Shown here: one piece after another, positions 1 to 64,000 of the stretch
Layout: each line of letters starts with the position of its first letter
Position numbering within the stretch: position 1 is the stretch's first letter
NCBI GenBank assembly: GCA_030538605.1
Contig: JAUNTQ010000007.1
Coordinates: 10,259-74,258 of the forward strand
DNA from: Pseudomonadota bacterium
GTDB lineage: Bacteria; Pseudomonadota; Gammaproteobacteria; Burkholderiales; Burkholderiaceae_C
Reading direction: 5' to 3'
DNA length: 64,000 nt
The notes under the pieces: generated by a model
Told to the model about the DNA's origin: nothing
What the model saw: the letters and a program-made list of their open reading frames with translations, nothing else
Databases searched by the model: none
Position numbers and translations under genes: made by a program

Positions 1-59
1 TCGGTGCCAGCGCACCAGCGGGGCCGCGCTGGCGCCGCTGGGCACGCTGGCTGCCGCTG

Positions 60-533
60 GTGTTGCTGGGCGCGGGGCTCGTGCTGTTCTGGCCCCATCT
101 CGTCGCCAACTTCCGCCTGCTGTATCTGCTTCAGCACGTGGGCATACACGCGGCACTGGCCTGGCTTTTTGCCGCCAGCCTGCGGCCTGGCCGCACGCCG
201 CTGTGTACCGAGCTGGCGAGCTGGGTGCATGAAGACATCACCGTGCCCCGCCTGATGTGGTACACGCGCCAGGTGACCTGGGCCTGGGCGCTGTTTTTCG
301 CGGCGATGGTGCTGGCGTCGCTGGCTGTCTACGCCCTGGCGTCGCCGGGCGCGTGGACGTTTTTTTCGGCCGTGCTGGGGCCGCTTCTGACGGCGGCGAT
401 GTTCCTGGTCGAAAACCTGGCACGCACGTACTTTCTGCCGCCGCAGCACCGCCTGGGCCTGGCCAGCACCTGGCGCGCGGTGAATGCGCGCGTGGCGGGC
501 AAGCCTCGCCTGCCGCACACCGACCCGCCATGA
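60..533 (+). CDS. Hypothetical multi-pass membrane protein, first gene of the lipid/APE-like cluster (may start upstream of the window)
   Basis: 157-aa ORF with several hydrophobic helices; stop overlaps next start (ATGA at 530-533); same strand as the cluster. Confidence 0.4.
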   Translation: MLLGAGLVLFWPHLVANFRLLYLLQHVGIHAALAWLFAASLRPGRTPLCTELASWVHEDITVPRLMWYTRQVTWAWALFFAAMVLASLAVYALASPGAWTFFSAVLGPLLTAAMFLVENLARTYFLPPQHRLGLASTWRAVNARVAGKPRLPHTDPP

Positions 534-1867
534 CCGAGCTTCACCCGTTCAGCGAGCACCCCGCCGCCCATGTCATCGCGCACGGCGCTGCCGGGCCGGT
601 CACGGCAGGACAGCTGCATGCCGACGTGCACCGCCTGGCCGAGGCCATGCCGGCCAGCGCCTACGTGCTGAACATCTGCCAGGACCGCTACCGCTTCATG
701 GCGGGCCTGGGCGCGGCCTTGCTGGCGGGCCGCGTCACGCTCATGCCGTCCAGCTTCACGCCCGACATGCTGCGCAGGCTCCAGGCGCATTACCCCGGCA
801 TCCTCTGCCTGCACGATGGCCAGCCGCCGCCCATCGACATGGCCGCGTGGGCGCTGCCCGCCTTGGCAAGCGACGCGGCACCGGCCATGGACGCACCCAT
901 GCTGGACGCCGAGCAGGTGGCGGCCATCGTCTTCACCTCCGGCACCACCGGCGAGCCGACGGCCCACGCCAAGCACTGGGGCAAGCTGTGCGCCAACGGC
1001 GCATCGGAAGCGCAGCGCCTGGCCTGCGCGGGCATGGCCATCGTGGCGACGGTGCCGGCGCAGCACATGTATGGCTTCGAGTCGAGCGTGCTGCTGGCGC
1101 TGCATGGCGCAGCCAGCCTGTGGCGGCAGCGCCCCTTCTACCCGGCGGACATCCAGCAGGCGCTGCTGTCGGTGCCGCGCCCGCGCATGCTGGTGACCAC
1201 GCCGTTTCACTTGAACGCGCTGCTTTCCTCGGGCATTGCCCTGCCCCCATGCGATCTGCTGCTGTGCGCCACCGCGCCCTTGTCCACCGAGCTGGCGCAG
1301 CGCGCAGAGGCGGCGCTGGGCTGCCCGCTGCTGGAGATTTATGGCTGCACCGAAAGCGGCCAGGTGGCCAGCCGCCGCACCACCGAAGGCCCCACCTGGC
1401 AGCTGCTGGCGGGTGTGGGCATGCAGGCTGAAGCGGGTGCCGCATGGGTCAGCGGCGGGCATGTCGAAGGCCGCGTGCGGCTGTCCGACCACATCGAGCA
1501 CCTGGGTGGCGCGCACTTTCGCCTGGGCCAGCGCCACGCCGACATGGTGAACGTGGCCGGCAAGCGCGCATCGCTCGCGGCCCTGACGGCCCAACTGCTG
1601 ACCATCGAAGGCGTGGCCGACGGCTGTTACTTCCAGCCCGACGGTGATGCCACCGATGGCGTGCAGCGCCTGGCCGCACTGGTGGTGGCACCTAACTGCG
1701 ATGAAACCACCCTCATGGCCGCGCTGCGCCAGCGGGTGGATGCTGCCTTTCTGCCACGCCCCTTACTGAAAGTGCCGCGCCTGCCGCGCAACGCCACGGG
1801 CAAGCTGGCGGCCAAGGATGTGGCCGCGCTTTTCCGCACGCTGCACCCCCCAGCGCCGCGCGCATGA
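530..1867 (+). CDS. AMP-dependent synthetase/ligase (acyl-CoA/acyl-ACP ligase-like)
   Basis: Adenylation motif FTSGTTGEPTAHAKHW and C-terminal GKxA/RNATGK; ATG at 530 overlaps upstream stop. Confidence 0.8.
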   Translation: MTELHPFSEHPAAHVIAHGAAGPVTAGQLHADVHRLAEAMPASAYVLNICQDRYRFMAGLGAALLAGRVTLMPSSFTPDMLRRLQAHYPGILCLHDGQPPPIDMAAWALPALASDAAPAMDAPMLDAEQVAAIVFTSGTTGEPTAHAKHWGKLCANGASEAQRLACAGMAIVATVPAQHMYGFESSVLLALHGAASLWRQRPFYPADIQQALLSVPRPRMLVTTPFHLNALLSSGIALPPCDLLLCATAPLSTELAQRAEAALGCPLLEIYGCTESGQVASRRTTEGPTWQLLAGVGMQAEAGAAWVSGGHVEGRVRLSDHIEHLGGAHFRLGQRHADMVNVAGKRASLAALTAQLLTIEGVADGCYFQPDGDATDGVQRLAALVVAPNCDETTLMAALRQRVDAAFLPRPLLKVPRLPRNATGKLAAKDVAALFRTLHPPAPRA

Positions 1868-2202
1868 CCCACCCCACGCCCGACACCCCGGATGCGCCGC
1901 TGCTGGCGGAGTGGGTGGTGGCCCCCGAGCCGGGCGCTTTCGCCGAGCACTTTCCGGGCCACCCCATCGTCCCCGGCGCTTGTCTGCTGGACGCGGCGGT
2001 GGCCGGGGTGGAAGCAGCCAGCGGCCAGCGCGTGCGCGCCGTGACCGCGTGCAAGCTGCTGGCACCGGTGGCACCTGGCGAGCGCCTGCGCCTGCATGCG
2101 CACCTGTCGCAAGCGCAGGCGCGCTTCACGCTCACGCGCGGTGACGGCGTCGTCGCCAGCACCGGCACGCTGCGGCTGGAGACCAGCGATGCCACCACCT
2201 GA
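1864..2202 (+). CDS. FabA/FabZ-like hot-dog thioester dehydratase
   Basis: HFPGHPIVPGACLLDA motif typical of FabZ-type dehydratases; ATGA overlap with upstream ligase. Confidence 0.7.
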   Translation: MTHPTPDTPDAPLLAEWVVAPEPGAFAEHFPGHPIVPGACLLDAAVAGVEAASGQRVRAVTACKLLAPVAPGERLRLHAHLSQAQARFTLTRGDGVVASTGTLRLETSDATT

Positions 2203-3121
2203 GCCCGCGCCACCCACCCAGGCCAGCGCCTGGCGGCAGCAGCCCGAGCGCAGCTCCATGGCCGTGCTGCGGCTCATGACCTGGCTGTCGCTCACGCTGG
2301 GGCGGCGCGCCAGCCGCGTGCTGCTGTACCTGATCGCGGCGTATTTCGTGCTGTTTTCGCCCACCGCCAAGCGGGCCAGCCAGGACTATCTGCGCCGCGT
2401 GCTGGGCCGCCCGGCGCGCATCGGGGACGGCTTTCGCCATGTGCTCAGTTTTGCGTCAGTGACGCACGACCGCGTGTACTGGCTGCGCGGCCAGCAGGCG
2501 CTGTTCGACGTGCGCGTCAGCGGCGAGGCGCATGTGGCTGCGCTGCGGCAGGCGGGGCGCGGCGTCGTCTTCATGGGGGCGCACTTCGGCAGCTTCGAGG
2601 CCCTGCGCGTGCTGGGCGACCGGCATGGGCTGGACGTGCGCATGCTGATGTACCCCGACAACGCGCGCATGGTCACGCAGGCGCTGGCGGCCATCAACCC
2701 GGCCTTGCAGCAGAACGTGATCGCGCTGGGCGAGCCCGACGCCCTCTTGCGTGTGCGCGAACACGTCGACGCGGGCGGCTGCGTGGGCATTCTGGCCGAC
2801 CGGAACCTGCACGACGACGCGGGCAAGGCCTGCCGCATCGACTTTCTGGGCAGCCCGGTGATGTTCCCGCTCGGCCCGTTTCGCCTGGCCGCGCTGCTGC
2901 GCGCGCCCGTGGTGTTCATGGCAGGCGAATACCTCGGCGGCAACCGCTACCACCTGGTGTTCGACCCCATCGCCGACTTCGCCGCCACGCCGCGCGCGCA
3001 GCGTGACGCGGCCACCCGGCAGGCCATGCAGCGCTATGCCGCGCTGCTCGAAGCCCGGTGCATGCAGACCCCCTGGAACTGGTTTAACTTCTACGACTTC
3101 TGGCAGATTCCCCCAGAATGA
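2189..3121 (+). CDS. LpxL/HtrB-family (lysophospholipid/lipid A-type) acyltransferase
   Basis: Family-like sequence LYLIAAYFVLF...GVVFMGAHFGSFE; in-frame ATG at 2189 overlaps the dehydratase stop (an alternative start at about 2258 is possible). Confidence 0.65.
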   Translation: MPPPEPAPPTQASAWRQQPERSSMAVLRLMTWLSLTLGRRASRVLLYLIAAYFVLFSPTAKRASQDYLRRVLGRPARIGDGFRHVLSFASVTHDRVYWLRGQQALFDVRVSGEAHVAALRQAGRGVVFMGAHFGSFEALRVLGDRHGLDVRMLMYPDNARMVTQALAAINPALQQNVIALGEPDALLRVREHVDAGGCVGILADRNLHDDAGKACRIDFLGSPVMFPLGPFRLAALLRAPVVFMAGEYLGGNRYHLVFDPIADFAATPRAQRDAATRQAMQRYAALLEARCMQTPWNWFNFYDFWQIPPE

Positions 3122-3178
3122 ATTCAAGGCATTTTGGCTATTTCCGCCCGCCAAACAAGCGCAAACAGCTATTATTTA

Positions 3179-3775
3179 ATGAGCAAACATCTCCTGTTTT
3201 CAGCCCGCACCGCGCTCGCCGTGCTGGTGGCGCTCACCACCTGCCTGGCAGCGCGTGCGGCCCAGGCCGAGTGGAACCTGCCCACGCTCATGCAGCAGCT
3301 GGCGCAGCACCCCAGCGGACGCGCCAAGTTCACCGAAACCAGAACGCTGGCCGTGCTGACCGAGCCGGTCGTGAGCACCGGCGAGCTGGTCTTCAGCCCG
3401 CCCGACCGGCTGGAAAAGCACACGCTCAAGCCTGCCTCTGAGTCGCTGGTCGTCTCGGGCAATGACCTGGTGGTCACGCAGGGCGGCAAGCAGCGCGCGC
3501 TGCGCCTGCCGCAATACCCGCAGGTGCTGGCCTTCGTGGAGGCGCTGCGCGGCACGCTGGTGGGCAACCAGGCGCTGCTCCAGGCGCATTACGCGCTGGC
3601 GCTTTCCGGCACCGAAAGCGCCTGGCAACTGGTGCTGACGCCGCTGGATGACCAGCTCAGACGCCAGGTGAGCCAGATCACCGTGCACGGCGCGCGCAAC
3701 CAGGTCTTGCGCGTGCAGACGCTGCAAGCCGATGGCGACAAGTCGCTCATCACCATCGAGCCCGCCGCCCGCTGA
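3179..3775 (+). CDS. LolA-like outer-membrane lipoprotein carrier family protein
   Basis: Signal peptide MSKHLLFSARTALAVLVALTTCLAARAA; LolA-like size and position, as in APE clusters. Confidence 0.6.
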   Translation: MSKHLLFSARTALAVLVALTTCLAARAAQAEWNLPTLMQQLAQHPSGRAKFTETRTLAVLTEPVVSTGELVFSPPDRLEKHTLKPASESLVVSGNDLVVTQGGKQRALRLPQYPQVLAFVEALRGTLVGNQALLQAHYALALSGTESAWQLVLTPLDDQLRRQVSQITVHGARNQVLRVQTLQADGDKSLITIEPAAR

Positions 3776-3777
3776 CC

Positions 3778-6144
3778 GTGCCCGCTTTTTCTTCTCGCAC
3801 CGCTGGGGTGCTGGCGCTTTGGCTGCTGCTGATCGGGCTGGGCGTGGCCATGGTTCAGGGCGCGCGCTATGTCACCGACATGTCGGCGTTCCTGCCGCAA
3901 AACCCCGACCGCCACCAGCGCCTGCTGGTCGACCAGATCAAGGACGGCGCGCTCTCGCGCCTGCTGCTCATCGGGCTGGAAGGCGGCAGCGCCGCCGAGC
4001 GCGCCGACACCTCGCGCGCGCTGGCCGAACGGCTGCGCGCCGACCCGGCCTTCAGCGCCGTCGTCAACGGCGACGAAGCCAGCCAGGCGCGCGACCACAC
4101 GCTGCTGATGCAGCAGCGCTACGCCCTCAGCCCGCGCGTGGACAGCGAGCGCTTCACCCCTGCCGGCCTGCACGCGGCCTTGCAAGACTCGGTGACGGCG
4201 TTGAGCGGCTCTGCCGGCATGCTGCTGCGGGGCGTTTTTGCGCGCGACCCGACGGGCGAGCTGCTCGCCCAGCTCGACCGCGTCAGCGCGGGGCACACGC
4301 CCGCCAGCCGCGAAGGCGTGTGGGCCACGCCAACCGGCGACATGGCGCTGATGATGGCCCTGAGCGCCGCGCCCGGCACCGACACCGATGCGCAAGAGCG
4401 GCTGCTGCACACGCTGGCAGAGGCGTTCACGCACGCCCGCGCGTCTGATGCGGTGGCGCTGCGCGTGTCGGGCGCGCCGGTGTTTTCCGTGGAGGCGCGC
4501 CGCACCATCCGCAACGAGGTCAAGCGGCTGTCGCTGCTGGGCGGCCTCACCGTGTTTGCGCTCATGCTGGTGTTCTACCGCTCGCTGCGCAACGTGGCCA
4601 TCGGGCTGGTGCCGGTGGCCTCGGGCATCGTGGCGGCCATCGCGGCGGTGGCGCTGGGCTTCGATGCCGTGCATGCCGTCACCATCGGCTTTGGCACCAC
4701 CTTGATGGGCGAGACCATCGACTACAGCATCTATTACCTGGTGCAAGCGGACGACAAAGGCCGCTCAGGCGACTGGCGGCGGCAATGCTGGCCCACCATC
4801 CGGCTGGGCATGCTGACCTCGGTGTGCGGCTTTGCCGCCCTCACCTTCTCCAGCTTTCCGGGGCTGGCGCAACTGGGGGTGTATTCGGTGGCCGGGCTGC
4901 TCACCGCCGCTGCCGTCACCCGCTACGTGCTGCCCGTGCTGCCCCGCGCGCCGGTGCCGCCGGGCAACATCCGCTGGGTGGGCCTGCGCATGGCAGCGCT
5001 GCACCGGCTCGCCCAGCGCCTGCGCTGGCCCGCGCTGGGCCTGGCCGTGGCCGCGCTGCTGCTGGTGGCGGGTCAGCGCCACGCCTTGTGGGCCGAGGGC
5101 CTGGCGGGGCTGAACCCCGCGCCGCTGTCCTTGCAGGCGCTGGATGCGCGCCTGCGGCACGAAGCGGGCGCACCCGACATGCGGCACCTGGTGGTGGTAT
5201 CGGCCCTCAGTGCAGATGAGGCGCTGGCCGCCGCCGAGCGTGCCGAGGTGCTGCTCGCGCCCTGGCTGACCAAGGGCGTCATCGCGCGCATCGACAGTCC
5301 GGCGCACTTTCTGCCCAGCGCCGCCACCCAGGCAGCACGCCGCGCCGCGCTGCCCGCGCCTGACGAGCTGCGCCAGCGCCTACGGCAGGCCACCTCGGGC
5401 CTGCCCGTGGCACCCGAGCGCCTGGAGCCCTTCATCGCCGACGTGGCCGAGGCCCGGCAGGCCCCGCCGCTGACGCCCGAAACACTGCGCGGCAGCAGCT
5501 TCGGCTTTGCCCTGCAAACCCTGCTGCTGCCCCGGGCCGGCGGCCATGCGGCCCTGCTGCCCGTGCATCTGGCGGGCGATGTCGATCTGGCCCGGCTGCA
5601 CAAGGAGATCGGCCAGGCGCTGGCCGCAAGCGATCTGCCAGACGCCTTGTTCGTTGACCTCGACACGCAGACCGCCGAGATGTTCGGCACGTATCTGAGC
5701 GAAGCGCTGGTCTTCACCGGGCTGGGGGCGCTGGCCATCGTGGGCGTGCTGGGCGTGGCGCTGCGCAGCCCCGGGCGGCTGGCGCGCGTGCTGCTGCCGC
5801 TGGCAGGCGCGGTGGTGCTGGTGATGGCCGCGCACCTGCTGGCGGGCACGCGGCTGACGCTCTTGCACCTGATCGGGCTGCTGCTGATCGTGGCCGTGGG
5901 CTCCAACTACGCCCTGTTTTTCGAGCAGAACTTCTCCCGCCCCGGCCCCGCCATGACGCCCGCGCAAACCACCGCGCTGGCCTCACTGGCGCTGGCCAAT
6001 CTGTCCACCATGATCGGCTTTGGCGTGCTGGGGCTGTCAGAGGTGCCGGTGCTGCACGCCATGGGCACCACCGTCGGCCCCGGCGCGCTGCTGGCGCTGC
6101 TGCTGGCCATGGCCTGGTCGCCGCGCGCACCGCTTCGAGGCTAA
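3778..6144 (+). CDS. MMPL/RND-superfamily exporter
   Basis: 788 aa with two TM bundles plus periplasmic domains; GTG start directly after the LolA-like stop. Confidence 0.8.
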   Translation: MPAFSSRTAGVLALWLLLIGLGVAMVQGARYVTDMSAFLPQNPDRHQRLLVDQIKDGALSRLLLIGLEGGSAAERADTSRALAERLRADPAFSAVVNGDEASQARDHTLLMQQRYALSPRVDSERFTPAGLHAALQDSVTALSGSAGMLLRGVFARDPTGELLAQLDRVSAGHTPASREGVWATPTGDMALMMALSAAPGTDTDAQERLLHTLAEAFTHARASDAVALRVSGAPVFSVEARRTIRNEVKRLSLLGGLTVFALMLVFYRSLRNVAIGLVPVASGIVAAIAAVALGFDAVHAVTIGFGTTLMGETIDYSIYYLVQADDKGRSGDWRRQCWPTIRLGMLTSVCGFAALTFSSFPGLAQLGVYSVAGLLTAAAVTRYVLPVLPRAPVPPGNIRWVGLRMAALHRLAQRLRWPALGLAVAALLLVAGQRHALWAEGLAGLNPAPLSLQALDARLRHEAGAPDMRHLVVVSALSADEALAAAERAEVLLAPWLTKGVIARIDSPAHFLPSAATQAARRAALPAPDELRQRLRQATSGLPVAPERLEPFIADVAEARQAPPLTPETLRGSSFGFALQTLLLPRAGGHAALLPVHLAGDVDLARLHKEIGQALAASDLPDALFVDLDTQTAEMFGTYLSEALVFTGLGALAIVGVLGVALRSPGRLARVLLPLAGAVVLVMAAHLLAGTRLTLLHLIGLLLIVAVGSNYALFFEQNFSRPGPAMTPAQTTALASLALANLSTMIGFGVLGLSEVPVLHAMGTTVGPGALLALLLAMAWSPRAPLRG

Positions 6145-6193
6145 GTCTCGCGCAAGGTCGCCCCCCTAAAATAGCCCGGTGTACGACTGAACA

Positions 6194-6227
6194 AAGGCCA
6201 CGCGGGGCTGCGATGGCCGTTTTTTTT
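6194..6227 (+). terminator. Possible weak intrinsic terminator/attenuator after the MMPL gene
   Basis: GGCCACGCGGGGCTGCGATGGCC stem followed by T8 immediately before the ATG of the next gene. Confidence 0.3.
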
Positions 6228-6228
6228 C

Positions 6229-7590
6229 ATGCAAGACAGTAGCCAGGGCGCGCCCACTTCCGACACCACCCGCGCCATGACATGCGATGTGCTGGTCATC
6301 GGCGGCGGGCCTGCGGGCAGCACCGCCGCCACCTTGCTGGCGCGCCAGGGGCACGATGTGCTGCTGCTCGACAAGGACGCCCACCCCCGTTTTCACATTG
6401 GCGAATCGCTGCTGCCGGCCAACCTGCCGCTGTTCGAGCGGCTGGGCGTGGCCGACGAGGTGCGCGCCATCGGCATGCCCAAGTTCGGTGCCGAGTTCAT
6501 GTCGCCCTGGCACGGCTTCAAGCAGACCTTCGAGTTTGCCGAGGCGTGGAACAAGCAGCTGCCCCATGCCTACCAGGTGCGCCGCTCCGCGTTCGACCAG
6601 ATCCTGCTGGCCAACGCCGCCAAGGCCGGCGCACGCGTGGTGCAACGCTGCAAGGTGGAGCACGTCGATCTGGACGCCTCGCCCGCGCACGCCCAGGCGC
6701 GCGCACGCGATACCGAAGGCCACACACTGGACGTGCGCGCGCGTTTCGTCATCGACGCCTCGGGGCGCGACACCTTTCTGGCCAGCCGCCTCAAGCTCAA
6801 ACACAAGAACCCACACCACAACAGCGTGGCCGTGTTCACCCATTTCGAGGGCGCGCGCCGCAACGAAGGCCGGGCCGAAGGCAACATCACCATCTTCTGG
6901 TTCGACCACGGCTGGTTCTGGTTCATCCCGCTGCAGGACGGCGCCACCAGCGTGGGCATGGTGACCTGGCCGCACTTCATGCGCACGCGCGGCGAGCGCG
7001 ATCTGAGCCGCTTTCTGATGGACGGCATTGCCCTGTGCCCGCCGCTGGCCGCGCAGCTGCAAGGCGCGCGCATCGTCCACCCCCCCGAGGCCACAGGCAA
7101 CTTCTCGTACCAGAGCGAGCGCACCCACGGGCGCAACTACGCGCTGCTGGGCGACGCCTATGCCTTCATCGACCCCGTGTTCTCCTCCGGCGTGATGCTG
7201 GCCATGCAGGGCGGCTTTGACGGCGCAGAGGCCGTGCACGCCTGGCTGGGCGCGGCATCGCCCGCGCAGCAGCAGGCCGCGCTGGCCCGGCTCGACCAGC
7301 GCCTGCGCCACGGCCCACGCGAGTTCTCGTGGTTCATCTACCGCATGACCAACCCGGCCATGCGCGACCTGTTCATGGGCCCGCGCAACACGCTGCGCAT
7401 GAAAGAAGCGCTGCTGTCGCTGCTGGCCGGCGACATCTACGGCCACACGCCCATCTGGCGTTCGCTGCGCGCGTTCAAGGCCGTGTACTACGCCAACACG
7501 CTGCTGCACCTGCCGCGCTCGGTGCGCGCGTGGCGCCAGCGCCAGCGCAACATGCGCACGCACGACGACGGCCTTGCGCCGCGCGCCTGA
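6229..7590 (+). CDS. FAD-dependent oxidoreductase, tryptophan-halogenase-like
   Basis: Rossmann motif VLVIGGGPAGSTAATLLARQGHDVLLLDKD; halogenase/geranylgeranyl-reductase-like length. Confidence 0.75.
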   Translation: MQDSSQGAPTSDTTRAMTCDVLVIGGGPAGSTAATLLARQGHDVLLLDKDAHPRFHIGESLLPANLPLFERLGVADEVRAIGMPKFGAEFMSPWHGFKQTFEFAEAWNKQLPHAYQVRRSAFDQILLANAAKAGARVVQRCKVEHVDLDASPAHAQARARDTEGHTLDVRARFVIDASGRDTFLASRLKLKHKNPHHNSVAVFTHFEGARRNEGRAEGNITIFWFDHGWFWFIPLQDGATSVGMVTWPHFMRTRGERDLSRFLMDGIALCPPLAAQLQGARIVHPPEATGNFSYQSERTHGRNYALLGDAYAFIDPVFSSGVMLAMQGGFDGAEAVHAWLGAASPAQQQAALARLDQRLRHGPREFSWFIYRMTNPAMRDLFMGPRNTLRMKEALLSLLAGDIYGHTPIWRSLRAFKAVYYANTLLHLPRSVRAWRQRQRNMRTHDDGLAPRA

Positions 7591-8399
7591 TGCGCCCCGC
7601 CACCGTCCGCATGGCCCCCGCCAACGTTCTGGCCGCCACCTGGCAGCGCGTGCGCGAAAGCGTGGCCATGGTGCTGGGCCTGGGCCTGCTGGCGCTGCTG
7701 TGCCTGGCGTGGACGCCATTCGCCCTGCTGCTGAAGCCACTGCTGCCCAGGACGCTCGGCGCGCGCATCGGGCGCGGGGCCATCCGCACCGTGTTTCGCA
7801 TCTACGTGGCGCTGCTGCGCCTGCTGTGCGGCTGCCGGTTTGATCTGGCCGCGCTTGACGCGCTGGCGCACCAGCCGGGGCCGATGGTGGTGGTGGCCAA
7901 CCACCCTTCGCTGCTCGACGCGGTGCTGCTCGTCTCGCGCCTGCCCAACGCCGTGTGCATCATGAAAGCCAGCCTCATGCGCAACCTGCTGCTGGGCGCA
8001 GGTTCGCGGCTGGCGCGCTACATCGTCAACGACGCGCCCCTGCCCATGATCCGCCGCGCCATCGCCGAGTTGCAAGGCGGCGACGCGCGGCTCGTCATCT
8101 TTCCCGAAGGCACGCGCACCGCCCAGCCGCCGGTAGACGTCTGCACCGCCACGGCGGGGCTGATCGCCGCGCGCGCCGGCGTACCGGTGCAAGTGGTGGC
8201 CATCGAGATGAGCAGCCCTTACCTGGGCAAGAGCTGGCCGCTGTTCAGGCCGCCGCGCCTGCCGCTCACGGTGCGCGTGCGCCACGTGACCGAGTGGCAG
8301 GTGGGCGGCGCGCAGGCCGCACACTTCGGCACCGACGTGCGCGCCCTGCTCACGCGCGAGCTGGCCCACAGCGCCGCCGCCCCGCAAAACCATGCCTGA
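7590..8399 (+). CDS. 1-acyl-sn-glycerol-3-phosphate acyltransferase (PlsC family)
   Basis: HX4D motif ANHPSLLD and FPEGTR motif; ATGA overlap with upstream gene. Confidence 0.7.
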   Translation: MRPATVRMAPANVLAATWQRVRESVAMVLGLGLLALLCLAWTPFALLLKPLLPRTLGARIGRGAIRTVFRIYVALLRLLCGCRFDLAALDALAHQPGPMVVVANHPSLLDAVLLVSRLPNAVCIMKASLMRNLLLGAGSRLARYIVNDAPLPMIRRAIAELQGGDARLVIFPEGTRTAQPPVDVCTATAGLIAARAGVPVQVVAIEMSSPYLGKSWPLFRPPRLPLTVRVRHVTEWQVGGAQAAHFGTDVRALLTRELAHSAAAPQNHA

Positions 8400-9156
8400 G
8401 CCCAGCCGCACCCACCTGGTGCTCATCCCCAGCTACAACCCCGGCGCCAAGCTCATCGACACGGTGCGCGCCGCATGCGCGCAGTGGGCGCCGGTGTGGG
8501 TGGTGGTCGACGGCAGCACCGACGGCAGCGCAGAGGTGTTGCGCACGCTGGCCGACGAATGCGAACACCTGCGCGTCATCGTCAAGCCCGTCAACCAGGG
8601 CAAGGGCGCAGCCGTGCTCACCGGCATCGAAGCCGCCGCGCGCGAGGGCTTCACGCACGCGCTGACGATGGACTCCGACGGCCAGCACCCGGCAGACCTC
8701 ATCCCCACCTTCATGCAGGCCTCTCAACAGCGGCCCGAGGCCATGGTGCTGGGCGTGCCCCAGTTCGGCCCCGAAGCGCCGCGCATCCGCGTGCTGGGCC
8801 GCAAGATCAGCAACGGTTGGGCCAACCTGGAAACGCTGGGCGTGGGCATTGGCGACTCGCTCTACGGCTTTCGCGTCTACCCCATCGCGCCGCTCGCGCG
8901 CGTCATGCGCGGCCAGCGCTTCATGCGCCGCTTCGACTTCGACCCCGAAGCCGCCGTGCGCCTGGCCTGGGCAGGCGTGCCCCCCCTCAACCTGCCCGCC
9001 CCCGTGCGCTACTTCACGGCAGAAGAAGGCGGCGTGTCGCACTTCAAATACCTGCGCGACAACACCCTGCTGACGTGGATGCACACGCGCCTGTTCGCGG
9101 GCTTTTTGCTGCGGCTGCCGCTGCTGGCGTGGCGGCGTGTTTCAATAAAAAGATAG
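8392..9156 (+). CDS. Family 2 glycosyltransferase
   Basis: LVLIPSYNPGAKL...VVVDGSTDGSAEVL GT2 signature; its last 48 codons are duplicated at 27557-27691. Confidence 0.75.
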   Translation: MPEPSRTHLVLIPSYNPGAKLIDTVRAACAQWAPVWVVVDGSTDGSAEVLRTLADECEHLRVIVKPVNQGKGAAVLTGIEAAAREGFTHALTMDSDGQHPADLIPTFMQASQQRPEAMVLGVPQFGPEAPRIRVLGRKISNGWANLETLGVGIGDSLYGFRVYPIAPLARVMRGQRFMRRFDFDPEAAVRLAWAGVPPLNLPAPVRYFTAEEGGVSHFKYLRDNTLLTWMHTRLFAGFLLRLPLLAWRRVSIKR

Positions 9157-9248
9157 CTGCTTGCGCATGTATTTAATATGTTTAAGATTATTTAATATAT
9201 TAAACCTAATAAATACATTCGCAAGCAGCTACTCTTTTCATTTTTCTG
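9153..9248. repeat. Palindromic AT-loop element copy 1 (probable bidirectional terminator)
   Basis: 21-bp stem AGCTGCTTGCGCATGTATTTA / TAAATACATTCGCAAGCAGCT around a 34-nt AT-rich loop, with A-run upstream and T-run downstream; sits at the GT2 stop codon. Confidence 0.7.
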
Positions 9249-9375
9249 GGTGAGCGGCCATGCTCAGCCCGCCATGCAGTGGCAAGCTTGTCACGGTGTT
9301 TGCCTGCGGCTTTGCGGCCTACCATGAGGCCACTCATCCATGCCCAAGGCATTTCCTCCCCACAGCCATAGAGCC

Positions 9376-10416
9376 ATGCAAACTCTCAGCTACCACCTCA
9401 GCTTCAACACCCCCGCCTTCATGGGCAATGCGCAGCAATCTGCGCAGTGGCGCACACCCCCCATCAAGGCCCTGCTGCGCCAATGGTGGCGGGTGGCGGT
9501 GGCCTGGCAAATCGACTACGACGTAGAAAAGCTGCGCGAGCGCGAGAACGCCTTGTTTGGCGTGGCGGCTGATGGTGACAAGTCGAGCAAGAGCCTTGTG
9601 CGGCTGCGCCTGAGCCATTGGAGTAAAGGCAAGCTCGAAGACTGGCCACGACATGGCACGGTCTTCCACCCGGAAGTCAAGAATAGCCATATCGGCAGCG
9701 ACCTCTACCTCGGCTTTGGGCCGCTGGGGTACACGGGTGCCACCACCATCAAGCACAAGCCCGCCATTCACGCTGGCGACAGTGCCACCCTCCGCCTGTC
9801 CATGCCTGAAGAACATGCCCAGGACATCGCCACCGCCCTGTGGCTGATGCACCAGTACGCCGCCTTGGGCGGGCGCAGCCGCAATGGCTGGGGATCGCTT
9901 TGCCTGACACCTGCCGACGAGCACACACCCCCATTGCAAGGGCGCCCGATAAAGGAATGGACACGCGATTGGAACAAGGCGCTGACGCTGGACTGGCCGC
10001 ACGCCATCGGCCATGATGCGCACGGCCTGCTCGTGTGGAAAACCCGCCCCTTTGCCGACTGGCCACAACTGATACAGGAACTGGCGCGCCTGAAGATCGC
10101 ACTGCGCACGCAACAGTTCAAGTTCACCACCGGCAAGAACGCCCCCAGGCCGGAAGATCGCCACTGGCTCAGCTACCCCGTCACCAACCATTCAGTGGGA
10201 AGCTGGGGCGGCAGCCTCCGCCTGCCCAACAGCCTGCGCTTCAAGGTGCGCGCAGCCCCGGAAAACCCCGAGCAAGTCATCGGCGTGATCTTCCACATGC
10301 CCTGCCTGCCGCCCGACGCCTTCAAGCCCGACACCACAGCAATCACCCGCGTCTGGCAGCAGGTACACCAGCTCCTCGACAAACCCGAGCAAGCGCTCAA
10401 CCGCATTGACGCCTGA
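9376..10416 (+). CDS. cmr1: Cmr1 (type III-B RAMP)
   Basis: RAMP N-terminus MQTLSYHLSFNTPAFMGNA and G-rich loop GGRSRNGWGS; an alternative start at 9340 is possible. Confidence 0.7.
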   Translation: MQTLSYHLSFNTPAFMGNAQQSAQWRTPPIKALLRQWWRVAVAWQIDYDVEKLRERENALFGVAADGDKSSKSLVRLRLSHWSKGKLEDWPRHGTVFHPEVKNSHIGSDLYLGFGPLGYTGATTIKHKPAIHAGDSATLRLSMPEEHAQDIATALWLMHQYAALGGRSRNGWGSLCLTPADEHTPPLQGRPIKEWTRDWNKALTLDWPHAIGHDAHGLLVWKTRPFADWPQLIQELARLKIALRTQQFKFTTGKNAPRPEDRHWLSYPVTNHSVGSWGGSLRLPNSLRFKVRAAPENPEQVIGVIFHMPCLPPDAFKPDTTAITRVWQQVHQLLDKPEQALNRIDA

Positions 10417-10423
10417 GGCCCGC

Positions 10424-13400
10424 ATGACCACCCACCACGACACCCTCTGGCAAACCAAGCTGCACGCCCGCCTGCACGATTCGGCTGAAACAGCACTCTC
10501 GCTGCTGCACGACCCGGCCGGGCACACCGGCCACCATGCGCGCGTAGCGGCCCGCATGGCCTGCCGCGAAGGGCATGCGGCAGACGCCCCCATCGACAAC
10601 GACAACCCCGACGTGCTGCATGCCATCGCCTTCCCCAAAGGCATTCAGCCCGCCACCTGCCAAACCGTGCAGCGTGCCGACCGGTGGGCGGTGGGGGCCG
10701 ACCGGCCACAGTGGCCGCTGGGTGAGGTGCAGACCACTGCAAGCAACAGCGAGAAAAAGACCCTGGGCGTGGCCCCGTGGGCACAAGTGCGCTGGGTCAG
10801 CCAACCCGTGCTGATTCACCCCCTGACCGGTGCGCCATACGACCTGCAGGCGCATGGTGGCCTTTCGCAAGCCGACTTTCAGCACATCAAGGCACGCGCG
10901 CTTTCGCACCTGTCCAGCCTGCGGCTACCCGAGCAAGGCCAAATCGACCTCAAACGCACGCTGCTCGCCCTGTGGCGATTCGGCCCCGAGCTGCGCCAGA
11001 AAGAAGGCAGCGACAAGCTCGGCGAATGCTGGAAGCTGCTGCCCGCCGACACCCGCGTGCCTGACCACGCCATCTGGGACCACCTCGACCTCACCAGCGC
11101 CTTTGCAGGTGCCTTCGCCGCCGACCCCAAGGGCGAAGCCGCCTTGCTCACGCTGTCCATCGGCCCGGTGCAGCCCTTCATCGCTGCCGCCCGCAAGATG
11201 GAAGATCTGTGGGCCGGCTCGCACCTGCTGGCGCGCCTGTCGTGGGAAGCCATGCGCGTCGTTTGCGAGCAACTCGGCCCCGACGCCATCCTGTTCCCGC
11301 GCCTGCGCGGCGTGCCGCAGGTCGATCTGTGGCTGCGCGACCAATGCGGCCTGCCCCGCAAGTGGTTCGACGATTGCGACTGGATGCATGGCAGCACCGA
11401 CAGCAACCCGCTCTTCGCCGCCGCGTTGCCCAACCGCTTCGTCGCCACCGTGCCAGCCACCGGGGCCACGGCACTGGCCGAGAAAGTGCAAGAACAGGTG
11501 CGCCAATGGCTGCAAGACAAGGGCCAGCAGCTTGTCCGCTGCCTGCTGTCGGCTGCGGGCATCGAAGCCAACCCCGGCTTGCCATGCTTCGAGCAGATGC
11601 AAACACAACTGCAAGGCTTTCCTGAAGTGCATTGGGCCGTGGTGCCTTTCAGCCTCATCGATATGGCCGATGCGCAGACACACGCGGGCCTCGACACCAC
11701 GCAGCTTTCCGACGCCATGCGCCCCTTCTTCAACGGCGCGCCGGGCCAAAGCAGCGGCTTTCTCGCCAGCGATGCCTGGAAACTGCTGCAACGCGAGTTG
11801 AAAGCACAGCACGACAGCGGCCAAGCCTTCACGTTTTACAGCCCCAACCCAGGCGTGCTCTACCCCGCCGTCCACGAACTGGCCGAGCGCGCGCTGGCCG
11901 CCGCCAAGGCACTGCGCCCCTTTGGCCAGGCCACGCAAGAAGGCTGGCGCTGCACCCTCAGCGGCGAAGCCGAATGGCTGACCACCGACCGCACGCAACT
12001 CACTCTCTCCAGCGGCCAGCGCACCGACACGCTTTGGACGCGCCTTGCAAGCGCCAAGCCTGCCTGGGCCAGGCACGGCGAGCACCTGGGCGCACTGCCC
12101 GCCCTCAAGCGCCTGTGGCCCACGCTGTTTGCCGAGGAAGTGGCGAACGCAACTGGCACGCCAAGCATCGAGCGATTCGTCGTCTCGACCCACACGATGG
12201 CGCTGGCACACCAGATGAAGCAATGGTTGCAAAGCGACACCCCGTCTGCATCAGGACTGACAGAACTTCGAGATCGCTACAAAAGCAGGATTGATCCGGT
12301 AGCCCTGCCGCGCAAGCTCGTGCTCGACCACCTGGCGCTGAGCGGTCACGCGCTCGCCAGCGCTGCGGCAATGCCCGCCTTGCTCGATCTGGCCGACGAA
12401 GAACTGACCGAGGCCGAGGGCAACACCATCCGCCGTGTCGTGGGCCAAACACTTGCCAGCAGCGACAAGCATCAGACAAGCGACCGGCTGGAAACCTACT
12501 ACGCCCTGCTGCTCATGGACGGCGACCGCATGGGCGCATGGCTCTCAGGCGACAAGGCCATCGCCTACCGCGACAGCTTTCACCCGCAGGTGCAAAAAGG
12601 CTTTGACGAACGAGCCAAACGCAACGCCTCTCTGCACGCCTACGGCCAGCAGGCACGCGCCCTCACCCCGAGCCGACACCTGGCCATCTCCGGCGCGCTC
12701 AACGACTTTTCGCTCACCGTGGTGCGCCATGTGGTCGAGGTGGAGCACCTGGGCCGCCTGATCTACGCCGGTGGCGACGACGTATTCGCCATGTTGCCCG
12801 TGGCCGATCTGCTGCCTGCCATGCAGCGCCTGCGCCACGCCTACAGCGGCCACGACCCGGCACACGAAGGTGGGCGCGACCCGAGCGGCCTCACGCTGCA
12901 AGGCGGTTTTGCCCGCTTGCACGGCAAGCTCATGCGCATGATGGGCACCCAGGCCACGGCCTCTTGCGGCGGCGTCATCGCCCACCACCAGGCACCCCTG
13001 TCTGCCGTGCGCCGCGAACTGGCGGCTGCTGAACAGCGCGCCAAGAACGAAGGTGGCCGCGACGCGTTTTCCATCACCGTTGTCAAGCGCTCGGGCGGCA
13101 CGCTGCGCCTGACCGCCAAGTGGGACAAGGCCCGGGCGCTGCTCGACGATCTGCGGCGCTTTCTGGCGCGTGGCGACGTGTCGCGCCGCGCTGCCTACCA
13201 CACCCTGCAATGGCTCGACGCCAACGAGCTGCCCCAGCCCTTGAATCAGGACATGCTGCAAAGCCTGCTCAGCTACCAGCTTGCACGGCAGGCAGAAGGC
13301 AAAGCCCGGGCAGAGTCTGCCGGGCTGGCCCAGCGGCTGGTCGATTTGTGCATGAAGCAGCCCGGTCTCAAGCAAATCGAATGGCTGCGCAACTTCATCA

Positions 13401-13480
13401 GCGTGGCCGAATTTCTGGCGCGCGAAGTGCGCAGCACGCCCGAGGACAGCGCACACAGCACGCCCGAGGCCAGCCCGTGA
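10424..13480 (+). CDS. cas10: Cas10/Cmr2 large subunit with intact cyclase GGDD motif
   Basis: 1018 aa; motif LIYAGGDDVFAMLPV; N-terminal HD-like dipeptides (LHARLHD). Confidence 0.85.
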   Translation: MTTHHDTLWQTKLHARLHDSAETALSLLHDPAGHTGHHARVAARMACREGHAADAPIDNDNPDVLHAIAFPKGIQPATCQTVQRADRWAVGADRPQWPLGEVQTTASNSEKKTLGVAPWAQVRWVSQPVLIHPLTGAPYDLQAHGGLSQADFQHIKARALSHLSSLRLPEQGQIDLKRTLLALWRFGPELRQKEGSDKLGECWKLLPADTRVPDHAIWDHLDLTSAFAGAFAADPKGEAALLTLSIGPVQPFIAAARKMEDLWAGSHLLARLSWEAMRVVCEQLGPDAILFPRLRGVPQVDLWLRDQCGLPRKWFDDCDWMHGSTDSNPLFAAALPNRFVATVPATGATALAEKVQEQVRQWLQDKGQQLVRCLLSAAGIEANPGLPCFEQMQTQLQGFPEVHWAVVPFSLIDMADAQTHAGLDTTQLSDAMRPFFNGAPGQSSGFLASDAWKLLQRELKAQHDSGQAFTFYSPNPGVLYPAVHELAERALAAAKALRPFGQATQEGWRCTLSGEAEWLTTDRTQLTLSSGQRTDTLWTRLASAKPAWARHGEHLGALPALKRLWPTLFAEEVANATGTPSIERFVVSTHTMALAHQMKQWLQSDTPSASGLTELRDRYKSRIDPVALPRKLVLDHLALSGHALASAAAMPALLDLADEELTEAEGNTIRRVVGQTLASSDKHQTSDRLETYYALLLMDGDRMGAWLSGDKAIAYRDSFHPQVQKGFDERAKRNASLHAYGQQARALTPSRHLAISGALNDFSLTVVRHVVEVEHLGRLIYAGGDDVFAMLPVADLLPAMQRLRHAYSGHDPAHEGGRDPSGLTLQGGFARLHGKLMRMMGTQATASCGGVIAHHQAPLSAVRRELAAAEQRAKNEGGRDAFSITVVKRSGGTLRLTAKWDKARALLDDLRRFLARGDVSRRAAYHTLQWLDANELPQPLNQDMLQSLLSYQLARQAEGKARAESAGLAQRLVDLCMKQPGLKQIEWLRNFISVAEFLAREVRSTPEDSAHSTPEASP

Positions 13481-14973
13481 CCGAAGCCGCCCCCGCCCTG
13501 CTGACACAGCCCGAGGGCAAGACGCTGGAGTTCAAGCGCAACCTGAGTTCCCCGCGCAATGTGCTCAAGACCTTGGTGGCCTTTGCCAACTCGGCCGGTG
13601 GCAAGCTGGTCATCGGGGTGGATGACGCGCGCCGCATCGTCGGCGTGGCTGACCCGCTGGGCGAAGAAGAGCGTCTGTGCAACCTGATCGCCGACGGCAT
13701 CGCCCCGCGCCTGATCCCCAACGTGGAGCTGCTCAGCGTAGGCGATGCCACGCTGCTGGTGGCCGAAGTCTTTCCCAGCAGCGCCCGGCCACACCACCTG
13801 AAGGCGCTGGGGCCTGAACAGGGCGTATACCTGCGCCTTGGCTCCAGCAACCGCCAGGCTGGGCCCGACTGGATTGACGAAACACGCCGCGCGGCGGCCG
13901 GCCTGGTGTTCGACGAGCAGCCCATGCCCGAGCTGAGCGTGGACGATCTGGATCTGGACGCTGTGGCCCGCCTGCTCGGCCCAGACCGTGCGCGCGACAC
14001 TGCTGGCCTGCAAACCCTCAAGCTGCTGCGCATGGAGCAAGGGCGGCAGGTGCCTACGCAAGGTGCCGTGCTGCTCTTCGGTCGAAATCGCGCCCAACAC
14101 TTTCCAGACGCCTGGGTACAGTGCGGGCGCTTTCGCGGAAGCGAAAAGGTGGACATCTTCGACCAGCAGGACATCCACACATCCTTGCCCGACGCCGTGG
14201 CAGCCATCGAGCTGTTTCTGAAAAAGCACGCCCACAAAAGCGCGCGCTTCGGTGCCATGCAGCGTGAAGACGTGTGGAGCATTCCACTGACCTTGCTGCG
14301 CGAGGGCATCGTCAACGCCCTCGTGCATGCCGACTATGCGCAGCGCGGCACCCCCATTCGCGTTGCGTTTTTCGACGACCGCATCGACATCGAAAGCCCC
14401 GGCTTTCTGCTGCCCGGCATGACGGTGGCCGACATGCAAGGCGGCGTCTCGCGCATTCGCAACCCGGTCATCGCCCGCGTGTTCCGAGAGCTGCGCCTGA
14501 GCGAGCAATGGGGCAGCGGCATGAAGCGCATTTTTTCCGAGGCCGCCGCGTGGGGGCTGCCCCCGCCCAACGTGGCGGAATTCGCCACCGGCGTTCGCCT
14601 GCGCGTTTTTCTGGCCCCGGCCCACACCGAAGCCGCGCAAGCCCCGGCACCCACGCCCCCCCCCGACACTCCGCCGTCAAACACGCCGCAGCCAGAGTCA
14701 CAGCTAGAGTCACAGCTAGAGTCACGTCTGGCCGCCAAGGTGTTCCTGCTCCTGCACGCGAACGAATCGGGCAAAGCCGCCTTGGCGCGCGGCTTGGGGC
14801 ACCGCAGCGTATCGGGCGAGCTGCACAAGCAAGTGCAGCGTTTGCTCGCGCACGGCCTGATTGCCATGACCTTGCCAGACAAACCCCAAAGCCGCCTGCA
14901 ACGCTACCGCCTCACACAGCAAGGTCAGCGCCTGCTGGCCGCACTGCGCACCAAGGAAAACCCCGCCCCATGA
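13477..14973 (+). CDS. AlbA_2 (Schlafen-like) + HATPase_c_4 domain protein (COG2865-like) embedded in the cmr operon
   Basis: N-terminal KTLEFKRNL...VAFANSAGGKLVIGVDD (AlbA_2-like), C-terminal ...NALVHADY...FDDRIDIESPG (HATPase_c_4-like); GTG overlaps the cas10 stop and the stop overlaps the cmr3 ATG. Confidence 0.65.
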   Translation: MTEAAPALLTQPEGKTLEFKRNLSSPRNVLKTLVAFANSAGGKLVIGVDDARRIVGVADPLGEEERLCNLIADGIAPRLIPNVELLSVGDATLLVAEVFPSSARPHHLKALGPEQGVYLRLGSSNRQAGPDWIDETRRAAAGLVFDEQPMPELSVDDLDLDAVARLLGPDRARDTAGLQTLKLLRMEQGRQVPTQGAVLLFGRNRAQHFPDAWVQCGRFRGSEKVDIFDQQDIHTSLPDAVAAIELFLKKHAHKSARFGAMQREDVWSIPLTLLREGIVNALVHADYAQRGTPIRVAFFDDRIDIESPGFLLPGMTVADMQGGVSRIRNPVIARVFRELRLSEQWGSGMKRIFSEAAAWGLPPPNVAEFATGVRLRVFLAPAHTEAAQAPAPTPPPDTPPSNTPQPESQLESQLESRLAAKVFLLLHANESGKAALARGLGHRSVSGELHKQVQRLLAHGLIAMTLPDKPQSRLQRYRLTQQGQRLLAALRTKENPAP

Positions 14974-16094
14974 CCACCCTCACCTCCCTTTTCATTGAAC
15001 CGCTTGACGTGCTCTTCTTGCGCGGCAACCAGCTTTTTGGCGAACCGGGCAGCTACGGCGAGGCGCTCATGCCGCCCTGGCCCTCGGTGGCCGCAGGTGC
15101 CCTTCGCTCGCGCATCCTGGCCGACGACGGCGCAGACCTGCACGCCTTCGCGCAAGGCCGTGTCCCACACCCCGAACTGGGCACACCCGAGCAGCCGGGC
15201 AGCTTCTTGCTGCACGGCTTTCAACTGGCACGCCGCGCAGGCCAAAAAATGGAGCTGCTCATGCCTGTGCCCGCCGATCTGTTCGTCACCGAAAACGACG
15301 ACGGCACCCCTGCCGCCACCGCCCTGCACCCCACAGCGCCGCACAAGGCCATCGCCACATCCAGCCCGCTGCCACTGGTGCCGCTGCTGGCCCAGGCCGC
15401 GCGCGCCAAGCCCGCCAGCGGCTGGTGGCTGCGCGAAAGCGGCTGGCGCAAGCACCTGCACGCCCAGCCCATCGCCAGCAACGACCTGGTCAAGACCAGC
15501 GAGCTGTGGGCTTATGACGAGCGCATCGGCATCGGGCTGGACGAAACCCAGCGCAGCGCATCCGACGGCAAGCTGTTCAGCTCCCGCGCCGTCTGTCTGC
15601 ACCCAGGCGTCGGCTTTGCCGTGGCCGCCAGCGGTGCCCGCCTGCCCGCCAGCGGTGCGCTTCGCCTCGGCGGTGATGGCCGCGCCGCTCATCTTCACCA
15701 TGCCGCCATCCGCTGGCCCGAACCCGACCATGCCGCCATCGCACAAGCCCGGCGCTGCCGCATCGTGCTCACCAGCCCCGGCATCTTTTCCCACGGCTGG
15801 CAACTGCCCGGCATGGCAGCAGACGGCCAGCTCAGCTTGCCCGGCATGCGCGCCCGCGTGGTGGCCGCCGCCGTCAGCCGCGCCGAGACCATCTCCGGCT
15901 GGAACCTTGCCACCTGGCAACCCAAGCCCGCGCAAAAAGCCGCAGGCAGCGGCAGCGTCTACTGGCTGGACGACCTCGACACCACGCCCGATGCCCTTCA
16001 CAAGCTTGCCGCGCACGGCCTGTGGAGCCAGCCCTGCGAAGATGCGCCGCGCCGCGCAGAAGGCTTCAACCGCTTCAGCTTTGCCGTCTATTGA
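14970..16094 (+). CDS. cmr3: Cmr3
   Basis: Classic N-terminus LFIEPLDVLFLRGNQLFGEPGSYGEALMPPWPSVAAGALRSRIL. Confidence 0.75.
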   Translation: MTTLTSLFIEPLDVLFLRGNQLFGEPGSYGEALMPPWPSVAAGALRSRILADDGADLHAFAQGRVPHPELGTPEQPGSFLLHGFQLARRAGQKMELLMPVPADLFVTENDDGTPAATALHPTAPHKAIATSSPLPLVPLLAQAARAKPASGWWLRESGWRKHLHAQPIASNDLVKTSELWAYDERIGIGLDETQRSASDGKLFSSRAVCLHPGVGFAVAASGARLPASGALRLGGDGRAAHLHHAAIRWPEPDHAAIAQARRCRIVLTSPGIFSHGWQLPGMAADGQLSLPGMRARVVAAAVSRAETISGWNLATWQPKPAQKAAGSGSVYWLDDLDTTPDALHKLAAHGLWSQPCEDAPRRAEGFNRFSFAVY

Positions 16095-17393
<1,299 letters not shown>

Positions 17394-17396
17394 GCC

Positions 17397-18623
17397 ATGC
17401 CCATCTCCGCCACCCCCGCCTATCTAGGCCAGAACTTCAGCACCGCCTCACCCGGGCTGCGCTTTGGCATGTACCTGCCTTTGTGGGACACCGACCTCTG
17501 CTCCATCGTCACGGACAGCAAAACCAAGGCCTTGCAGCAAGCCTGCAAACTCACCGCCAACGACAAGGCCGTCATAAACGCGCTGGTTGATCGCCAAAGC
17601 CACCTCGCCAGCGCCTGCCCGCACCTGCTCACACTCGATGCCACCGCCGTCGCCCCCTTCACCACCGGCCTGGGCAACGAGCACCCGCTTGAAAACGGCT
17701 TTGCCTTCCTCAACCCCTACGGCCTGCCCTACCTGCCCGGCAGCGGCGTCAAGGGCGTGCTGCGTCAGGCAGCGCGCGAGTTGGCCAAAGGCGATTGGGG
17801 CGACACCCACGGCTGGACGGACGAGAAAATTTACCGGCTCCAACGCACGGGCGAGAAAGACATCGCGCTCACCCCACTCGACGTGCTATTCGGCCTTGAA
17901 AACACCGACGGCAGCACCGAACACGTGCGCGGCGCACTCAGCTTCTGGGACGCCCTGCCAAAAATCCACGGCGAAGCGCTGGCCGTGGACATCATGACCC
18001 CGCACCAAAGCCACTATCACCAGCAGAAAAAAGATCGAGAGAGCGGCTCCAGCACCACCCCGCACGACAGCGGCAAGCCCAGCCCCATCAGCTTTCTCAC
18101 GCTCCCGCCGGGCACTGAATTTGCCTTTCACGTGCAGTGCGATCGGGCGCACTTGAAGCACCTCGCGCCCGAACTGGCCGACAACTGCCATTGGCAAAAG
18201 CTCGTCATGGCCGCCTTCATGCATGCCTTTGAATGGCTTGGCTTCGGTGCCAAAACCGCCGTGGGCTACGGCGCGATGAAGATCGATGAGCGCGCAACCA
18301 ACCGCCGCGCACAAGCCCGCCAGGAAGCTGACAAGACTGCACGCATGGCCAGCCTCTCACCCGCACAGCGGCAAATCCAAGAGTTCGAGGACGAGCTGCG
18401 CGCCAAGCACGAGCAATACCCGGCCTACAAGGAAGGCCCCAACGCCGCCTTCCACAACAAAGCCCGCCAGCTCGCCAAAGCCGCACACGAAGCCACCGAC
18501 TGGAGCGCCGACGAAAAGCGCGCCGCCGCCCTAGCCATTGAAACCTGGCTGCCCAAGCTGGTGCGCGTGGAAATGAAGGAAGAGCGCAAGAAACTCGGCC
18601 TCGCCGCGCTCAAAGGGCTATGA
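17397..18623 (+). CDS. cmr6: Cmr6 (RAMP) with a roughly 120-aa charged C-terminal extension
   Basis: GLPYLPGSGVKGVLRQAARE and FGLENTDGS RAMP motifs; extra coiled-coil-like C-terminus. Confidence 0.75.
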   Translation: MPISATPAYLGQNFSTASPGLRFGMYLPLWDTDLCSIVTDSKTKALQQACKLTANDKAVINALVDRQSHLASACPHLLTLDATAVAPFTTGLGNEHPLENGFAFLNPYGLPYLPGSGVKGVLRQAARELAKGDWGDTHGWTDEKIYRLQRTGEKDIALTPLDVLFGLENTDGSTEHVRGALSFWDALPKIHGEALAVDIMTPHQSHYHQQKKDRESGSSTTPHDSGKPSPISFLTLPPGTEFAFHVQCDRAHLKHLAPELADNCHWQKLVMAAFMHAFEWLGFGAKTAVGYGAMKIDERATNRRAQARQEADKTARMASLSPAQRQIQEFEDELRAKHEQYPAYKEGPNAAFHNKARQLAKAAHEATDWSADEKRAAALAIETWLPKLVRVEMKEERKKLGLAALKGL

Positions 18624-19555
18624 CCGAGCACCTCGGCACCCTGCCCATCGCCCGCCTGCGCCTCACCGTGCGTGCAGACGCGCCGCTGCACCTGCCACCC
18701 TACGCTGGCTCCATGCTGCGCGGTGCCTTCGGCCACGCCCTGCTGGCGCTGGCCCCTCTGCCGCACCACGGCGGCCAGCCCTGTGCGCTGCACGCCAGTT
18801 GCCCCTACTGCCAGGTATTCGCCAGCCCGCCACTGCCCGCCCACAGCCTGCAAAAGTTCAGCCAGATGCCCGCGCCCTACGTCATCGAGCCGCCCGAAGG
18901 CGGCGCGCAGCGCTTGTCCGCAGGCCAAGCCTTCGACTTCGGCCTGGTACTCATCGGCAAGGCACTCACCCACATCGGTGCCATCGAACGCGCCTGGCAA
19001 CGCGCCCTGCGCATCGGCCTGGGCCACGAACACGCACCATGCACCCTTGTGAAAATTCATGATGAAAATGGCGAAAAACCCTTTGAAATCATGCGCGAGA
19101 AGCTATCAAAATCAATAATCGATCTACCCCCCGCCCCCACGCTCACCCACCGCGCCACGCTGCACTTTCACACCCCCCTGCGCCTGCAAATACAAGGCAA
19201 GCCCGCCCGTGCCCACCAACTCACCGCGCGCCACCTGCTGATCACCCTCGCACGCCGCTGGCAACTGCTGCAAGACGTGCATCTCGGTGCCGCCGCACCG
19301 CAGCAAGACTTTGCCGCCCTCAGCACCCAGGCCAGCGCCATCACGCTGCAAGCGCATGGCCTGCGCTGGTACGACTGGGGCCGCTACTCACAGCGCCAGC
19401 AGCGCGAAATGCAACTCGGCGGCCTGCTCGGCAGCCTGCACCTGCACGGCGAACTGTCACCCTTCGCCCATCTGCTGCACCTGGGCCAATGGCTGCACCT
19501 TGGCAAGAACACCAGCTTTGGCCTGGGCGGCTATCGGCTGCAACTCGAAGGGTGA
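18620..19555 (+). CDS. cas6: Cas6 pre-crRNA endoribonuclease
   Basis: C-terminal glycine-rich loop GKNTSFGLGGY; ATGA coupling to cmr6. Confidence 0.75.
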   Translation: MTEHLGTLPIARLRLTVRADAPLHLPPYAGSMLRGAFGHALLALAPLPHHGGQPCALHASCPYCQVFASPPLPAHSLQKFSQMPAPYVIEPPEGGAQRLSAGQAFDFGLVLIGKALTHIGAIERAWQRALRIGLGHEHAPCTLVKIHDENGEKPFEIMREKLSKSIIDLPPAPTLTHRATLHFHTPLRLQIQGKPARAHQLTARHLLITLARRWQLLQDVHLGAAAPQQDFAALSTQASAITLQAHGLRWYDWGRYSQRQQREMQLGGLLGSLHLHGELSPFAHLLHLGQWLHLGKNTSFGLGGYRLQLEG

Positions 19556-19703
19556 CGCGCGCACACACCCAACGACCTGCCGAATGCAAACCGATCCAGC
19601 GATCATCCCCGCAAGCTTGCCACCCCGCTGAAAGCGTGTCCGCGCCCGGAAAATCGCGGCCCAATAGCCTGGCTGCCCTCTCCCGCTCGCACACACACAC
19701 GCC

Positions 19704-21175
<1,472 letters not shown>

Positions 21176-21195
21176 CCCGTCCACAACAAGCATCC

Positions 21196-22416
21196 ATGCC
21201 AACCACCACGCACACATTGCTCGCCACCACAGGCGCATCGCCTCAAGTGGTCACTGAAACACTCTATGCCATTCACCACGAAAACCTGCAATGGCCTGAT
21301 GACATTTACTTGATTACCACCAGCTTCGGCAAGAAAAGAGCTATTGAAGGCCTGCTCCATCAACACCACTTGCAGCGCCTTTGCACACAATTGAATCGCC
21401 CCACGCCCGCCTTTGACGGAAGCCATGTGCTCGTCACACCCGGTGCGGACGGCAGCGCCGTAGAAGACGCGCGCTCACTGCAAGACCACGAAGCCCTGGC
21501 CAACTTCATCATGACCGAAGTGCGAAACCTCACCGCACAGCCTCGCGCCAGCCTGCACGCCTCTCTGGCTGGCGGCAGAAAAACCATGACGTTCTACCTG
21601 GGTTACGCCATGAGCCTTTTTGGGCAAGCGCAAGACACCTTGAGCCACGTGCTGGTGAGCGACGGCTACGAAACACTGCCAGACTTCTGGTTCCCCACAG
21701 CCGAAAGCAGCATCGTGAAGAACAGCCGAGGCGAAGAAATGGACGCAAACCTTGCCAAAATCACGCTTGCACCCATTCCCTTCATTCGCCACCGCTTCAA
21801 CCTGCCGAAAGTGCTGCTGCAAGATAACGAAGTCGTTCAGTTTTCCGATCTGGTTCAACTCATCAACCTGGGCGAAAACCTTGACTCATTGCGAATAGTT
21901 GTTGACCCTCCCCAAAAGACCATCCGCGTCGAGAGCACGGAAAGCCAACTCTCCATTCCTTTCCAGCCCGGCCCTCTGGAAATGGCTTTTTACAGCATGA
22001 TGGCTCGTGGTACACGAGAAGGAGAACATGATCTCACACGCCCTGACAAGCCAGACCGTGGTTTGTCTCATGAATTGATGAGAGAGCTTATGCCCATTTG
22101 CGCACAACCCTACGATGACGAAAATCTCGCAAACAACATCGCCAAGCTCAAAGACTGGAACATAACAAACCCCTCATTCAAGGAAGACACCTTTGATGTA
22201 CTCGCAACAGGCATCACTCGCAGTTGGTTTGACTCAAGGAAAAACACACTTGTCGAAATGTTCTCCAAGAAGCTGCCCGGCAGCCTTGTTCGCAGGGTTG
22301 CGCCTTCCATCATCTGGTCAGGCAGCCAGCGCATCACGCCCGGTGACATGACGAGGGTACCCAAAGGTGGTGGCTACGGCATCGACATCAAGCCAGAAAA
22401 CATCATCATCAACTGA
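21196..22416 (+). CDS. Second CARF-domain protein (Cas_NE0113-like) with an unknown, low-GC C-terminal domain
   Basis: N-terminus LLATTGASPQVVTETLYAIH typical of the NE0113/Csx1-like CARF family; the last ~220 codons drop to about 48% GC. Confidence 0.6.
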   Translation: MPTTTHTLLATTGASPQVVTETLYAIHHENLQWPDDIYLITTSFGKKRAIEGLLHQHHLQRLCTQLNRPTPAFDGSHVLVTPGADGSAVEDARSLQDHEALANFIMTEVRNLTAQPRASLHASLAGGRKTMTFYLGYAMSLFGQAQDTLSHVLVSDGYETLPDFWFPTAESSIVKNSRGEEMDANLAKITLAPIPFIRHRFNLPKVLLQDNEVVQFSDLVQLINLGENLDSLRIVVDPPQKTIRVESTESQLSIPFQPGPLEMAFYSMMARGTREGEHDLTRPDKPDRGLSHELMRELMPICAQPYDDENLANNIAKLKDWNITNPSFKEDTFDVLATGITRSWFDSRKNTLVEMFSKKLPGSLVRRVAPSIIWSGSQRITPGDMTRVPKGGGYGIDIKPENIIIN

Positions 22417-22454
22417 AGCGCCGACGCCTGAAAAACGGCCAAATCGTGCAAGCC

Positions 22455-22494
22455 AAAACGCTTCCTGACAAGCTTGTCAGGAAGCGTTTTTTTG
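22455..22494 (+). terminator. Rho-independent terminator
   Basis: Perfect palindrome AACGCTTCCTGACAAGCTTGTCAGGAAGCGTT followed by T7. Confidence 0.8.
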
Positions 22495-22893
22495 TTCATT
22501 TCCTTCACAATTCACTTATGGCTGCAAAACAGTGACAAGCAGTCGGCGTCCAAAAATCTCATCCAACACACCCGTCTACCTCACAAGCTTGCCACCCTCT
22601 TGAAACCAATATTCAGCACACAAAAACAGCACCCAAGCTTGTCAGAGATAAATTCGATCCGCCCTCTGACATCATCGCACTCTGCTCAAATTACTCCCTA
22701 AACAGAGTCAGGCAAATTCGACATTTCTCAACACCCAAAAAACTCACGCCACCAACCTCATTTCAAAGAAAATCAACATGACATCCCTCCTGAAGACACT
22801 CACCATCATCATCACCATCAAAATCCCTCTTCCGTGGGAGTGACATCCCCGCCCTTCACCCTCTCACAACCCAACCCATTCAAGGGAAAACCC

Positions 22894-23088
22894 ATGTCCA
22901 TCGATAAAGCCATTCATCTCGGCCTGACCGCCAAAAAACTCTCCCGCACCATCACCGGCACCGACGAGGTGAGCCTTGGCCGCAGCGTCATCGCCACCGG
23001 CCCCGTCCTCGCCCCTGCCATCTCAGTCGTCATCGCAGTCGCCGCCGCAACCGGTGCCGTCGCCCTCATCCGCAGTCTCTGGGACTGA
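22894..23088 (+). CDS. Small hypothetical protein (64 aa) with a hydrophobic C-terminus
   Basis: AGGGAAAACCC-ATG RBS; lies between the AT-rich spacer region and cas2; weak support. Confidence 0.25.
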   Translation: MSIDKAIHLGLTAKKLSRTITGTDEVSLGRSVIATGPVLAPAISVVIAVAAATGAVALIRSLWD

Positions 23089-23109
23089 CCTTTCCGCGAC
23101 CCGACCACC

Positions 23110-23388
23110 ATGCCCCGCACCCTCTACCTCGTTGCCTACGACGTGCGCGACCCCCGTCGCCTGGCCAGGGTGGGGCGCTACTTTCAAAGCTACCGCGTTG
23201 CCGGGCAGAAAAGCGTGCCCGAAATCTGGGTCACCCCCGGCGAGCTGCAAGCCATCCAGCGCGACATCGGCCAGCTCATCGACCAGAGCGAAGACCGCCT
23301 TCAACTCATCGCCCTTGACCCCCGCATGCAGCGCCAATGCCTGGGCAAAGCCGCCACCTTTCGCGCACCCTACTTCTGCGTCGTCTGA
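23110..23388 (+). CDS. cas2: Cas2-like protein (extra paralog upstream of cas1)
   Basis: N-terminus MPRTLYLVAYDVRDPRRLARV, matching the Cas2 beta1/catalytic Asp region. Confidence 0.65.
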   Translation: MPRTLYLVAYDVRDPRRLARVGRYFQSYRVAGQKSVPEIWVTPGELQAIQRDIGQLIDQSEDRLQLIALDPRMQRQCLGKAATFRAPYFCVV

Positions 23389-23421
23389 ACAACCCGCCAC
23401 CACCGCCAAGGATCCCCTTAC

Positions 23422-24408
23422 ATGAGCAGCCTCTACATCGACCGCCGCGACATCCACCTGCGGCACGACAGCGGCGCCATCGCCTTCTACGAAAACGGCC
23501 AGCGCAGCGCCACCGTTCCGCTCGCCCCGCTCACCCGCGTCATCCTGCGCGGCCACGTCAGCCTTGACGCAGGGCTGCTCGGCCACCTGGGCGAGCAAGG
23601 CATCGGCCTGCTCTTTCTCAGCGGCCGCCAGGGCCGCCCCCACCTGCTGCTCGGTCGCGCCCACAACGACGTCACCCGTCGCGTCGCCCAGACACGACTG
23701 AGCCTCGACACCGACTTCTGCCTGCGCTACGCCCGCCAGCTCATCCACGCCAAGATTGAAAGCCAGTGCCAATGGTTCGACACCCTGCGCAGCCAGCACC
23801 CCCAGGCACGCTACCCCCTCACCCACGCACTGCGCCAACTGCGCGAACACCAAGCCCGCCTGCCCACCGCCCCCCAACTCGACAGCCTGCGCGGCCTCGA
23901 AGGTGCCGCCGCCGCCAGCTACTTCGCAGGCCTGCGCGCCATCGTCCCCCCAAGCTGGAACTTCAGCCAACGCAACCGCCGCCCCCCGCGCGACCCCTTC
24001 AACGCCCTCATCTCCCTCACCTACACCCTCGTCATGGCCGAAACCGCCCTCGCCCTGCACACCGCTGGCTACGACCCCTGCATCGGCTACTACCACCAAC
24101 TCAGCCACGCCCGCGAATCACTCGCCTGCGACCTGCTCGAACCCCTGCGCCCCCTGGCCGACCGCCTGTGCCTGCGCCTGGCCAGCCAGCAAACCCTCAC
24201 CGCCGAACACTTTCGCACCACCGACGCCGGATGCATGCTCGGCAAAGCAGGCCGCGCGCGCTACTACAGCGCCTACGAAGAAAACGCCCGCCCCATCCGC
24301 CAGGCCCTTGCCGCCGAAATCAAAACCCTCGCCCACCTCGTCAACCCCGACCTGCCCGAACCCGCCACCCAACACCCCAGCACCCAAGCCACAAACAAGC
24401 CAACATGA
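23422..24408 (+). CDS. cas1: Cas1 integrase
   Basis: 328 aa; conserved GYDPCIGYYHQLSHARESLACDLLEPLRPL region. Confidence 0.9.
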   Translation: MSSLYIDRRDIHLRHDSGAIAFYENGQRSATVPLAPLTRVILRGHVSLDAGLLGHLGEQGIGLLFLSGRQGRPHLLLGRAHNDVTRRVAQTRLSLDTDFCLRYARQLIHAKIESQCQWFDTLRSQHPQARYPLTHALRQLREHQARLPTAPQLDSLRGLEGAAAASYFAGLRAIVPPSWNFSQRNRRPPRDPFNALISLTYTLVMAETALALHTAGYDPCIGYYHQLSHARESLACDLLEPLRPLADRLCLRLASQQTLTAEHFRTTDAGCMLGKAGRARYYSAYEENARPIRQALAAEIKTLAHLVNPDLPEPATQHPSTQATNKPT

Positions 24409-24773
24409 GCGAGCACATCATCTGCTACGACATAGCCAACCCGCGCCGCCTCGCACGCGTTCACAAGCTGCTCAAAAAGCAAGCCCTGCCGCTGCAATAC
24501 TCCGTCTTCCTCTTCAGCGGCACCGACACCCAGCTAAAGTCCTGCCTGACGCAACTCCAAGCCATCATCAACCCCCACGAAGACGACATACGCGCCTACC
24601 CCCTGCCCCAACGCGACCTGCGCCTCGTCCTCGGGCCATCCACACTGCCAGAAGGCATCACCCTGGGCAGCCTGCCCACAGACCCGACAAACCATCCCCC
24701 CCAGCCCCAGCCCCAGCCCACAGCAGCAGCCACCCCACCCAAGGCCCAACAAACACACCTCACCCACCTTTGA
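24405..24773 (+). CDS. cas2: Cas2 (canonical position, ATGA-coupled to cas1) with a Pro/Gln-rich tail
   Basis: MSEHIICYDIANPRRLARVHKLL...; C-terminal low-complexity PPQPQPQP tail. Confidence 0.75.
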   Translation: MSEHIICYDIANPRRLARVHKLLKKQALPLQYSVFLFSGTDTQLKSCLTQLQAIINPHEDDIRAYPLPQRDLRLVLGPSTLPEGITLGSLPTDPTNHPPQPQPQPTAAATPPKAQQTHLTHL

Positions 24774-24831
24774 AAAAACCGCTACCCGCATCTCCAAACA
24801 CTTGATTCACAAGCACTTTCCCCCGCCCGCA

Positions 24832-26865
24832 GCCCAAAACCAGCCCTGAATTCAAAGGGATTAAGACCGGATTGGCCGTCTGATGCGCTGGCTGGTGCTC
24901 GCCCAAAACCAGCCCTGAATTCAAAGGGATTAAGACCGCCCCTTCACCGGCAAATACGAACAGCACTGGGGCCCAAAACCAGCCCTGAATTCAAAGGGAT
25001 TAAGACGATGTTCGGCCCTCGCTTCAAAGTGGAGGACGGGCCCAAAACCAGCCCTGAATTCAAAGGGATTAAGACGCAGCATGGCTGCCTCGCACGCGGC
25101 ATCAGCCACGCCCAAAACCAGCCCTGAATCCAAAGGGATTAAGACTTTTCACGCAAGCTTCAGTCAATTTATTGTGAAGCCCAAAACCAGCCCTGAATTC
25201 AAAGGGATTAAGACACACCCTGGCCATCGGCTGGCGCGGCTCGAAGCCCAAAACCAGCCCTGAATTCAAAGGGATTAAGACGTTGATGAAGGCGTGGCAA
25301 TGCTCACTGCCCGCGCCCAAAACCAGCCCTGAATTCAAAGGGATTAAGACAACCCATGTTTCAGGGTTTTCCATGCGCTGTGGCCCAAAACCAGCCCTGA
25401 ATTCAAAGGGATTAAGACGTGAATCGGGACGCTGGGCATGGTATCGGTGGGTGGCCCAAAACCAGCCCTGAATTCAAAGGGATTAAGACGAAGCCATCGC
25501 GGGCCTTTCGGCTGTCGAACTTGCCCAAAACCAGCCCTGAATTCAAAGGGATTAAGACTTGACGGCGCGGTTCAGGGCGCCGGCGGTAGCCGCCCAAAAC
25601 CAGCCCTGAATTCAAAGGGATTAAGACCGGGGGCGGGGACGGGGGCGGCGGCAGCGTGCGCCCAAAACCAGCCCTGAATTCAAAGGGATTAAGACTGCAG
25701 GGTTTCCCACGTCTCTAGGGCGGAGCGGGCCCAAAACCAGCCCTGAATTCAAAGGGATTAAGACGGTTGGCCCCGGCGAGGTTGGCCCCGGCGAGGCCCA
25801 AAACCAGCCCTGAATTCAAAGGGATTAAGACCACTTGATTGGCGCTGGGTTGGTCGAGGTTGTGGGCCCAAAACCAGCCCTGAATTCAAAGGGATTAAGA
25901 CGCGCCGTGCGCGTCAATGGCGGCGCGGAATGCGCGCCCAAAACCAGCCCTGAATTCAAAGGGATTAAGACTGCGGCGCCCAAACAAACCGCCCTCAAAC
26001 TCACGCCCAAAACCAGCCCTGAATTCAAAGGGATTAAGACGCGGCAGCGGCAGCGGCAGCGTGCAGGGTTTCCCGCCCAAAACCAGCCCTGAATTCAAAG
26101 GGATTAAGACGCCTCGTGGCGTTTCGAGGCATGTATGTATTATGGCCCAAAACCAGCCCTGAATTCAAAGGGATTAAGACATGCCTTGGCTTCAGCCCCC
26201 TTTTTTGTGATGGCCCAAAACCAGCCCTGAATTCAAAGGGATTAAGACCTTGGCAGGCACAAAAGAGGCAGACAGGCGCGACCCAAAACCAGCCCTGAAT
26301 TCAAAGGGATTAAGACCATGCAACTGTCTCGCCTTCGCGTATTCGCACGCCCAAAACCAGCCCTGAATTCAAAGGGATTAAGACGCGTTCGGCGCAGGAA
26401 CAATCGCAGGAACACTCGCCCAAAACCAGCCCTGAATTCTATGGGAGTACGACGATGGAGGAGGTGATGCCGTGCGCCAGGTAGGCCCAAAACCAGCCCT
26501 GAATTCAAAGGGATTAAGACCTGGCGCACGCCGCGATCACGGCCCAGATTGCGGCCCAAAACCAGCCCTGAATTCAAAGGGATTAAGACAAGCCCCTGAC
26601 CGAAAAGCAGCGCGCGTTCGCCCGCCCAAAACCAGCCCTGAATTCAAAGGGATTAAGACGAACACGATGATTTTGTCATTGCTTGGCTGCTAGGCCCAAA
26701 ACCAGCCCTGAATTCAAAGGGATTAAGACTGTTTGAGGTGGGTGATCTCGTCGACGTTGTCGGCCCAAAACCAGCCCTGAATTCAAAGGGATTAAGACCG
26801 GGTGACCAGCGAGTGACGCACGATTTTTTGCCCAAAACCAGTCCTGAACTCAACGCGGCAGGCTC
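24832..26865 (+). CRISPR. CRISPR array: 29 full 36-bp repeats GCCCAAAACCAGCCCTGAATTCAAAGGGATTAAGAC plus a degenerate terminal repeat; spacers 31-36 bp; leader on the 5' (cas2) side
   Basis: Regular repeat-spacer periodicity of about 67-71 bp; one repeat variant (GAATCCAAAGG) and one degenerate internal repeat at 26418; terminal repeat degraded at 26830. Confidence 0.95.
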
Positions 26866-26948
26866 TCACTAATGGGCGCTATCGCCTGACCAAGCCATCG
26901 TCCGGCTGGGCCGCGCCGCACAACGCCCTCGAAAGGAATAAACCCGCA

Positions 26949-27431
26949 ATGTCCACCACCATCCACCGCTGGTCTCCCCACCCCCAGGCTCACTACGCCG
27001 AGCAGGCCACGTCAGACGAAATGGCCCGCGCCATCATCGACATGCCCACCACGCACTGGAACGTCGCCTGGCTCACCCTGCCGCCCGTGGCCGAATGGCA
27101 GCCGCTGCACATCGACATGCTCGAACAGAGCCTTGAATGCAAGATAGATACGAGCAAGCACATCTGCACCGTCGAGCGCTTGGCAACCCTTCCGGCGGTC
27201 CACTTCGCCACTCTCTCGCGCATCGGCAAATGGCTGCAACGCCCCCGCGTCATGGACTTGCGCAAAGACTGGCTTGAACACTGGAACACTCGCGCAAGGC
27301 AAGCCCGCTGGGGGCACCCCAACATCCTCAACATGATGATCGACGAGCCTGCCAACGGCGTTGAGGCTGCCCGCATCATCCTGAGCCGCTGGGGCTTCGC
27401 CAAGACTTTTCAGGACCCGCCCGGCACCTGA
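26949..27431 (+). CDS. Hypothetical protein (160 aa) inside the island, downstream of the array
   Basis: AAAGGAAT RBS 8 nt upstream of the ATG; no recognisable domain. Confidence 0.4.
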   Translation: MSTTIHRWSPHPQAHYAEQATSDEMARAIIDMPTTHWNVAWLTLPPVAEWQPLHIDMLEQSLECKIDTSKHICTVERLATLPAVHFATLSRIGKWLQRPRVMDLRKDWLEHWNTRARQARWGHPNILNMMIDEPANGVEAARIILSRWGFAKTFQDPPGT

Positions 27432-27556
27432 TACCTGGCACCTGACACTTGCCATGCCCCCCAACAAGCCAGCACCCTCGCCTGCCACCTCCAGCAGTTG
27501 CACCCCACGGCGAACGACCCGCCACCAGCCAGTCCCCCGTGCGCGGCTTCAGCGCC

Positions 27557-27691
27557 GAAGAAGGCGGCGTGTCGCACTTCAAATACCTGCGCGACAACAC
27601 CCTGCTGACGTGGATGCACACGCGCCTGTTCGCGGGCTTTTTGCTGCGGCTGCCGCTGCTGGCGTGGCGGCGTGTTTCAATAAAAAGATAG
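27557..27691 (+). pseudogene. Duplicated 3' end (last 45 codons) of the GT2 glycosyltransferase gene; right-hand direct repeat of the island
   Basis: 147 bp 100% identical to 9022-9168, including the stop codon and the first arm of the palindromic element. Confidence 0.85.
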
Positions 27692-27776
27692 CTGCTTGCG
27701 CATACTTTTAAATGATTTCAGACATAAAATCATTTTAAAATGCTTAATATCATACGCAAGCAGCTTCTTTTTTTCT
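27688..27776. repeat. Palindromic AT-loop element copy 2
   Basis: AGCTGCTTGCGCATAC...CATACGCAAGCAGCT arms with a nested AT-rich palindrome, flanked by A-run and T-run. Confidence 0.65.
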
Positions 27777-29055
27777 AGTACCTGGTGCCGCACTGGGGCA
27801 GCCAGCGGCGAATGAGCGGGGTGGTGATGACGGTGCTGACGATGGCCATGATGACGAGCATGGTGAACAGGTTCTGGCTGATGACGCCCAGGTCGTAGCC
27901 GACGTTGATGACGATCAGCTCCATCAGTGCGCGGGTGTTCATCATGATGCCCAGCACCTTGGCTTCTGCCTTGGGCATGCCCACGTGGCGCGCGGCCAGG
28001 TAGCTGCCGAAGAATTTGCCCGCGCAGGCCAGCCCCACCACCAGCGCGCACCAGCCCCACAGCTCGGGCGAGTCCAGTCCGCCGATGTGGGTGCGCAAGC
28101 CGGTGTAGGTGAAGAAGATGGGCAAAAAGAACACCGTCACGAAAGCGCCCATGCGCTCTTTCCACGCCGCGATCAGCCGGTGCTCGTCGTGCAGCAGCAC
28201 CCCCAGCATGAAGCCGCCGAAGATGGCGAAGATGCCCAGCTTGTAAGTCGTCATCGCGGCGACGAACACCGCCGCCAGCAGCACGCCCAGCAGCGTGTGC
28301 GGCAGCGCATCGACCCCCGCGCCGGGCGCGCCCTGCCCCCAGCGCACCAGCCGCTTCAGCAAAGGCCGCACGCCCCACCACGACACCGCCGCAAACAACC
28401 CCACCGCCGCCACGTTCAGCGCAAACACCCCCGCCTGAAACTGCGCCACCGCCAGCGCCGTGACCAGCGCCAGCAGCAGCCAGCCCACCACGTCGTTGAT
28501 GGCGGCGGCGCTGATGGCGATCACGCCCAGCGGGCGCTGCGTCAGGTCGAACTCCATCATGATGCGCCCCAGGATGGGCAGCGCCGTGATGGAAAACGCC
28601 GTGCCCACGAACAGCGCGGTGGCCAGCGGGCTGTGGCCCTCGCCGCCCAGAAACGGTGCCACCCACCAGCCCAGGCCGCAGCCCAGCGCAAACGGCAGCA
28701 GCAGCCCTGCGCTGGCCACCCACAGCACGGCGCGGCGGTTGCGCTTTTCGCTCAGGTGGCCAAAGTCGAACTCCAGCCCGATCTGGAACATGAGCAGGAT
28801 CAGCCCGATCTGCGACAGCACCTGCATCGGCTCGCCCGGCACCGAGTGAAACACGTAGTCGAACGCCCCCGGCGCCAGCAGCCCGAACAGCGACGGCCCG
28901 AGCAGGATGCCCACGATGATCTCGCCCACCGCCGCCGACTGCCCCCAGCGCACCGCCAGCACGCTGCCCAGCCGCCCGGCCAGCACCACCACGGTGAGTT
29001 GCAGCAGGGTGAAGTAGAGAACCAGTTCGGCCTGGTGAACGGCGGTGTCTTGCAT
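27775..29055 (-). CDS. Cation:proton antiporter (CPA family, Na+/H+ exchanger-like)
   Basis: 426-aa polytopic membrane protein, GEIIVGILLGPSLFGLL N-terminal motif. Confidence 0.8.
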   Translation of the reverse strand: MQDTAVHQAELVLYFTLLQLTVVVLAGRLGSVLAVRWGQSAAVGEIIVGILLGPSLFGLLAPGAFDYVFHSVPGEPMQVLSQIGLILLMFQIGLEFDFGHLSEKRNRRAVLWVASAGLLLPFALGCGLGWWVAPFLGGEGHSPLATALFVGTAFSITALPILGRIMMEFDLTQRPLGVIAISAAAINDVVGWLLLALVTALAVAQFQAGVFALNVAAVGLFAAVSWWGVRPLLKRLVRWGQGAPGAGVDALPHTLLGVLLAAVFVAAMTTYKLGIFAIFGGFMLGVLLHDEHRLIAAWKERMGAFVTVFFLPIFFTYTGLRTHIGGLDSPELWGWCALVVGLACAGKFFGSYLAARHVGMPKAEAKVLGIMMNTRALMELIVINVGYDLGVISQNLFTMLVIMAIVSTVITTPLIRRWLPQCGTRY

Positions 29056-29062
29056 GGGAGGG

Positions 29063-29160
29063 GAGGTTGGGCGTTGAGCGTTCGGCGTTGAGCGTGTTCG
29101 ATGCGCGGCGTTGGGTGGTTCCGGTTTTCGCGCTCAACGCTCAACGCCGAACGCTCAACC
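29063..29160. repeat. Long inverted repeat (22-bp stem) between fabG and the antiporter
   Basis: GTTGAGCGTTCGGCGTTGAGCG ... CGCTCAACGCCGAACGCTCAAC with a ~50-nt loop; the arms contain tandem GTTGAGCG units. Confidence 0.6.
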
Positions 29161-29169
29161 TGCCCCACG

Positions 29170-29913
29170 TCACTGGTACATGGCCCCGTTCACGCCGATG
29201 GTCTGCCCGCTGATGTAGCCGGCCTTGTCGCTGGCGAGAAAGGCCACCACGTCGGCCACTTCTTGCGGCTGGCCTGCGCGCCGCATGGGCACCAGGCGCT
29301 GGATGGCGGCGTCGTCAAACGCGCCGGCGCTCATCTCGCTGGCGATGATGCCGGGGGCCACCGCGTTCACCGTCACGCCGCGGCTGGCGCACTCCAGCGC
29401 CAGCGACTTCACCGCGCCGTGCAGCGCGCTTTTGGCTGCCGCATAGTTGGCCTGCCCCCGGTTGCCCGCCTGCCCGGCCACCGAGGTGATGGCCACGATG
29501 CGCCCCCAGCGCGTGCGCAGCATGGGCAGCATGAGCGGCTGCGCCACGTTGTAAAAGCCGTTCAGGTTCACGTCGATCACGCGCTGCCACTGCTCGGCGC
29601 GCATGCCAGCGAACACGGCGTCGTCGTGAACGCCCGCGTTGTGTACCAGCACCTGCACCGGCCCGGCGGCCAGCACGCCGGCCAGCGCGGCCTCGCACGC
29701 GGCGCGGTCGGTCACGTCGAAGCACAGCGCCTGGGCGCTGCCGCCCGCCGCGCCAATGCCCGCCACCAGCGCCTGCGCGCCATCACGGTTGCGGTTGGCA
29801 TGCACCAGCACGTGCAGGCCCTGCGCGGCCAATGCGCGCGCAATGGCGCTGCCGATGGCGCCGCTGGCGCCGGTGACGAGGGCACGGCGAGGGGGGGTGT
29901 CAGCAGTGTTCAT
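29170..29913 (-). CDS. fabG: 3-oxoacyl-ACP reductase (SDR)
   Basis: TGASGAIGSAIARALA Rossmann, NAGV, YAAAKSAL catalytic motifs. Confidence 0.85.
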   Translation of the reverse strand: MNTADTPPRRALVTGASGAIGSAIARALAAQGLHVLVHANRNRDGAQALVAGIGAAGGSAQALCFDVTDRAACEAALAGVLAAGPVQVLVHNAGVHDDAVFAGMRAEQWQRVIDVNLNGFYNVAQPLMLPMLRTRWGRIVAITSVAGQAGNRGQANYAAAKSALHGAVKSLALECASRGVTVNAVAPGIIASEMSAGAFDDAAIQRLVPMRRAGQPQEVADVVAFLASDKAGYISGQTIGVNGAMYQ

Positions 29914-30169
29914 GTGCAAAGAGCTTCATTTGGGACTTACGCAATTCAGGCAGATTTAACCGCCGGGCACCTTGAAATGCCTGGAGAAAATTCCTTTTTG
30001 CGCAAGTCGTGTCATTGAAAAATCCATCCGGCCTGCAAGCGACGGCAGGCCACACCCGCAACCCGCAGGGCGCAGCCCCGAAGGGATGGCGCCAGCGTCG
30101 GCGTGTCATCTGGCCGCAGCGCGTCGGAATCGCTGCGCGGTTCCGACCTACGGGCTGGGATGAAAGGTG

Positions 30170-30637
30170 TCAATCAGCGCCCTGCCCCGCATCCAGCATC
30201 ACCACCGCCCGCCCTTGCAGCAGCGCGCGGCCTGCGGCGTTGAGCTGAAAGGCATAGACGCAGTGGTCGCCGTTGTCGCTGTCGCACGTGGCGCTGACGG
30301 TGAGTTCTTCGGCGATGTCGTCCAGCCGCGTCACGTGCAGCGCCACCTGGCGCACGCTGATGAGCATGCCGCTGCGCGCCTTTGGCGTGCCGTGCATGTC
30401 GGCGCGCAGCGCGCCGTGCAGCGCCATCGCCTGCGCGGCGTATTCGATGCCGCAGGCCGCGCCCAGGCGGCCCGACTGGCGCAGGGGGTTGTCAGGCGCG
30501 CGGTGGCTGCGGGCGGTGCAGGTGATGGCGTCGGCGCTGGCGCTGGTCACGCCATCCAGCAGGCACATGCGGCCTTGGTGCGGAATGCGCGCGGCAATCC
30601 AGTCGCGGCCCTGGCCCGCGGCGGCGGCAAAGCTCAT
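30170..30637 (-). CDS. Hot-dog fold dehydratase (APE-type 3-hydroxyacyl-ACP dehydratase)
   Basis: About 155 aa starting MSFAAAAGQGRDW..., adjacent to the upstream KS stop; the longer ORF N-terminus is low-complexity. Confidence 0.55.
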   Translation of the reverse strand: MSFAAAAGQGRDWIAARIPHQGRMCLLDGVTSASADAITCTARSHRAPDNPLRQSGRLGAACGIEYAAQAMALHGALRADMHGTPKARSGMLISVRQVALHVTRLDDIAEELTVSATCDSDNGDHCVYAFQLNAAGRALLQGRAVVMLDAGQGAD

Positions 30638-31485
30638 GGCGCGGGCATGTCCGCAGCAGCAACGGCAGCAGGCAGTGGCCGCACCTGCACGCGCAGCACC
30701 TGCGGCGGCAGGTATTCGAGCGCCACCTCGCGCGCGCCACCGCCTGGCGACCAGAGCGCGGCCAGCAGCGGCAGGCCACGCAGGGGCGGCATATCGCAAG
30801 CGGCGCGGGCGCTGGTGGCATCGGGTGTGCCATCGGCCAGCGCGCCACGGCAGGCGATGCGCAGCTCGGCCAGCGCGCGCGGGCCTGGCGCGGGGGCCAG
30901 CACCAGCGCCAGCGCGCTGGTGTCGGCGATGGGGCGCTTGGCGTGCAGCGGCGCGGGGTATTCGCTGTCAGCCGCCACCAGCAGCACGGGTGCGCCGCTG
31001 GTGGCCACTTGCGTCATGGCTTCAAGCAGGCCGGCGGCAAAGCTGCCGTCGTGCGCGCCCAGCACCTGCGCCGCAGGCGTGGCACCGGTGGCGATGGACC
31101 AGTAGCCAGAGGCGGCGTTGTGCACCGAGTTGTGAAAGCGCGTGGGCGAAATGCGCGTGTCGCCGCTGGCCAGTTGCGCGCACAGGGCGTGGCAGTTGTG
31201 GCCGTCGCCGCCCGAGCTGGCGAACACGTTGGCCAGGCTGGCTGGCTCGCGGCCCGCCATGCGGCAGGCTTGCAGCCCGGCGGCCAGCGCAGCCTTGACG
31301 ATGCGGCTGGCGCGGCGGCGCTCGGCAGCGGGCAGCAGCTCGGGCGCGGGCAGCGCGGTGGGCGAAAGGGCGTGGGCTTGTTCGCCACGCAACACGGCGC
31401 GCGCCTGCTGCGCGTCGGCCAGGCCGGGGGCCACTATGCCAACGCCTTCAACCCAGGCGCTCAAGTGCGGTGCGGTGTGGCTCAT
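30634..31485 (-). CDS. Beta-ketoacyl synthase-like protein lacking an obvious active-site Cys context (chain-length-factor-like)
   Basis: KS-fold similarity (SGGDGHNCHALCAQLASG), translationally coupled to the downstream KAS. Confidence 0.65.
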   Translation of the reverse strand: MSHTAPHLSAWVEGVGIVAPGLADAQQARAVLRGEQAHALSPTALPAPELLPAAERRRASRIVKAALAAGLQACRMAGREPASLANVFASSGGDGHNCHALCAQLASGDTRISPTRFHNSVHNAASGYWSIATGATPAAQVLGAHDGSFAAGLLEAMTQVATSGAPVLLVAADSEYPAPLHAKRPIADTSALALVLAPAPGPRALAELRIACRGALADGTPDATSARAACDMPPLRGLPLLAALWSPGGGAREVALEYLPPQVLRVQVRPLPAAVAAADMPAP

Positions 31486-32699
31486 GGCGCAGCCTCGCGC
31501 GTCAGCAGCAGGCTGGCGTTGCTGCCGCCAAAGCCGAATGAATTCGATAGCACGCAGCGCAGTTCAGGCAAGCGCTGCGGCTGCATGTTGATGTGAACCG
31601 GCAGGGCCGCATCAGGCGTTTGCGTGCCCACGCTGGCGGGCAGCAAGCCGTGGCGCAGCGCCAGCGCACTGACGACGGCCTCGACCGCGCCCGCAGCGCC
31701 GAGCGTGTGGCCCGTCATGCCTTTGGTGGAGCTGCACGGCACGCCGGGGTGGCTGGCAAACACGGCGGCCACGGCGGCGCTTTCGGCGGCGTCGTTGGCG
31801 GGGGTGGCGGTGCCGTGCAGGTTGATGTAGCCCACGTCGGCAGCAGCCAACCCGGCGCGCGCCAGCGCCTGCTGCATGGCCGCGCGCGCGCCACGCCCTT
31901 CGGGGTGGGGGGCAGACATGTGGTGCGCGTCGCTTGACTCGCCCCAACCGGCCAGCACGATGTGGCCGCCGGGCGCGCGCGCTGAGGCACTGGCACGCTC
32001 AAGCAGGGCAAAGGCCGCCGCCTCGCCGATCGACAGCCCCTGGCGCTGGGCGTCGCACGGGCGGCAGGGGCCGGGCGCGGTCAGCTCCAGCGAGGCAAAG
32101 CCGTGCAGCGTGGTCAGGCACAGCGAATCCACGCCGCCCACGATGGCCGCATCGGCCAGCCCGGCAGCGATGAGCCGGTCTGCCGCCGCAAACGCCTTGG
32201 CCGACGACGAGCAGGCCGTGGACAGCGTGAACGCCGGCCCGCGCAGGCCCAGCAGGTCGCGCACGAAGGCCGTGACGGAGGCCGTGTTGTGCGTGGCCCG
32301 GTAGTCGAACCACGCGGGCAGCGCGCCGCTGGCGTCGCGCGCGCGGTAGGCGGCTTCTGCCGACAGGATGCCCGAGGTGCTGGTGCCCAGCACCAGCGCC
32401 ACGCGGTCTGCTCCGTGGCGGGCGATGGCCGCGCGCGCGGCATCGGCAAAGCCGTCGGCCTGCAAGCCAAGCAGGGCCAGGCGGTTGTTGCGGCAGTCGC
32501 AGGCAGACAAGGCAGGCGGCAGGGCCACATCGTCCACGCTCGGCACTTCGCCCATCCACGTGGGCAAATCGGCCGCGCCGGCGAAGTCGCAGGCTTTCAG
32601 GCCGCTGCGCCCTTCGCGCAAGGCGGCCAGCAGCGGGGCGCAGCCCACGCCCAGGGCGGTGGTGGCGGTGAAGGCGCTCAAGACCGGCGGGGTGCTCAT
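31482..32699 (-). CDS. Beta-ketoacyl-ACP synthase (KAS I/II-like)
   Basis: Active-site TACSSSAKAF Cys and HGTATPANDAAE His motifs. Confidence 0.85.
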   Translation of the reverse strand: MSTPPVLSAFTATTALGVGCAPLLAALREGRSGLKACDFAGAADLPTWMGEVPSVDDVALPPALSACDCRNNRLALLGLQADGFADAARAAIARHGADRVALVLGTSTSGILSAEAAYRARDASGALPAWFDYRATHNTASVTAFVRDLLGLRGPAFTLSTACSSSAKAFAAADRLIAAGLADAAIVGGVDSLCLTTLHGFASLELTAPGPCRPCDAQRQGLSIGEAAAFALLERASASARAPGGHIVLAGWGESSDAHHMSAPHPEGRGARAAMQQALARAGLAAADVGYINLHGTATPANDAAESAAVAAVFASHPGVPCSSTKGMTGHTLGAAGAVEAVVSALALRHGLLPASVGTQTPDAALPVHINMQPQRLPELRCVLSNSFGFGGSNASLLLTREAAP

Positions 32700-33454
32700 G
32701 TCGCAGCCTCATGAACAAGCGGCACGCGGGCGATCAGCAGGGTGTTGGCAAAAGGCGGGCCGCCCTCGGTGGCGGCCACTTGCACGTCAAAGCCCAGCGC
32801 CTTGAGCTTGCCCACCCACACGGGCATCGGGTGGCCATAAAGGGGCGACACGCGGTGGCCGCGCACCACGGTCACGGCCTGGTCCACCCAGCGGCTCAGG
32901 CGAAAGCGCAGGCCCCGGCCCGCATCGCCCACGCGCGCCACCAGCACGCCGCCGGGCGCAAGCGCGGCGCGCACGCGGCGCAGCACGTCGTCTTGCCGGG
33001 CTTCGTCAAAGTAATGCAGCACGTCGAGGAGGGTGACGGCATCTGCCGTGCCGAAGGCGGCGGAGGTGATGTCGCCTTGCTCGATGCGCACGCGCGGCTC
33101 GCCCGCAAAGGGCGGCTGCGCGCGGGCCACGTCGCGCGGCATCAGCTCCAGCCCGCGCAGCTGGGTGAGGTGTGGCGGCGCGGGCCAGCCGGCAGGCCAT
33201 GCGCCGCGCTCGAACGCGTCGCGCGCGGCCAGCAGCCACGCAGCCAGCACGGCCTGGCCGCAGCCCAGATCAAGCAAGCGCCCGCCGGTTTGCAACGCGC
33301 CCAGGCGCAGCAGGTCGATGAAGAGCGGGTCCATGCCCAGCTTGCCGCGCGCGAAGTGGTAGGCAAAGCGGCCCGCAGGCTGGTAGCGCGCGCTGGCGGC
33401 ATCGACCAGCGCGCGGTGCAGCGCGGCGGGGGTGATGGCCGTGCTGGCGCTCAT
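32696..33454 (-). CDS. SAM-dependent methyltransferase
   Basis: LLDLGCGQAVLA motif I; start MSASTAITPAAL at 33454, since the longer ORF N-terminus is Arg/Pro-rich junk. Confidence 0.7.
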   Translation of the reverse strand: MSASTAITPAALHRALVDAASARYQPAGRFAYHFARGKLGMDPLFIDLLRLGALQTGGRLLDLGCGQAVLAAWLLAARDAFERGAWPAGWPAPPHLTQLRGLELMPRDVARAQPPFAGEPRVRIEQGDITSAAFGTADAVTLLDVLHYFDEARQDDVLRRVRAALAPGGVLVARVGDAGRGLRFRLSRWVDQAVTVVRGHRVSPLYGHPMPVWVGKLKALGFDVQVAATEGGPPFANTLLIARVPLVHEAAT

Positions 33455-34353
33455 GCAGACACCGCCTGCGCGCGGGCGGCGGGCGTGACCTGGCACGCGG
33501 CAGCCAGCGTCACGCTGCGCAGGCCGCGCGCGCGCAGGGCGGCGATCAGGCCGGGCAGCACGGCCAGCACCACCGGCTCGCCCGCAGGCGTGCGCGCGGC
33601 ATGGCCGTCGTGCAGCAGCAGGATGTCGCCTGCGGCCAGCCCGCGCGTCAGGCGCGCGAGCACGGTGGCGGCGTGGCTGGTGCGGGTGTCGTAGGCGCGG
33701 CGCGTCCAGCTGGCCAGGTGCAGGCCGTGGCGCACCAGCACGGGCTGCAAGAACGGGTTGCGCAGCCCTGCCACGGCGCGGAAGAAGCGCGGCGCACGGC
33801 CAGCCACCTCGGCCAGCGTGCGCTGCGCCGCTGCCACCTCGCGCGCCATGCGGCGCGGGCCATGGAGCGAAAACGCATGCGGATGCGTTTGCGTGTGGTT
33901 CTCCAGCGCGTGGCCGCGCCGCACGATCTCGCGCGCCAGCGCCGGGTGGCGCTGCACCTGCTCGCCAATGCAAAAGAAGGTGGCACGCATGCCCGCCGCA
34001 TCCAGCATGTCGAGCACGTGCGGCGTGGTGGCGGGGTCGGGCCCGTCGTCAAACGTCAGCGCCACCTCGCCCCGCGCGGCAGCCGCCGCAGGCAGGCGCA
34101 CGAGATTGGGGCCGAGCCACCGGCAGCGCGGCAGCAGGCCCGCCCCGGTGATGGCCGCATGGTTGGCCACCACCAGCGCCAGCCACCCGGCCCATGCGCC
34201 AGGCACCAGCAGCACGCCCAGCAGCGCCCCGACATGCAGCGCGGCGCTGCCCCACAAGAAGGCGCTGGGCATGTAACGGGGCGCGGGTGGCGAATCCAGA
34301 AAGGCCTGGGGCAAAGACATGCGGGCGATTATCGGCGAGCGTTGTCTGGTCAT
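33451..34353 (-). CDS. Polysaccharide deacetylase (NodB homology) with an N-terminal TM segment
   Basis: TFDDGPDP, HTQTHP and LLHDG motifs; start at 34353 or 34320. Confidence 0.7.
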   Translation of the reverse strand: MTRQRSPIIARMSLPQAFLDSPPAPRYMPSAFLWGSAALHVGALLGVLLVPGAWAGWLALVVANHAAITGAGLLPRCRWLGPNLVRLPAAAAARGEVALTFDDGPDPATTPHVLDMLDAAGMRATFFCIGEQVQRHPALAREIVRRGHALENHTQTHPHAFSLHGPRRMAREVAAAQRTLAEVAGRAPRFFRAVAGLRNPFLQPVLVRHGLHLASWTRRAYDTRTSHAATVLARLTRGLAAGDILLLHDGHAARTPAGEPVVLAVLPGLIAALRARGLRSVTLAAACQVTPAARAQAVSA

Positions 34354-34463
34354 ATTTTTCAAACCATATTCGAAACATTCCCTTGTGTATAAAGCGCAAA
34401 CAGCTATCTTTATCAAAGTATTGCCGGGCCGCCTGTCACGCCGCGCCGCTATGCTGCCGGCCC

Positions 34464-35711
34464 ATGCCAAGCACACCTGCGCACCCTGCCCCGCCTCGCG
34501 CCAGCGCCTGGGAGGTGCTGCGCATCTTCACTCGCCTGGGGCTGACCAGCTTTGGCGGGCCGGTGGCGCATCTGGGCTACTTTCGCACCGAATTTGTCGA
34601 GCGCCGCCGCTGGCTGAGTGAGGCCGCCTATGCCGAGCTGGTGGCGCTGTGCCAGTTTCTGCCCGGCCCGGCCAGCAGCCAGGTGGGCATGGCGCTGGGC
34701 TTGCAGCGCGCGGGCTATGCAGGGGCGGCGGCGGCGTGGGCGGGGTTCACGCTGCCTTCGGCCATCGCGTTGGTCTTGTTCGCACTGGGCTTGGCGCGGC
34801 TGGGCACCGACAGCGCCTGGGGGCAAGGCGCGCTGCATGGGCTGAAGGTGGTGGCCGTGGCCGTGGTGGCGCAGGCCGTGTGGGGCATGGCGCGCACGCT
34901 GTGCCCCGACTGGCCGCGCCGCGCGCTGGCGGTGGCCGTGGCCGCGCTGGCGCTGCTGTGGCCCACGCCGTGGACGCAAGTGGGCCTGATGGCGCTGGCA
35001 GGCACGCTGGGCGCGGCGGGGTGGCTGCGCACGCCAGCAGCGCCCACGGGCATGGCAGGCACGCCGCCGGGCGGCGGGGCCACGCGGCTGGCCGCGCTGT
35101 GGCTGACGCTGTTTGTGGCGCTGCTGCTGGGCCTGCCGCTGCTGGCGGCGCTGACGGCAGGCAGCGGCGCGCACGCGGGCGTGGCGCTGGTCGATGCGTT
35201 TTACCGCGCGGGGGCGCTGGTGTTTGGCGGCGGGCACGTGGTGCTGCCGCTGTTGCAGGCCGAGGTGGTGCCCAGCGGCTGGGTGAGCCACGAGCAGTTT
35301 CTGGCGGGCTACGGCGCGGCGCAGGCGGTGCCAGGGCCGCTGTTCACGTTTGCGGCGTTTTTGGGCGCGGCGCGGGCCGATGCGCCCACGGGCTGGTTGG
35401 GCGGCTTCATTGCGCTGCTGGCGATTTTTGCGCCGGCTTTTTTGCTGGTGGCCGGTGCGCTGCCTTTTTGGGAGCGCCTGCGGCATAACCAGAAAGCGCG
35501 GCAAGCCCTTTTGGCCGTCAACGCCGCCGTGGTGGGCGTGCTGCTGGCCGCGCTGATGCACCCCGTGGGCACGCACGGGCTGACCAGCGTGGCCGATGCG
35601 CTGCTGGCCGCCTCCGCGCTGGTGGCGCTGATGCGCTTCAAGGCACCGCCGTGGGCGGTGGTGCTGGCTTGTGCGGTGGCGGGGGCTTTGATGGGGATTG
35701 TGGCTGCTTGA
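34464..35711 (+). CDS. chrA: Chromate ion transporter (two-domain CHR family)
   Basis: RIFTRLGLTSFGGPVAHLGY and, in the second half, FGGGHVVLPLL repeat motifs. Confidence 0.8.
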   Translation: MPSTPAHPAPPRASAWEVLRIFTRLGLTSFGGPVAHLGYFRTEFVERRRWLSEAAYAELVALCQFLPGPASSQVGMALGLQRAGYAGAAAAWAGFTLPSAIALVLFALGLARLGTDSAWGQGALHGLKVVAVAVVAQAVWGMARTLCPDWPRRALAVAVAALALLWPTPWTQVGLMALAGTLGAAGWLRTPAAPTGMAGTPPGGGATRLAALWLTLFVALLLGLPLLAALTAGSGAHAGVALVDAFYRAGALVFGGGHVVLPLLQAEVVPSGWVSHEQFLAGYGAAQAVPGPLFTFAAFLGAARADAPTGWLGGFIALLAIFAPAFLLVAGALPFWERLRHNQKARQALLAVNAAVVGVLLAALMHPVGTHGLTSVADALLAASALVALMRFKAPPWAVVLACAVAGALMGIVAA

Positions 35712-35751
35712 TATGCTGCGGCGCACCTCGCACTTTTCACCTGTTCACACC

Positions 35752-36048
35752 ATGCTGTTCGCCGTTGTGTTCACCGACAAGCCGGGCCAGGGCGCGCTGC
35801 GGCAAGCGCATTTGCAGGCCCACATCGACTGGATTGATGCCCACAAGCATGCAGTGCTGGTGGCTGGTTCGTTGCGCAAAGAACCCGGCGACGTGCCGCG
35901 TGGCGGGCTGTGGCTGGTCGAGGCCGAATCAAAAGACGCCGTGCAGGCGCTGATGCAGAGCGACCCGTTTTTCACCTGCGGCCTGCGCCAGCAGATAGAG
36001 GTGCTGCATTACTCGAAAGCGCTGCCCGATCACCGGGCGCTGGTGTAA
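35752..36048 (+). CDS. YciI-like protein
   Basis: 98 aa, MLFAVVFTDKPG start, YciI-like fold length. Confidence 0.55.
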   Translation: MLFAVVFTDKPGQGALRQAHLQAHIDWIDAHKHAVLVAGSLRKEPGDVPRGGLWLVEAESKDAVQALMQSDPFFTCGLRQQIEVLHYSKALPDHRALV

Positions 36049-36053
36049 GCCGG

Positions 36054-36620
36054 TCAACCCAGCTGGTCCAGATCGGCATAGACCTCGGCCAGATCGACTT
36101 CGGCGTCCAGGCATTGCAGGGTAAAGCTGCCGCGCACGATCACCTGGTGCTGCCAGCGGCCATCGCCTTGCCTGGTGTAGAGGTCGGCGTGCACGCGGTC
36201 CTGGCGCAGCAGCAGGTATTCGCGCAGGCTGGGCAAGAGGCGGTAGGCCAGCAGTTTTTCGCGCGTGTCGATGCGCTCGCTGGAGGGCGAGATGACTTCG
36301 ACGATGAGGCAGGGGCTGCGGGTGAACAGCGGGTCTCGGTCTTGCGGATCACAACTGGCGACCAGATCGGGGTAATAAAAGTAGCTGTCGCCGTCATGGT
36401 CGATGCGCACTTTCATGCGTGACGCGAAAAGCTGGCAACGCTTTTGCCGCGCGTGGCGGTGCAGCGCGGCGAACAGCGCGCCAGCGATCAGGCAGTGTGC
36501 GTCGCTGAAATCGCTCATGGGCGTTACTTGCCCGGCGAAGTATTCGTGCTTGATGTCGGTGTGCTGCTGGCTTTCGAGGTAGTCGGCAACAGAGATCAGG
36601 GGTTGGGGCGCAGTGGTCAT
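36054..36620 (-). CDS. Uma2-family (DUF820) endonuclease-like protein
   Basis: ISVADYLESQ...IVEVISPSSERID...YLLL motif pattern of the Uma2 family. Confidence 0.65.
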   Translation of the reverse strand: MTTAPQPLISVADYLESQQHTDIKHEYFAGQVTPMSDFSDAHCLIAGALFAALHRHARQKRCQLFASRMKVRIDHDGDSYFYYPDLVASCDPQDRDPLFTRSPCLIVEVISPSSERIDTREKLLAYRLLPSLREYLLLRQDRVHADLYTRQGDGRWQHQVIVRGSFTLQCLDAEVDLAEVYADLDQLG

Positions 36621-36663
36621 GCCGGGTGCCTCGGGCGCATGTGAGAAAGCACAAAAAGCTGTC

Positions 36664-38277
36664 TCACACCGCCGCCAGCAGCTTCTGCGTGTAGGCGTTT
36701 TGCGGCTGCTCCAGCACGGCGGCGGCGGGGCCGTGTTCGACCACTTCACCGTCTTTCAGCACCATCACGTCGTGTGCCATGGCGCGCACCACGTCCACGT
36801 CGTGCGTGATGAGCAGATACGCCAGACCGCGCTCTTTTTGCAGGGTTTGCAGCAGCGCGAGCACCTGTTTTTGAATGGTCACGTCGAGCGCGCTGGTGGG
36901 CTCGTCCAGCACCAGCAGATCCGGCCCCACGATGAGCGCGCGCGCCAGGGCGATGCGCTGGCGCTGGCCACCGGAGAATTCATGCGGGTAGCGCGCCAGC
37001 AGGTGGGGGAACTGCGCCTCGGTCAAACCCACTTCGGCCAGTGCCGCACGCACGCGCTCGGTGCGCTCGGGCGCGGGCACATCGGGCGCGTGCACGCGCA
37101 AGCCTTCGCCCACGATGTCTTGCACCGTCATGCGGGGCGACAGGGACGAGAACGGGTCTTGAAACACCACCTGCACCACGCGGCGCAGTGCGCGGTCTGC
37201 CGCGCCCTTGCCCGCCCAGGCCTGCCCTGCCACGCGCAGCTCGCCTGCGACCTGGGCCGGGGGCAGCAGGCCCAGCGCGGCCATCGCCAGGGTGGATTTG
37301 CCCGAGCCGGATTCGCCAATCACCCCCAGCGTGCGGCCCGGCGCGATGGACAGGTCAGCGCCTTGCACGGCAACGAACGCGCCCTTCCTGAACCAGCCGC
37401 GCACGCCGGGCAGCGGCGTGGGGTAGCTCACGCGCAAGGCCTGTGCGGCCAGCACGGGGGCCGCACCGGGCGGGGGTGCGGCCTCATTCACGTCGCGCTC
37501 GGGGCGGCTGGCGATGAGTTTTTGCGTGTAGGGGTGTTGCGGCGCGCCGAAGACCTGTGCCGTGCCGCCCTGCTCCACCAGCTTGCCGTGCTGCATGACG
37601 GCCACGCGGTCGGCAAAGCGGCGCACCAGCTGCAAGTCGTGCGTGATCATGAGCACGGCCATGCCGTATTCCTGCCGCAGCTGTTCGAGCAAATCCAGTA
37701 TCTGCCCGCGCAGGCTCACGTCGAGCGCGGTGGTGGGCTCGTCGGCCAGCAGCAGCTTGGGCGCGCAGGCCAGCGCCATGGCGATCATGGCGCGCTGGCG
37801 CTGGCCGCCACTCAACTGGTGCGGAAACGCGCCTGCCCGCCGCGCGGCATCGGGAATGCCGGTTTTTGCTATCAATTCAATGGCTTCTTGCGCCGCCTGC
37901 GCGCGGGAAACAGCCTTTTTCAGCCGCAAGACCTCGGCGATCTGCTCGCCCACGGGCATGAGCGGGTTGAGCGCCGTCATCGGCTCCTGAAAAATCATGG
38001 CGATGTCGTCACCGCGCAGCGCGCGCATGGCGCGCTCGGGGACGCTAAGCAAGTCGCGCGTTTGCCCGCCATCGTTGAACAGCGCCTGCCCTGCCAGCCT
38101 GGCGCTGTCAGGCAACAGCCGCAGCAGCGCCAGCGCCGTGACCGACTTGCCCGAGCCGGATTCGCCCACCAGCGCCAGCTTTTCGCCGGGGGCGATGGAA
38201 AAGGACACGCCATCGACCACTGTCTTGGGGCCGAAGGCGACGTGCAGATTTTGAACGTCGAGCAAGGGCACCGTCAT
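36664..38277 (-). CDS. ABC transporter ATP-binding protein with duplicated ATPase domains (YejF-like)
   Basis: Two Walker A (GESGSGKS) and two LSGGQRQR signature motifs. Confidence 0.85.
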   Translation of the reverse strand: MTVPLLDVQNLHVAFGPKTVVDGVSFSIAPGEKLALVGESGSGKSVTALALLRLLPDSARLAGQALFNDGGQTRDLLSVPERAMRALRGDDIAMIFQEPMTALNPLMPVGEQIAEVLRLKKAVSRAQAAQEAIELIAKTGIPDAARRAGAFPHQLSGGQRQRAMIAMALACAPKLLLADEPTTALDVSLRGQILDLLEQLRQEYGMAVLMITHDLQLVRRFADRVAVMQHGKLVEQGGTAQVFGAPQHPYTQKLIASRPERDVNEAAPPPGAAPVLAAQALRVSYPTPLPGVRGWFRKGAFVAVQGADLSIAPGRTLGVIGESGSGKSTLAMAALGLLPPAQVAGELRVAGQAWAGKGAADRALRRVVQVVFQDPFSSLSPRMTVQDIVGEGLRVHAPDVPAPERTERVRAALAEVGLTEAQFPHLLARYPHEFSGGQRQRIALARALIVGPDLLVLDEPTSALDVTIQKQVLALLQTLQKERGLAYLLITHDVDVVRAMAHDVMVLKDGEVVEHGPAAAVLEQPQNAYTQKLLAAV

Positions 38278-38296
38278 GGGCAGGCTCCACCAAGGC

Positions 38297-38396
38297 TTTC
38301 ACCGCACAGGCGCAGAGTAGCCAGAGATGTGCAAAGAAAAGGCATGGCCTTTCCTCTGCGGCATCTCTGCGTTCTCTGCGCCTCTGCGGTGAAGGT
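38297..38396. repeat. REP-like inverted repeat family B, copy 1
   Basis: TTTCACCGCACAGGCGCAGAG ... CTCTGCGTTCTCTGCGCCTCTGCGGTGAAGG; the same element is at 49070-49167. Confidence 0.65.
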
Positions 38397-38404
38397 TTTT
38401 TGTC

Positions 38405-39472
38405 TCATGTGTCAGCCTTTCGTGGATCAAGCGCATCGCGCAGCGCATCGCCCATGAAGGTGAGCAGCAGCAGCGTGCCCACCAGCACGGCGAAAGTGGA
38501 CAGCGAGATCCACCAAGCGTCGATGTTGTTCTTGCCCTGCGACAGCAATTCGCCCAGCGATGGCGTGCCGGGCGGCACGCCCAGGCCAAGGAAGTCGAGC
38601 GAGGTCAGCGCCAGGATGGCCGCGCTCATCCGAAACGGCAAAAACGTGACCACCGGCGTCATGCTGTTGGGCAGGATGTGGTGCCAGATGATTTGCCGGC
38701 TGGGCACGCCCAAGGCGCGCGCGCCTTTGACGTAGTCAAGCTGGCGGTTGCGCAAAAATTCGGCGCGCACGTAGTCCGACAGGCCCATCCAACCGAACAG
38801 ACTGAGCAGCACCAGCAGCAGGCCCAGGCTGGGCGCGAGGATGGCGCTGAAGATGATGAGCAGATACAGCTCGGGCATGGATCCCCACACCTCGATGAAG
38901 CGCTGGAACGCCAGGTCGGTCTTGCCGCCGAAAAAGCCCTGCACCGCGCCCGCCGCCACGCCAAGAATGACGCCCACCGTGGTGAGCGCCAGCGCAAACA
39001 GCACGCTGATGCGAAAGCCGTAGATGAGCTGCGCGAGCAGGTCACGCCCGCGGTCGTCGGTGCCCAGCCAGTTGTCACGGCTGGGGGCGCTGGGGTTGGG
39101 CTGTTTGGCGAAGTAGTTCAGCGTCTTGCTGCCATACGGGTTGGGCGGGTAGATGGCCCAGTTGCCGGGCTTGGCAAATTGCTGGCGGATGAAGGGGTCG
39201 AGGTAGTCGGTCTCGGTGTCGAAGTCGCCGCCGAACACGGTTTCGGGCAAGCTTTGGGCGATGGGAAAGTAAAGCTGGCCGTCATGGCGGGCGATGAGCG
39301 GTTTGTCGTTGCTGAGCACCTCGGCCAGCAAGCTGGCGATGACCAGCGCGCAAAACAGCACCAGGCTGACAAAGCCCAGCCGGTTGCGCCGAAAGCGCTG
39401 CCATGCGCGGCGCGCAGGCGAGACACTGGCGAAGGCGGCAGGGGGGGGGTTGTGCATGGCGGCGGCAGACAC
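38405..39472 (-). CDS. ABC transporter permease (YejE/OppC-like)
   Basis: Polytopic 355 aa with a binding-protein-dependent permease EAA-like loop. Confidence 0.8.
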   Translation of the reverse strand: MSAAAMHNPPPAAFASVSPARRAWQRFRRNRLGFVSLVLFCALVIASLLAEVLSNDKPLIARHDGQLYFPIAQSLPETVFGGDFDTETDYLDPFIRQQFAKPGNWAIYPPNPYGSKTLNYFAKQPNPSAPSRDNWLGTDDRGRDLLAQLIYGFRISVLFALALTTVGVILGVAAGAVQGFFGGKTDLAFQRFIEVWGSMPELYLLIIFSAILAPSLGLLLVLLSLFGWMGLSDYVRAEFLRNRQLDYVKGARALGVPSRQIIWHHILPNSMTPVVTFLPFRMSAAILALTSLDFLGLGVPPGTPSLGELLSQGKNNIDAWWISLSTFAVLVGTLLLLTFMGDALRDALDPRKADT

Positions 39473-39478
39473 GCGCGT

Positions 39479-39883
39479 TCAGCGCTCGAACGGGTTCAGC
39501 ACGGTGATGCCGCAGCCGTCAAAGTCGCGCACGTTGCGCGTGACCAGCGTCAGGGCGTGCAGCTGGGCGGTGGCGGCAATGAGCATGTCGGCTTGCGAGC
39601 GCACCTGGCCGCGCAGCGCGAAAGCGCCTCGCAGTTCACCGGCGCGTCTGGCAATCGACTGGGACACTGGCAGCACGATGTTGTTTTCAAGCATGTCATT
39701 GAAACGGGCTGACGCGCGGGGCTTCGGCTTGCGTGCCAAGTCATAGGCGATGTCGTCTACCGTGACGACCGACAGAGACAATTGAGCCGCAGGCGCACGC
39801 ATTGCCTCAAGCCACGCCATGACGGTTTCATCCGGCTGGCGGCGCGTCAATTCCTTGACGATGCTGGTGTCGATCAAAAACAC
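39479..39883 (-). CDS. vapC: PIN-domain toxin (VapC-like)
   Basis: MFLIDTSIVKEL... with a conserved acidic residue pattern, 134 aa, 18 bp downstream of the antitoxin. Confidence 0.7.
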   Translation of the reverse strand: MFLIDTSIVKELTRRQPDETVMAWLEAMRAPAAQLSLSVVTVDDIAYDLARKPKPRASARFNDMLENNIVLPVSQSIARRAGELRGAFALRGQVRSQADMLIAATAQLHALTLVTRNVRDFDGCGITVLNPFER

Positions 39884-39901
39884 GGTGTGCTGCTCCAGCC
39901 G

Positions 39902-40216
39902 TTATGCCTCATCGCCCCGGTCGTGCGGCTCGTCCACCAACGGGTTGTAGCGATCAACCCTGGGGGGAATTTCGATGCCGTCTTCGGCACCTTCTTCGAT
40001 GAGCGCCTTGCGGATTTGTGCAAACTGCTCGGCCAGCGTGGGCCGCTGCTGCTTCACCTTCCACTCGCGATAAGCCTCGAACTCCTCGGCTGAAATCACC
40101 ATCGCCACCGGCTTGTCGCGGTTGTAGATGGCCTGCGGCTCGTTGGCGGCCAGGCGCACCACTTCGCTGAATTGCTGTTTGGCGTTTCCGATGTTCCAGT
40201 CCATGGGGCACCTCAC
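39902..40216 (-). CDS. Phd/YefM-type antitoxin
   Basis: MDWNIGNAKQQFSEVV N-terminus (the start may be at 40204). Confidence 0.6.
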   Translation of the reverse strand: MRCPMDWNIGNAKQQFSEVVRLAANEPQAIYNRDKPVAMVISAEEFEAYREWKVKQQRPTLAEQFAQIRKALIEEGAEDGIEIPPRVDRYNPLVDEPHDRGDEA

Positions 40217-40254
40217 TTGTCCAAATAGGTTTCAATTTTAGACAAGATGGCCAT

Positions 40255-40674
40255 TCAGGCCAATGCCAGCAGGTTCTGAAACGGCTGCTGGTTCTTGAAA
40301 CGGTACGCCCCAAAGTCGCGCTCGTCGGTGGTCAGGATGCGGCCATGGCCCAGGTGCTCGGCCAGCAGCACCAATGAGGCGTCGGCCAGATCCATGGGCA
40401 GATTGGCGTAGCGCGCCATCAAGGCGGGCAGGCGCACGCTGGTGTCTGCGGGCCATTGCCACACGGCGATGGCGCCGTCGGCCACCTCGCGCAACAGCGC
40501 CTGCGCGGCGTCGGGGCCGATCCAGCGCATCAACAGGTGCGTGGCTTCGGTCAGCACGGGCCAGGTGGTGATCCAGCCTTCGTCTTGCGTGCCGAGAGCG
40601 GCCACGGCGCGGGTGTGCCAGGCGTCGCCACGGTCGACCAGCGCGTAGAAAAAGCCCGCGTCGGCAATGATCAC
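40255..40674 (-). CDS. PIN-domain toxin (second VapC-like)
   Basis: 139 aa, MIIADAGFFYALVDRGD, 4-bp overlap with the upstream antitoxin. Confidence 0.65.
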   Translation of the reverse strand: MIIADAGFFYALVDRGDAWHTRAVAALGTQDEGWITTWPVLTEATHLLMRWIGPDAAQALLREVADGAIAVWQWPADTSVRLPALMARYANLPMDLADASLVLLAEHLGHGRILTTDERDFGAYRFKNQQPFQNLLALA

Positions 40675-40994
40675 GCGCCGCCCGCCGGTTGATCGATCTT
40701 GTAGGGCACGCGCGGCTCATGTACCGCATGGCGCGCAGGATCGGAGCCGCTGTGCTTGGCAGACCAACCTGCAGTCAGCCGCTTCTTGTAGGTGCTGGCC
40801 ACGTCGCCCCGTCCACTGTCGCCCTGCCCGACGAAGGCCGACAGGTGCTTCAGGCCGCTGCGTTGCGCACGCATGGCGTCGTAATAGCGCTGCACACTGG
40901 TGCGCAGCACCTCGCTCACACCCATGCCGGTCACCTCCGCCAAGTAGGTGACCTGCTGTTCGGCCTCGGCATCAAATCGGGCATTGACTCGCAT
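40671..40994 (-). CDS. Ribbon-helix-helix-type antitoxin
   Basis: 107 aa, MRVNARFDAEAEQQVTYLAEVTGMGVSEVL RHH-like N-terminus; ATGA coupling with the PIN gene. Confidence 0.5.
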   Translation of the reverse strand: MRVNARFDAEAEQQVTYLAEVTGMGVSEVLRTSVQRYYDAMRAQRSGLKHLSAFVGQGDSGRGDVASTYKKRLTAGWSAKHSGSDPARHAVHEPRVPYKIDQPAGGA

Positions 40995-41056
40995 GGCATC
41001 GTCCTTTTGTCATGCATTGTATGACAATCGCCGCACACCGCTCAACTGGCCCGGCG

Positions 41057-42352
41057 TCACAGCAGCTTCATCCGCCGCGCGCCTTCGGTCAGCTCGTCGC
41101 GGAATTGGGGGTGCGCAATGCCGATCAGTGCGCGGGCACGCTGCTTGGCGGTTTGGCCGCGCAACTGCGCCACGCCGTATTCGGTCACCACGTAGCTGAT
41201 GTCGTTCTTGCTGGTGCTGACATGCGTGCCGGGGCTGAGCACCGGGGCGATGCGCGAGATGGTGTCGCCCCTGGCGGTGGAGGGCAGCACGATGATGGCC
41301 TTGCCGCCCCGGCTGCGGTTGGCCGCGCGCACGAAGTCGCTTTGCCCGCCGGTGCCGGAATAGGGCTTGAAGCCCTGCGTCTCCGAGCCGCACTGGCCGA
41401 ACAAATCGATCTGCATGGTGCCGTTGATGGCGATCAGGCGGTCGTTCTGGCTGGCCAGATAGGGGTCGTTGGTGACGTCGACGGGGTGCATCTCCAGCGC
41501 GGGGTTGCGGTCCATGAAGTCGTAGAGCTTGCGCGAGCCCAGGCCGAAGGTGGCCACCATCTTGCCGGGCAGGTAGTTCTTGCGCCGGTTGGTGACCACG
41601 CCCGCATGCACCAGCGACAGGATGCCGTCGCCAATCATTTCGGTGTGGATGCCCAGGTCGTGCTTGTCGGTCAGCTGCATCACCACCGCGTCGGGGATGG
41701 CACCGTAGCCGATCTGCAGTGTGGCGCCGTCGTCGATCATGTCGGCCACGTATTTGCCGATGGCCTGCTGCACCGGGCCGATCTGGGGCAAACCGACTTC
41801 GGTGATGGGCGTCTCGTCCTCGACCAGCGCCGTGACCTGCGACACATGCACATGGCACTGCCCGCAGGCAAAGGGCACATGGGGATTGACCTCCAGCACC
41901 ACGGCGCGTGCCTTCTTGATGGCGGCCATGGTGTAGTCCGGCCCCAGGCTGAGGGCAAAGTAGCCGTGCGCATCCATGGGCGAGGCGAGCGTGAACACCA
42001 CGTCGGCCGGCATCAGGCCGCGGTCGATGAGCTGAGGCATCTCGGAGAAATACGACGCGCGGTAGTCCACCCAGCCTTCCTGCCCGCCCGCGCGCGAGGC
42101 GCCGCCGAAGAAATAGGCCGTGTGGCGCACGTGCGCTGCCGTAGCAGGGTCGAAATAGGCGAACTTGCGCACCGACAATATCTGCGACACCTCCACGCCG
42201 CGAAAGCGCGTGCGCTGCTCTGACAGCGCCGTCAGCAGCGCGGGCGGTTCACCCACGCCCGTGGGCACGACGATGGTGTCGCCATCCCGCACGTGTTGCA
42301 GTGCATCGGCCGCCGAGCAGCGCCGGGCCTGGTATTGCGCGTCGAAAGTCAT
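41057..42352 (-). CDS. Acetyl-CoA hydrolase/transferase family protein (CoA-transferase)
   Basis: 431 aa with family-wide similarity (GDTIVVPTGVGEP..., C-terminal GQSDFVRAA). Confidence 0.8.
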   Translation of the reverse strand: MTFDAQYQARRCSAADALQHVRDGDTIVVPTGVGEPPALLTALSEQRTRFRGVEVSQILSVRKFAYFDPATAAHVRHTAYFFGGASRAGGQEGWVDYRASYFSEMPQLIDRGLMPADVVFTLASPMDAHGYFALSLGPDYTMAAIKKARAVVLEVNPHVPFACGQCHVHVSQVTALVEDETPITEVGLPQIGPVQQAIGKYVADMIDDGATLQIGYGAIPDAVVMQLTDKHDLGIHTEMIGDGILSLVHAGVVTNRRKNYLPGKMVATFGLGSRKLYDFMDRNPALEMHPVDVTNDPYLASQNDRLIAINGTMQIDLFGQCGSETQGFKPYSGTGGQSDFVRAANRSRGGKAIIVLPSTARGDTISRIAPVLSPGTHVSTSKNDISYVVTEYGVAQLRGQTAKQRARALIGIAHPQFRDELTEGARRMKLL

Positions 42353-42502
42353 GGTTTGTCCTTGTGTGGTGGCAGGACGGCAACAGCCCTCCTGTGCCCG
42401 GGAAGTTTAGGCGCCCCCTGCCCAACAAGCACCGATCTGGCTGGGTGAATCGCCAACGGACACACCGCGCCATCGTGCGCGACCACGCGGTGTGCGGGTG
42501 CC

Positions 42503-43972
42503 TCAAGCCCGGCGGCGGCGCAGCGCTGGCGCGGCCAGTCCGGCCAGGCCCAGCCCCATCAGCATCAGCGCCCATTCGCCCAGCGTGGGCACCGCCGTCA
42601 CGCCAGCCGCCGTGGGCGCTGCCACCAGCGTGTTGGTGATCGTGAGCACTGGGATGCTCGTGGCCTGCAGCGTCACGGCGCCGGTGGGTGCAATGCTGGG
42701 CGTGCCCCAGGCCAGGCCGGCGGGTGCTGCCGGCAGCACCTGGCTGACGGTGCAGCTGATGCCCAGCGGCACACCGTCAATAACGGCCGTATCTGCCGCA
42801 CCGCTGTAGCTGAAGCTGCCCGGATAGGTCTGGCCGCCACAGGTGGCCTGAAACTGGAAGTCCGCCGTTTGGCCCGCAGGCCAGTTGGCGACGCTGTTGA
42901 GCTGCACCTGAATCATGCCCGCCAGCGGCGTGATGGTGACCTGGCCGTTGCCGCCGTGCGTGCGGACAAAACCCGTGGCGGCCGGCCAAACCGTCTCGGC
43001 TGGCCCGCCAGTGCCGCCTGTCAGTGCGGCACTCACCACACGCACCTGCTCTGCCGTGGCTGCATAAAAGCACGAGCCACCACCCGTGCCTTCTGTCGCC
43101 TCGAAAGCGCCAGGGTAGCCCTGCCCCTGACCGTCGTAACCGTACAGGCCGCCGCTGCCCGGCACGTGACCACCACCACCGCCACCGCCACCGCCGCCGT
43201 CCTCGGTGGCAATCGGCAATCCGGCACGGCCCATGCTGCCGACATGGCCCTGAATAGTCTCACCGGCTTCGCCGTTGCCAAAGCCTTGGGCGCAGCCCAG
43301 GTCGCTGGCCAGCGCGGTCGTGCCCACAGCGCCGCGGCCACCGTCGGTGGCCCCGCCAGTCACGCTGTCGCCCGAGCCGCCGCCGCCGCCGCCCGCGTGC
43401 AGGGCAAAGCTGCGCCCCGCCCAGCCCCCGGCGTCGAAAGACACCATGGAGCTGCCGCCGCCACCACCACCGCCACCACTGAAACCGACGCCGTTATGGC
43501 CCGGCTCGCCGCCACGGCCGCCCGCCGACGCACCCGCGCCGCCAGCACCCGCCCAAGGCGCGGGAAGGTAGGGCGTGCGCACCCGGGGTGTGCCGCTACT
43601 CAACGCGCCGAAGTTGGACGTGCCGCCCTCGCCCCCACCGCCGACCACCACGGCCAGCGCATCGCCGGGCGTCACCTTGACGACCGCCGACAGGGCACCG
43701 CCCTGCCCGCCTGCACCGGCCCGGGTGTTGTCATACCCGCCGCCGCCGCCGCCCGCACCCGCGATATCGACCTGAACAGAGGTCACGTTGACCGGCACGG
43801 CATAGCTGTCTGCGCCCGGCGTGGCCCAGCTTTGCTGCGCCCACGCCGTGCCCGCCGTCAAGGCCGCAAACGCGCCGGCCAGGCCCGCTGCGGCCACCTG
43901 CCTGGCAGCGCCTGCCAACGGGCGGACAGCACTGGGGAGAACGCGGGGAGATGCGCTGGATGTTCTTTTCAT
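42503..43972 (-). CDS. Secreted glycine-rich repeat protein with an IPTL-CTERM sorting signal
   Basis: Signal peptide; long GGGGG/GxGG tracts; C-terminus PTLGEWALMLMGLGLAGLAAPALRRRRA matches the IPTL-CTERM pattern. Confidence 0.6.
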   Translation of the reverse strand: MKRTSSASPRVLPSAVRPLAGAARQVAAAGLAGAFAALTAGTAWAQQSWATPGADSYAVPVNVTSVQVDIAGAGGGGGGYDNTRAGAGGQGGALSAVVKVTPGDALAVVVGGGGEGGTSNFGALSSGTPRVRTPYLPAPWAGAGGAGASAGGRGGEPGHNGVGFSGGGGGGGGSSMVSFDAGGWAGRSFALHAGGGGGGSGDSVTGGATDGGRGAVGTTALASDLGCAQGFGNGEAGETIQGHVGSMGRAGLPIATEDGGGGGGGGGGHVPGSGGLYGYDGQGQGYPGAFEATEGTGGGSCFYAATAEQVRVVSAALTGGTGGPAETVWPAATGFVRTHGGNGQVTITPLAGMIQVQLNSVANWPAGQTADFQFQATCGGQTYPGSFSYSGAADTAVIDGVPLGISCTVSQVLPAAPAGLAWGTPSIAPTGAVTLQATSIPVLTITNTLVAAPTAAGVTAVPTLGEWALMLMGLGLAGLAAPALRRRRA

Positions 43973-44247
43973 GACGCTCGATTTCCTTCCTGATGCCAAC
44001 GTGCCTGCGCAGGCCGAATGCCCTTGCCTTGGTGCCGTTGATCTTGTTGATTTTAGATACACTTTCACACGCCGCCGAGCCGTCATGCAGGTCAAACAGG
44101 GGGGTATAAGACTTTTTAGCTCGTCTAGCCTACGCTAGCGGCCATCATGCTGGGGAGTATGAGTCGATTCGCCCCGCTCATCTTGCAGAGCGGCCATCTG
44201 CGTGCGCGTGGCGGCACGGCCAGGCAAGCAAAGGGCTGCGGTGCCCT

Positions 44248-45279
44248 TCAATCGAACTTTACGCGCGGATCGACCCACACGTAGCACAGGTCGCTGACGA
44301 GCTTGGTCAGCAGGCCGATCAGCGTGAACAGATACAGCGTGCCCAGCACCACCGGGTAGTCGCGCCGGATGACGCTCTCGTAACTCAGCAGCCCCAGCCC
44401 GTCGAGCGAGAACAGCGTCTCGATCAGCAGCGCGCCGGTGAAGAACGCACCGATGAAGGCCGCCGGAAAGCCCGTCACCAGCGGAATCAGCGCGTTGCGA
44501 AACACGTGCTTGTAAAGCACCTGCCGCTCAGACAAGCCCTTGGCCCGCGCCGTCAGCACGTATTGCTTGCGGATTTCTTCCAGGAAAGAGTTCTTCGTCA
44601 GCATGGCCGTCACGGCAAAGCTGCCCAGCACCATCGCGGTGACGGGCAGCGTGATGTGCCACAGGTAATCGACTATTTTTCCGCCCCAGCTCAACTCGTC
44701 CCAGTTGGCCGATGTCAGCCCGCGCAGCGGAAACCATTGCAGTTGACCGCCAAAAATCACCAGCAGCGCCACGCCCAGCACAAAGCCCGGAATGGCGTAG
44801 CCCACCAGCACCACGAGCGTGGTGATGAAGTCAAAGCGCGAGCCTGCACGCACCGCCTTGGCCACGCCCAGCGGCACGCTGATGCCGTAGCTGATGAAAA
44901 ACGTCCACAGCCCCAGGCTGATGGACACGGGCAGCTTTTCCTTGACGAGTTCCCACACGTCCTTGTTCTGGAAAAAGCTGCGCCCCAGGTCAAACCGCGC
45001 GAACTGCCCCAGCATCTGCACGAAGCGCTCGTGCGCGGGCTTGTCAAAGCCGTAGAGCTGCTTGATTTCTTCAAGCCGCCGCGCATCCACCCCCTGCGCG
45101 CCCTGATAGGCCATGCCCCCGCCCTCGGCGGCCATGCCGCCCGCGCCCGCGCGCGCCTCGGCCAGGTACTGCTCCACCGGCCCGCCCGGCACGAACTGGA
45201 TCACGACGAACGTCAACAGCAGCACGCCCAGCAGCGTGGGAATCATCAGCAGCAGGCGCTTGAGGATGTAGGCAGACAT
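44248..45279 (-). CDS. ABC transporter permease (YejB/OppB-like)
   Basis: MSAYILKRLLLMIPTLLGVLLLTFVVIQFVP canonical OppB-type N-terminus. Confidence 0.8.
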   Translation of the reverse strand: MSAYILKRLLLMIPTLLGVLLLTFVVIQFVPGGPVEQYLAEARAGAGGMAAEGGGMAYQGAQGVDARRLEEIKQLYGFDKPAHERFVQMLGQFARFDLGRSFFQNKDVWELVKEKLPVSISLGLWTFFISYGISVPLGVAKAVRAGSRFDFITTLVVLVGYAIPGFVLGVALLVIFGGQLQWFPLRGLTSANWDELSWGGKIVDYLWHITLPVTAMVLGSFAVTAMLTKNSFLEEIRKQYVLTARAKGLSERQVLYKHVFRNALIPLVTGFPAAFIGAFFTGALLIETLFSLDGLGLLSYESVIRRDYPVVLGTLYLFTLIGLLTKLVSDLCYVWVDPRVKFD

Positions 45280-45313
45280 GGTGCCCCGAGCTTACAGCGG
45301 CACCGGGCAGCGT

Positions 45314-45988
45314 CTAGCCGACCAGCTCGGCGGGCCAGTGCAGCGCCACGCCGTGCTGCGCGGCCAGTTGCTGGCGCGCGGCTTCGTCGTCCACATCCAG
45401 CGTGCAGCGGGGGTGATCGAGCGCCAGCGCCTGCACCTGGGCCGGGTGGGTGCGCCGCCAGTCGCGCACTGCCCTGCCCTGCATGACGGCGCTGCGCACC
45501 AGCGGCCCCAGCACCAGCGGATGGCCCGGCTGGCCTGCGTGCGTGGGCAAGACCAGTTGCACCGCCGGTGCGCGCGCGTGCCACACGTGCTGCATGGTCA
45601 GCAGGTCACCCGGCGTGAGCAGGGGCTGGTCGGCCAGCAGCACCATCACGCCGCCCACGTCAGCAGGCAGGGCGGCCAGCGCGCAGCGCAGCGACGAGGC
45701 CACGCCCCCCGCATCCGGCGCGGGGTTGACGGCCACACACAGGTGGGCGGGCACATGCGGGCTGCCGCGCGCTTGCAGCGCTGCCAGCACGGGCGCAATG
45801 CGCCCGGCGTGGTGGCCCAGCGCCACGGCCACGTGGGCCACGCCCGTTTCATGCAGCAGGCGCAACTGGCGGGCAATGAGCGGCTCGCCGCCGCGCGTGA
45901 GCAGGCACTTGGGCCGATGGCCGAAGCGGCGGCCCGCGCCTGCGGCCAGCACCACGGCGGCCAGCGGTGCATCGGGCGCAGCGGGCAT
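45314..45988 (-). CDS. mocA: Molybdenum cofactor cytidylyltransferase (MocA/MobA-like NTP transferase)
   Basis: AAVVLAAGAGRRFG nucleotidyltransferase motif; start overlaps the xdhC stop. Confidence 0.65.
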   Translation of the reverse strand: MPAAPDAPLAAVVLAAGAGRRFGHRPKCLLTRGGEPLIARQLRLLHETGVAHVAVALGHHAGRIAPVLAALQARGSPHVPAHLCVAVNPAPDAGGVASSLRCALAALPADVGGVMVLLADQPLLTPGDLLTMQHVWHARAPAVQLVLPTHAGQPGHPLVLGPLVRSAVMQGRAVRDWRRTHPAQVQALALDHPRCTLDVDDEAARQQLAAQHGVALHWPAELVG

Positions 45989-47031
45989 CACTGGCGCGTT
46001 GCGCAGGCGGCCTGGTCTGCGGCTGCCGCCAGGCGGTCTTTGACGTGTGCCACATTCAGCTCGCGCGGCAGCGCCACGGCGTTTTTCACGGCCAGCACCT
46101 CGGCCATGATGCTCACGGCGATTTCGGGCGGGGTCTTGCTGCCGATGAAGATGCCCACGGGGCCGCGCAGCGCGGCCAGGCTGGCCTCGGTCTGGCCGAA
46201 GTGCTCGATCAGCCGCGCGCGCCGCGCGGCGTGGTTGCGGCGGCTGCCAATGGCACCGATGTAGAACGCGGGCGTGTGCAGCGCTTCGAGCAGCGCCAGG
46301 TCGTCGAGCTTGGGGTCGTGCGTGAGCGCGACGATGCAGGTGCGCGCGTCGGGCTGCATGGCGCTGACCACATCGTCGGGCATGTCGGCAACGAGGCGCA
46401 CGCCGGGCACGGCCCAGCCGCCGGTGTACTCGCTTCGCGGGTCGCACACGGTGACGGCAAAACCGCTGAACAGCGCCATCGTGGCGAGGTATTCGCTCAT
46501 CTGCCCCGCGCCGATGATGAGCATGCGGTAGGCGGGGCCGAAGGTGTTGGTGAGCGTGGTGTCGCTCACTTGCAGCTCGGCGGGGGCGTCGGCAACGTGC
46601 AGGCTGACGCGGCCATCGGCCAGCCGCAGGCTGCGCTGCACCAGGCGGCCGTGGTCCAGCGCGCGCACCAGCTCATCGAGACTGGCGGCATCGGGGTTGA
46701 ACTCCAGCAGCAGCTCCAGCGTGCCGCCGCAGGGCAGGCCAAAGCGGTGGGCCTCGTCGGCGGTGATGCCGTAGCGCATGCGCTGGGGTTGGCCCTCGCG
46801 CGGCAGCGCATCGGCCGCATCGGCGCGCACATAGCGGGCGATCAAGTCATCCTCGATGCAGCCGCCTGAAACAGAGCCGACTACCGCGCCGCTCTCGCTC
46901 AAGGCCATGACCGAGCCGACAGGCCGCGGCGACGAACCCCAGGTGCGCACCACCGTGACCAGAAGCGCCTGCTGGCTGGCCGCGCGCCAGTCGCGCAGCG
47001 CGCGCAGCACAGTGACGTCGAGGTTTTCCAT
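45988..47031 (-). CDS. XdhC/CoxI-family molybdoenzyme maturation factor
   Basis: Two-domain XdhC architecture, VVRTWGSSPRPVGSVMAL... Confidence 0.75.
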   Translation of the reverse strand: MENLDVTVLRALRDWRAASQQALLVTVVRTWGSSPRPVGSVMALSESGAVVGSVSGGCIEDDLIARYVRADAADALPREGQPQRMRYGITADEAHRFGLPCGGTLELLLEFNPDAASLDELVRALDHGRLVQRSLRLADGRVSLHVADAPAELQVSDTTLTNTFGPAYRMLIIGAGQMSEYLATMALFSGFAVTVCDPRSEYTGGWAVPGVRLVADMPDDVVSAMQPDARTCIVALTHDPKLDDLALLEALHTPAFYIGAIGSRRNHAARRARLIEHFGQTEASLAALRGPVGIFIGSKTPPEIAVSIMAEVLAVKNAVALPRELNVAHVKDRLAAAADQAACATRQ

Positions 47032-47268
47032 GAGCTACTCCTTATCGAGACAGCCGAAACCGAACGGCAGGAAGCGAAGGACGCGAAGGACGCGAAAAAC
47101 AGCCATTGAAAGAAACACAAAAATATAGCTATCAGCGCTTTATGAATAAGCGCAGACGGGCAATTTCATGAAGATCATCCTGAATTCTTTCGCGTCTCTC
47201 GCGTCTGTCGCGTCTTTCGCGAACCTTTTTCGTTCTTCGCGTCCGGCTGTTTGGCTTTCTGACAAGCA

Positions 47269-47826
47269 TCACGCAGCCGCATCTTCCTTGCCGCCGCCCG
47301 TCAGCTTGCCCCACATTTTCTTGAGCTTGCCTGGCTCTTCGGTTTTATCGTCGGGCGGCGGGCCGTGGCGGCGGCTCATCTCCTCGTCGAAGCGCTTGAA
47401 AAAGCTCTCGGCCATGGACTTGGCCACGCCGTCCACCAGGCGCTGGCCCACTTGCGCGATCTTGCCGCCTACGCTGGCGTTGGCCGTGTAGCTCAGCTCG
47501 CAGCCCTCGCCCTCGCCCTTGCCTTCAGGCTGCGGCGTGAGCACCACTTGCGCGCTGCCCTTGCCAAAGCCCGCCGCGCCGCCGTTGCCCTCGAAGTGGA
47601 TGGTGTAGCGCTCGGGGGCCTGGATGTCGGCCAGTTGCAGCTTGCCCTTGAAGCGTGCGGCCACGGGGCCGACCTTGATGGCGTTGGTGAGTTCGTAGGC
47701 GTCATCGCCCGTGGCTTCTATGCTTTCGCAACCGGGGATGCAGAGCTTGAGCACTTCGGGGTCGTTCAGCGCTGCCCACGCCTGTTGTTGCGTGACGGCC
47801 AGCACTCTGCTGCCTTGCATGTCCAT
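47269..47826 (-). CDS. coxG: CoxG-like SRPBCC protein
   Basis: LKLCIPGCESIEATGDD... CoxG family pattern. Confidence 0.7.
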   Translation of the reverse strand: MDMQGSRVLAVTQQQAWAALNDPEVLKLCIPGCESIEATGDDAYELTNAIKVGPVAARFKGKLQLADIQAPERYTIHFEGNGGAAGFGKGSAQVVLTPQPEGKGEGEGCELSYTANASVGGKIAQVGQRLVDGVAKSMAESFFKRFDEEMSRRHGPPPDDKTEEPGKLKKMWGKLTGGGKEDAAA

Positions 47827-47849
47827 GAGGGATCTCCTTTTTTTCCAGG

Positions 47850-49058
47850 CTATTTTTCGATGAGCGTTGCGATGCTGCCCGCCAGCGCTTGCAAGCTGGC
47901 CAGGTTGTGCACGGCCAGCATGCCGTCGGCCGCGCGGTGGAGCTGGGCCGCACCGCGCGCGGTGGGCGCGTAACCGTCAAAGCGCAGCAGCGGGTTGAGC
48001 CACAAGAGGCGGCGCGTGTGGCGTTTGAGCCAGGCCAGCTCGCGCGCCAGTTCCTGCGGCTCGCCGGTGTCCAGCCCGTCGCTGACGATGAGCACCAGCG
48101 TGCGGCGGCCCACGAGGCGACGCGCGTGCTGCTGGCGCAGCGCGGCCAGCGCACTGCCCAGGCGCGTGCCGCCCGCAAAGTCGCTGATGGCCGCACTGGC
48201 GGCGGTGAGCATGGCGTCGGTGTCTTGCAGGGCAAAGGCGGGCGTCAGGTCGGTGAGCTGGGTGCCGAAGGCGAACACGTCGCGCCGCATGCGCTGGCCC
48301 TGTGTGCGCCCTTGCCCGCGCCGCGTGGCAGCATGCAAGAAGGCGAGCAGCAGACGCGCGTAGCGCTCCATCGAGCCAGACACATCCACCAGCACCAGCA
48401 GCGGCAGGGGCTGCGCGCGGCGTTGCAGGCGGCGCAGCGCCATCACTTCGCCGCCGGTGTGCATGGCCGCTTGCAGGGTTCGGCCCCAGTGCACGCGCTG
48501 GCCGCGCCAGCCCGCACGCACGCGGCGGCTGGGCACCACGGGTACGGGCAGGGGCACATCGCGGGCCAGCCGCTCGATGAGGGCAAATTCGCTGGCAGAA
48601 AGCTGGTTGAAATCGGCCTGGCGCAGGCGCTCGGCGCGGCTGGCGGTCATGGCGGCGTCGAGCTGGATTTCCTCTTGCGGCCTGTCACGCTTTGCCTGCT
48701 GCGCGCGCTGCGGTTGCAGGGCTTCGCGCACGCGCGGGCGCTGGCGCGGCTCAGACGGTGCATCTGCGCGCGGCAGCATTTGCGCGAGCAGCTTGTGGGC
48801 AAGCTCGGGGTCTTTGAAAAAGGCGCTGAACAGCTCGCGGAACACCGCGCGGTCGCCCTCGCGGCTGATGAGCACGGCTTCGAGCGCGGCGGCCACGTCT
48901 GGCTTGCGGCCCAGGTCAATGCATTGCAGCGCCTGCTGCGCGAGCGCGATGCGCGCCGCATCCACCGGCACACCGGCGCGGCGCAGCGTGCGGCCAAATG
49001 CGGCCACGTTGGCGGCCAGCTTGCCGGTGCGGGCATCACCGAGGAGCGTCGTGCTCAT
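47850..49058 (-). CDS. coxE: VWA-domain protein (CoxE-like)
   Basis: von Willebrand A MIDAS region LLVLVDVSGSM. Confidence 0.75.
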   Translation of the reverse strand: MSTTLLGDARTGKLAANVAAFGRTLRRAGVPVDAARIALAQQALQCIDLGRKPDVAAALEAVLISREGDRAVFRELFSAFFKDPELAHKLLAQMLPRADAPSEPRQRPRVREALQPQRAQQAKRDRPQEEIQLDAAMTASRAERLRQADFNQLSASEFALIERLARDVPLPVPVVPSRRVRAGWRGQRVHWGRTLQAAMHTGGEVMALRRLQRRAQPLPLLVLVDVSGSMERYARLLLAFLHAATRRGQGRTQGQRMRRDVFAFGTQLTDLTPAFALQDTDAMLTAASAAISDFAGGTRLGSALAALRQQHARRLVGRRTLVLIVSDGLDTGEPQELARELAWLKRHTRRLLWLNPLLRFDGYAPTARGAAQLHRAADGMLAVHNLASLQALAGSIATLIEK

Positions 49059-49069
49059 GGGTGCCTTTT

Positions 49070-49167
49070 GTTCACCGCAGAGGCGCAGAGAACGCCGAGC
49101 TTCGCAGAGCAAACACCCGCTTCAATTCTCTGCGGAACTCTGCGTTCTCTGCGTCTCTGCGGTGAAG
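49070..49167. repeat. REP-like inverted repeat family B, copy 2
   Basis: TTCACCGCAGAGGCGCAGAGAACGC ... GCGTTCTCTGCGTCTCTGCGGTGAAG. Confidence 0.65.
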
Positions 49168-49176
49168 AATGAGCGT

Positions 49177-50082
<906 letters not shown>

Positions 50083-50086
50083 TTTT

Positions 50087-50172
50087 ATAGCTGCTTGCGC
50101 ACGTTATAAAACAATTTCAGATGGTTTTATACCTATAACTGTTTTATATCGTGCGCAAGTAGCTACTTTTTT
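50087..50172. repeat. Palindromic AT-loop element copy 3
   Basis: ATAGCTGCTTGCGCACG ... CGTGCGCAAGTAGCT with an AT-rich loop, T-run downstream; between coxM stop and coxD start. Confidence 0.65.
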
Positions 50173-50962
50173 ATTGCAAAGCTTTCGCCACCGCCCGCTG
50201 CGCCATCACGCAAACCAGGTGCGCACGGTAGTCGGCGCTGCCGTGCAGGTCGCCGTTGATCTCGCTCGCGTCGGTGGTGATGCCGGCGATGGCTTCGGGC
50301 GTGAAGCTCTTGGCCAGCGCTTCTTCCATCGCCGTGTGCCGGAACACGCCGTTGCCACCGCCCGTGACGGCCACGCGCACGCCGTCTGCCGTCTGCGCGA
50401 CGAACACGCCGATCAGCGCGAACAGCGAGGCGGGCTGGCGGAACTTGATGTAGGCGGCGCGCTGCGGTTTGGCAAAGCGCACGGCGGTGATGAGTTCGCC
50501 CTCTTGCAGCGCGGTGGCGAACATGCCTTGAAAGTAATCGTCGGCGGCGATCTCGCGCTGGTCGGTGATGACCGTTGCGCGCAGCGCCAGCACGGCGGCG
50601 GGGTAATCGGCGGCGGGGTCGTTGTTGGCCAGCGAGCCGCCGATGGTGCCCATGGCGCGCACCTGCTTGTCGCCGATGCCATCGGCCAACGCAGCGAGTG
50701 CGGGGATCAGCGCCTTGACGTCGGCGTTGCTCGCCACATCGGCATGCCGCGTCATGGCGCCGATGACGACGGCGTCGCCCTCCTGGCGCACACCGGCCAG
50801 TTCTTTCACGCCGCCCAAATCGACCAGTTGCTCAGGGCTTGCCAGGCGCAGCTTCATCGAGGCGAGCAGGGTTTGCCCACCGGCCAGCAGCTGGCCGCCC
50901 GCCTGCACGAGCTTGAGGGCGTCGGCCTGCGATGCGGGGCGTTCAAAGGTGAATGCGTACAT
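50171..50962 (-). CDS. coxM: CO-dehydrogenase-family medium (FAD-binding) subunit
   Basis: 263 aa, FAD-binding PCMH-type domain pattern. Confidence 0.8.
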   Translation of the reverse strand: MYAFTFERPASQADALKLVQAGGQLLAGGQTLLASMKLRLASPEQLVDLGGVKELAGVRQEGDAVVIGAMTRHADVASNADVKALIPALAALADGIGDKQVRAMGTIGGSLANNDPAADYPAAVLALRATVITDQREIAADDYFQGMFATALQEGELITAVRFAKPQRAAYIKFRQPASLFALIGVFVAQTADGVRVAVTGGGNGVFRHTAMEEALAKSFTPEAIAGITTDASEINGDLHGSADYRAHLVCVMAQRAVAKALQ

Positions 50963-51067
50963 GTGTGTCTCCTTGAATCGAATGACAAATGACGGATGAC
51001 TTCGCTGCGCTTCGATGACAAGGTTCTTTTGTCATGGGTCATGCGAGCGCCAGCGAGCGGTCATTGG

Positions 51068-53440
51068 TCATCCGCGCGCCTGTTGAATCGCTTGCCACAC
51101 GCGGTGTGGCGTGGCGGGCATGTCGATGTCGGTCACGCCCAGCGGTTTGAGTGCGTCGAGCACGGCGTTGATGACGGCGGGCGGCGAGCCGATGGCACCG
51201 GCTTCGCCGCAGCCCTTGCTGCCGATGGGGTTGTGCGTGCAGGGGGTGCAGACGTGGCCGAGCTTGAACTCGGGGAAGTCGGCCGCGCGCGGCATGGTGT
51301 AGTCCATGTAGCTGCCGGTGAGCAACTGGCCGCTTTGGGGGTCGTACACGCCGTGCTCCAGCAGCGCCTGGCCGATGCCCTGCACCAGGCCGCCGTGTAC
51401 CTGGCCTTCGACGATCATGGGGTTGATGATGACGCCGAAGTCGTCCACCGCCGTGAAGCGGTCCACACGCACCACGCCGGTGTCGGGATCGACTTCCACC
51501 TCGCAGATGTAGGTGCCTGCGGGATAGGTGAAGTTGGTGGGGTCGTAGAAGGCGGTTTCGTTCAGGCCCGGCTCCAGCTTGTCGAGCGGGTAGTTGTGCG
51601 GCACGTAGGCCGTGAGCGCGACTTGCGCGAAGGGGATCTTCTTGTCGGTGCCCCTCACGGTGAATTCGCCATCGGCAAAGTCGATGTCGGCATCGCTCGC
51701 TTCCATCAAATGCGCGGCGATTTTCTTGGCCTTGGCCTCGATCTTGTCGAGCGCCTTCATGATGGCTGTGCCGCCCACGCTCAGGCTGCGGCTGCCGTAG
51801 GTGCCCATGCCGAAGGGCACGCGGCCTGTGTCGCCGTGCACCACGTCTACCTGGCCCGGGTCGATGCCCAGCCGCGCGGCCACCAACTGGGCAAACGTGG
51901 TCTCGTGGCCCTGGCCGTGGCTGTGCGAGCCGGTGAACACCGTCACGCTGCCCGTGGGATGCACGCGCACCTCGCCGCATTCAAACAGACCCGCGCGCGC
52001 GCCCAGCGCCCCCGCGACGTTGCTGGGGGCCAGGCCGCAGGCTTCGATGTAGCTGCTGTAGCCCATGCCGCGCCTCAGGCCCTTGGCTTCTGACGCCTGC
52101 TTGCGCGCCTGGTAGCCCGCCACGTCGGCCAGCTCTTGCGCCTGGGCCATGCAGGCAGGGTAGTCGCCGATGTCGTATTGCAGCGCCACCGGCGTCTGGT
52201 ACGGAAAGCTGGTGATGAAGTTGCGCCGACGGATCTCGTCTTGCGACAAGCCCATGTCCCAGGCGCAGCGGGTGACCAGGCGCTCGACCAGGTAGGTAGC
52301 CTCGGGACGACCCGCGCCGCGATAGGCATCCACGGGCGCGGTGCTGGTGAACCAGCCGTCCACCTCTACGTAAATCTGCGGCGTGGCGTATTGCCCGGCG
52401 AGCAGCGTGCCGTAGAGGATGGTGGGCACGCTGCTGGCAAAGGTGGACAGGTAGGCACCCAGATTGGCGTCGGTGTGCACGCGCATGGCGAGGAACTTGC
52501 CTTCACTGTCCATCGCCATTTCGGCGTGGCTGATGTGGTCGCGCCCGTGCGCGTCGGACAAGAAGGATTCGCTGCGCTCGGCCGTCCACTTGATGGCGCA
52601 ATGGAGTTGCCTGGCAGCCCAGGTCAGCGCCACATCTTCGGCATACAGAAAGATCTTGGAGCCAAAGCCGCCACCCACGTCCGGCGCAATCACGCGCACC
52701 TTGTGCTCGGGCAGTTGCAGCACGAAGGCGGTCATCAGCAGGCGTTCGACGTGCGGGTTCTGGTTGGACACGTACAGCACGTATTCATCGCTCGCACGGT
52801 TGTAGCTGGCGTTGGCTGCGCGCGGCTCCATCGCGTTGGGGATGAGACGGTTGTTGGTGATGTCCAGCTTCGTCACGTGCGCCGCCTTGGCAAAGGCCTC
52901 GTCCACCGCCGCCTTGTCGCCCAGCGTCCATTTGTAGCAGTGGTTGTCGGGCGCCTCGTCGTGCAGCGCGGGGCCGTTTTTGGCGGTGCGCATGTCGATG
53001 ACGGGGCCAAGCACCTCGTAATCGACTTCCACGCGCTCTGCCGCGTCCTTGGCTTGTTGCAAGGTGCCCGCCACCACCATGGCCACGTGGTCGCCCACGT
53101 AGCGCACCTTGGTGTGCGCCAGGATGGGGTGTGGCGGCTCCTTCATGGGGCTGCCGTCGGGGTTGTTGATGAGCCAGCCGCAGGGCAGACCGCCCATCTT
53201 GCCTTCCATGTCCTTGCCGGTGAAGATTTTCACCACGCCGGGCATCTTCGAGGCCTCGGCAACGTCTACACTTTTAATAGCAGCATGCGCATGCGGGCTG
53301 CGCACAAACACCGCATACTTCTGTTTTGCCTGCGTGATGTCGTCGGTGTATTGCCCTGCGCCGGTCAGAAAACGTTCGTCCTCCTTGCGCTTGAGCGACT
53401 CGCCGATGTGCGGCAGCTTGGCAAACTCGTTGGCACCCAT
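51068..53440 (-). CDS. coxL: Molybdopterin CO-dehydrogenase-family large subunit, form II (AYRGAGR)
   Basis: Active-site loop [14 protein letters not shown] (form II signature, not form I AYXCSFR); AAGGAG RBS. Confidence 0.85.
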
Positions 53441-53441
53441 G

Positions 53442-53912
53442 TCACGCTCCTTGCATGGCGCCCTGCGCCTGTTGAACCGCCTTGACGATGTTCTGGTAGC
53501 CCGTGCAGCGGCAGATGTTGCCTTCGAGCTGTTCGCGAATCTCGGCCTCGCTCGCATCGGGGTGGTGCGCCAGCAGATCAACCGCGCTCATCACCATGCC
53601 GGTGGTGCAAAAGCCGCATTGCAGGCCGTGGCAATCCTTGAAGGCGGCCTGCATCGGGTGCATGCTGCCGTCGCCCGCGGCCAAGCCTTCGATGGTGGTG
53701 ACTTCGGCACCCTGCATCTGCGCGGCCAGCACGTTGCAGGCCTTGACGGCGCGGTCGCCCACGATGACGGTGCACGCGCCACACTGCGCGGTGTCGCAGC
53801 CGACGTGGGTGCCGGTCAGTTGCAGCGTCTCGCGCAGCAGTTGCACCAGCAAGGTGTTTTCGGGCACGTCGGCGCTGACGGGCCGTCCGTTGACGGTAAG
53901 TTCCACTTTCAT
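53442..53912 (-). CDS. coxS: 2Fe-2S small subunit of the CO-dehydrogenase family
   Basis: CGxCxGCxnC ferredoxin-type and CxxC second cluster motifs. Confidence 0.85.
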
Positions 53913-54025
53913 CGGGGTGTCTCCTGGCTTTTGTCGTTTGGTGCAAGAATTCTTGAAAGCCAGCAGGTTCGCGCCGCTAGGGCAAACCCTGCACTTCAGC
54001 CCACCCCACGCATGAAAATCTCAGA

Positions 54026-55135
54026 TTGAGACAACGCCCGCGCCTTGCCATGCAGCCCGACCAGCGACTGAGACAAATCCAGCAGGCCCGCCAGGCGGTG
54101 CTGTCCGATGGCGCGCCTGCCGCGGCCCTGGCCGACCGCGCGTGGGTGGAGCAGTCGTGGCGGCGCTGCCTGGCGCGCGGGCAGCGGCCCGAGGCCGAGG
54201 TGCAGTTCAACCCCGTGCCGCGCGGCGCTGGCCGGCGCGCGCAAGAAGCGCACCACGGCCTGCTCACCGCGGCCGCGCCCGAATTGCAGCGGCTGGCGCG
54301 CACCGTGGCCCCCATTGGCTACTTTGCGCTGCTGACCGACGCCGCAGGCTGCGTGCTGGACGTGGCCGGGGCCATCGACGCGGGCGACCGCCACGCCAGC
54401 GCCATTGCCCGCGTGGGCGTGGATTTGTCCGAGCCAGGCATCGGCACCAGCGCCATCGGCGCGGCCCTCAGCGAGCAGCGCCCGGTGTGGCTGCACCGGG
54501 GCGAGCATTTTTTCGAGCAGACCAGCGTCTACAGCTGTGCGGGTGCGCCGCTGCTGGGCCCCACGGGCGAATGCGTGGGCATGATCGACCTCACCGGCAT
54601 CCACGCCGCCGAGCGGCCCGAGCTGCAACACCTGCTGGCGCGCAGCGCCCGCGCGGTGGAAGACGCGCTGCTGCGCGCCAGCGCCCACGCCCTGTGCCTG
54701 CGCCTGGCCTGGCCGCACGCGCCCAGCGGCGAAGGCGCACGCGCCCTGGTCTGCCTGGACGAGGGCGGCACCATCACCGGCTGCAACACCCCCGCCCGCC
54801 TGATGCTGCCCGGCCTGCGCGCGCTGGCCCACGGCCCGCTGCACGCCAGCGACGTGTTCGCCCTGCCCTGGGCCAGCCTGTTCGACCTGGCGCGGCAGCA
54901 CGCGGCGGCCCTGGTGCCCCTGTGCAGCGGCCTGCACGTGCAGGCGCGCGCGCACCGCAGCGACAGCGCCACACAGCCCCTGCTCAAGACCTTGCAGGCG
55001 GGCCTGATCCAGCAGACGCTGCGCCAGTCCGGCGGCAACGTGAGCGAGGCCGCGCGCCTTCTGGGCGTGAGCCGCGCCACGCTTTACCGCCGCCTGGCCG
55101 GCAGCCGCAGCGCGCCGCCCGCGCGTGACGCCTGA
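54026..55135 (+). CDS. GAF-domain/Fis-type HTH transcriptional regulator
   Basis: C-terminal HTH_8 LLGVSRATLYRRL; N-terminal GAF-like region; divergent from coxS. Confidence 0.6.
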   Translation: MRQRPRLAMQPDQRLRQIQQARQAVLSDGAPAAALADRAWVEQSWRRCLARGQRPEAEVQFNPVPRGAGRRAQEAHHGLLTAAAPELQRLARTVAPIGYFALLTDAAGCVLDVAGAIDAGDRHASAIARVGVDLSEPGIGTSAIGAALSEQRPVWLHRGEHFFEQTSVYSCAGAPLLGPTGECVGMIDLTGIHAAERPELQHLLARSARAVEDALLRASAHALCLRLAWPHAPSGEGARALVCLDEGGTITGCNTPARLMLPGLRALAHGPLHASDVFALPWASLFDLARQHAAALVPLCSGLHVQARAHRSDSATQPLLKTLQAGLIQQTLRQSGGNVSEAARLLGVSRATLYRRLAGSRSAPPARDA

Positions 55136-55251
55136 AGGCCCAGGCGCCAAAGTGAGGCGCCACAAAACCCGACCGCTACACTGAGCGCCGTTTTTCACGC
55201 CGCCCCGCCCCTGCCGCCGCCACCTTTCGCGCGCGCCCTGCGCCACCTGCC

Positions 55252-56598
55252 ATGTCCACCGTTTTCAACTTCACCTTCGTGCCCTGGTTTCGCTCGGTGG
55301 CGCCCTACATCCACATGCACCGGGGCAAGACCTTCGTCATCGGGCTGACGGGCGAAGCCATTGCGGCGGGCAAGCTGGCCAACATCGCCACCGATCTGGC
55401 GCTGATCCAGAGCATGGGCGTGAAGATCGTGCTGGTGCACGGCTTTCGCCCGCAGGTCAACGAGCAACTGCGCGCCAAGGGACACGAGCCGCAGTATTCG
55501 CACGGCCAGCGCATCACCGACGAATTGGCGCTGGACTGTGCGCAAGAGGCGGCGGGGCAGCTGCGCTTCGAGATCGAAGCGGCCTTCAGCCAGGGCCTGC
55601 CCAACACGCCGATGGCCGGTGCCACGGTGCGAGTGATATCGGGCAACTTCATCACCGCGCGGCCCATGGGCATCATCGACGGGGTGGACTTCAAGAGCAC
55701 CGGCGTGGTACGCAAGGTGGACGTGGCGGGCATCACGCGCAGCCTCGAAGCGGGCGCGCTGGCGCTGGTGTCGCCCTTCGGCTTTTCGCCCACGGGCGAG
55801 GCGTTCAATCTGGCGATGGAAGAAACCGCCACGTCGGTGGCCATTGCGCTGCAGGCCGACAAGCTGCTCTTTCTGACCGAAAAGCCCGGCCTGCGCGTGC
55901 GCCCCACCGAACCCGAAGCCGAAGACAACCCCATCGACACCGAGATCCCCCTGGCCGAGGCGCGCCGCCTGCTCGCCAGCCTGCCGCTGCCCGAAAAGCC
56001 GATGGACGTGGGCTTTTACCTGCGCCACTGCGTCACCGCGTGCGAGCACGGCGTGGAGCGCAGCCACATCCTGCCCTATGCGGTGGACGGCGCGCTGCTG
56101 CTGGAGGTGTACGTACACGACGGCATCGGCACCATGGTGGTCGATGAAAAGCTGGAGAACCTGCGCGAAGCCACGCACGACGACGTGGGCGGCATATTGC
56201 AGCTCATCGAGCCGTTCGAGCAGGACGGCACGCTGGTCAAGCGCAGCCGCACAGAGATAGAGCGCGACATCAGCGCCTACTCCATCGTCGAGCACGACGG
56301 CGTGATCTTCGCCTGCGCCGCGCTCTACCCCTACCCCGAAGCGCACACGGGCGAGATGGCCGCCGTCACCGTCTCGCCGCAAAGCCAGGGCCAGGGCGAC
56401 GGCGAGAAGCTGCTCAAACGCATCGAGCAGCGCGCGCGCGGCATGGGCCTGAAGAGCATCTTCGTGCTGACCACGCGCACCATGCACTGGTTCATCAAGC
56501 GCGGCTTTGAAGTGGTCAACCCCGAATGGCTGCCCGAGGCGCGCAAGAAAAAATACAACTGGGACCGCAAGAGCCAGGTGCTGGTGAAAAAGTTGTAG
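55252..56598 (+). CDS. argA: Amino-acid N-acetyltransferase (N-acetylglutamate synthase)
   Basis: N-terminal amino-acid-kinase domain plus C-terminal GNAT. Confidence 0.85.
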   Translation: MSTVFNFTFVPWFRSVAPYIHMHRGKTFVIGLTGEAIAAGKLANIATDLALIQSMGVKIVLVHGFRPQVNEQLRAKGHEPQYSHGQRITDELALDCAQEAAGQLRFEIEAAFSQGLPNTPMAGATVRVISGNFITARPMGIIDGVDFKSTGVVRKVDVAGITRSLEAGALALVSPFGFSPTGEAFNLAMEETATSVAIALQADKLLFLTEKPGLRVRPTEPEAEDNPIDTEIPLAEARRLLASLPLPEKPMDVGFYLRHCVTACEHGVERSHILPYAVDGALLLEVYVHDGIGTMVVDEKLENLREATHDDVGGILQLIEPFEQDGTLVKRSRTEIERDISAYSIVEHDGVIFACAALYPYPEAHTGEMAAVTVSPQSQGQGDGEKLLKRIEQRARGMGLKSIFVLTTRTMHWFIKRGFEVVNPEWLPEARKKKYNWDRKSQVLVKKL

Positions 56599-56695
56599 CC
56601 CTCGCCGTCACCTGCGTTGGTTTTTCTCCTACGGCCCGCCTGCCGCCGCCTGCCTACAGTGTCGCCATGGATGCAACAGCACAAGGTGAAAGCAC

Positions 56696-56941
56696 ATGGA
56701 AATCGTCTGGTTCCTGATCGTCGGCCTGGTGGCCGGGTGGCTGGCCGGCATGCTGGTCAAAGGCGGTGGCTACGGCCTGGTGGGCGACATGGCGGTCGGC
56801 ATCCTGGGGGCGCTGCTGGGCGGCTTTCTGTTCGGCTCGCTCGGCGGGGCGCTGGGCGGCGGGCTGCTGGGCAGCATTCTGGTGGCCACGCTGGGCGCGA
56901 TCATCCTGATCGTCATCCTCAGGGTGATCAAGAGGGTGTGA
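56696..56941 (+). CDS. GlsB/YeaQ/YmgE-family (transglycosylase-associated) membrane protein
   Basis: 81 aa, Gly-zipper TM helices, MEIVWFLIVGLVAGWLAG. Confidence 0.7.
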   Translation: MEIVWFLIVGLVAGWLAGMLVKGGGYGLVGDMAVGILGALLGGFLFGSLGGALGGGLLGSILVATLGAIILIVILRVIKRV

Positions 56942-56961
56942 ACGCCACGCCCGCACACATG

Positions 56962-56997
56962 AAAAAGCGGCCTGGATAGTCCAGGCCGCTTTTTTCG
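56962..56997. terminator. Bidirectional rho-independent terminator
   Basis: AAAAAGCGGCCTGGATAGTCCAGGCCGCTTTTTT between convergent genes. Confidence 0.85.
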
Positions 56998-57016
56998 TTT
57001 TGTGACTGCAACCGGG

Positions 57017-57541
57017 TTACGAAGGCATCACACCACCCGCGCGCCGGGGCAGCTTGAGCAGCACGGCCAGGATCACGGCGCCGAAGATCACGAACCACAG
57101 CAGCGACCAGTTGGCGATGCTGCCACCGAGAAAAGTCCAGTCCACCTCCGAACAGTCGCCCGCGCCACGAAAGATCATGGGAATGGCACGTTGCAGCGGG
57201 AACGACTCGATCATGCCGAACAGGTCACGCCCGCAGGTGGCGAACTCGGGCGGGTTGAGCTGCAACCAGCTCTGGCGCGCGGCGGTGAACGCGCCAAAAC
57301 CCGCCATGCCCACCCCCAGCAGCCCCCACAGCCGCCAGCCTGCGGGCGATGAGGAAAAAGCCGCCAGCGCGGCAAACACGCCCACCAGAATCAGCGCATA
57401 GCGCTGCACGATGCACATCGGGCACGGCTCAAGCCCCACCACGTTTTGCAGATACAGAATGCCAAAGGCCAGCATGGCCGCGCACATCAGCGCAATGGCC
57501 GCGAACACGCGGCGGGGACGGGAAAACAGTTGCTTGAGCAT
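57017..57541 (-). CDS. dsbB: Disulfide bond formation protein B
   Basis: CPMCIVQRY and CSEVDW cysteine pairs in a 4-TM protein. Confidence 0.75.
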   Translation of the reverse strand: MLKQLFSRPRRVFAAIALMCAAMLAFGILYLQNVVGLEPCPMCIVQRYALILVGVFAALAAFSSSPAGWRLWGLLGVGMAGFGAFTAARQSWLQLNPPEFATCGRDLFGMIESFPLQRAIPMIFRGAGDCSEVDWTFLGGSIANWSLLWFVIFGAVILAVLLKLPRRAGGVMPS

Positions 57542-57684
57542 GGTGAAAGGCAGAAAAAACGCGCCGGCCACGAAGCTGGCCGGCGCAGACAGCGCTAGAT
57601 CAACCCGCAGGTCGGCAGGTTCCCGGCAAGGCGGCCAAGTATGGTCAATTCCACAAATAAGCCAATGGACGTTCGGGCTATTGG

Positions 57685-57786
57685 CCCCTTCCCCCCGCTG
57701 GGGGGAGGCTGGGATGGGGGCTGACCACATTCGTACATCCACCGTGGTTGGCCCCCACCCCAGCCCTCCCCCAGCGGGGGAGGGAG
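57685..57786. repeat. GC-rich ~35-bp imperfect inverted repeat around a 28-nt loop
   Basis: CCCTTCCCCCCGCTGGGGGGAGGCTGGGATGGGGGC ... GGCCCCCACCCCAGCCCTCCCCCAGCGGGGGAGGGAG, ending 5 nt before the stop of the FMN reductase gene. Confidence 0.55.
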
Positions 57787-57791
57787 CAAGA

Positions 57792-58337
57792 TCAGCCGGT
57801 CTGCTTGACCCAGGCAATGAAGGCATCGACGAACTTCTGCACGAAATCCTTGCTGTTCGGGCCGATGGAGCCGCTCTCCACCAGCCCCTCCTTCCAGTGG
57901 ATGAACATCTCGTGGCCGCTCAGCGTGGGCATGGCCAGGTAGGCCAGCACGTTGCGCAGGTGCTGCTGCGCCAGCGCCGCGCCAATCGGGCCGACCGACA
58001 CGCCGCACACCGCCGCCGGCTTGCCCGCCCACACACTCTTGCCCCAGGGGCGCGAGGCGTGGTCGATGGCGTTCTTCAGCGCGCCGGGGAAAGAGCGGTT
58101 GTACTCGGGCGTGACGAACAGCACGCCATCGGCGGCCTGGATGGCCTCGCGCAGGCGCGTAACGGCGGGCGTGGGGCTGCCGTCGTCGTCCTGGTTATAG
58201 AGCGGCAAGTCGTCGATGCGGATGAACTCGGCTTTCACGTCGGCCGGAAACTGCCTGACCAGCGCCTCGGCAAACTGGCGGTTGAACGATTCCTTGCGGA
58301 TGCTGCCGACGACGATGGCGATGGTGGTTTGGCTCAT
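57792..58337 (-). CDS. NADPH-dependent FMN reductase (ChrR/SsuE-like)
   Basis: IAIVVGSIRKESFNRQ...FVTPEYNRSFPGALKNAID flavodoxin-like motifs; GGAGAG RBS. Confidence 0.8.
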   Translation of the reverse strand: MSQTTIAIVVGSIRKESFNRQFAEALVRQFPADVKAEFIRIDDLPLYNQDDDGSPTPAVTRLREAIQAADGVLFVTPEYNRSFPGALKNAIDHASRPWGKSVWAGKPAAVCGVSVGPIGAALAQQHLRNVLAYLAMPTLSGHEMFIHWKEGLVESGSIGPNSKDFVQKFVDAFIAWVKQTG

Positions 58338-58393
58338 GGGCGACTCTCCTGGTTGACGGGGTTGAAAGGGAAAAAGCAAAGGCCAAGCTTGCC

Positions 58394-59329
58394 ATGCGGA
58401 CAAGCCAACAGGGCGCGCACCAGATAATCCGGCCCATGCCCCCTGCCCTGCCGCCCGATGATGCCCCACCCGATGCCGCGCCCGATGCCGCACCCAAGCG
58501 CCAGCGCCACATCCAGTCCATCGAAGTGGGCATGCGCGTGCTGGACGCGCTCGCCGCGCAGGCGCGCCCGCTGCCGCTGAAGGCACTGGCCCAGCTGGCC
58601 GACATGCCGCCGGGCAAGGCGCACCCGTATCTGGTCAGCTTCATGAACGTGGGGCTGGTGCGGCAAAACGCGCTCACCGGCCTGTACGAGCTGGGGCCCG
58701 GCGCACTGCGGCTGGGTCTGGCCGCCTTGCAGCGGCTCGACCCGCTCACCGAAGCCAGCGCCGACGCCGCCCAGCTGGCCGTGCAGTCGGGCCTCTCGGT
58801 GGCACTGGTGGTGCGCGGCAACCTGGGCCCCACCGTGGTGCGGCTGGACGAGCCGCACTACCCCCTGCACATGAACCTGCGCGTGGGCACGGTGATGTCG
58901 ATGCTGGGCACGGTGACGGGCCGGGTCTTCGCCGCGCACCTGCCAGGCAAGATGGTGCGCACCCTGATTGCCGACGAGCACGACCGCGTGGTGGGCGCAC
59001 GCGCTGGCGCGCACCCGGCCAGCGCACCGGGCCTGGGCGCGGGCACCGACGTGGCGCGGCTGGACAGCGAGGAAATGCAGCAAACCCTGGCCCACATCCG
59101 CGCCACCGGCATGGGCCGCGGCGTGGGCATGCCGCAGCCGGGCGTGAACACCTTGTGCGCCCCCATCTTCGGTGCCGACGGCCAGATGATGCTGGCCATG
59201 ACCCTGGTCGGCCCGCAAGGCGTGTTCGGCGCCGAGCCCGACAGCGCCGTGGCCCGCCTGCTGCGCACGCATGCGCAGGCGGTGTCGGCGCGTCTGGGAC
59301 ATACGCCTCAGGAGATGAAAAAAGAATAG
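58394..59329 (+). CDS. IclR-family transcriptional regulator
   Basis: N-terminal wHTH (SIEVGMRVLDALA) plus C-terminal effector domain; the start may be at 58436. Confidence 0.75.
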   Translation: MRTSQQGAHQIIRPMPPALPPDDAPPDAAPDAAPKRQRHIQSIEVGMRVLDALAAQARPLPLKALAQLADMPPGKAHPYLVSFMNVGLVRQNALTGLYELGPGALRLGLAALQRLDPLTEASADAAQLAVQSGLSVALVVRGNLGPTVVRLDEPHYPLHMNLRVGTVMSMLGTVTGRVFAAHLPGKMVRTLIADEHDRVVGARAGAHPASAPGLGAGTDVARLDSEEMQQTLAHIRATGMGRGVGMPQPGVNTLCAPIFGADGQMMLAMTLVGPQGVFGAEPDSAVARLLRTHAQAVSARLGHTPQEMKKE

Positions 59330-59413
59330 CTTCTTGCGTACGTTATTAGACATTTTCATATGCTTTTGTATATGAATTTGTTTTATATCATACGCAAACA
59401 GCTCACTTTTTTT
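59326..59413. repeat. Palindromic AT-loop element copy 4
   Basis: ATAGCTTCTTGCGTACG ... CATACGCAAACAGCT with an AT-rich loop, A-run upstream, T7 downstream; at the stop codon of the IclR gene. Confidence 0.6.
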
Positions 59414-59874
59414 CACTTTGAGGGGAGATGGGGACGTCGCTGGCCGGGATGTGCGCCCGGCGGCGCAGTCACTTTCTTTTGCGCCGCCAGAAGAAAGTAA
59501 CCCAAGAAAAGGCGGTCCCACTGGCCGTGTCCCTGCGCTTCGCTACGGGCAAGCTGCGATGCTCGGTCGTGGGGCGGCGCTGCAGAACTCGCTTCGTTCA
59601 CTGCGTTCTCTCCGCTCAAACAACTGCAGCGAGCCAGAGCACGAAGCCAGGCATGCTTCGCTGCCCGGTCCGCCCCACGCCCTGCGCTTCTCGGCACGGC
59701 CAGAGGGGTGTCCAAGCCCACACAGGCCATTGCTTCGCTCGGCCTGCGGTTTTGCTCCCTCTCCCTGAAGGGAGAGGGCGGGGGTGAAGGCAACCCACCT
59801 TCGCATTGCCCTGCGGCGGGCATGCCTTCCACATCGGCAGCCATGCCATCAGGCACCGAGGCTGAAAACACGCC

Positions 59875-61719
59875 TCACGAAAAAAACCGCCGCCCCACGA
59901 TGCGTTTGACGAAGCGCAGTTTCTGTCCCAGCGGAAAGCCGTTGAAGTTGGTCTGCGTCACGCCCAGGGTGAAGGCGGTGGGCTTGCTGTAGTCGATGGC
60001 CACGTCGACGATCACTGGCCGGCCTTGTGCGGCCAGCTCGCGTGCCTGCGCGATGGCGGTGGGCGCGCTGGCGTTGTCGGGCAGCGCGACGAAGGCCGCG
60101 CCCGTGGCCTGTGCGACGCCGGCCAGGTCGATGGACTGATTCAACTCGGTGCAGGTCAGGCGCTGGTAGGGGCGCTGCTGCGCCTGCGCGATTTGCGACA
60201 GCGCGCCGTCCTTGAACACGTAGAACACCACACCCAGCCCGTGGGCGCTGGCCGTCATGATTTCCATGCAGGTCATGGCAAAGCAGCCGTCGCCCACGAT
60301 CACGGCCACCTCCTTGTCGGGTGCGGCCAGTTTGGCCCCGATGCCGGCGGGCACCGCGTAGCCCATGGCGTTGAAGTCGGTCGGCGTGATGAGCTGCGCG
60401 CCCTGCGGCTGCGGATACAGCTCGGCGGCCAGGAAGGTGTGGTTGCCGTCGTCCAGCACGGTGATGCTGGCGGCGGGCATCTGCGCGCGCAGCGCGGTGA
60501 AGAAGTGCGCGGGGTTGACGCGGGCGGGCAGGCGCTGCGCATCGGCTGTTGACTGCACGTGAACGACGGACGACTCGCCCGCCTCGGCCAGGGCCGCCTT
60601 GGGCGCGTGGCTCAGCCATTCCTGCATGTAGGCGGCCTTGTCGCGCGCGATCTGCTGCTTCAAGGCGTTGTCGGCCTCTGGCGCAGGCTGATCCAGCGCC
60701 AGGCGCTTCAATTCAGATAGCAAACCCGACAGCACCGCGCCCGCATCACCCTCGATGGCCACGCGCGCCGGGTGGTTGGCGTTGAACACGCTGGGGTCGA
60801 TGTCCACATGCACCAGGTTGGCGGGCACCACGGCACCAAAGCTGCCGGTGGGGATTTCGGAAAAGCGCGTGCCCACGGCCAGCATGGCATCGACGCCCTT
60901 GAAGGCGTGGCGCGCCGCCGGCACCGCCGCGCGGCTGAAGCCAAAGCCCGCGTGCAGCGGGTGGTCGGCCGGAAACACCGCCAGCCCTTGCAGCGTGGTG
61001 CTGACGGGGGCGTTCAGCAGCTCGGCCAGCGCAATCAGCTCGGCCTGCGCGTGGCGCGCGCCCCAGCCCGCGAAGATGCCCACGCGCCTGGCGCGTGCCA
61101 GCAACTCGGCCGCCTGCGCAATGGCCGCCGCGTCGGGCGCGGGCGGCGCGGGTGCCTGCCAGGCGGGCGGCGCGCCCACGCTGGCGGAAAACAGTTGCAG
61201 GTTGACCGGAATCTCCACCAGCACCGGCCCCGGAAAGCCGCTGGTGGCGATGTCGTAAGCCTTGTAAATGGTGGGCACCACCTCGTCGTGGCTGGTCACC
61301 CGAAACGCCGCCTTGGTGAAACCCCTGGCCACTTCCAACTGATCGACCCCGTGCAGCTTGTAGCGCTGCGGCGTGTCGGTGCGCACGCCGCCGGTGATGA
61401 CGAGCATGGGCACGCCGCCCAGAAACGCCTCGCCAATGCCGCTGGCCGCGTGCGTCAGCCCGGCGGCCGGCACGATCACCAGCGTGCCGATGGCCCTGGC
61501 CGCGCCTTGCGCACGCGCGCCGCCCCAGTGAATGCGGCTGAACGCATCGGCCATGAAGGCGCCGCCGCCCTCGTGCGTGACCAGCAGCGGCGTGATCTGC
61601 GCTGAGTTGGCCAGCTCGTCATACAGCTCGGTGTTGTGCACCCCGGGAATGCCGAAGGTGTGCGTGATGCCAAGCTGCTCCAGCGCATGCACGGCGAGTT
61701 GGGCGGCGGTTTTTTTCAT
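59875..61719 (-). CDS. Thiamine-pyrophosphate enzyme (acetolactate synthase large-subunit-like)
   Basis: 614 aa, TPP-binding GDGCFAM... and N-terminal Pyr domain. Confidence 0.8.
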   Translation of the reverse strand: MKKTAAQLAVHALEQLGITHTFGIPGVHNTELYDELANSAQITPLLVTHEGGGAFMADAFSRIHWGGARAQGAARAIGTLVIVPAAGLTHAASGIGEAFLGGVPMLVITGGVRTDTPQRYKLHGVDQLEVARGFTKAAFRVTSHDEVVPTIYKAYDIATSGFPGPVLVEIPVNLQLFSASVGAPPAWQAPAPPAPDAAAIAQAAELLARARRVGIFAGWGARHAQAELIALAELLNAPVSTTLQGLAVFPADHPLHAGFGFSRAAVPAARHAFKGVDAMLAVGTRFSEIPTGSFGAVVPANLVHVDIDPSVFNANHPARVAIEGDAGAVLSGLLSELKRLALDQPAPEADNALKQQIARDKAAYMQEWLSHAPKAALAEAGESSVVHVQSTADAQRLPARVNPAHFFTALRAQMPAASITVLDDGNHTFLAAELYPQPQGAQLITPTDFNAMGYAVPAGIGAKLAAPDKEVAVIVGDGCFAMTCMEIMTASAHGLGVVFYVFKDGALSQIAQAQQRPYQRLTCTELNQSIDLAGVAQATGAAFVALPDNASAPTAIAQARELAAQGRPVIVDVAIDYSKPTAFTLGVTQTNFNGFPLGQKLRFVKRIVGRRFFS

Positions 61720-61773
61720 GGGCTTTCAGAAAGTCCGTTGAACATGCGGCGAGCACCGTGGTGAACTTGTCCG

Positions 61774-62979
61774 TCAGGCGCTCACCAGCGACGCCTTTTG
61801 AGGGTCATAGCGCAAACCGGTGATGGAGCCATCGCGAATGCGTTGCACGGCCTCGTCAATCACGTGCAGCGGCACCAAGAACCACTCCCTTGGCCGCACC
61901 GGCTGGCCGAATCGGTCGTGAAGGGTCAAGTCAAGCTGTGCCGGAGCAAACAGGCGATGGAACAGGTTCTCCAGTTTCACGCGGTGGATGCCGGCCAGCT
62001 TATAGGTGGCGACCACCTCGACCTCTGCCAGCAGATACGTCGCGTCGTGCGTGGCCTGGCCAATGCGTGCTTGCACCTTGTCGCCCGTTACGCCGATCTT
62101 GTGAATCAGTTCGCGGTGCTCGGCCACCACGGGGTGGGTGGACTTGCTGCGCAGCACGTAAATGGTGCCGCTCTCCAGATCATCGTCTGCCCAGGCATCG
62201 CCAAACAGCGGCCCAGCTCCCGGCTCGCTCAAGCGGCGGCCCGCTTCATCCTTGTACAGCGCGCGCTGCAATGAGCGTCGCAACAGGTTGCTTTGTGTGC
62301 CGTTGGCATAAATCAGTCGCAGGCGGGCGTCGTTTTCGCCATTGGGCGCCTTGATGATCTCGCCCACCTCGGCCACATACACCATTTGCCCAGACAGTAT
62401 GAAGAAGTTGCCCTGCTCCACGCTGGCGTCCTTGGCAAAGCGGCGCGCCTGACGCACACCCGCCTTCAACTCGCGCTCGGCCTGCTCGAACAAGGGTTGA
62501 AACTGGTCGAAATCCGGGCAAGCATCACGCGCAGCAATTTCCTCGGCGGCACGAATGTCAGCCCGCGAACGCACATGGCGCAGCACCTGAATCTCGGCGC
62601 TGTCATCGACAGCCACGCCCCCCAGTTGTGCCAGCAAGGCGTCGTCATCCACTGCCTGTGCCTGCATTGGCGGCTGCCCGCCCAGCGCTCCCGCCAGCAG
62701 GCCCTGCGTATCCAGCGGCTCAAGCAAAGCCACGCAATCGGGCTGCGCGCGCAACTGCTCCAGCCGCACGGCATACAGGCGCTCGAAAATATCCAAGCCT
62801 TCGCCGTGGCGCGGCGCATGGCCGTGCTCGGCCACGAAGCGCTGGATATCTTCAAACCCCGCCAGCACGCGCTCTTGCCGCGCGGTGTAGCGCGATGGCG
62901 TTGCGCTCTCAACGTCGATGCCCAATGCGTCCAGCAGCGCGTCGTCGTCATCGGTGAACCGGGGGGCCTTACTCGCCAC
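61774..62979 (-). CDS. T5orf172 (GIY-YIG-like) domain protein, helicase-associated
   Basis: GTIYVLRSKS...IHKIGVTGDKVQARI T5orf172/MUG113-like core; 11-bp overlap with the upstream helicase gene. Confidence 0.55.
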   Translation of the reverse strand: MASKAPRFTDDDDALLDALGIDVESATPSRYTARQERVLAGFEDIQRFVAEHGHAPRHGEGLDIFERLYAVRLEQLRAQPDCVALLEPLDTQGLLAGALGGQPPMQAQAVDDDALLAQLGGVAVDDSAEIQVLRHVRSRADIRAAEEIAARDACPDFDQFQPLFEQAERELKAGVRQARRFAKDASVEQGNFFILSGQMVYVAEVGEIIKAPNGENDARLRLIYANGTQSNLLRRSLQRALYKDEAGRRLSEPGAGPLFGDAWADDDLESGTIYVLRSKSTHPVVAEHRELIHKIGVTGDKVQARIGQATHDATYLLAEVEVVATYKLAGIHRVKLENLFHRLFAPAQLDLTLHDRFGQPVRPREWFLVPLHVIDEAVQRIRDGSITGLRYDPQKASLVSA

Positions 62980-64000
62980 GCGCGGCCTCCGTTCGCATGC
63001 GCTTGAGAAAGGCCACCCCTTCTGCCATGCGCCGCTCCCAGGGGTCTGACGCCGTCAATTCAGGCAAGCGATTGCGCTCATTCTTGAATTGCAGGGCACG
63101 CTTGGCCAAGTCACGCGCCTCATCTGGCGTCAGCGCGATTTTCTTGGCCATGATGGCTGCGGCCACGGCTTTCAAACTGGCTGGCGTCATGGCCTTGGAC
63201 AGAATGGCATAGGCCGCTCCAAACGGGTTGATGCGGTCGATCAAGTCAATGTCCAGCTCGCGCACGTCCATCATGAACTTGCGCACACCATCGACGAAGG
63301 CGGTGTTCATCAATGGCGGCTCCACCGCACCGTTGCCCACGCCCCCTGCGCCGCCTGCGCCGCCTTGGGTCAGGGTCTTGGCCTTTTGCACCAGATTCAG
63401 CGCCGCCACCGCGTGCTGGCGCACGGCCTCCTGATCCGCCTCATCAAGTTCGGGGTATTTTTCCTTCACGATCTTGCCCATGCGCAACTGGGTCAACTCC
63501 TCAGGCACCATTTCGGTATCGAACAAGCCGCGCTCCAGTGCCGTTTTGTCCTGCACGAAGCTGGCAATTACCTCATTCAAGTCCTCGCGGCAAATGCGGC
63601 TGGCCTCGGTGCTCTGCGGCTCTTTCAAACCGGCAATTTCGATCTGGATGTGCCCCGTATCTGCGTTGTAGCCCGCGTTGCAGCGGCTGGCGTCGTAGCC
63701 TGATTCGCCATAGTCAAACCCCGTCTGCCGCACGCTGTCAGGGTGTTTGGGCCGAAATTCAAAGCGCGGCGCCAGCACCTGCTCCATCAGCAAGCTGGCG
63801 GCAATCGCCTTCAGGGTGTCGTTCACCGCCTCGGTCACCAGTTGCGAGTCGGCGTCTGGCTCGGCAATCAGGTTGGTGAAGCGCGCGCGCAGCTTGCCCG
63901 GCGCATCGCGCGTGGCACGGCCAATGATCTGCACGATCTCGGTCAGGCTGCTGCGGTAGCCCACCGTCAGGGCGTGTTCGCACCAGATCCAGTCAAAACC
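62969..64000 (-). CDS. C-terminal portion of an SF2 helicase (type III restriction res-like); gene continues beyond the window edge
   Basis: Helicase motif VI QIIGRATR; the in-frame ORF has no stop before position 64000. Confidence 0.55.
   Translation of the reverse strand, partial: GFDWIWCEHALTVGYRSSLTEIVQIIGRATRDAPGKLRARFTNLIAEPDADSQLVTEAVNDTLKAIAASLLMEQVLAPRFEFRPKHPDSVRQTGFDYGESGYDASRCNAGYNADTGHIQIEIAGLKEPQSTEASRICREDLNEVIASFVQDKTALERGLFDTEMVPEELTQLRMGKIVKEKYPELDEADQEAVRQHAVAALNLVQKAKTLTQGGAGGAGGVGNGAVEPPLMNTAFVDGVRKFMMDVRELDIDLIDRINPFGAAYAILSKAMTPASLKAVAAAIMAKKIALTPDEARDLAKRALQFKNERNRLPELTASDPWERRMAEGVAFLKRMRTEAARGE

Follow-up and report, generated by a model that had tools for sequence, protein, structure and literature searches.

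In an Ottowia-like Comamonadaceae bacterium, two convergent genes have a complete type III-B CRISPR-Cas cassette between them, bounded by 147-bp perfect direct repeats that carry the 3' end of the first of these genes. The sequence is a contig of 83.6 kb from a metagenome-assembled genome (MAG) at NCBI, the only genome available, and the window is the whole 64,000-nt stretch of it that was analysed. There is about an even chance that the cassette was acquired horizontally by a single Campbell-type crossover carried out by host homologous recombination. The features of the landing site are as follows.

8392–9156, + strand: GT2 glycosyltransferase, intact, 254 aa (Pfam Glycos_transf_2, E = 5e-20)
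8999–9021, + strand: imperfect left extension of the repeat, 18/23 identical to 27534–27556
9022–9168, + strand: left copy of the 147-bp repeat, comprising the last 135 nt of the GT2 ORF including the stop codon, plus 12 nt
9148–9245, no strand: palindromic element PE-L, with arms ATAGCTGCTTGCGCA / TGCGCAAGCAGCTA, a 49-nt AT-rich self-complementary loop, and a flanking A-run and T-run
9169–27556, + strand: island-specific DNA between the perfect repeats, 18,388 bp
27534–27691, + strand: GT2 3' remnant, ~158 bp (~52 codons), first 23 nt diverged and the rest identical to the resident GT2
27557–27703, + strand: right copy of the 147-bp repeat, a perfect match to the left copy
27683–27780, no strand: palindromic element PE-R, arms as in PE-L, loop different, abutting the antiporter stop codon
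27775–29055, − strand: Na+/H+ (cation:proton) antiporter (Pfam Na_H_Exchanger), first gene of the − strand half of the flanking cluster, convergent with GT2

The first-pass annotation had reported flanking direct repeats of 147 bp without mismatches, and re-alignment of 9022–9168 with 27557–27703 confirmed this at 147 of 147 positions. Apart from the CRISPR array, the pair is the sole long two-copy repeat in the first 40 kb of the window. The left copy overlaps PE-L from 9148 and ends with the first arm of that element at 9168. Homology between the two sites is wider than the perfect block: rightward, both copies run on into the full ~95-bp palindrome, and leftward the extension, with its five mismatches in 23 bp, stays in frame and codon-aligned with the GT2 C-terminus. 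Under uniform divergence, the chance of all five mismatches falling within the first 23 of 170 positions is ~5e-5. At its left edge the remnant has codons that occur in Ottowia lineages other than this one: AGC, shared with O. flava, and GCC, shared with O. testudinis. Orthologues of the 147-bp block in the nearest relatives differ by ~13%, so the identical block is of same-lineage origin. The two copies thus have a mosaic identity, a perfect block with diverged homology at its left and right edges, which points to recombination between a target-like patch borne by the island and the resident GT2-hairpin sequence; the pattern fits RecA as well as a site-specific recombinase that acted in trans or was lost. 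The first-pass suggestion of a probable capture through the palindromic element or the gene's 3' end, and not by a classical integrative element, may therefore be right in its first part, since two homologous patches recombining would give this mosaic. Later gene conversion between the copies could also have made the perfect block, independently of the route of entry. A long target-site duplication produced by staggered cuts was rejected, as it would give uniform identity, and what is seen is 0/147 mismatches beside 5/23 and unrelated palindrome loops.

PE-L folds at −38.7 kcal/mol (z = −6.9). PE-L and PE-R share an identical first arm and a similar second arm, and their 49-nt AT-rich loops are unrelated; that the loops might be flipped copies of one sequence was ruled out (forward 34/49 in a gapped alignment, reverse 32/49). 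Arm search, alignment and folds reveal four copies of the element in the 64 kb, all intergenic imperfect palindromes with a 65-nt arm spacing. By these attributes (multi-copy, intergenic, imperfectly palindromic), which it shares with REP/BIME-like elements along with a position at gene ends like that of a bidirectional terminator, the palindrome is classed as a putative member of a REP-like family. It differs from REP/BIME-like elements in its long and variable AT-rich loop and in supplying a stop codon to two genes: the conserved ATAG of the family is the source of the stop codons of two upstream genes, and the TAG of GT2 (9154–9156) lies inside PE-L. No RAYT (TnpA-REP) gene was seen within the 64-kb window. 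The element had been described as a palindromic terminator; the palindrome stands, now as a dispersed REP-like sequence, and the strong hairpin with its T-run suggests a role in termination. A simple terminator scan did not call the element because its loop is too long.

GT2 is the last gene of the + strand half of a lipid gene cluster of the aryl-polyene (APE) type. The flanks encode a KS / KS-like pair, KR, dehydratases, an AMP-ligase, LolA-like and MMPL export proteins, acyltransferases and GT2, and the syntenic cluster of O. testudinis has Pfam ApeP-like and ApeI-like domains. GT2 orthologues are 68–83% identical in 80 genomes. No cas genes were found downstream of GT2 in any of 86 related loci, 80 of them GTDB loci. 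Empty sites, with GT2 directly facing the antiporter, occur at L011, L019, L059, L073, L090, L095, L096 and L097, and in the five spacers that were measured (L011, L090, L095, L096, L097) the gap is 55–97 bp and contains a hairpin. The closest relatives (antiporter 75–87% identical; nearest homologue 87%), including O. testudinis, O. flava and the closest metagenomic relatives, all have the empty site, in agreement with the insertion proposed in the first-pass annotation. Across the Betaproteobacteria the spacer is variable: the antiporter may be present or absent, and 0–4 kb of unrelated DNA separates GT2 from fabG in various members. By comparison of gene order, the island is an insertion relative to every related genome examined. 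The earlier statement that it splits the cluster holds to the extent that the island lies between the two halves; no gene or operon is split, the units being ancestrally convergent across a short spacer, so that nothing is interrupted. The left repeat copy leaves GT2 complete, again as first described. Neither an Rfam scan nor a tRNA scan of the window gave a match, which leaves no tRNA or tmRNA as the target.

The cargo is a complete type III-B CRISPR-Cas cassette, followed by an orphan gene.

9280–9293, no strand: palindromic motif ACAAGCTTGYCA, upstream of cmr1
9340–10416, + strand: cmr1 (RAMP), Pfam RAMPs, weak TIGR01894 match, position conserved in relatives
10406–13480, + strand: cas10/cmr2, Pfam Cmr2_N and Cas10-Cmr2_palm2
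13477–14973, + strand: AlbA_2 (Schlafen-type) / HATPase_c_4 / Fic-like_C gene, between cas10 and cmr3
14970–16094, + strand: cmr3, Pfam Cas_Cmr3 (E = 5e-64)
16000–16011, 19611–19622, 22466–22479, 22583–22594 and 22633–22644: further copies of ACAAGCTTGYCA
16122–17015, + strand: cmr4 (RAMP), RAMPs domain, 76–83% identical in relatives
17019–17393, + strand: cmr5, Pfam Cas_Cmr5
17397–18623, + strand: cmr6, TIGR01898
18620–19555, + strand: cas6, Pfam CRISPR_Cas6
19704–20012, + strand: csx16 (Cas_VVA1548), profile matches
20009–21175, + strand: predicted Csx1-type CARF-HEPN effector, TIGR02221, DxTHG motif, PADLOC CARF_HEPN (E = 3e-152)
21196–22416, + strand: Cas_NE0113 CARF protein, predicted effector (NCBIfam name: ring nuclease Csm6)
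23110–23388, + strand: cas2, first copy, 92 aa, Pfam CRISPR_Cas2
23422–24408, + strand: cas1, Pfam Cas_Cas1 (E = 2e-74)
24405–24773, + strand: cas2, second copy, 122 aa, Pfam CRISPR_Cas2
24832–26866, + strand: CRISPR array, 30 copies of the 36-nt repeat GCCCAAAACCAGCCCTGAATTCAAAGGGATTAAGAC at ~69-nt spacing
26949–27431, + strand: ORF160, orphan protein gene at the right end of the island, beside the right repeat

Domain searches bear out the earlier reading of an 18.4-kb type III-B island by recovering cmr1-6, cas10, cas6, csx16, csx1, NE0113, cas2-cas1-cas2 and the array. The components that define the type are all there: Cas10/Cmr2, Cmr1 and Cmr3–Cmr6, an array with Cas6, and CARF effectors. 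Effectors of this kind, which respond to cyclic oligoadenylate, are accessory in type III-B and not obligatory. At NCBI, a MAG protein under the name type III-B Cas10/Cmr2 matches the cas10 product at 100%, and cmr1 is a probable assignment from its RAMP domain and position, the TIGR01894 match being weak. The last repeat copy of the array is degenerate. The AlbA_2/HATPase gene, missing from the earlier gene list, has a start that overlaps the cas10 stop (GTGA) and a stop that overlaps the cmr3 start (ATGA). The ACAAGCTTGYCA motif has 10 matches against 0.65 expected, and its relative positions are kept in related cassettes.

Burkholderiales type III-B (Cmr) cassettes with CARF effectors and cas2-cas1-cas2 have the same gene order as the present one, with 60–83% protein identity for Cmr1, Cas10, Cmr4–6, Cas6, Csx16, Cas1 and Cas2. 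Related cassettes (Cas10 66–74% identical) keep this order in different genomic contexts. The relatives L083–L087 have Card1 where the present cassette has Csx1 (CARF-HEPN), and the AlbA_2/HATPase gene between cas10 and cmr3 is common only to L098 and L099, being absent there in L083–L089. Island GC is 0.50–0.70 against 0.69–0.75 in the cluster genes to either side. The lower GC and the unrelated contexts of related cassettes both suggest that the island was horizontally acquired. Searches for a carrier gave no megablast match to the island in PLSDB and no relative of its Cas6 in IMG/VR. The exact junction pattern was absent from JGI metagenomes, and a search for exact copies of the GT2, antiporter and FabG proteins turned up neither a conspecific empty site nor a second island copy. 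No long flanking repeats were found around the related cassettes, the loci of which are partial.

The first-pass annotation had noted no integrase or transposase inside the island, and searches of Pfam, NCBIfam and PADLOC agree: no island ORF matched one, and no integrase, excisionase, transposase or remnant was found in the island or the rest of the 64-kb window. Of the attributes of an integrase-driven island, the target-derived direct repeats and the empty site are present and an internal integrase gene is not; in having att-type repeats without recombination or transfer genes, the island resembles a cis-mobilizable element (CIME). Integration by Xer at dif, as in IMEX, was rejected, since the window has no dif-like match at ≤3 mismatches and the landing element is multi-copy; a resemblance of the PE-L loop to dif, seen by eye, has the wrong spacing. 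A transposon or casposon was likewise rejected: there is no transposase, the repeat is 147 bp long and includes a gene end, and Cas1 is part of a cas2-cas1-cas2 adaptation module adjoining the array. ORF160 was considered as a hidden recombinase. It is gene-like (GC3 0.83) and rare, with 12 remote homologues only, and it has no Pfam, NCBIfam or PADLOC match. Its predicted structure is confident (pLDDT 86.7), yet it has no fold match and nothing recombinase-like, and the candidate was dropped.

The crossover proposed above would have begun from an ancestral site with a spacer of ~80 bp between the convergent GT2 and antiporter genes. The island would have arrived with its own copy of the target, a GT2 3' fragment of ~170 bp with a palindromic element of the same family, probably in the form of a circular intermediate. 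One reciprocal crossover between this patch and the resident GT2-hairpin sequence would then place the island behind an intact GT2 and leave, on the far side, a hybrid of the left part of the patch with the resident hairpin and antiporter. The enzyme may have been RecA: host homologous recombination is the most likely enzyme system given the length of the identity block (147 bp), the diverged homology at either edge of it and the lack of a recombinase gene. The reverse event, a RecA-dependent precise loss through the same repeats, would restore the empty site. The repeats, the polarity of the insertion, the cargo, the lack of a recognisable recombinase and the mosaic identity are direct observations. 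Against the crossover stand the single genome, a MAG; the diverged left edge of only 23 nt; and the failure to find a donor for the GT2-like patch in PLSDB, IMG/VR or the partial related loci. An identical structure would result from a site-specific recombinase whose gene lies elsewhere in the genome or has been lost from the island.

This last point leads to the alternative of a decayed or satellite integrative element, in which a tyrosine or serine recombinase, since lost by deletion of its gene or encoded elsewhere and acting in trans as with CIMEs, joined an attP that mimics the 3' end of the target and so restored the gene, the repeats being attL and attR. We regard it as possible but rather unlikely. 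A gene 3' end as the insertion point, the gene itself being regenerated, together with direct repeats, offset GC and an empty site is the classic island signature, and the crossover regions of integrase targets typically lie beside dyad-symmetric sequences. The 147-bp identity block is, however, long for an att core. The lack of any integrase, excisionase or remnant and of a recombinase-like fold in ORF160 also count against it, as does the finding that the related cassettes examined have no adjacent integrase; no cognate element or integrase for the same att site was seen in the window or beside those cassettes. A precedent comes from Vibrio, where CRISPR-Cas loci are found on integrase-bearing islands and prophages, one with 156-bp direct repeats (PMC6360697).

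A second alternative, which we consider improbable, is linear DNA from a related strain that already had the island beside its GT2. Homology-facilitated illegitimate recombination, in which a single homologous crossover within GT2 or upstream of it is paired with an illegitimate join of the far end of the island into the recipient's GT2 at ~27534, would turn the resident 3' end into the remnant. In favour of this, the left boundary of the remnant is abrupt, the homology beyond it being fuzzy and degraded; there is no recombinase gene; and the well-conserved APE genes on the flanks could have provided an anchor. With the remnant belonging to the recipient and the intact copy to the donor, divergence should be evenly spread; the 0/147 beside 5/23 means that an extra gene-conversion step is needed, and the placement of the remnant's hairpin, like that of empty sites, is left unexplained.

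An assembly artefact, with the 147-bp repeat node mis-threaded and the island in truth on a separate molecule or in another strain beside an empty site, is very improbable. In its favour, the sequence comes from a MAG, the k=31 graph of run SRR24915824 branches at the repeat node, and the flanking chromosomal genes were not found as exact products in the Logan contigs of that run. As an independent check, the k=31 Logan unitigs of SRR24915824 were examined: they begin at 9139, precisely 30 nt short of the left repeat's end, and run to 27586, precisely 30 nt inside the right repeat, so both island-to-repeat junctions exist in the raw reads. This covers the island-side junctions, linkage across the repeat being as in the MAG assembly. 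Raw-read k-mers thus join both island ends to GT2-derived sequence, and its attachment to a GT2 3' end holds regardless; an intact GT2 is not expected in k=31 unitigs, which break at the repeat edge, and a free replicon of 18.4 kb without replication or partition functions is implausible. Least probable of all is an ancestral island lost repeatedly in relatives, for although the repeats would in principle allow precise deletion, the island is missing from 86/86 related loci, the closest (antiporter 81–87% identical) included, has a lower GC, has homologous cassettes at other chromosomal sites, and shows a zero divergence over 147 bp that argues for a recent event.

As a defence island the arrangement is clean but fairly ordinary, and known categories cover it. 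To our knowledge, no ICE, IME or integrase uses this GT2-end site. Foreign composition, empty sites, target-end repeats, a restored gene and defence cargo are shared with att-flanked islands at gene 3' (or 5') ends, such as those of tRNA, tmRNA and dusA type and Vibrio GI-24 (PMC4482086, PMC6360697); unlike these, the present island has no integrase or excisionase, its repeat is a perfect 147 bp, and its target is a GT2 end fused to a REP-like palindrome. With CIMEs and integrase-less ICE/IME remnants (reviewed in PMC5704250) it shares att-like repeats and the lack of its own recombination and transfer genes, and it would likewise depend on functions in trans; where they carry ICE debris, it carries a complete CRISPR-Cas locus. 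IMEX elements, integrated by XerCD at dif, also have no recombinase gene of their own, and differ in their use of dif and in a repeat of ~28 bp against 147 bp. As in Campbell-type integration, the insert lies between duplicated copies of homology, both of them donor/recipient chimeras, and no dedicated recombinase is needed. Campbell-type single-crossover integration and homology-facilitated illegitimate recombination are known mainly from plasmids and vectors and from experimental transformation, and we know of no natural 18-kb CRISPR-Cas cassette described with a short mimic of a chromosomal gene end.

The movement of CRISPR-Cas loci is partly understood, most documented cases being on plasmids, prophages, transposons and integrase-bearing islands. 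The practical value of the present case is modest, given its place within known categories and its single MAG. A more speculative extension, which we hold to be doubtful, is that the patch of GT2 end and palindrome is a portable landing pad, by which integrase-less defence cassettes would use RecA or a palindrome-acting host enzyme to enter palindrome-tagged convergent sites of related genomes, with ORF160 as a possible accessory factor; if true, this would be a distinct host-dependent way to move whole CRISPR-Cas loci. The boundaries resolved to the base pair, the many empty sites and the lack of a recombinase make the island a concrete and testable substrate, with a predicted attB (8999–9168 joined to 27704 onward) and a predicted circle junction (27534–27703 joined to 9169 onward), for asking if an 18-kb defence cassette can be gained and lost through host homologous recombination alone.

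Re-alignment confirmed that 9022–9168 and 27557–27703 are a perfect direct repeat of 147 bp, as the first-pass annotation had reported, and, the CRISPR array aside, the first 40 kb of the window contain no other long two-copy repeat. Between the copies lie 18,388 bp of island-specific DNA with all genes on the plus strand, and the complete cmr/cas set and array found there bear out the earlier description as a type III-B CRISPR-Cas island. The content first listed (cmr genes, CARF effectors, cas1/cas2, the array and one ORF) is present, and an AlbA_2/HATPase_c_4 gene is added to it. The features of the locus are as follows.

8392–9156 (+), GT2, a glycosyltransferase gene
9148–9245, palindromic element PE-L
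Between the repeats (+), in order: cmr1, cas10/cmr2, AlbA_2/HATPase_c_4, cmr3, cmr4, cmr5, cmr6, cas6, csx16, Csx1-type CARF-HEPN, Cas_NE0113 CARF, a 0.7-kb low-GC spacer, cas2, cas1, a second cas2, a 30-repeat array, ORF160
13477–14973 (+), AlbA_2 (Schlafen-type)/HATPase_c_4/Fic-like_C gene between cas10 and cmr3, with stop/start overlaps GTGA and ATGA at its two ends
26949–27431 (+), ORF160, 160 aa
27534–27691 (+), GT2 remnant, ~158 bp, 3' of ORF160, signature SPVRGFSAEEGG
27683–27780, palindromic element PE-R
27775–29055 (−), Na+/H+ antiporter gene
50082–50179 and 59321–59418, further palindromic elements; in all four the arms are GC-rich and conserved, the 49-nt AT-rich loops variable

Among the island ORFs there is no match to an integrase, a transposase, a relaxase or a replication protein, so the statement that integrase and transposase are lacking inside it stands. 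Scans of the whole window for tRNA, tmRNA and Rfam families gave zero matches. An IMEX is ruled out by the lack of a dif site in the window, and a transposon or casposon was likewise rejected. The other 36 kb of the window carries housekeeping genes (oligopeptide ABC transport, acetyl-CoA hydrolase, a molybdo-enzyme operon, IclR). ORF160 was examined as a possible hidden recombination factor because it is the sole non-Cas gene adjoining a repeat. Its codon bias is gene-like; a word-indexed search returned zero homologues, and 12 remote ones (28–38% identity) were found among 1.84 billion representatives. They define a very rare family of proteins of ~155–165 aa with invariant RWSP and WN..W motifs. 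The AlphaFold model is confident (pLDDT 86.7, 13-sequence alignment) and has zero structural neighbours in the PDB; homology, motif and structure comparisons gave no link to recombination.

Homology extends beyond the perfect block on both sides. On its left, 18 of 23 bases are shared (8999–9021 versus 27534–27556), in the frame of the glycosyltransferase C-terminus, and this edge of the GT2 remnant has codon states as in other Ottowia lineages. All five left-edge mismatches fall in the first 23 of 170 positions, which has a chance of ~5e-5 under uniform divergence. On its right, each copy continues into a complete palindromic element. PE-L and PE-R have similar second arms and T-runs, and because their first arms are identical and their 49-nt AT-rich loops unrelated, the perfect block runs precisely to the tip of that arm. 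Comparison ruled out the loops being inversions of each other. The orthologous blocks of the nearest relatives differ from the 147-bp block by ~13%, a divergence that implies one recent origin for the perfect block.

Two more copies with the same 65-nt arm spacing (50089–50164 and 59328–59403) lie beyond the island site, so the palindromic element belongs to a dispersed REP-like family and is not unique to that site. GT2 (9154–9156) and the IclR gene (59327–59329) both take their stop codon from its conserved ATAG. The element had been called a palindromic terminator, of which the palindrome is borne out: both copies fold into strong hairpins (PE-L, −38.7 kcal/mol, z = −6.9; PE-R, −30.0 kcal/mol, z = −4.4). 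Neither was called in a simple terminator scan, for which the loop is too long, and the terminator role is thus putative. In relatives, the hairpin at the orthologous GT2/antiporter spacer is shorter and a different one.

Empty sites were sought among relatives, taking one genome per species. None of the 80 loci with GT2 orthologues (68–83% identical) has cas genes within 10 kb downstream. The convergent layout of GT2 (+) and fabG/KS genes (−) is general in Betaproteobacteria, and the orthologous antiporter directly faces GT2 in Ottowia flava (L011) and three other loci (L019, L059, L073). The nearest homologues of the antiporter are 87%, 84% and 81% identical (the last from Ottowia testudinis), and in these loci the GT2–antiporter gap is only 55–80 bp, including a short GC-rich palindrome of a kind common in Comamonadaceae. 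In-silico removal of the island with one repeat copy leaves the GT2 stop, 83 bp with PE-R and the antiporter stop, which is the layout of the relatives. The GC content of the island is 0.50–0.70 against 0.69–0.75 for the flanking cluster genes. Cassettes with the same gene order and Cas10 66–74% identical occur in other genomic contexts, for example beside a HAD hydrolase and a type I restriction-modification operon on a 3.7-Mb Burkholderiaceae contig. Parsimony strongly favours a gain of the island at this site over repeated losses in other lineages. The island does physically split the cluster, as first described, but it lies between two pre-existing convergent transcription units and interrupts nothing. 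Its landing spot is variable in other lineages. The GT2–fabG spacer is a recurring site of variation across Betaproteobacteria: in some of the 80 loci fabG comes directly after GT2, in others the orthologous antiporter does, and many Hydrogenophaga and Azonexus loci have 1–4 kb at this point with a different, plus-strand Na/H exchanger homologue (25–28% identical).

The repeats form a mosaic: 147 bp with 0 mismatches adjoin 23 bp with 5 on the left and a loop of unrelated sequence on the right. This favours a single crossover at the GT2-end/palindrome patch. Such a mosaic is what a reciprocal crossover, or a conversion tract formed later, leaves in two homologous patches that have diverged. 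In the favoured scheme, the patch would lie on a circular form of the island and undergo a Campbell-type single crossover with the resident site through the homologous recombination system of the host, to give a left copy composed of chromosome-left, block and donor-right (the PE-L loop) and a right copy composed of donor-left (the diverged 23 nt), block and chromosome-right (PE-R). The placement of PE-R relative to the antiporter is that of the hairpin at empty sites, and 147 bp is well above the minimum length for RecA-dependent exchange. A site-specific recombinase, either lost or acting in trans as in a CIME-like situation (PMC5704250), would leave a product identical to that observed; we consider this possible but rather unlikely. 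Homology-facilitated illegitimate recombination of linear DNA could also join the island here, but the mosaic would then require an additional conversion step. A long target-site duplication is rejected, as it predicts uniform identity over the entire duplicated unit, contrary to the mosaic.

Two independent Logan k=31 unitigs of run SRR24915824 match the island: L081 equals 9139–14723 with 0 mismatches, and L082 covers 22461–27586 (99.2% identity over 22461–24924, 100% over 26763–27586, with the array collapsed to a single repeat path). L081 begins with exactly the last k−1 = 30 nt of the left repeat and L082 stops exactly 30 nt into the right repeat; both island-to-repeat junctions are therefore represented in the raw reads, where the repeat forms a branching node. 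Such unitigs alone do not separate an integrated island from an empty site plus a circle; a pure assembly artefact is highly improbable. As the island lacks replication functions and GT2-derived sequence adjoins it at both ends, it is securely placed at a GT2 3' end. The other end of L081 lies inside the AlbA_2 gene (14723), which suggests a repeated 31-mer or strain variant there. Proteins 100% identical to Cas10, the antiporter and ORF160 are encoded on an 83,597-bp contig of an NCBI MAG labelled Pseudomonadota bacterium, and gene content and homology indicate an Ottowia-like bacterium.

The AlbA_2/HATPase_c_4 gene has the same cas10–cmr3 position in two metagenomic cassettes (L098, 4620–6056, 75% aa identity; L099, 2–1435, 68%) and is missing in other related cassettes; in L083 a homologue (28% aa identity) lies between hsdS and hsdM in a type I R-M operon. 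The cassette is otherwise collinear with those of L083 and L086 but shows an effector swap (20009–22416 in the window, against L083 18536–20870 and L086 10198–12482), with Csx1 CARF-HEPN in place of Card1 (CARF + endonuclease), and DNA homology to relatives' cassettes is absent from ~19950 to 23100. The cas1 gene is flanked by two different cas2 genes (92 and 122 aa; 23110–24773), an order retained in related cassettes. The low-GC spacer between NE0113 and cas2 (22417–23109) is longer than its equivalent in relatives, with enclosing 1-kb windows down to ~0.50 GC and an ORF75 of 0.45 inside. It contains a strong perfect hairpin with a T-run (~22452–22493), three CAAGCTTG motifs and a small ORF (22834–23088, 84 aa, hydrophobic C-terminus), which gene calling on the Logan contig also predicts. 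A palindrome, ACAAGCTTGYCA with core CAAGCTTG, lies upstream of four cassette units (cmr1, cmr4, csx16 and cas2–cas1), the cmr4 copy being inside the 3' end of cmr3. Its positions are as follows.

Window: 9280–9293, 16000–16011, 19611–19622, 22466–22479, 22583–22594, 22633–22644
L083: 8812, 14120, 18196, 21057
L086: 191, 5425, 9777, 12598
L098: 362, 7099

Ten matches to ACAAGCTTGYCA were observed against 0.65 expected, and the positions are retained in related cassettes of only ~70–75% DNA identity; this makes it a candidate for an operator or a promoter element in this type III-B family.

Islands, prophages and transposons bearing att sites and long direct repeats have been documented as carriers of CRISPR-Cas loci, including those of type III-B, with Vibrio as one example (PMC6360697). 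Also well known are islands by which a protein-coding target gene has its end restored (PMC4482086) and att-flanked elements without an integrase (PMC5704250). The present locus has the properties of a genomic island except for a recombinase gene, which defines islands. A host-dependent 'landing pad' strategy for defence cassettes, for which this is the single case, seems improbable. The locus is a CRISPR-Cas genomic island of a known kind, and its boundary, integrase-less and formed by a long repeat of a gene end plus palindrome, is unusual, with precedent in principle.

Follow-up and report, generated by a model that had tools for sequence, protein, structure and literature searches.

The 64,000-nucleotide stretch of DNA analysed here (the window) contains four full copies of a palindromic element, Family A, which as a whole is probably best explained as a dispersed non-coding repeat of the Comamonadaceae belonging to the REP/REPIN/MITE class. 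Each full copy is exactly 78 bp long, and the four are situated as follows.

9143-9242, no strand assigned: copy 1 (c1), core 9154-9231, with A-run and T-run flanks.
27678-27777, no strand assigned: copy 2 (c2), core 27689-27766, with an in-frame 3' remnant of a GT2 gene on its 5' side.
50077-50176, no strand assigned: copy 3 (c3), core 50088-50165, between two minus-strand genes.
59316-59415, no strand assigned: copy 4 (c4), core 59327-59404, supplying the TAG stop codon (59327-59329) of the IclR gene (58394-59329).

All four full copies listed in the earlier note are recovered in place. Within the window, a search pattern that demands both arms picks out these four loci only, and it had no match in any of 100 shuffles. 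Three of them begin at a stop codon, as had been described: the TAG inside ATAGCT ends the GT2 glycosyltransferase gene at c1 (8392-9156, TAG at 9154-9156), the intact-frame GT2 3' remnant at c2 and the IclR gene at c4. On its other side, c2 is followed 9 nt on by the stop codon of a convergent Na+/H+ exchanger gene (27775-29055, minus strand). The right arm of c3 lies 5 nt from the TAA stop (50171) of a coxM-like FAD subunit gene, and its left arm lies 5 nt from the start (50082) of an AAA ATPase gene. Runs of A and T, inverted with respect to each other, flank the elements, usually as an A-tract at one end and a T-tract at the opposite end; the arrangement of A-run left and T-run right that had been ascribed to all copies holds for c1, c2 and c4, and c3 is T-rich on both sides.

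Each end of the element is a 14-15-nt inverted repeat, (R)TAGCTGCTTGCGCA, with the family-wide form RTAGCTGCTTGCGCA, and the two ends read TAGCTGCTTGCGCA and TGCGCAAGCAGCTA. The end tag RTAG is mostly ATAG, with GTAG in the right ends of c1 and c3. The interior between the ends was previously described as a loop of 35-60 nt; it measures exactly 50 nt in the four window copies and in nine of nine long copies overall, including one recovered by an indel-tolerant model, and the family alignment (10 sequences, 100 columns) is ungapped. The GC content of the interiors in the window is 12-26%, in a host genome of 67% GC. Between copies, the arms are conserved at approximately 90% and the interiors at approximately 50%, and both the alignment and the two-arm pattern agree with the repeat family of conserved arms and diverged interiors first proposed from the sequence. 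The inner TTCA/TGAA pair is invariant. In the 10-sequence alignment the arms do not vary, nor do T40, T41, A43, T58 and A61, with A60 present in nine of the ten rows.

The interior does not form a loop but continues the palindrome. Each copy is palindromic about its own centre, with 25-32 of 39 positions pairing in strict register in the four window copies. In strict register 73% of the cells pair, versus 33-46% after shifting the partner by 1-3 columns. Furthermore, double-sided changes are found at 18 pairs, and the covariation score is reached by only four of 500 shuffles. The pairing of the interiors is kept although their sequences diverge, and the palindrome is maintained. Folding of each window copy as RNA, a check proposed in the earlier note, yields strong hairpins of -29.6 to -39.4 kcal/mol (z = -5.5 to -9.9); the predicted stem of the long forms is 36-44 bp, and, taken singly, an arm of the long form lacks self-complementarity.

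Conserved ends, set against near-random interiors of unchanged length, suggest that a protein recognises the ends; the most plausible candidate is the enzyme responsible for copying the element. The distance from one inverted 14-mer to the other is 63-64 bp, approximately six turns of the helix. It is conceivable, but doubtful, that the copies are instead bound as double-stranded DNA by a protein of the host, be it a global regulator, a nucleoid-associated protein or a partition/condensation factor, the hairpin being a by-product of their symmetry. The exact length of the nine long copies, together with the inner motif, fits a double-stranded DNA-binding architecture, as do the invariance of the arms and the TTCA/TGAA pair within a near-random remainder, the AT-rich, bendable spacer and the single arms that adjoin gene starts. 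However, variable interior pairs kept through double-sided changes are needless for protein binding, the flanking A/T tracts are a feature of the transcript, the 9-11-nt spacer of the short forms breaks the fixed spacing, and the orthologous promoters of relatives carry no conserved sites.

In its transcript-level geometry, Family A looks like a bidirectional intrinsic terminator. In nine independent copies, 16 of the 18 element sides carry at least five T in the 10 nt past the stem, which supports the two-way terminator appearance noted earlier. The two sides that fall short, in c3 and in a copy from another locus (L011), both face a closely following gene start, and c3 has no U-tract in the sense direction. 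A stop codon lies 0-9 nt from an arm in the four window copies and within approximately 50 nt in the other copies where one was located. The long hairpins are not called by a simple scan for consensus terminators. When transcribed, the element would fold into a hairpin of approximately 36-44 bp, with a U-tract behind it on at least one of the two strands, and this hairpin could serve as a factor-independent terminator and 3'-end protector, acting in both directions between convergent genes. Where the sense-side U-tract is missing before a close co-directional gene, as in c3 and L011, transcription would pass the hairpin. It is very unlikely that the copies are ordinary, immobile host terminators made alike by convergence or local duplication. 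Such a reading accommodates the terminator-like geometry, and a canonical A-run/hairpin/T-run terminator does exist nearby at 56961-56995, but unrelated loci in four genera share the same 14-mer ends, inner motif and exact length, orthologous sites lack the elements, and convergence on at least 30 specific positions is not credible.

Beyond the window, the same 78-bp element is present at unrelated loci in Comamonas, where it adjoins panD, in Simplicispira, between acyl-CoA dehydrogenase and AMP-ligase genes, and in Diaphorobacter, between M3 peptidase and glutaredoxin genes; another 78-bp copy lies downstream of lpxA. Short forms with the same ends and a spacer of 9-11 nt are carried on Polaromonas and Diaphorobacter plasmids, and the short forms at L031 20007 and L032 4007 are tag-plus-hairpin units. 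A scan of a genome collection found at least three loci with the two-arm pattern, one of which (L002) is a single-ended module and not a full copy. The strict two-arm pattern matched eight loci in a metagenome collection, five of them distinct true loci; the matches L004, L006 and L009, GC-rich and within coding sequence, were judged to be chance. Loci L003, L005 and L010 are strain-level orthologues, approximately 99% identical throughout and thus uninformative on selection. The pattern was unmatched in viral contigs. A covariance-model scan covered 265 kb of DNA from relatives, where it detected no additional long copy, and another 96 kb of plasmid loci, where it detected one that is diverged.

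In the nearest relatives examined, no Family A element is present at the orthologous GT2/NaH, coxM/AAA, IclR and lpxA/lpxB junctions. Meanwhile, the neighbouring gene ends are rewritten in the source genome: the GT2 protein at c1 ends in ...RRVSIKR*, the IclR C-terminus at c4 (...HTPQEMKKE*) is 7 residues longer than in relatives, and the AAA protein at c3 begins with MKKDTPLSS, versus MPPT in relatives. Sites that are empty in relatives, next to rewritten gene ends, mark lineage-specific insertions; the sequence comparison shows that this lineage acquired the copies at gene boundaries, where they overwrote the last or first codons of their neighbours and supplied TAG stops. The earlier suggestion of a mobile repeat gains from this dispersed, inserted behaviour, with empty orthologous sites and copies at unrelated loci in other genera. 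The ...VSIKR tail identified no insertion-bearing relatives, the source protein alone carrying it, and LpxA tails were uninformative as insertion markers. The exact insertion boundaries at lpxA/lpxB are undefinable because the filled site carries several different repeats. The window copies are old and without sign of recent transposition, their interiors being approximately 50% alike, with c3 and c4 alone reaching 74% identity. No convincing direct-repeat target-site duplication is seen at the flanks, where only a palindromic TA dinucleotide is shared (11 of 16 ends).

An 18.5-kb type III-B CRISPR-Cas island, missing in relatives, sits in an aryl-polyene cluster between c1 (left boundary) and c2 (right boundary). 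One copy had been proposed to form the island boundary; a boundary role is borne out, with the correction that both c1 and c2 bound the island. Its edges carry a perfect direct repeat.

9022-9168, plus strand: left 147-bp perfect direct repeat, comprising the GT2 3' end, the A-run and the left arm.
27557-27703, plus strand: right 147-bp perfect direct repeat, preceded by approximately 30 nt of diverged GT2-like sequence.

The identity at the junctions ends 1 nt beyond the border of arm and interior, and no integrase or recombinase is encoded within the island. Homologous recombination explains the 147-bp repeat at least as well as element activity does. Most likely, the island arrived by recombination in the shared GT2 3' end and arm, the element providing passive homology. 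That the copies are recombination sites (att- or attC-like), at which a site-specific recombinase exchanges cassettes such as this island, is unlikely. It would account for the bracketing of the island by c1 and c2 and for the point at which identity ends, and conserved ends, a variable centre and a kept hairpin resemble the logic of attC. Nevertheless, the junction repeat is long and includes coding sequence, as predicted by homologous recombination and not by a short core, and the island has no recombinase of its own. In addition, the segment from c3 to c4, syntenic with relatives, is no cassette, the arms lack attC core motifs, and all other copies are solitary.

Related modules with a single end, or of another type, are also found in the window.

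3122-3172, minus strand: single-ended module or remnant, with an arm at 3157-3172, 6 nt upstream of the start codon (3179) of a LolA-like gene.
34345-34407, minus strand: single-ended module or remnant, with an arm at 34392-34407, between the deacetylase and chrA genes.
47126-47172, plus strand: related B-type module, consisting of TAGCTATCAGCGC, a hairpin and then TTCATGAA.
19040-19110, minus strand: possible B-type module, TAGCTTCTCGCGC...TTTTCATCATGAA, in frame within a cas6-like ORF (18620-19555).

The first two contain identical 16-mers, AAGCGCAAACAGCTAT. Both 16-mers had been reported as half-sites; they exist, the second lying approximately 8 nt from its reported position of 34400-34415. 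The spacer holding the 3157-3172 arm is approximately 59 bp, versus approximately 20 bp in Ottowia, and the module at 34345-34407 aligns to the right half of the full element of L008/L011, with extra bases inserted. In relatives, the orthologous intergenic regions lack both arms, and nothing points to a role as promoter operators. Judged by their sequences, these sites look like single-ended relatives, truncated members or remnants of the same module family, which replaces their description as half-sites at promoters. The region at 47040-47260, once grouped with Family A, is mostly a palindrome from another family, one whose arms are of the GACGCGAAGG type; the related TAGCT...GCGC module at 47126-47172 is nested at its centre.

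The window thus holds four long copies and approximately four single modules in 64 kb. The word TAGCT-N4-GCG[CT] occurs 29 times in 351 kb, versus 7.05 +/- 2.1 in shuffles. The arms might be short signature words of the genome, uptake-signal-like or otherwise, pairing by chance as terminators in the manner of paired Neisseria DUS; they are indeed seen singly as well as in inverted pairs, and the latter give terminator-like hairpins. This is highly improbable, as the density of the arm words is approximately one per 6-9 kb and not approximately one per kb, with almost none in coding sequence, and a fixed 50-nt spacer with an inner motif would be unexpected.

Within the preferred reading of Family A as a REP/REPIN/MITE-class repeat, a more far-reaching proposal is conceivable but doubtful: the RTAGCT...GCGC modules (long, short and single-ended) could be repeats of an unrecognised mobilisation system of the Comamonadaceae, in which a domesticated HUH/Y1-type or other enzyme would recognise an ATAG-tagged end and copy a portable two-way terminator, and the shared ends would serve as homology for recombination, letting defence islands such as the type III-B CRISPR-Cas locus swap in at gene boundaries. 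Neither the window nor the 360 kb of loci examined yielded a RAYT-like or other mobilising ORF, and no full-length parent element with Family A ends is present in the loci examined. A search for RAYT homologues on plasmids gave 32 matches, none from Comamonadaceae.

Small palindromic repeats affect operon expression, mRNA stability and genome rearrangement, and they break metagenome assemblies. Comamonadaceae are abundant in wastewater and soil, and a covariance model of Family A would improve the annotation of terminators and gene ends in this family. The unusual traits of Family A are an AT-rich hairpin in a GC-rich genome, a fixed length with a nearly free interior, and the rewriting of neighbouring starts and stops. 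Its presence at both edges of the CRISPR-Cas island offers a concrete case for asking whether repeats help defence islands to move.

Family A is apparently an undescribed sequence family of an ordinary kind of feature. Its sequence words occur in no searchable paper, no published description was found, and the main text of the searchable surveys of REPs, REPINs and MITEs makes no mention of Comamonadaceae. Rfam gave no matches at gathering thresholds and, at E <= 5, only microRNA-precursor models reflecting generic hairpin shape; a tRNA/tmRNA scan gave nothing. A dif/Xer site, which c1 resembles (TGCGCAT...TATGTTTAA), was dropped because the other copies lack it, and a consensus scan for sigma-70 and sigma-54 promoters gave one weak, inward-facing match only, in c4.

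Integron attC sites possess R''/R' core sites (RYYYAAC ... GTTRRRY) within an imperfect palindrome and occur in cassette arrays; this identity is rejected, since the core motifs are missing from the ends and the copies are solitary. Intrinsic terminators are compact hairpins with a stem of approximately 5-14 bp and a loop of 3-8 nt. Family A shares with them an A-tract, a GC-based stem and a T-tract just past stop codons, but the 36-44 bp stem of its long forms is not compact, is AT-rich in its upper part and is shared across unrelated loci and genera; the plasmid short forms fit the compact size. The Betaproteobacterial repeat element (BRE) is approximately 90 bp long (roughly 75-100 bp), has a GC content of approximately 69% (64-79%) and is often tandem (Hot et al. 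2011, PMC3110155). Like Family A, it is short, intergenic, sometimes overlaps gene ends, and is found in Comamonadaceae and Bordetella; identity was rejected because BRE is GC-rich and tandem, whereas Family A is AT-rich, solitary and palindromic.

Correia/NEMIS elements of Neisseria and similar TIR-MITEs are small, palindromic and intergenic, with uniform length and terminal inverted repeats that begin with TA, and Correia/NEMIS are able to alter the ends of genes and to function as terminators or as hairpins for RNA processing. TIR-MITEs derive from DDE insertion sequences, and a direct-repeat target-site duplication flanks each copy. Family A resembles them in all of size, uniform length, palindromic form, intergenic location, TA-initiated inverted ends (14-15 nt) and rewritten gene ends. 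It differs in having no sequence similarity to them, in copies far more diverged internally, and in the lack of a demonstrable direct-repeat target duplication. REPs are short, GC-rich imperfect palindromes with a GTAG/CTAC tag; tens to hundreds of copies exist per genome, and they flank a cognate single-copy RAYT (Y1 transposase) gene. The RTAG with which Family A ends begin, here mostly ATAG, recalls the GTAG tag of REPs. In REPINs, conserved inverted ends enclose a less conserved spacer, length and hairpin matter, changes are compensatory, and singlets are remnants (Bertels & Rainey 2011, PMC3116915). Unlike those of REPINs, the ends of Family A are not themselves GC-rich hairpins, the spacer is strongly AT-rich against a genomic background of 67% GC, the A/T tracts belong to the unit, and no RAYT was found in the loci examined. 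Family A has the architecture of a REPIN doublet, namely inverted conserved ends, a spacer of characteristic length and a hairpin formed by the whole, and it is likewise extragenic, with a variable spacer, a kept hairpin, compensatory changes and single ends that look decayed.

The four full copies of Family A, a 78-bp palindromic intergenic repeat with inverted 14-nt ends around a 50-nt AT-rich interior, are confirmed at the positions proposed in the earlier note. Their cores and gene contexts are as follows.

9154-9231, copy 1: opens with the TAG that stops a family-2 glycosyltransferase gene, within an aryl-polyene-type cluster
27689-27766, copy 2: follows an in-frame remnant (last ~50 codons) of the copy-1 glycosyltransferase gene and lies directly against the stop codon of a convergently transcribed Na+/H+ exchanger gene
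50088-50165, copy 3: in a CO-dehydrogenase-like cluster, separating two genes of the same direction, with the stop of one 5 nt away and the start of the next 5 nt away
59327-59404, copy 4: opens with the TAG that ends an IclR regulator gene

A search of the window with the left arm TAGCTGCTTGCGCA, allowing up to three mismatches, recovers both arms of all four copies. The both-arm pattern is restricted to these four loci and is matched in none of 100 shuffles, which supports a real repeat family. The repeat finder assigns copies 1–4 to a single family (D3) and lists copy 1 as an inverted repeat with 42-nt arms (I7). Every window copy measures exactly 78 bp from outer end to outer end, with an interior of 50 nt in place of the 35–60-nt loops described previously. 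The interior (GC 12–26%) is not a loop at all; each copy is palindromic about its own centre, and strict-register pairing is possible at 25–32 of the 39 mirrored positions per copy. Folding each copy, a check that had been proposed, yields long RNA hairpins in all four cases, with energies of −29.6 to −39.4 kcal/mol and z-scores of −5.5 to −9.9 against shuffles. The interiors agree at about half of their positions between copies (21–30 of 50), the exception being copies 3 and 4 (37 of 50).

The 78-bp element also exists outside the window. A degenerate two-arm pattern locates it in at least two other genomes among the matches listed, a Comamonas MAG and Simplicispira metamorpha, and a fixed-gap pattern identifies five true metagenomic loci, representing three distinct sites. 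The other fixed-gap matches in metagenomes fall in GC-rich coding sequence and were treated as chance. The neighbouring genes differ from locus to locus, including panD, acyl-CoA dehydrogenase with AMP-ligase, lpxA, and M3 peptidase with glutaredoxin. In an ungapped alignment of 10 sequences and 100 columns, the arms are invariant, with columns rich in A and in T flanking them. A symmetric motif further in is also preserved, with T40, T41, and A43 facing T58 and A61, all invariant, and A60 present in nine of the ten rows. Under a strict mirror structure, 73% of cells pair, compared with 33–46% when the partner is slid by one to three columns. Furthermore, changes on both sides occur at 18 pairs, and the covariation score is reached by only 4 of 500 shuffles; with so few sequences, three of them strain variants of a single locus, these pairing results are supportive rather than conclusive evidence for maintained pairing. 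A covariance model derived from the alignment picks up a divergent copy in a Diaphorobacter replicon, which likewise covers exactly 100 model positions with no net indels; in 265 kb of DNA from relatives, the model yields no additional long copy.

The source of the window is an Ottowia-like member of the Comamonadaceae: its proteins match those of a MAG labelled Pseudomonadota bacterium at 100% identity and are ~85% identical to Ottowia proteins. Family A is absent from the nearest available relatives at every locus compared. The convergent glycosyltransferase and exchanger genes of Ottowia caeni overlap, with no element between them, and a second relative has 65 bp of unrelated sequence between the two. 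Relatives at 85–87% protein identity have another palindromic family, of the GACGCGAAGG type, at the coxM/AAA junction. The IclR gene of relatives stops seven codons earlier and has a different gene downstream, and at the lpxA junction of relatives, lpxB begins 2 nt past the lpxA stop. The genes adjoining Family A copies have, by comparison with these orthologues, been rewritten. The glycosyltransferase ends in ...WRRVSIKR*, compared with ...WRRLTQRG* and many other tails in relatives; the IclR protein has seven extra C-terminal residues (...GHTPQEMKKE* versus ...GSR* in a relative); and the AAA protein begins with MKKDTPLSS rather than the MPPT of relatives. The lysine-rich protein tails are translated A-tract flanks. 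In the metagenome contig L007 (1-225, reverse complement, downstream of lpxA), several hundred bases split lpxA and lpxB, and this spacer contains Family A together with another repeat (GGATGGGTAGAGCCGCAGGCGAAACCCATC...).

The second palindromic family, which is GC-rich and carries GACGCGAAGG or CTCTGCG-type units in inverted arms, fills the coxM/AAA spacer of the relatives, a position taken by Family A in the window genome. It is also where metagenome contigs tend to break off. Its positions are as follows.

Window: 38365-38393; 47040-47100 with 47190-47260; 49068-49169
Loci from other sources: L017 10795-10910; L014 7830-8000; contig ends of L028, L029, and L030

Additional GC-rich palindromes at 57692-57780 and 59757-59790 (CCCCCGCTGGGGGGAGGCTGGGATGGGGGC... 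and CTCCCTCTCCCTGAAGGGAGAGGG...) look like further REP-like families.

The flanks of Family A bear on its possible function. In the 10 nt past the stem, counted on each strand of nine independent long copies, at least five T are present on 16 of 18 sides, where base composition predicts about two. The two exceptions, the left side of copy 3 and one side of the full element at the outside locus L011, face a start codon within a few nucleotides. Such an arrangement corresponds to an intrinsic-terminator architecture, two-way in most copies, from which we infer transcription termination. The stems are far longer than those of canonical intrinsic terminators, and a simple terminator scan makes no call on the Family A hairpins. 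The same scan calls a canonical two-way intrinsic terminator (A-run, hairpin, T-run; GAAAAAGCGGCCTGGATAGTCCAGGCCGCTTTTTT) at 56961-56995, which contrasts with the much longer Family A hairpins. The original suggestion of a mobile terminator-type repeat is largely right, given the absence at the relatives' loci and the terminator-like architecture, with termination itself as the inferred part.

Between copies 1 and 2, inside the aryl-polyene-type cluster, lies an 18.5-kb type III-B CRISPR-Cas locus (9232-27556), which the Ottowia relatives do not possess. It encodes Cmr2/Cas10, several RAMP proteins, Cas6, an NE0113-type Csx protein, and Cas1, and contains a CRISPR array (24824-26866) of 30 repeats with a period of ~69 nt; no integrase is found within the island. 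The boundary role assigned earlier to one Family A copy holds, but two copies are involved. The island edges form a perfect 147-bp direct repeat (9022-9168 = 27557-27703), comprising the glycosyltransferase 3' end, the A-run, and the left arm, with identity ending 1 nt past the arm. Approximately 30 nt more of diverged glycosyltransferase-like sequence precedes the right 147-bp copy, and the glycosyltransferase remnant at this edge retains an open frame. In the simplest account, a circular or linear donor that brought the island along with a related glycosyltransferase 3' end and a Family A element of its own would have recombined with the resident copy inside the shared stretch; the interiors of copies 1 and 2 would then differ because the elements derive from different lineages. 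The Family A element may have provided homology alone, an active role being the alternative. Within the cmr gene row, an ORF at 13120-14973 combines Schlafen/AlbA_2, HATPase_c_4, and Fic-like C-terminal domains, and may serve the type III system in an accessory role, as effector or regulator. The interval from the CRISPR array to the glycosyltransferase remnant contains an ORF of 160 aa (26949-27431) for which Pfam gives no match.

Shorter forms of the element accompany the long copies. Plasmid BLAST identifies, between two BREX genes of Polaromonas pPNAP01, the unit ATAGCTGCTTGCGCA, 9 nt, TGCGCAGGCGGCTAT, then TTTT, with a second short-form variant 1.4 kb away; comparable units are present in Diaphorobacter, Delftia pKV29, and Comamonadaceae bacterium OS-4. 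In 351 kb of non-redundant Comamonadaceae sequence, TAGCT-N4-GCG[CT] is observed 29 times, compared with 7.05 ± 2.1 in shuffles, nearly always outside genes and with an A/T run upstream. Many of these sites are single-ended modules, consisting of TAGCT-N4-GCGC, a small hairpin or AAGGGC, and then TTCAT..ATGAA. The half-sites at 3157-3172 (LolA-like gene) and 34392-34407 (deacetylase/chrA) are identical 16-mers, and both, together with the centre of 47040-47260, apparently belong to this looser single-ended group. Because 34345-34407 aligns with the right half of the full element of L008/L011, with extra bases inserted, this segment is a remnant. The reading of the half-sites as promoter elements finds no support, as both are missing from the much shorter orthologous spacers in Ottowia relatives, and nothing indicates operators. 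At 34194-35711, the deacetylase gene has the chromate transporter gene (chrA) as its neighbour, a place taken by an ABC transporter gene in relatives; this is a further local gene-content difference at a repeat-remnant site. An AT-rich stretch at 19040-19110, resembling a single-ended TAGCT...GCGC...TTCATCATGAA module, lies in frame within the cas6-like ORF 18620-19555, translates as ...VKIHDENGEKPFEIMREKLSKSIID..., and may reflect the insertion of a repeat within a coding region.

Among known repeats, REPINs offer the closest anatomical description: two highly conserved inverted ends and a less conserved spacer, with length and hairpin capacity critical, compensatory changes common, and singlets as defunct remnants (PMC3116915, Bertels and Rainey). 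Family A agrees with this description point for point, and its ends begin with RTAG, close to the GTAG tag of REPs. A single long-form arm, however, forms no hairpin of its own; its spacer is rich in AT; and no RAYT (REP-associated Y1 transposase) is found in the DNA examined or on any Comamonadaceae plasmid. REPIN membership therefore cannot be claimed. An early survey reports a Pseudomonas-like RAYT acquired by Thauera without a counterpart in other betaproteobacteria (PMC2817692), and the main text of the REP surveys searched does not mention Comamonadaceae. A classical MITE reading fails for want of a direct-repeat target-site duplication. To our knowledge, the Betaproteobacterial repeat element (BRE) is the one named betaproteobacterial repeat including Comamonadaceae, and it is GC-rich and tandem, unlike Family A. 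Rfam holds no matching family, and the sequence words of Family A are absent from searchable papers. Family A appears to be undescribed, yet it falls within a familiar class, the small palindromic intergenic repeats.

Follow-up and report, generated by a model that had tools for sequence, protein, structure and literature searches.

A Schlafen-ATPase-winged-helix gene translationally coupled between cas10 and cmr3 of a type III-B CRISPR operon: a probable self-contained defence protein captured by its host locus

The window analysed here, a 64,000-nucleotide stretch of DNA, carries a type III-B CRISPR locus, and all features described below lie on its forward (+) strand. The operon begins with the RAMP gene cmr1 (9340..10416; Pfam RAMPs), and the sole promoter-like site that a promoter scan identified upstream of this gene lies at 9173-9201. 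It is followed by cas10/cmr2 (10406..13480), which was assigned through the Pfam families Cmr2_N and Cas10-Cmr2_palm2 and exhibits a GGDD motif at residue 789 (motif search), whilst further downstream lie cmr3 (14970..16094; Pfam Cas_Cmr3, E 5e-64), cmr4 (16122-17015), cmr5 (17019-17393), cmr6 (17397-18623) and cas6 (18620-19555; the latter four by Pfam). The locus additionally encodes Csx16 (19704-20012; Pfam, PADLOC), a CARF-HEPN Csx1 (20009-21175; Pfam; PADLOC, E 3e-152), a CARF5/NE0113 protein (21196-22416; Pfam, PADLOC) and Cas1 (23422-24408; Pfam Cas_Cas1, E 2e-74), and it includes a CRISPR array of ~28 repeat-spacer units of ~69 nt (24832-26798; TRF). No BREX genes were found among the annotated genes of the window (about 1-27 kb).

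Between cas10 and cmr3 lies the gene of interest (13477..14973), an open reading frame that starts with GTG at 13477, ends with TGA at 14971-14973 and encodes a protein of 498 aa, 100% identical to the deposited MAG protein P0001. The preliminary description of this DNA had reported a gene of ~500 aa at this position that overlaps both of its neighbours: gene, coordinates and both overlaps are confirmed, and the peptide quoted there (LEFKRNL...AFANSAGGKLVIGVDD) is present in the translation. At the 5' end, the start codon of the Schlafen gene overlaps the cas10 stop codon (TGA, 13478-13480) in the sequence GTGA (13477..13480), an arrangement typical of translational coupling, with a Shine-Dalgarno-like GAGG motif found by sequence inspection 7 nt upstream of the GTG; at the 3' end, the stop codon overlaps the cmr3 start codon (ATG, 14970-14972) in the sequence ATGA (14970..14973). 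The promoter scan returned no promoter-like site near the gene, and the intergenic space at either end is zero. Co-expression with the interference complex, as had been proposed, is plausible given the two 4-nt overlaps, the lack of any gap and the lack of a nearby promoter-like site.

In terms of domains, the protein consists of a Schlafen domain, a linker region, a GHKL domain, a repeat linker and a C-terminal wHTH domain. The N-terminal region matches SLFN_AlbA_2 (PF04326; residues 13-128, 13513..13860; E 1.7e-23, cut-off 25.3 bits), a predicted nuclease domain that opens with the Ex4ExK motif (13513-13536), which here reads E13-GKTL-E18-F-K20. C-terminal to this domain, HATPase_c_4 (PF13749) was matched by residues 291-374 (E 1.5e-23), and a GHKL (Bergerat-fold) ATPase domain of ~residues 271-378 (14287..14610) could be delineated using Pfam, a PDB search and the motifs E276xxxN280...D286, D300/D301...G309 and G346xG348. 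Both of these domains had been proposed beforehand; the third, a wHTH domain of ~residues 406-490 (14692..14946; Pfam, Foldseek and structural model), had not been mentioned: Pfam identifies a Fic-like_C winged helix at residues 457-480 (E 2.2e-8), and Foldseek matches the segment to MarR/PadR wHTH proteins with a probability of 1.0. Between the ATPase and wHTH domains, a tandem repeat of 12 nt x 3.1 (14689..14725; TRF) encodes a (Q/E)SxLES linker, and the copy number of the corresponding ESRLES repeats differs among the aligned orthologues. The AF2 model is of moderate quality overall (pLDDT 68, pTM 0.49), with the wHTH segment at pLDDT 82-88 and the repeat linker below 50. In an alignment of 86 orthologues covering all genomic contexts, E13, E18, K20 and D50 are invariant in 84-85/86 sequences, E276, N280, D286, D300, G309, G346 and G348 in all 86, and D301 in 83; this near-invariance to invariance of the Ex4ExK and GHKL motifs makes a role as a defence effector plausible, as previously suggested.

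An AlbA_2 domain, an Ex4(E/D)xK motif, a GHKL domain with Bergerat motifs and a short wHTH domain are the features of the Schlatpase-HTH or pSlfn-HisKinase-HTH class, and based on ORF, translation, Pfam and Foldseek evidence we assign the gene to this class as a Schlatpase-wHTH gene. The class accounts for 19.2% of prokaryotic Schlafens (bioRxiv 10.1101/2025.07.24.666596, in which the Ex4ExK motif is also defined), and most Schlatpase proteins are short and carry at most a short C-terminal HTH in addition (bioRxiv 10.64898/2026.05.29.728809). Amongst solved structures, the best matches are DIP2311 of Corynebacterium diphtheriae (PDB ID: 3LMM) and PDB ID: 2KYY, a RecG-related N-terminal domain: 3LMM is the top Foldseek match (E 5e-17), has the identical AlbA_2-GHKL-wHTH layout and is also recovered by sequence over residues 265-370 (phmmer against the PDB, E 1e-7), whilst 2KYY matches the AlbA_2 region in the PDB sequence search (E 4e-8). 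Both are structural-genomics entries to which no function is assigned, and identity to them is just ~19%. Weaker fold matches were obtained to SLFN12, to histidine-kinase CA domains and to MarR/PadR proteins. Residues 28-340 are similar to a PADLOC model for pAgo (E 1.9e-9), and the SLFN-pAgo protein RzAgo, described as a "Schlatpase" (bioRxiv 10.64898/2026.05.29.728809), combines SLFN_AlbA_2 and PF13749 in the identical order, keeps the Ex4ExK motif and exhibits an ExxxN Mg/ATP motif (E314/N318) that corresponds to E276/N280 of the window protein. Unlike RzAgo, the window protein has no Argonaute core and hence no guide-dependent sensor; the ATP-driven tetramerisation and tRNA cleavage described for RzAgo would apply to the short Schlatpase forms by analogy.

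The presence of a well-predicted C-terminal wHTH domain resembling those of MarR/PadR regulators raises the question of whether the protein is a transcriptional regulator, as in the old COG2865 annotation, in which case the wHTH would control cmr or other defence genes and the AlbA_2 and ATPase domains would sense ligands or nucleic acids. Such a role would agree with the database names of these proteins ("predicted HTH transcriptional regulator", "helix-turn-helix domain-containing protein") and with the frequent occurrence of regulators in defence operons, such as WYL/BrxR upstream of BREX. It is nevertheless very unlikely in our view: the Ex4ExK motif, D50 and the ATPase motifs are invariant, which a pure regulator would not need, and related Schlatpase modules are tRNases by experiment. 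Moreover, the gene is situated in the middle of the operon and not at its head, BREX loci that contain the Schlafen gene already have a WYL regulator, and in related operons the junction that it occupies is filled by RNase toxins (see below).

The position of the gene is conserved. We found it at the cas10|cmr3 junction in at least 15 type III-B loci belonging to one betaproteobacterial Cmr lineage, with full or near-full copies in the window and in loci L001, L002, L006, L047, L081-84, L086-88 and L155-157; cultured hosts with this arrangement are Melaminivora suipulveris (CP027667.1, 1,710,291-1,727,775), Thauera butanivorans NBRC 103042 and Comamonas nitrativorans CCUG 45781. A 4-nt ATGA or GTGA overlap is present at every cas10|Schlafen|cmr3 junction contained on a contig, the 5' junction being GTGA in the window and ATGA in every other Cmr-embedded locus. 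Across whole genes from at least 9 loci, dN/dS is 0.11-0.42 for the Schlafen gene versus 0.16-0.49 for cmr3, with dS alike for the two genes and amounting to ~0.5-1.1 among the Cmr-embedded loci: the Schlafen gene is under purifying selection, as cmr3 is. The neighbourhood conservation that had been put forward as a check thus holds, with the same junction and overlaps in at least 14 further loci and a dS like that of cmr3. A recent unrelated insertion with its own promoter was rejected given the lack of both a promoter-like site and any intergenic space, the at least 15 loci and this dS.

Conservation of the junction does not extend to all Cmr operons. In ~60 more distant Cmr loci (Cmr3 at most 57% identical) cas10 directly abuts cmr3 and the Schlafen gene is lacking, whilst within the close Cmr lineage it is cleanly absent from L085 and has been reduced to in-frame stubs at least twice, in L089 (residues 8-69 plus 317-495 left) and L148 (residues 8-57 plus 460-495 left). 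As the gene is missing from ~60 related loci and has been lost or shortened in the close lineage, we rejected the possibility that it encodes an integral, core subunit of the Cmr complex. All Cmr-embedded loci keep the ATGA overlap with cmr3, as do the deletion stubs, and since the L089 and L148 stubs maintain both the frame and the two overlaps, translational coupling from cas10 to cmr3 is itself selected. These stubs, together with internal stop codons in the L017 and L046 orthologues, could be taken to mean that the window ORF too is a decaying, functionless passenger, retained just to relay coupling from cas10 to cmr3. We consider this highly improbable: the window copy has retained its full length and all of its catalytic residues, dN/dS over the whole gene from at least 9 loci is no higher than that of cmr3, and ~80 codons suffice for a relay ORF, as seen in L148.

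Other genes are found at these junctions in related Cmr operons: L094 and L099 have HepT-MNT pairs at cas10|cmr3, whilst L108, L119 and L126 have PIN pairs at cmr3|cmr4. These HepT-MNT and PIN/VapC modules resemble the window gene in occupying the same or an adjacent junction and in being RNase-type growth-arrest effectors. They differ in comprising two genes each, as TA pairs that include a dedicated antitoxin, whereas the window Schlafen is a single polypeptide that presumably inhibits itself until it oligomerises in response to ATP and a trigger.

Of the 80 closest genomic orthologues (53-76% identity), just 4 reside in Cmr loci and 76 are located elsewhere, and at least 29 of the 80 are found inside BREX-1 operons in the order brxC|Schlafen|pglX or pglX|Schlafen|pglZ; a family-wide linkage to type III systems was therefore rejected. 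The BREX-nested copies are 53-66% identical to the window protein over its full length, and in Azotobacter salinestris the RefSeq-annotated orthologue shares a 4-nt overlap with pglX. In L158, a WYL/BrxR regulator lies upstream of a BREX system that carries an orthologue. Further orthologues have type I R-M genes, MADS genes or ATPases as neighbours, and still others are stand-alone genes. In the plasmid collection there was one close match, which is BREX-nested, and the phage collection yielded distant relatives only; these two collections gave no sign of a phage- or plasmid-borne origin of the gene.

The relationship between Cmr-embedded and stand-alone copies was analysed using NJ trees with 100 bootstraps. 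The stand-alone orthologues L003, L004, L005, L007, L009 and L013 group in one clade with the Cmr copies (bootstrap 68), and support for this wider clade is moderate (68-83). Monophyly of the Cmr copies received a bootstrap of 70 with 76 sequences versus 12 with 86 sequences, the latter including L006, L047 and L155-157. Cmr copies are 72% identical to their stand-alone sisters versus 74% to one another (the sisters lying at 70-74% identity to the Cmr copies), and Cmr-specific residues are confined to positions 494 and 498, within the tail that overlaps the cmr3 start. Searches by tblastn (E up to 1) revealed no Cmr remnants beside the stand-alone sisters with the exception of L011, in which an intact Schlafen gene adjoins a cmr1'-'cas10 deletion scar on a MAG contig that could be chimeric.

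These data bear on whether the Schlatpase-wHTH protein is functionally coupled to type III-B immunity. The preliminary description had suggested an accessory effector or sensor working with the cOA signalling arms or the Cmr complex, and three versions of such an effector or guard can be envisaged: a Cas10 product could activate the protein by binding in the GHKL ATP pocket, the wHTH could sense nucleic-acid structures generated by Cmr or by the Cas10 HD domain, or the protein could act as a guard that fires upon anti-CRISPR inhibition of the Cmr complex. Coupling of the gene to both cas10 and cmr3 in each Cmr locus with a copy, and its divergence alongside cmr3 under purifying selection, argue for this reading, and a Cmr-linked role would likewise agree with the strict maintenance of the gene at a single, perfectly coupled junction over a dS of ~0.5-1.1. 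Genuine type III effectors are found among other Schlafen fusions, for example the cA4-activated Slfn-Csx15 fusion Cash (PMC13462974); the same paper speculates that Schlafens with ATPase and DNA-binding domains might detect DNA-cleavage structures, and RNases nested in BREX have been named "backup suicidal effectors" (PMC12839542). Cash resembles the window protein in placing a Schlafen nuclease domain in a type III CRISPR locus and, by analogy, in its expected output of tRNA cleavage and growth arrest. It differs in having a Csx15 cA4 sensor and neither a GHKL ATPase nor a wHTH domain, and in being an ancillary gene, whereas the window gene is embedded between genes for core subunits of the effector complex. 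Searches of the window protein with Pfam, NCBIfam and PADLOC detected no CARF, SAVED or Csx15 sensor domain, and hence a cOA-sensing type III ancillary effector was rejected. Further observations stand against a Cmr-linked function more generally: the folded domains of the Cmr copies contain no clade-specific residues, such residues being confined to the tail; orthologues exist as stand-alone (70-74%) and BREX-nested (53-66%) genes, with few in Cmr loci and no Cmr remnants beside the sisters; the gene has been lost or shortened within the same Cmr lineage with coupling to cmr3 kept; in L011 it is intact beside a collapsed Cmr module, subject to the possible chimerism noted above; and with the CARF-HEPN Csx1 the locus already encodes a canonical cOA effector. 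The proposed partnership is thus not borne out, and we regard functional coupling to type III-B as unlikely. Rather more doubtful still is the specific proposal of a CARF-independent arm of type III-B immunity, in which the Schlatpase-wHTH protein, being co-translated with Cas10 and Cmr3, would be held inactive or activated by the intact Cmr complex, with tRNA cleavage ensuing either upon target engagement (the wHTH sensing Cas10 HD products or R-loop-like structures) or when an anti-CRISPR disables Cmr, and with the BREX-nested orthologues guarding BREX in the same manner.

We favour the reading of the gene product as a self-contained Schlatpase-wHTH defence protein whose gene was captured by the cmr operon and which probably acts independently of Cmr and cOA. 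As it belongs to a stand-alone defence family that is more often nested in BREX, the gene is probably a co-expressed passenger and not part of the CRISPR machinery. The protein would combine a Schlafen endoribonuclease, a GHKL oligomerisation switch and a winged-helix nucleic-acid binder; tRNase activity and a defence function of the short Schlatpase-wHTH form are extrapolated here from SLFN-pAgo, Cash and Ig-fused pSlfn. An ancestor of the Burkholderiales/Rhodocyclales type III-B lineage may have taken up the gene at the already coupled cas10|cmr3 junction, after which it would have been inherited with the operon, although the NJ tree is compatible with either direction of transfer between stand-alone and Cmr copies. 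Its transcription would start at the cmr promoter, and its translation would be coupled to that of both neighbouring genes. If the protein behaves like its characterised relatives, it would oligomerise once its GHKL domain has bound ATP, and the oligomerised Schlafen nuclease would cleave tRNA or other RNA and cause growth arrest or abortive infection, with the trigger possibly sensed via the wHTH domain. In this manner the protein could provide a second, "backup" layer of defence that shares its regulation and its transfer with the CRISPR module, much as its orthologues would within BREX-1 operons and the HepT-MNT and PIN modules would at related Cmr junctions.

The Schlatpase-type family and its nesting in other defence systems have already been published, and Schlafens containing ATPase and DNA-binding domains are associated with BREX, R-M and type I CRISPR systems (PMC13462974). 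The closest precedent is the BREX-nested Schlafen RNase (PMC12839542), which belongs to the orthologous family, shares the three domains and the invariant catalytic residues and is likewise nested inside a multi-gene defence operon, either tightly packed or overlapping its neighbours; the window differs in that the host is a type III-B cmr operon and the site is cas10|cmr3, with 4-nt overlaps at both ends. Type III-B cmr as a nesting host is not mentioned in PMC12839542, the main text of PMC13462974, PMC6546367 or PMC11229360, and the catalogues of type III accessory genes (Shah 2018/2019, PMC6546367; Hoikkala 2024, PMC11229360) contain no AlbA, Schlafen, HATPase or RecG entries. What is new is the host, a type III-B effector operon in which the gene is inserted between the genes for two core subunits and coupled to both of them, and the pattern of a defence gene inside a defence operon is thereby extended to Cmr. 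Schlafen, HEPN and PIN are RNase superfamilies reported in BREX, and all three are found at Cmr junctions as well. The deletion stubs provide a clean natural illustration of selection on cas10-to-cmr3 translational coupling, and the three cultured hosts offer a tractable route to the question of whether nested Schlatpases are autonomous or guards. Should the gene be autonomous, which the evidence favours, our findings represent an incremental addition to known biology; if the CARF-independent guard reading were true, the family would be a general "guard of multi-protein defence complexes".

The Schlafen gene (Slfn gene) lies on the + strand at the cas10|cmr3 junction and encodes a protein of 498 aa, starting at a GTG (13477) that overlaps the cas10 stop (TGA, 13478-13480) and ending at a TGA (14971-14973) that is overlapped by the cmr3 ATG (14970-14972). 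Both overlaps are present in the sequence as originally described, and Pfam recovers the two domains that had been proposed for the protein, SLFN_AlbA_2 (residues 13-128, E 1.7e-23) and HATPase_c_4 (residues 291-374, E 1.5e-23), together with a third that the preliminary description lacked: a Fic-like_C winged helix (residues 457-480, E 2.2e-8). The sequence E13-x4-E18-x-K20 fits the Schlafen nuclease motif Ex4(E/D)xK (as defined in bioRxiv 10.1101/2025.07.24.666596) and is invariant, along with D50, in 84-85 of 86 orthologues, whilst the Bergerat ATP-binding motifs (E276xxxN280, D286, D300, G309 and G346xG348) are invariant in all 86. Using an AF2 model of moderate quality (pLDDT 68), Foldseek returned 3LMM (E 5e-17), which has an identical three-domain layout and was also found by sequence search, as well as 2KYY and, more weakly, SLFN12 and histidine-kinase CA domains; the C-terminus matched MarR/PadR winged helices. 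In the model, the ATPase and winged helix are divided by a low-confidence linker, part of which is encoded by a 12-nt x 3 tandem repeat (14689-14725; columns ~440-475 of the orthologue alignment) specifying the peptide (Q/E)SxLES: the copy number of this ESRLES-type repeat differs strongly between orthologues, with many more copies in one protein of the alignment (P0119). For a protein that combines a C-terminal winged helix with invariant nuclease and ATP-binding motifs, we regard a purely regulatory role as improbable.

This architecture has already been published. The pSlfn-HisKinase-HTH class accounts for 19.2% of 5,930 prokaryotic Schlafens (bioRxiv 10.1101/2025.07.24.666596), and the Schlafen-GHKL pair, named the "Schlatpase" supra-domain, occurs in 58.6% of 103,533 prokaryotic Schlafen proteins; Schlatpase proteins are mostly short, with either nothing more attached or just a short HTH at the C-terminus (bioRxiv 10.64898/2026.05.29.728809). 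In case of the SLFN-pAgo RzAgo, ATP-driven tetramerisation reconstitutes the Schlatpase nuclease and tRNA is cleaved (bioRxiv 10.64898/2026.05.29.728809). Schlafen RNases nested in BREX have been read as backup suicidal effectors, like HEPN and PIN RNases (PMC12839542), and the Cash paper associates ATPase and DNA-binding Schlafens with BREX, R-M and type I CRISPR, and Csx15 and NACHT Schlafen fusions with type III systems (PMC13462974). The main texts of these Schlafen and BREX papers, and of two type III accessory-gene catalogues, make no mention of the Schlatpase-HTH class inside a cmr operon: it is the host operon, type III-B cmr, that is new.

The locus in the window is a complete type III-B system, with cmr1, cas10 (GGDD at residue 789), cmr3, cmr4, cmr5, cmr6 and cas6 identified by Pfam around the Slfn gene, the ancillary genes csx16, a CARF-HEPN Csx1 (PADLOC E 3e-152) and a CARF5/NE0113 protein, and cas1 with a CRISPR array of ~28 repeats. 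In the region 10406-10430, the mechanical ORF of cas10 opens with a TTG (10406) that lies within the last part of cmr1; an in-frame ATG seven codons downstream (~10424), giving MTTHHD..., may be the true start, and HD dipeptides lie nearby at residues 11, 24 and 35. Directly upstream of cmr1 (257-9156) is a lipid or secondary-metabolite-type cluster, which appears unrelated to the CRISPR locus (AMP-binding enzyme, lipid A-type acyltransferase, LolA-like protein, MMPL transporter, tryptophan-halogenase-like flavoenzyme, acyltransferase and GT2 glycosyltransferase). The only promoter-like site found on the + strand near the operon is upstream of cmr1 (9173-9201), with none near the Slfn gene, which is predicted from the sequence to be co-expressed with Cmr.

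Members of one Cmr lineage have the insertion in common. A homologue scan with one genome per species gave 463 relatives, the best 80 being full-length matches with 53-76% identity, and tblastn with the Cas proteins of the window located the Slfn gene at the cas10|cmr3 junction in 4 of these 80: an Acidovorax MAG (L001), Comamonas nitrativorans (L002), a Sterolibacterium MAG (L006) and Thauera butanivorans (L047). Further loci sharing this junction came from a metagenome scan with Cmr3 (L081-84, L086-88) and from look-ups of three protein hits (L155, the complete genome of Melaminivora suipulveris, L156 and L157). Wherever present on the contig, the junctions are 4-nt ATGA overlaps, and the GTG in the window is the sole non-ATG start. 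Pairwise NG86 estimates over nine loci gave dN/dS values of 0.11-0.42 for the Slfn gene versus 0.16-0.49 for cmr3, with similar dS for both genes in the same locus pairs, indicating that purifying selection has acted on the Slfn gene while it and the operon diverged in step. This joint divergence rules out the scenario that was to speak against the initial proposal, namely a recently inserted gene with a promoter of its own. The Slfn gene is real, intact and conserved; that it is a decaying passenger is very improbable, and this and the regulatory reading are both the less likely ones.

Most orthologues lie elsewhere, as seen when the neighbours of the 80 loci were clustered and annotated. BREX-1 genes surround the orthologue in at least 29 of 80; some of these have the order brxC|Slfn|pglX (L024, L026, L035, L051, L053, L065, L072) and others pglX|Slfn|pglZ (L014, L021, L027, L041, L042, L074, L076, L077). 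The RefSeq-annotated Azotobacter salinestris plasmid NZ_CP045303.1 (L158) reads WYL-brxA-brxB-brxC-Slfn-pglX, with a 64% identical orthologue that overlaps pglX by 4 nt. Between pglX and pglZ, that operon holds another nested pair, consisting of an "ATP-binding protein" and a hypothetical protein (L158:14131-16031). Neighbours are mixed in the other 47 loci, among them type I R-M genes, MADS genes, AriA-like ATPases, integrases and ordinary housekeeping genes. Internal stops occur in the orthologues of Castellaniella hirudinis (L017:8001-9446, codon 208 of the aligned region) and of a Spirochaetia MAG (L046:3246-4706, adjoining pglX, codon 51), which may be pseudogenes or sequencing errors. 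The genes most closely related to the Cmr copies stand alone in Thauera, Pseudothauera, Burkholderiaceae and Acidovorax (L003/4/5/7/9/13), each behind an intergenic region of its own; next to them no Cas remnants were found. Cmr copies and stand-alone sisters form a clade (NJ bootstrap 68-83), within which support for strict monophyly of the Cmr copies fell from 70 (76 sequences) to 12 (86 sequences). Cmr copies share on average 74% identity with one another, 72% with the sisters and 60% with the rest, and the only Cmr-specific residues, 494 and 498, fall in the tail overlapping the cmr3 start.

The proposed partnership with the Cmr machinery was not supported. In all ~60 loci with Cmr3 of no more than 57% identity, cas10 is followed directly by cmr3, and within the close lineage (Cmr3 at least 65% identical) L085 has nothing inserted at this junction: the cas10 stop and the ATG of cmr3 there form the same ATGA overlap (L085:5359-5362). 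Two further loci carry in-frame stubs, with residues 8-69 fused to 317-495 (L089:5082-5795) or 8-57 fused to 460-495 (L148:1510-1794, 84 codons), and similar C-terminal remnants lie at contig ends in L146 and L091. The L089 and L148 stubs are in frame and retain both ATGA overlaps, and insert-free L085 has the same overlap, which suggests that selection has kept the coupling into cmr3: in the stubs it would be the translation relay to cmr3 that is maintained even after decay of Slfn, and not the protein. The Slfn protein probably does not belong to the Cmr machinery. In a Burkholderiaceae MAG (L011:7779-11010), an intact Slfn gene is preceded by a cmr1 N-terminus fused to a short non-cmr1 tail, by eye a putative cas10 end, and followed by fragmented ORFs of a different cas10 matching III-A-type Cas10, with recQ upstream on the opposite strand; this appears to be a collapsed CRISPR region whose module the Slfn gene outlived, although the MAG contig may be chimeric.

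Gaps in more distant members of the same Cmr family are filled by other RNase modules. Exactly at cas10|cmr3, the landing site of the Slfn gene, L094:5251-6014 and L099:5367-6010 (Cmr3 47-48% identical to that of the window) hold an NTP_transf_2 nucleotidyltransferase and a HepT-like HEPN RNase, an MNT-HEPN toxin-antitoxin module. At cmr3|cmr4, a VapBC-like pair of an antitoxin-like ORF (~80 aa) and a PIN-domain protein (~135 aa) is found in L108:6699-7348, L119:7039-7682 and L126:7172-7820, and likely, by sequence or gap size, in L104, L122, L127 (5531-6179), L128 and L130. In Slfn-bearing Cmr loci, the cas6-csx16 interval holds toxin-antitoxin pairs (PIN with antitoxin; ParE with PhdYeFM) in L155:14281-14974, L156:14104-14816 and L157:16254-16918, and L157 also has a 730-aa adenosine-deaminase protein and a Card1-type CARF nuclease: the ancillary region is thus variable, the position of Slfn fixed. 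Schlafen, HEPN and PIN proteins therefore nest at the junctions of this Cmr family as they do in BREX. This nesting pattern speaks more for a general tendency of toxins or effectors to lodge in defence operons than for a partnership specific to Cmr. We consider a functional link of Slfn to Cmr, whether as a guard or as an effector independent of CARF, unlikely; if true, it would be the more interesting result. Slfn is instead probably a Schlafen RNase of the Schlatpase-wHTH class (SLFN_AlbA_2 and GHKL ATPase with a short C-terminal winged helix) that is gated by ATP and acts autonomously, and whose capture at the cas10|cmr3 junction would have led to its inheritance with the operon as an extra layer of defence.
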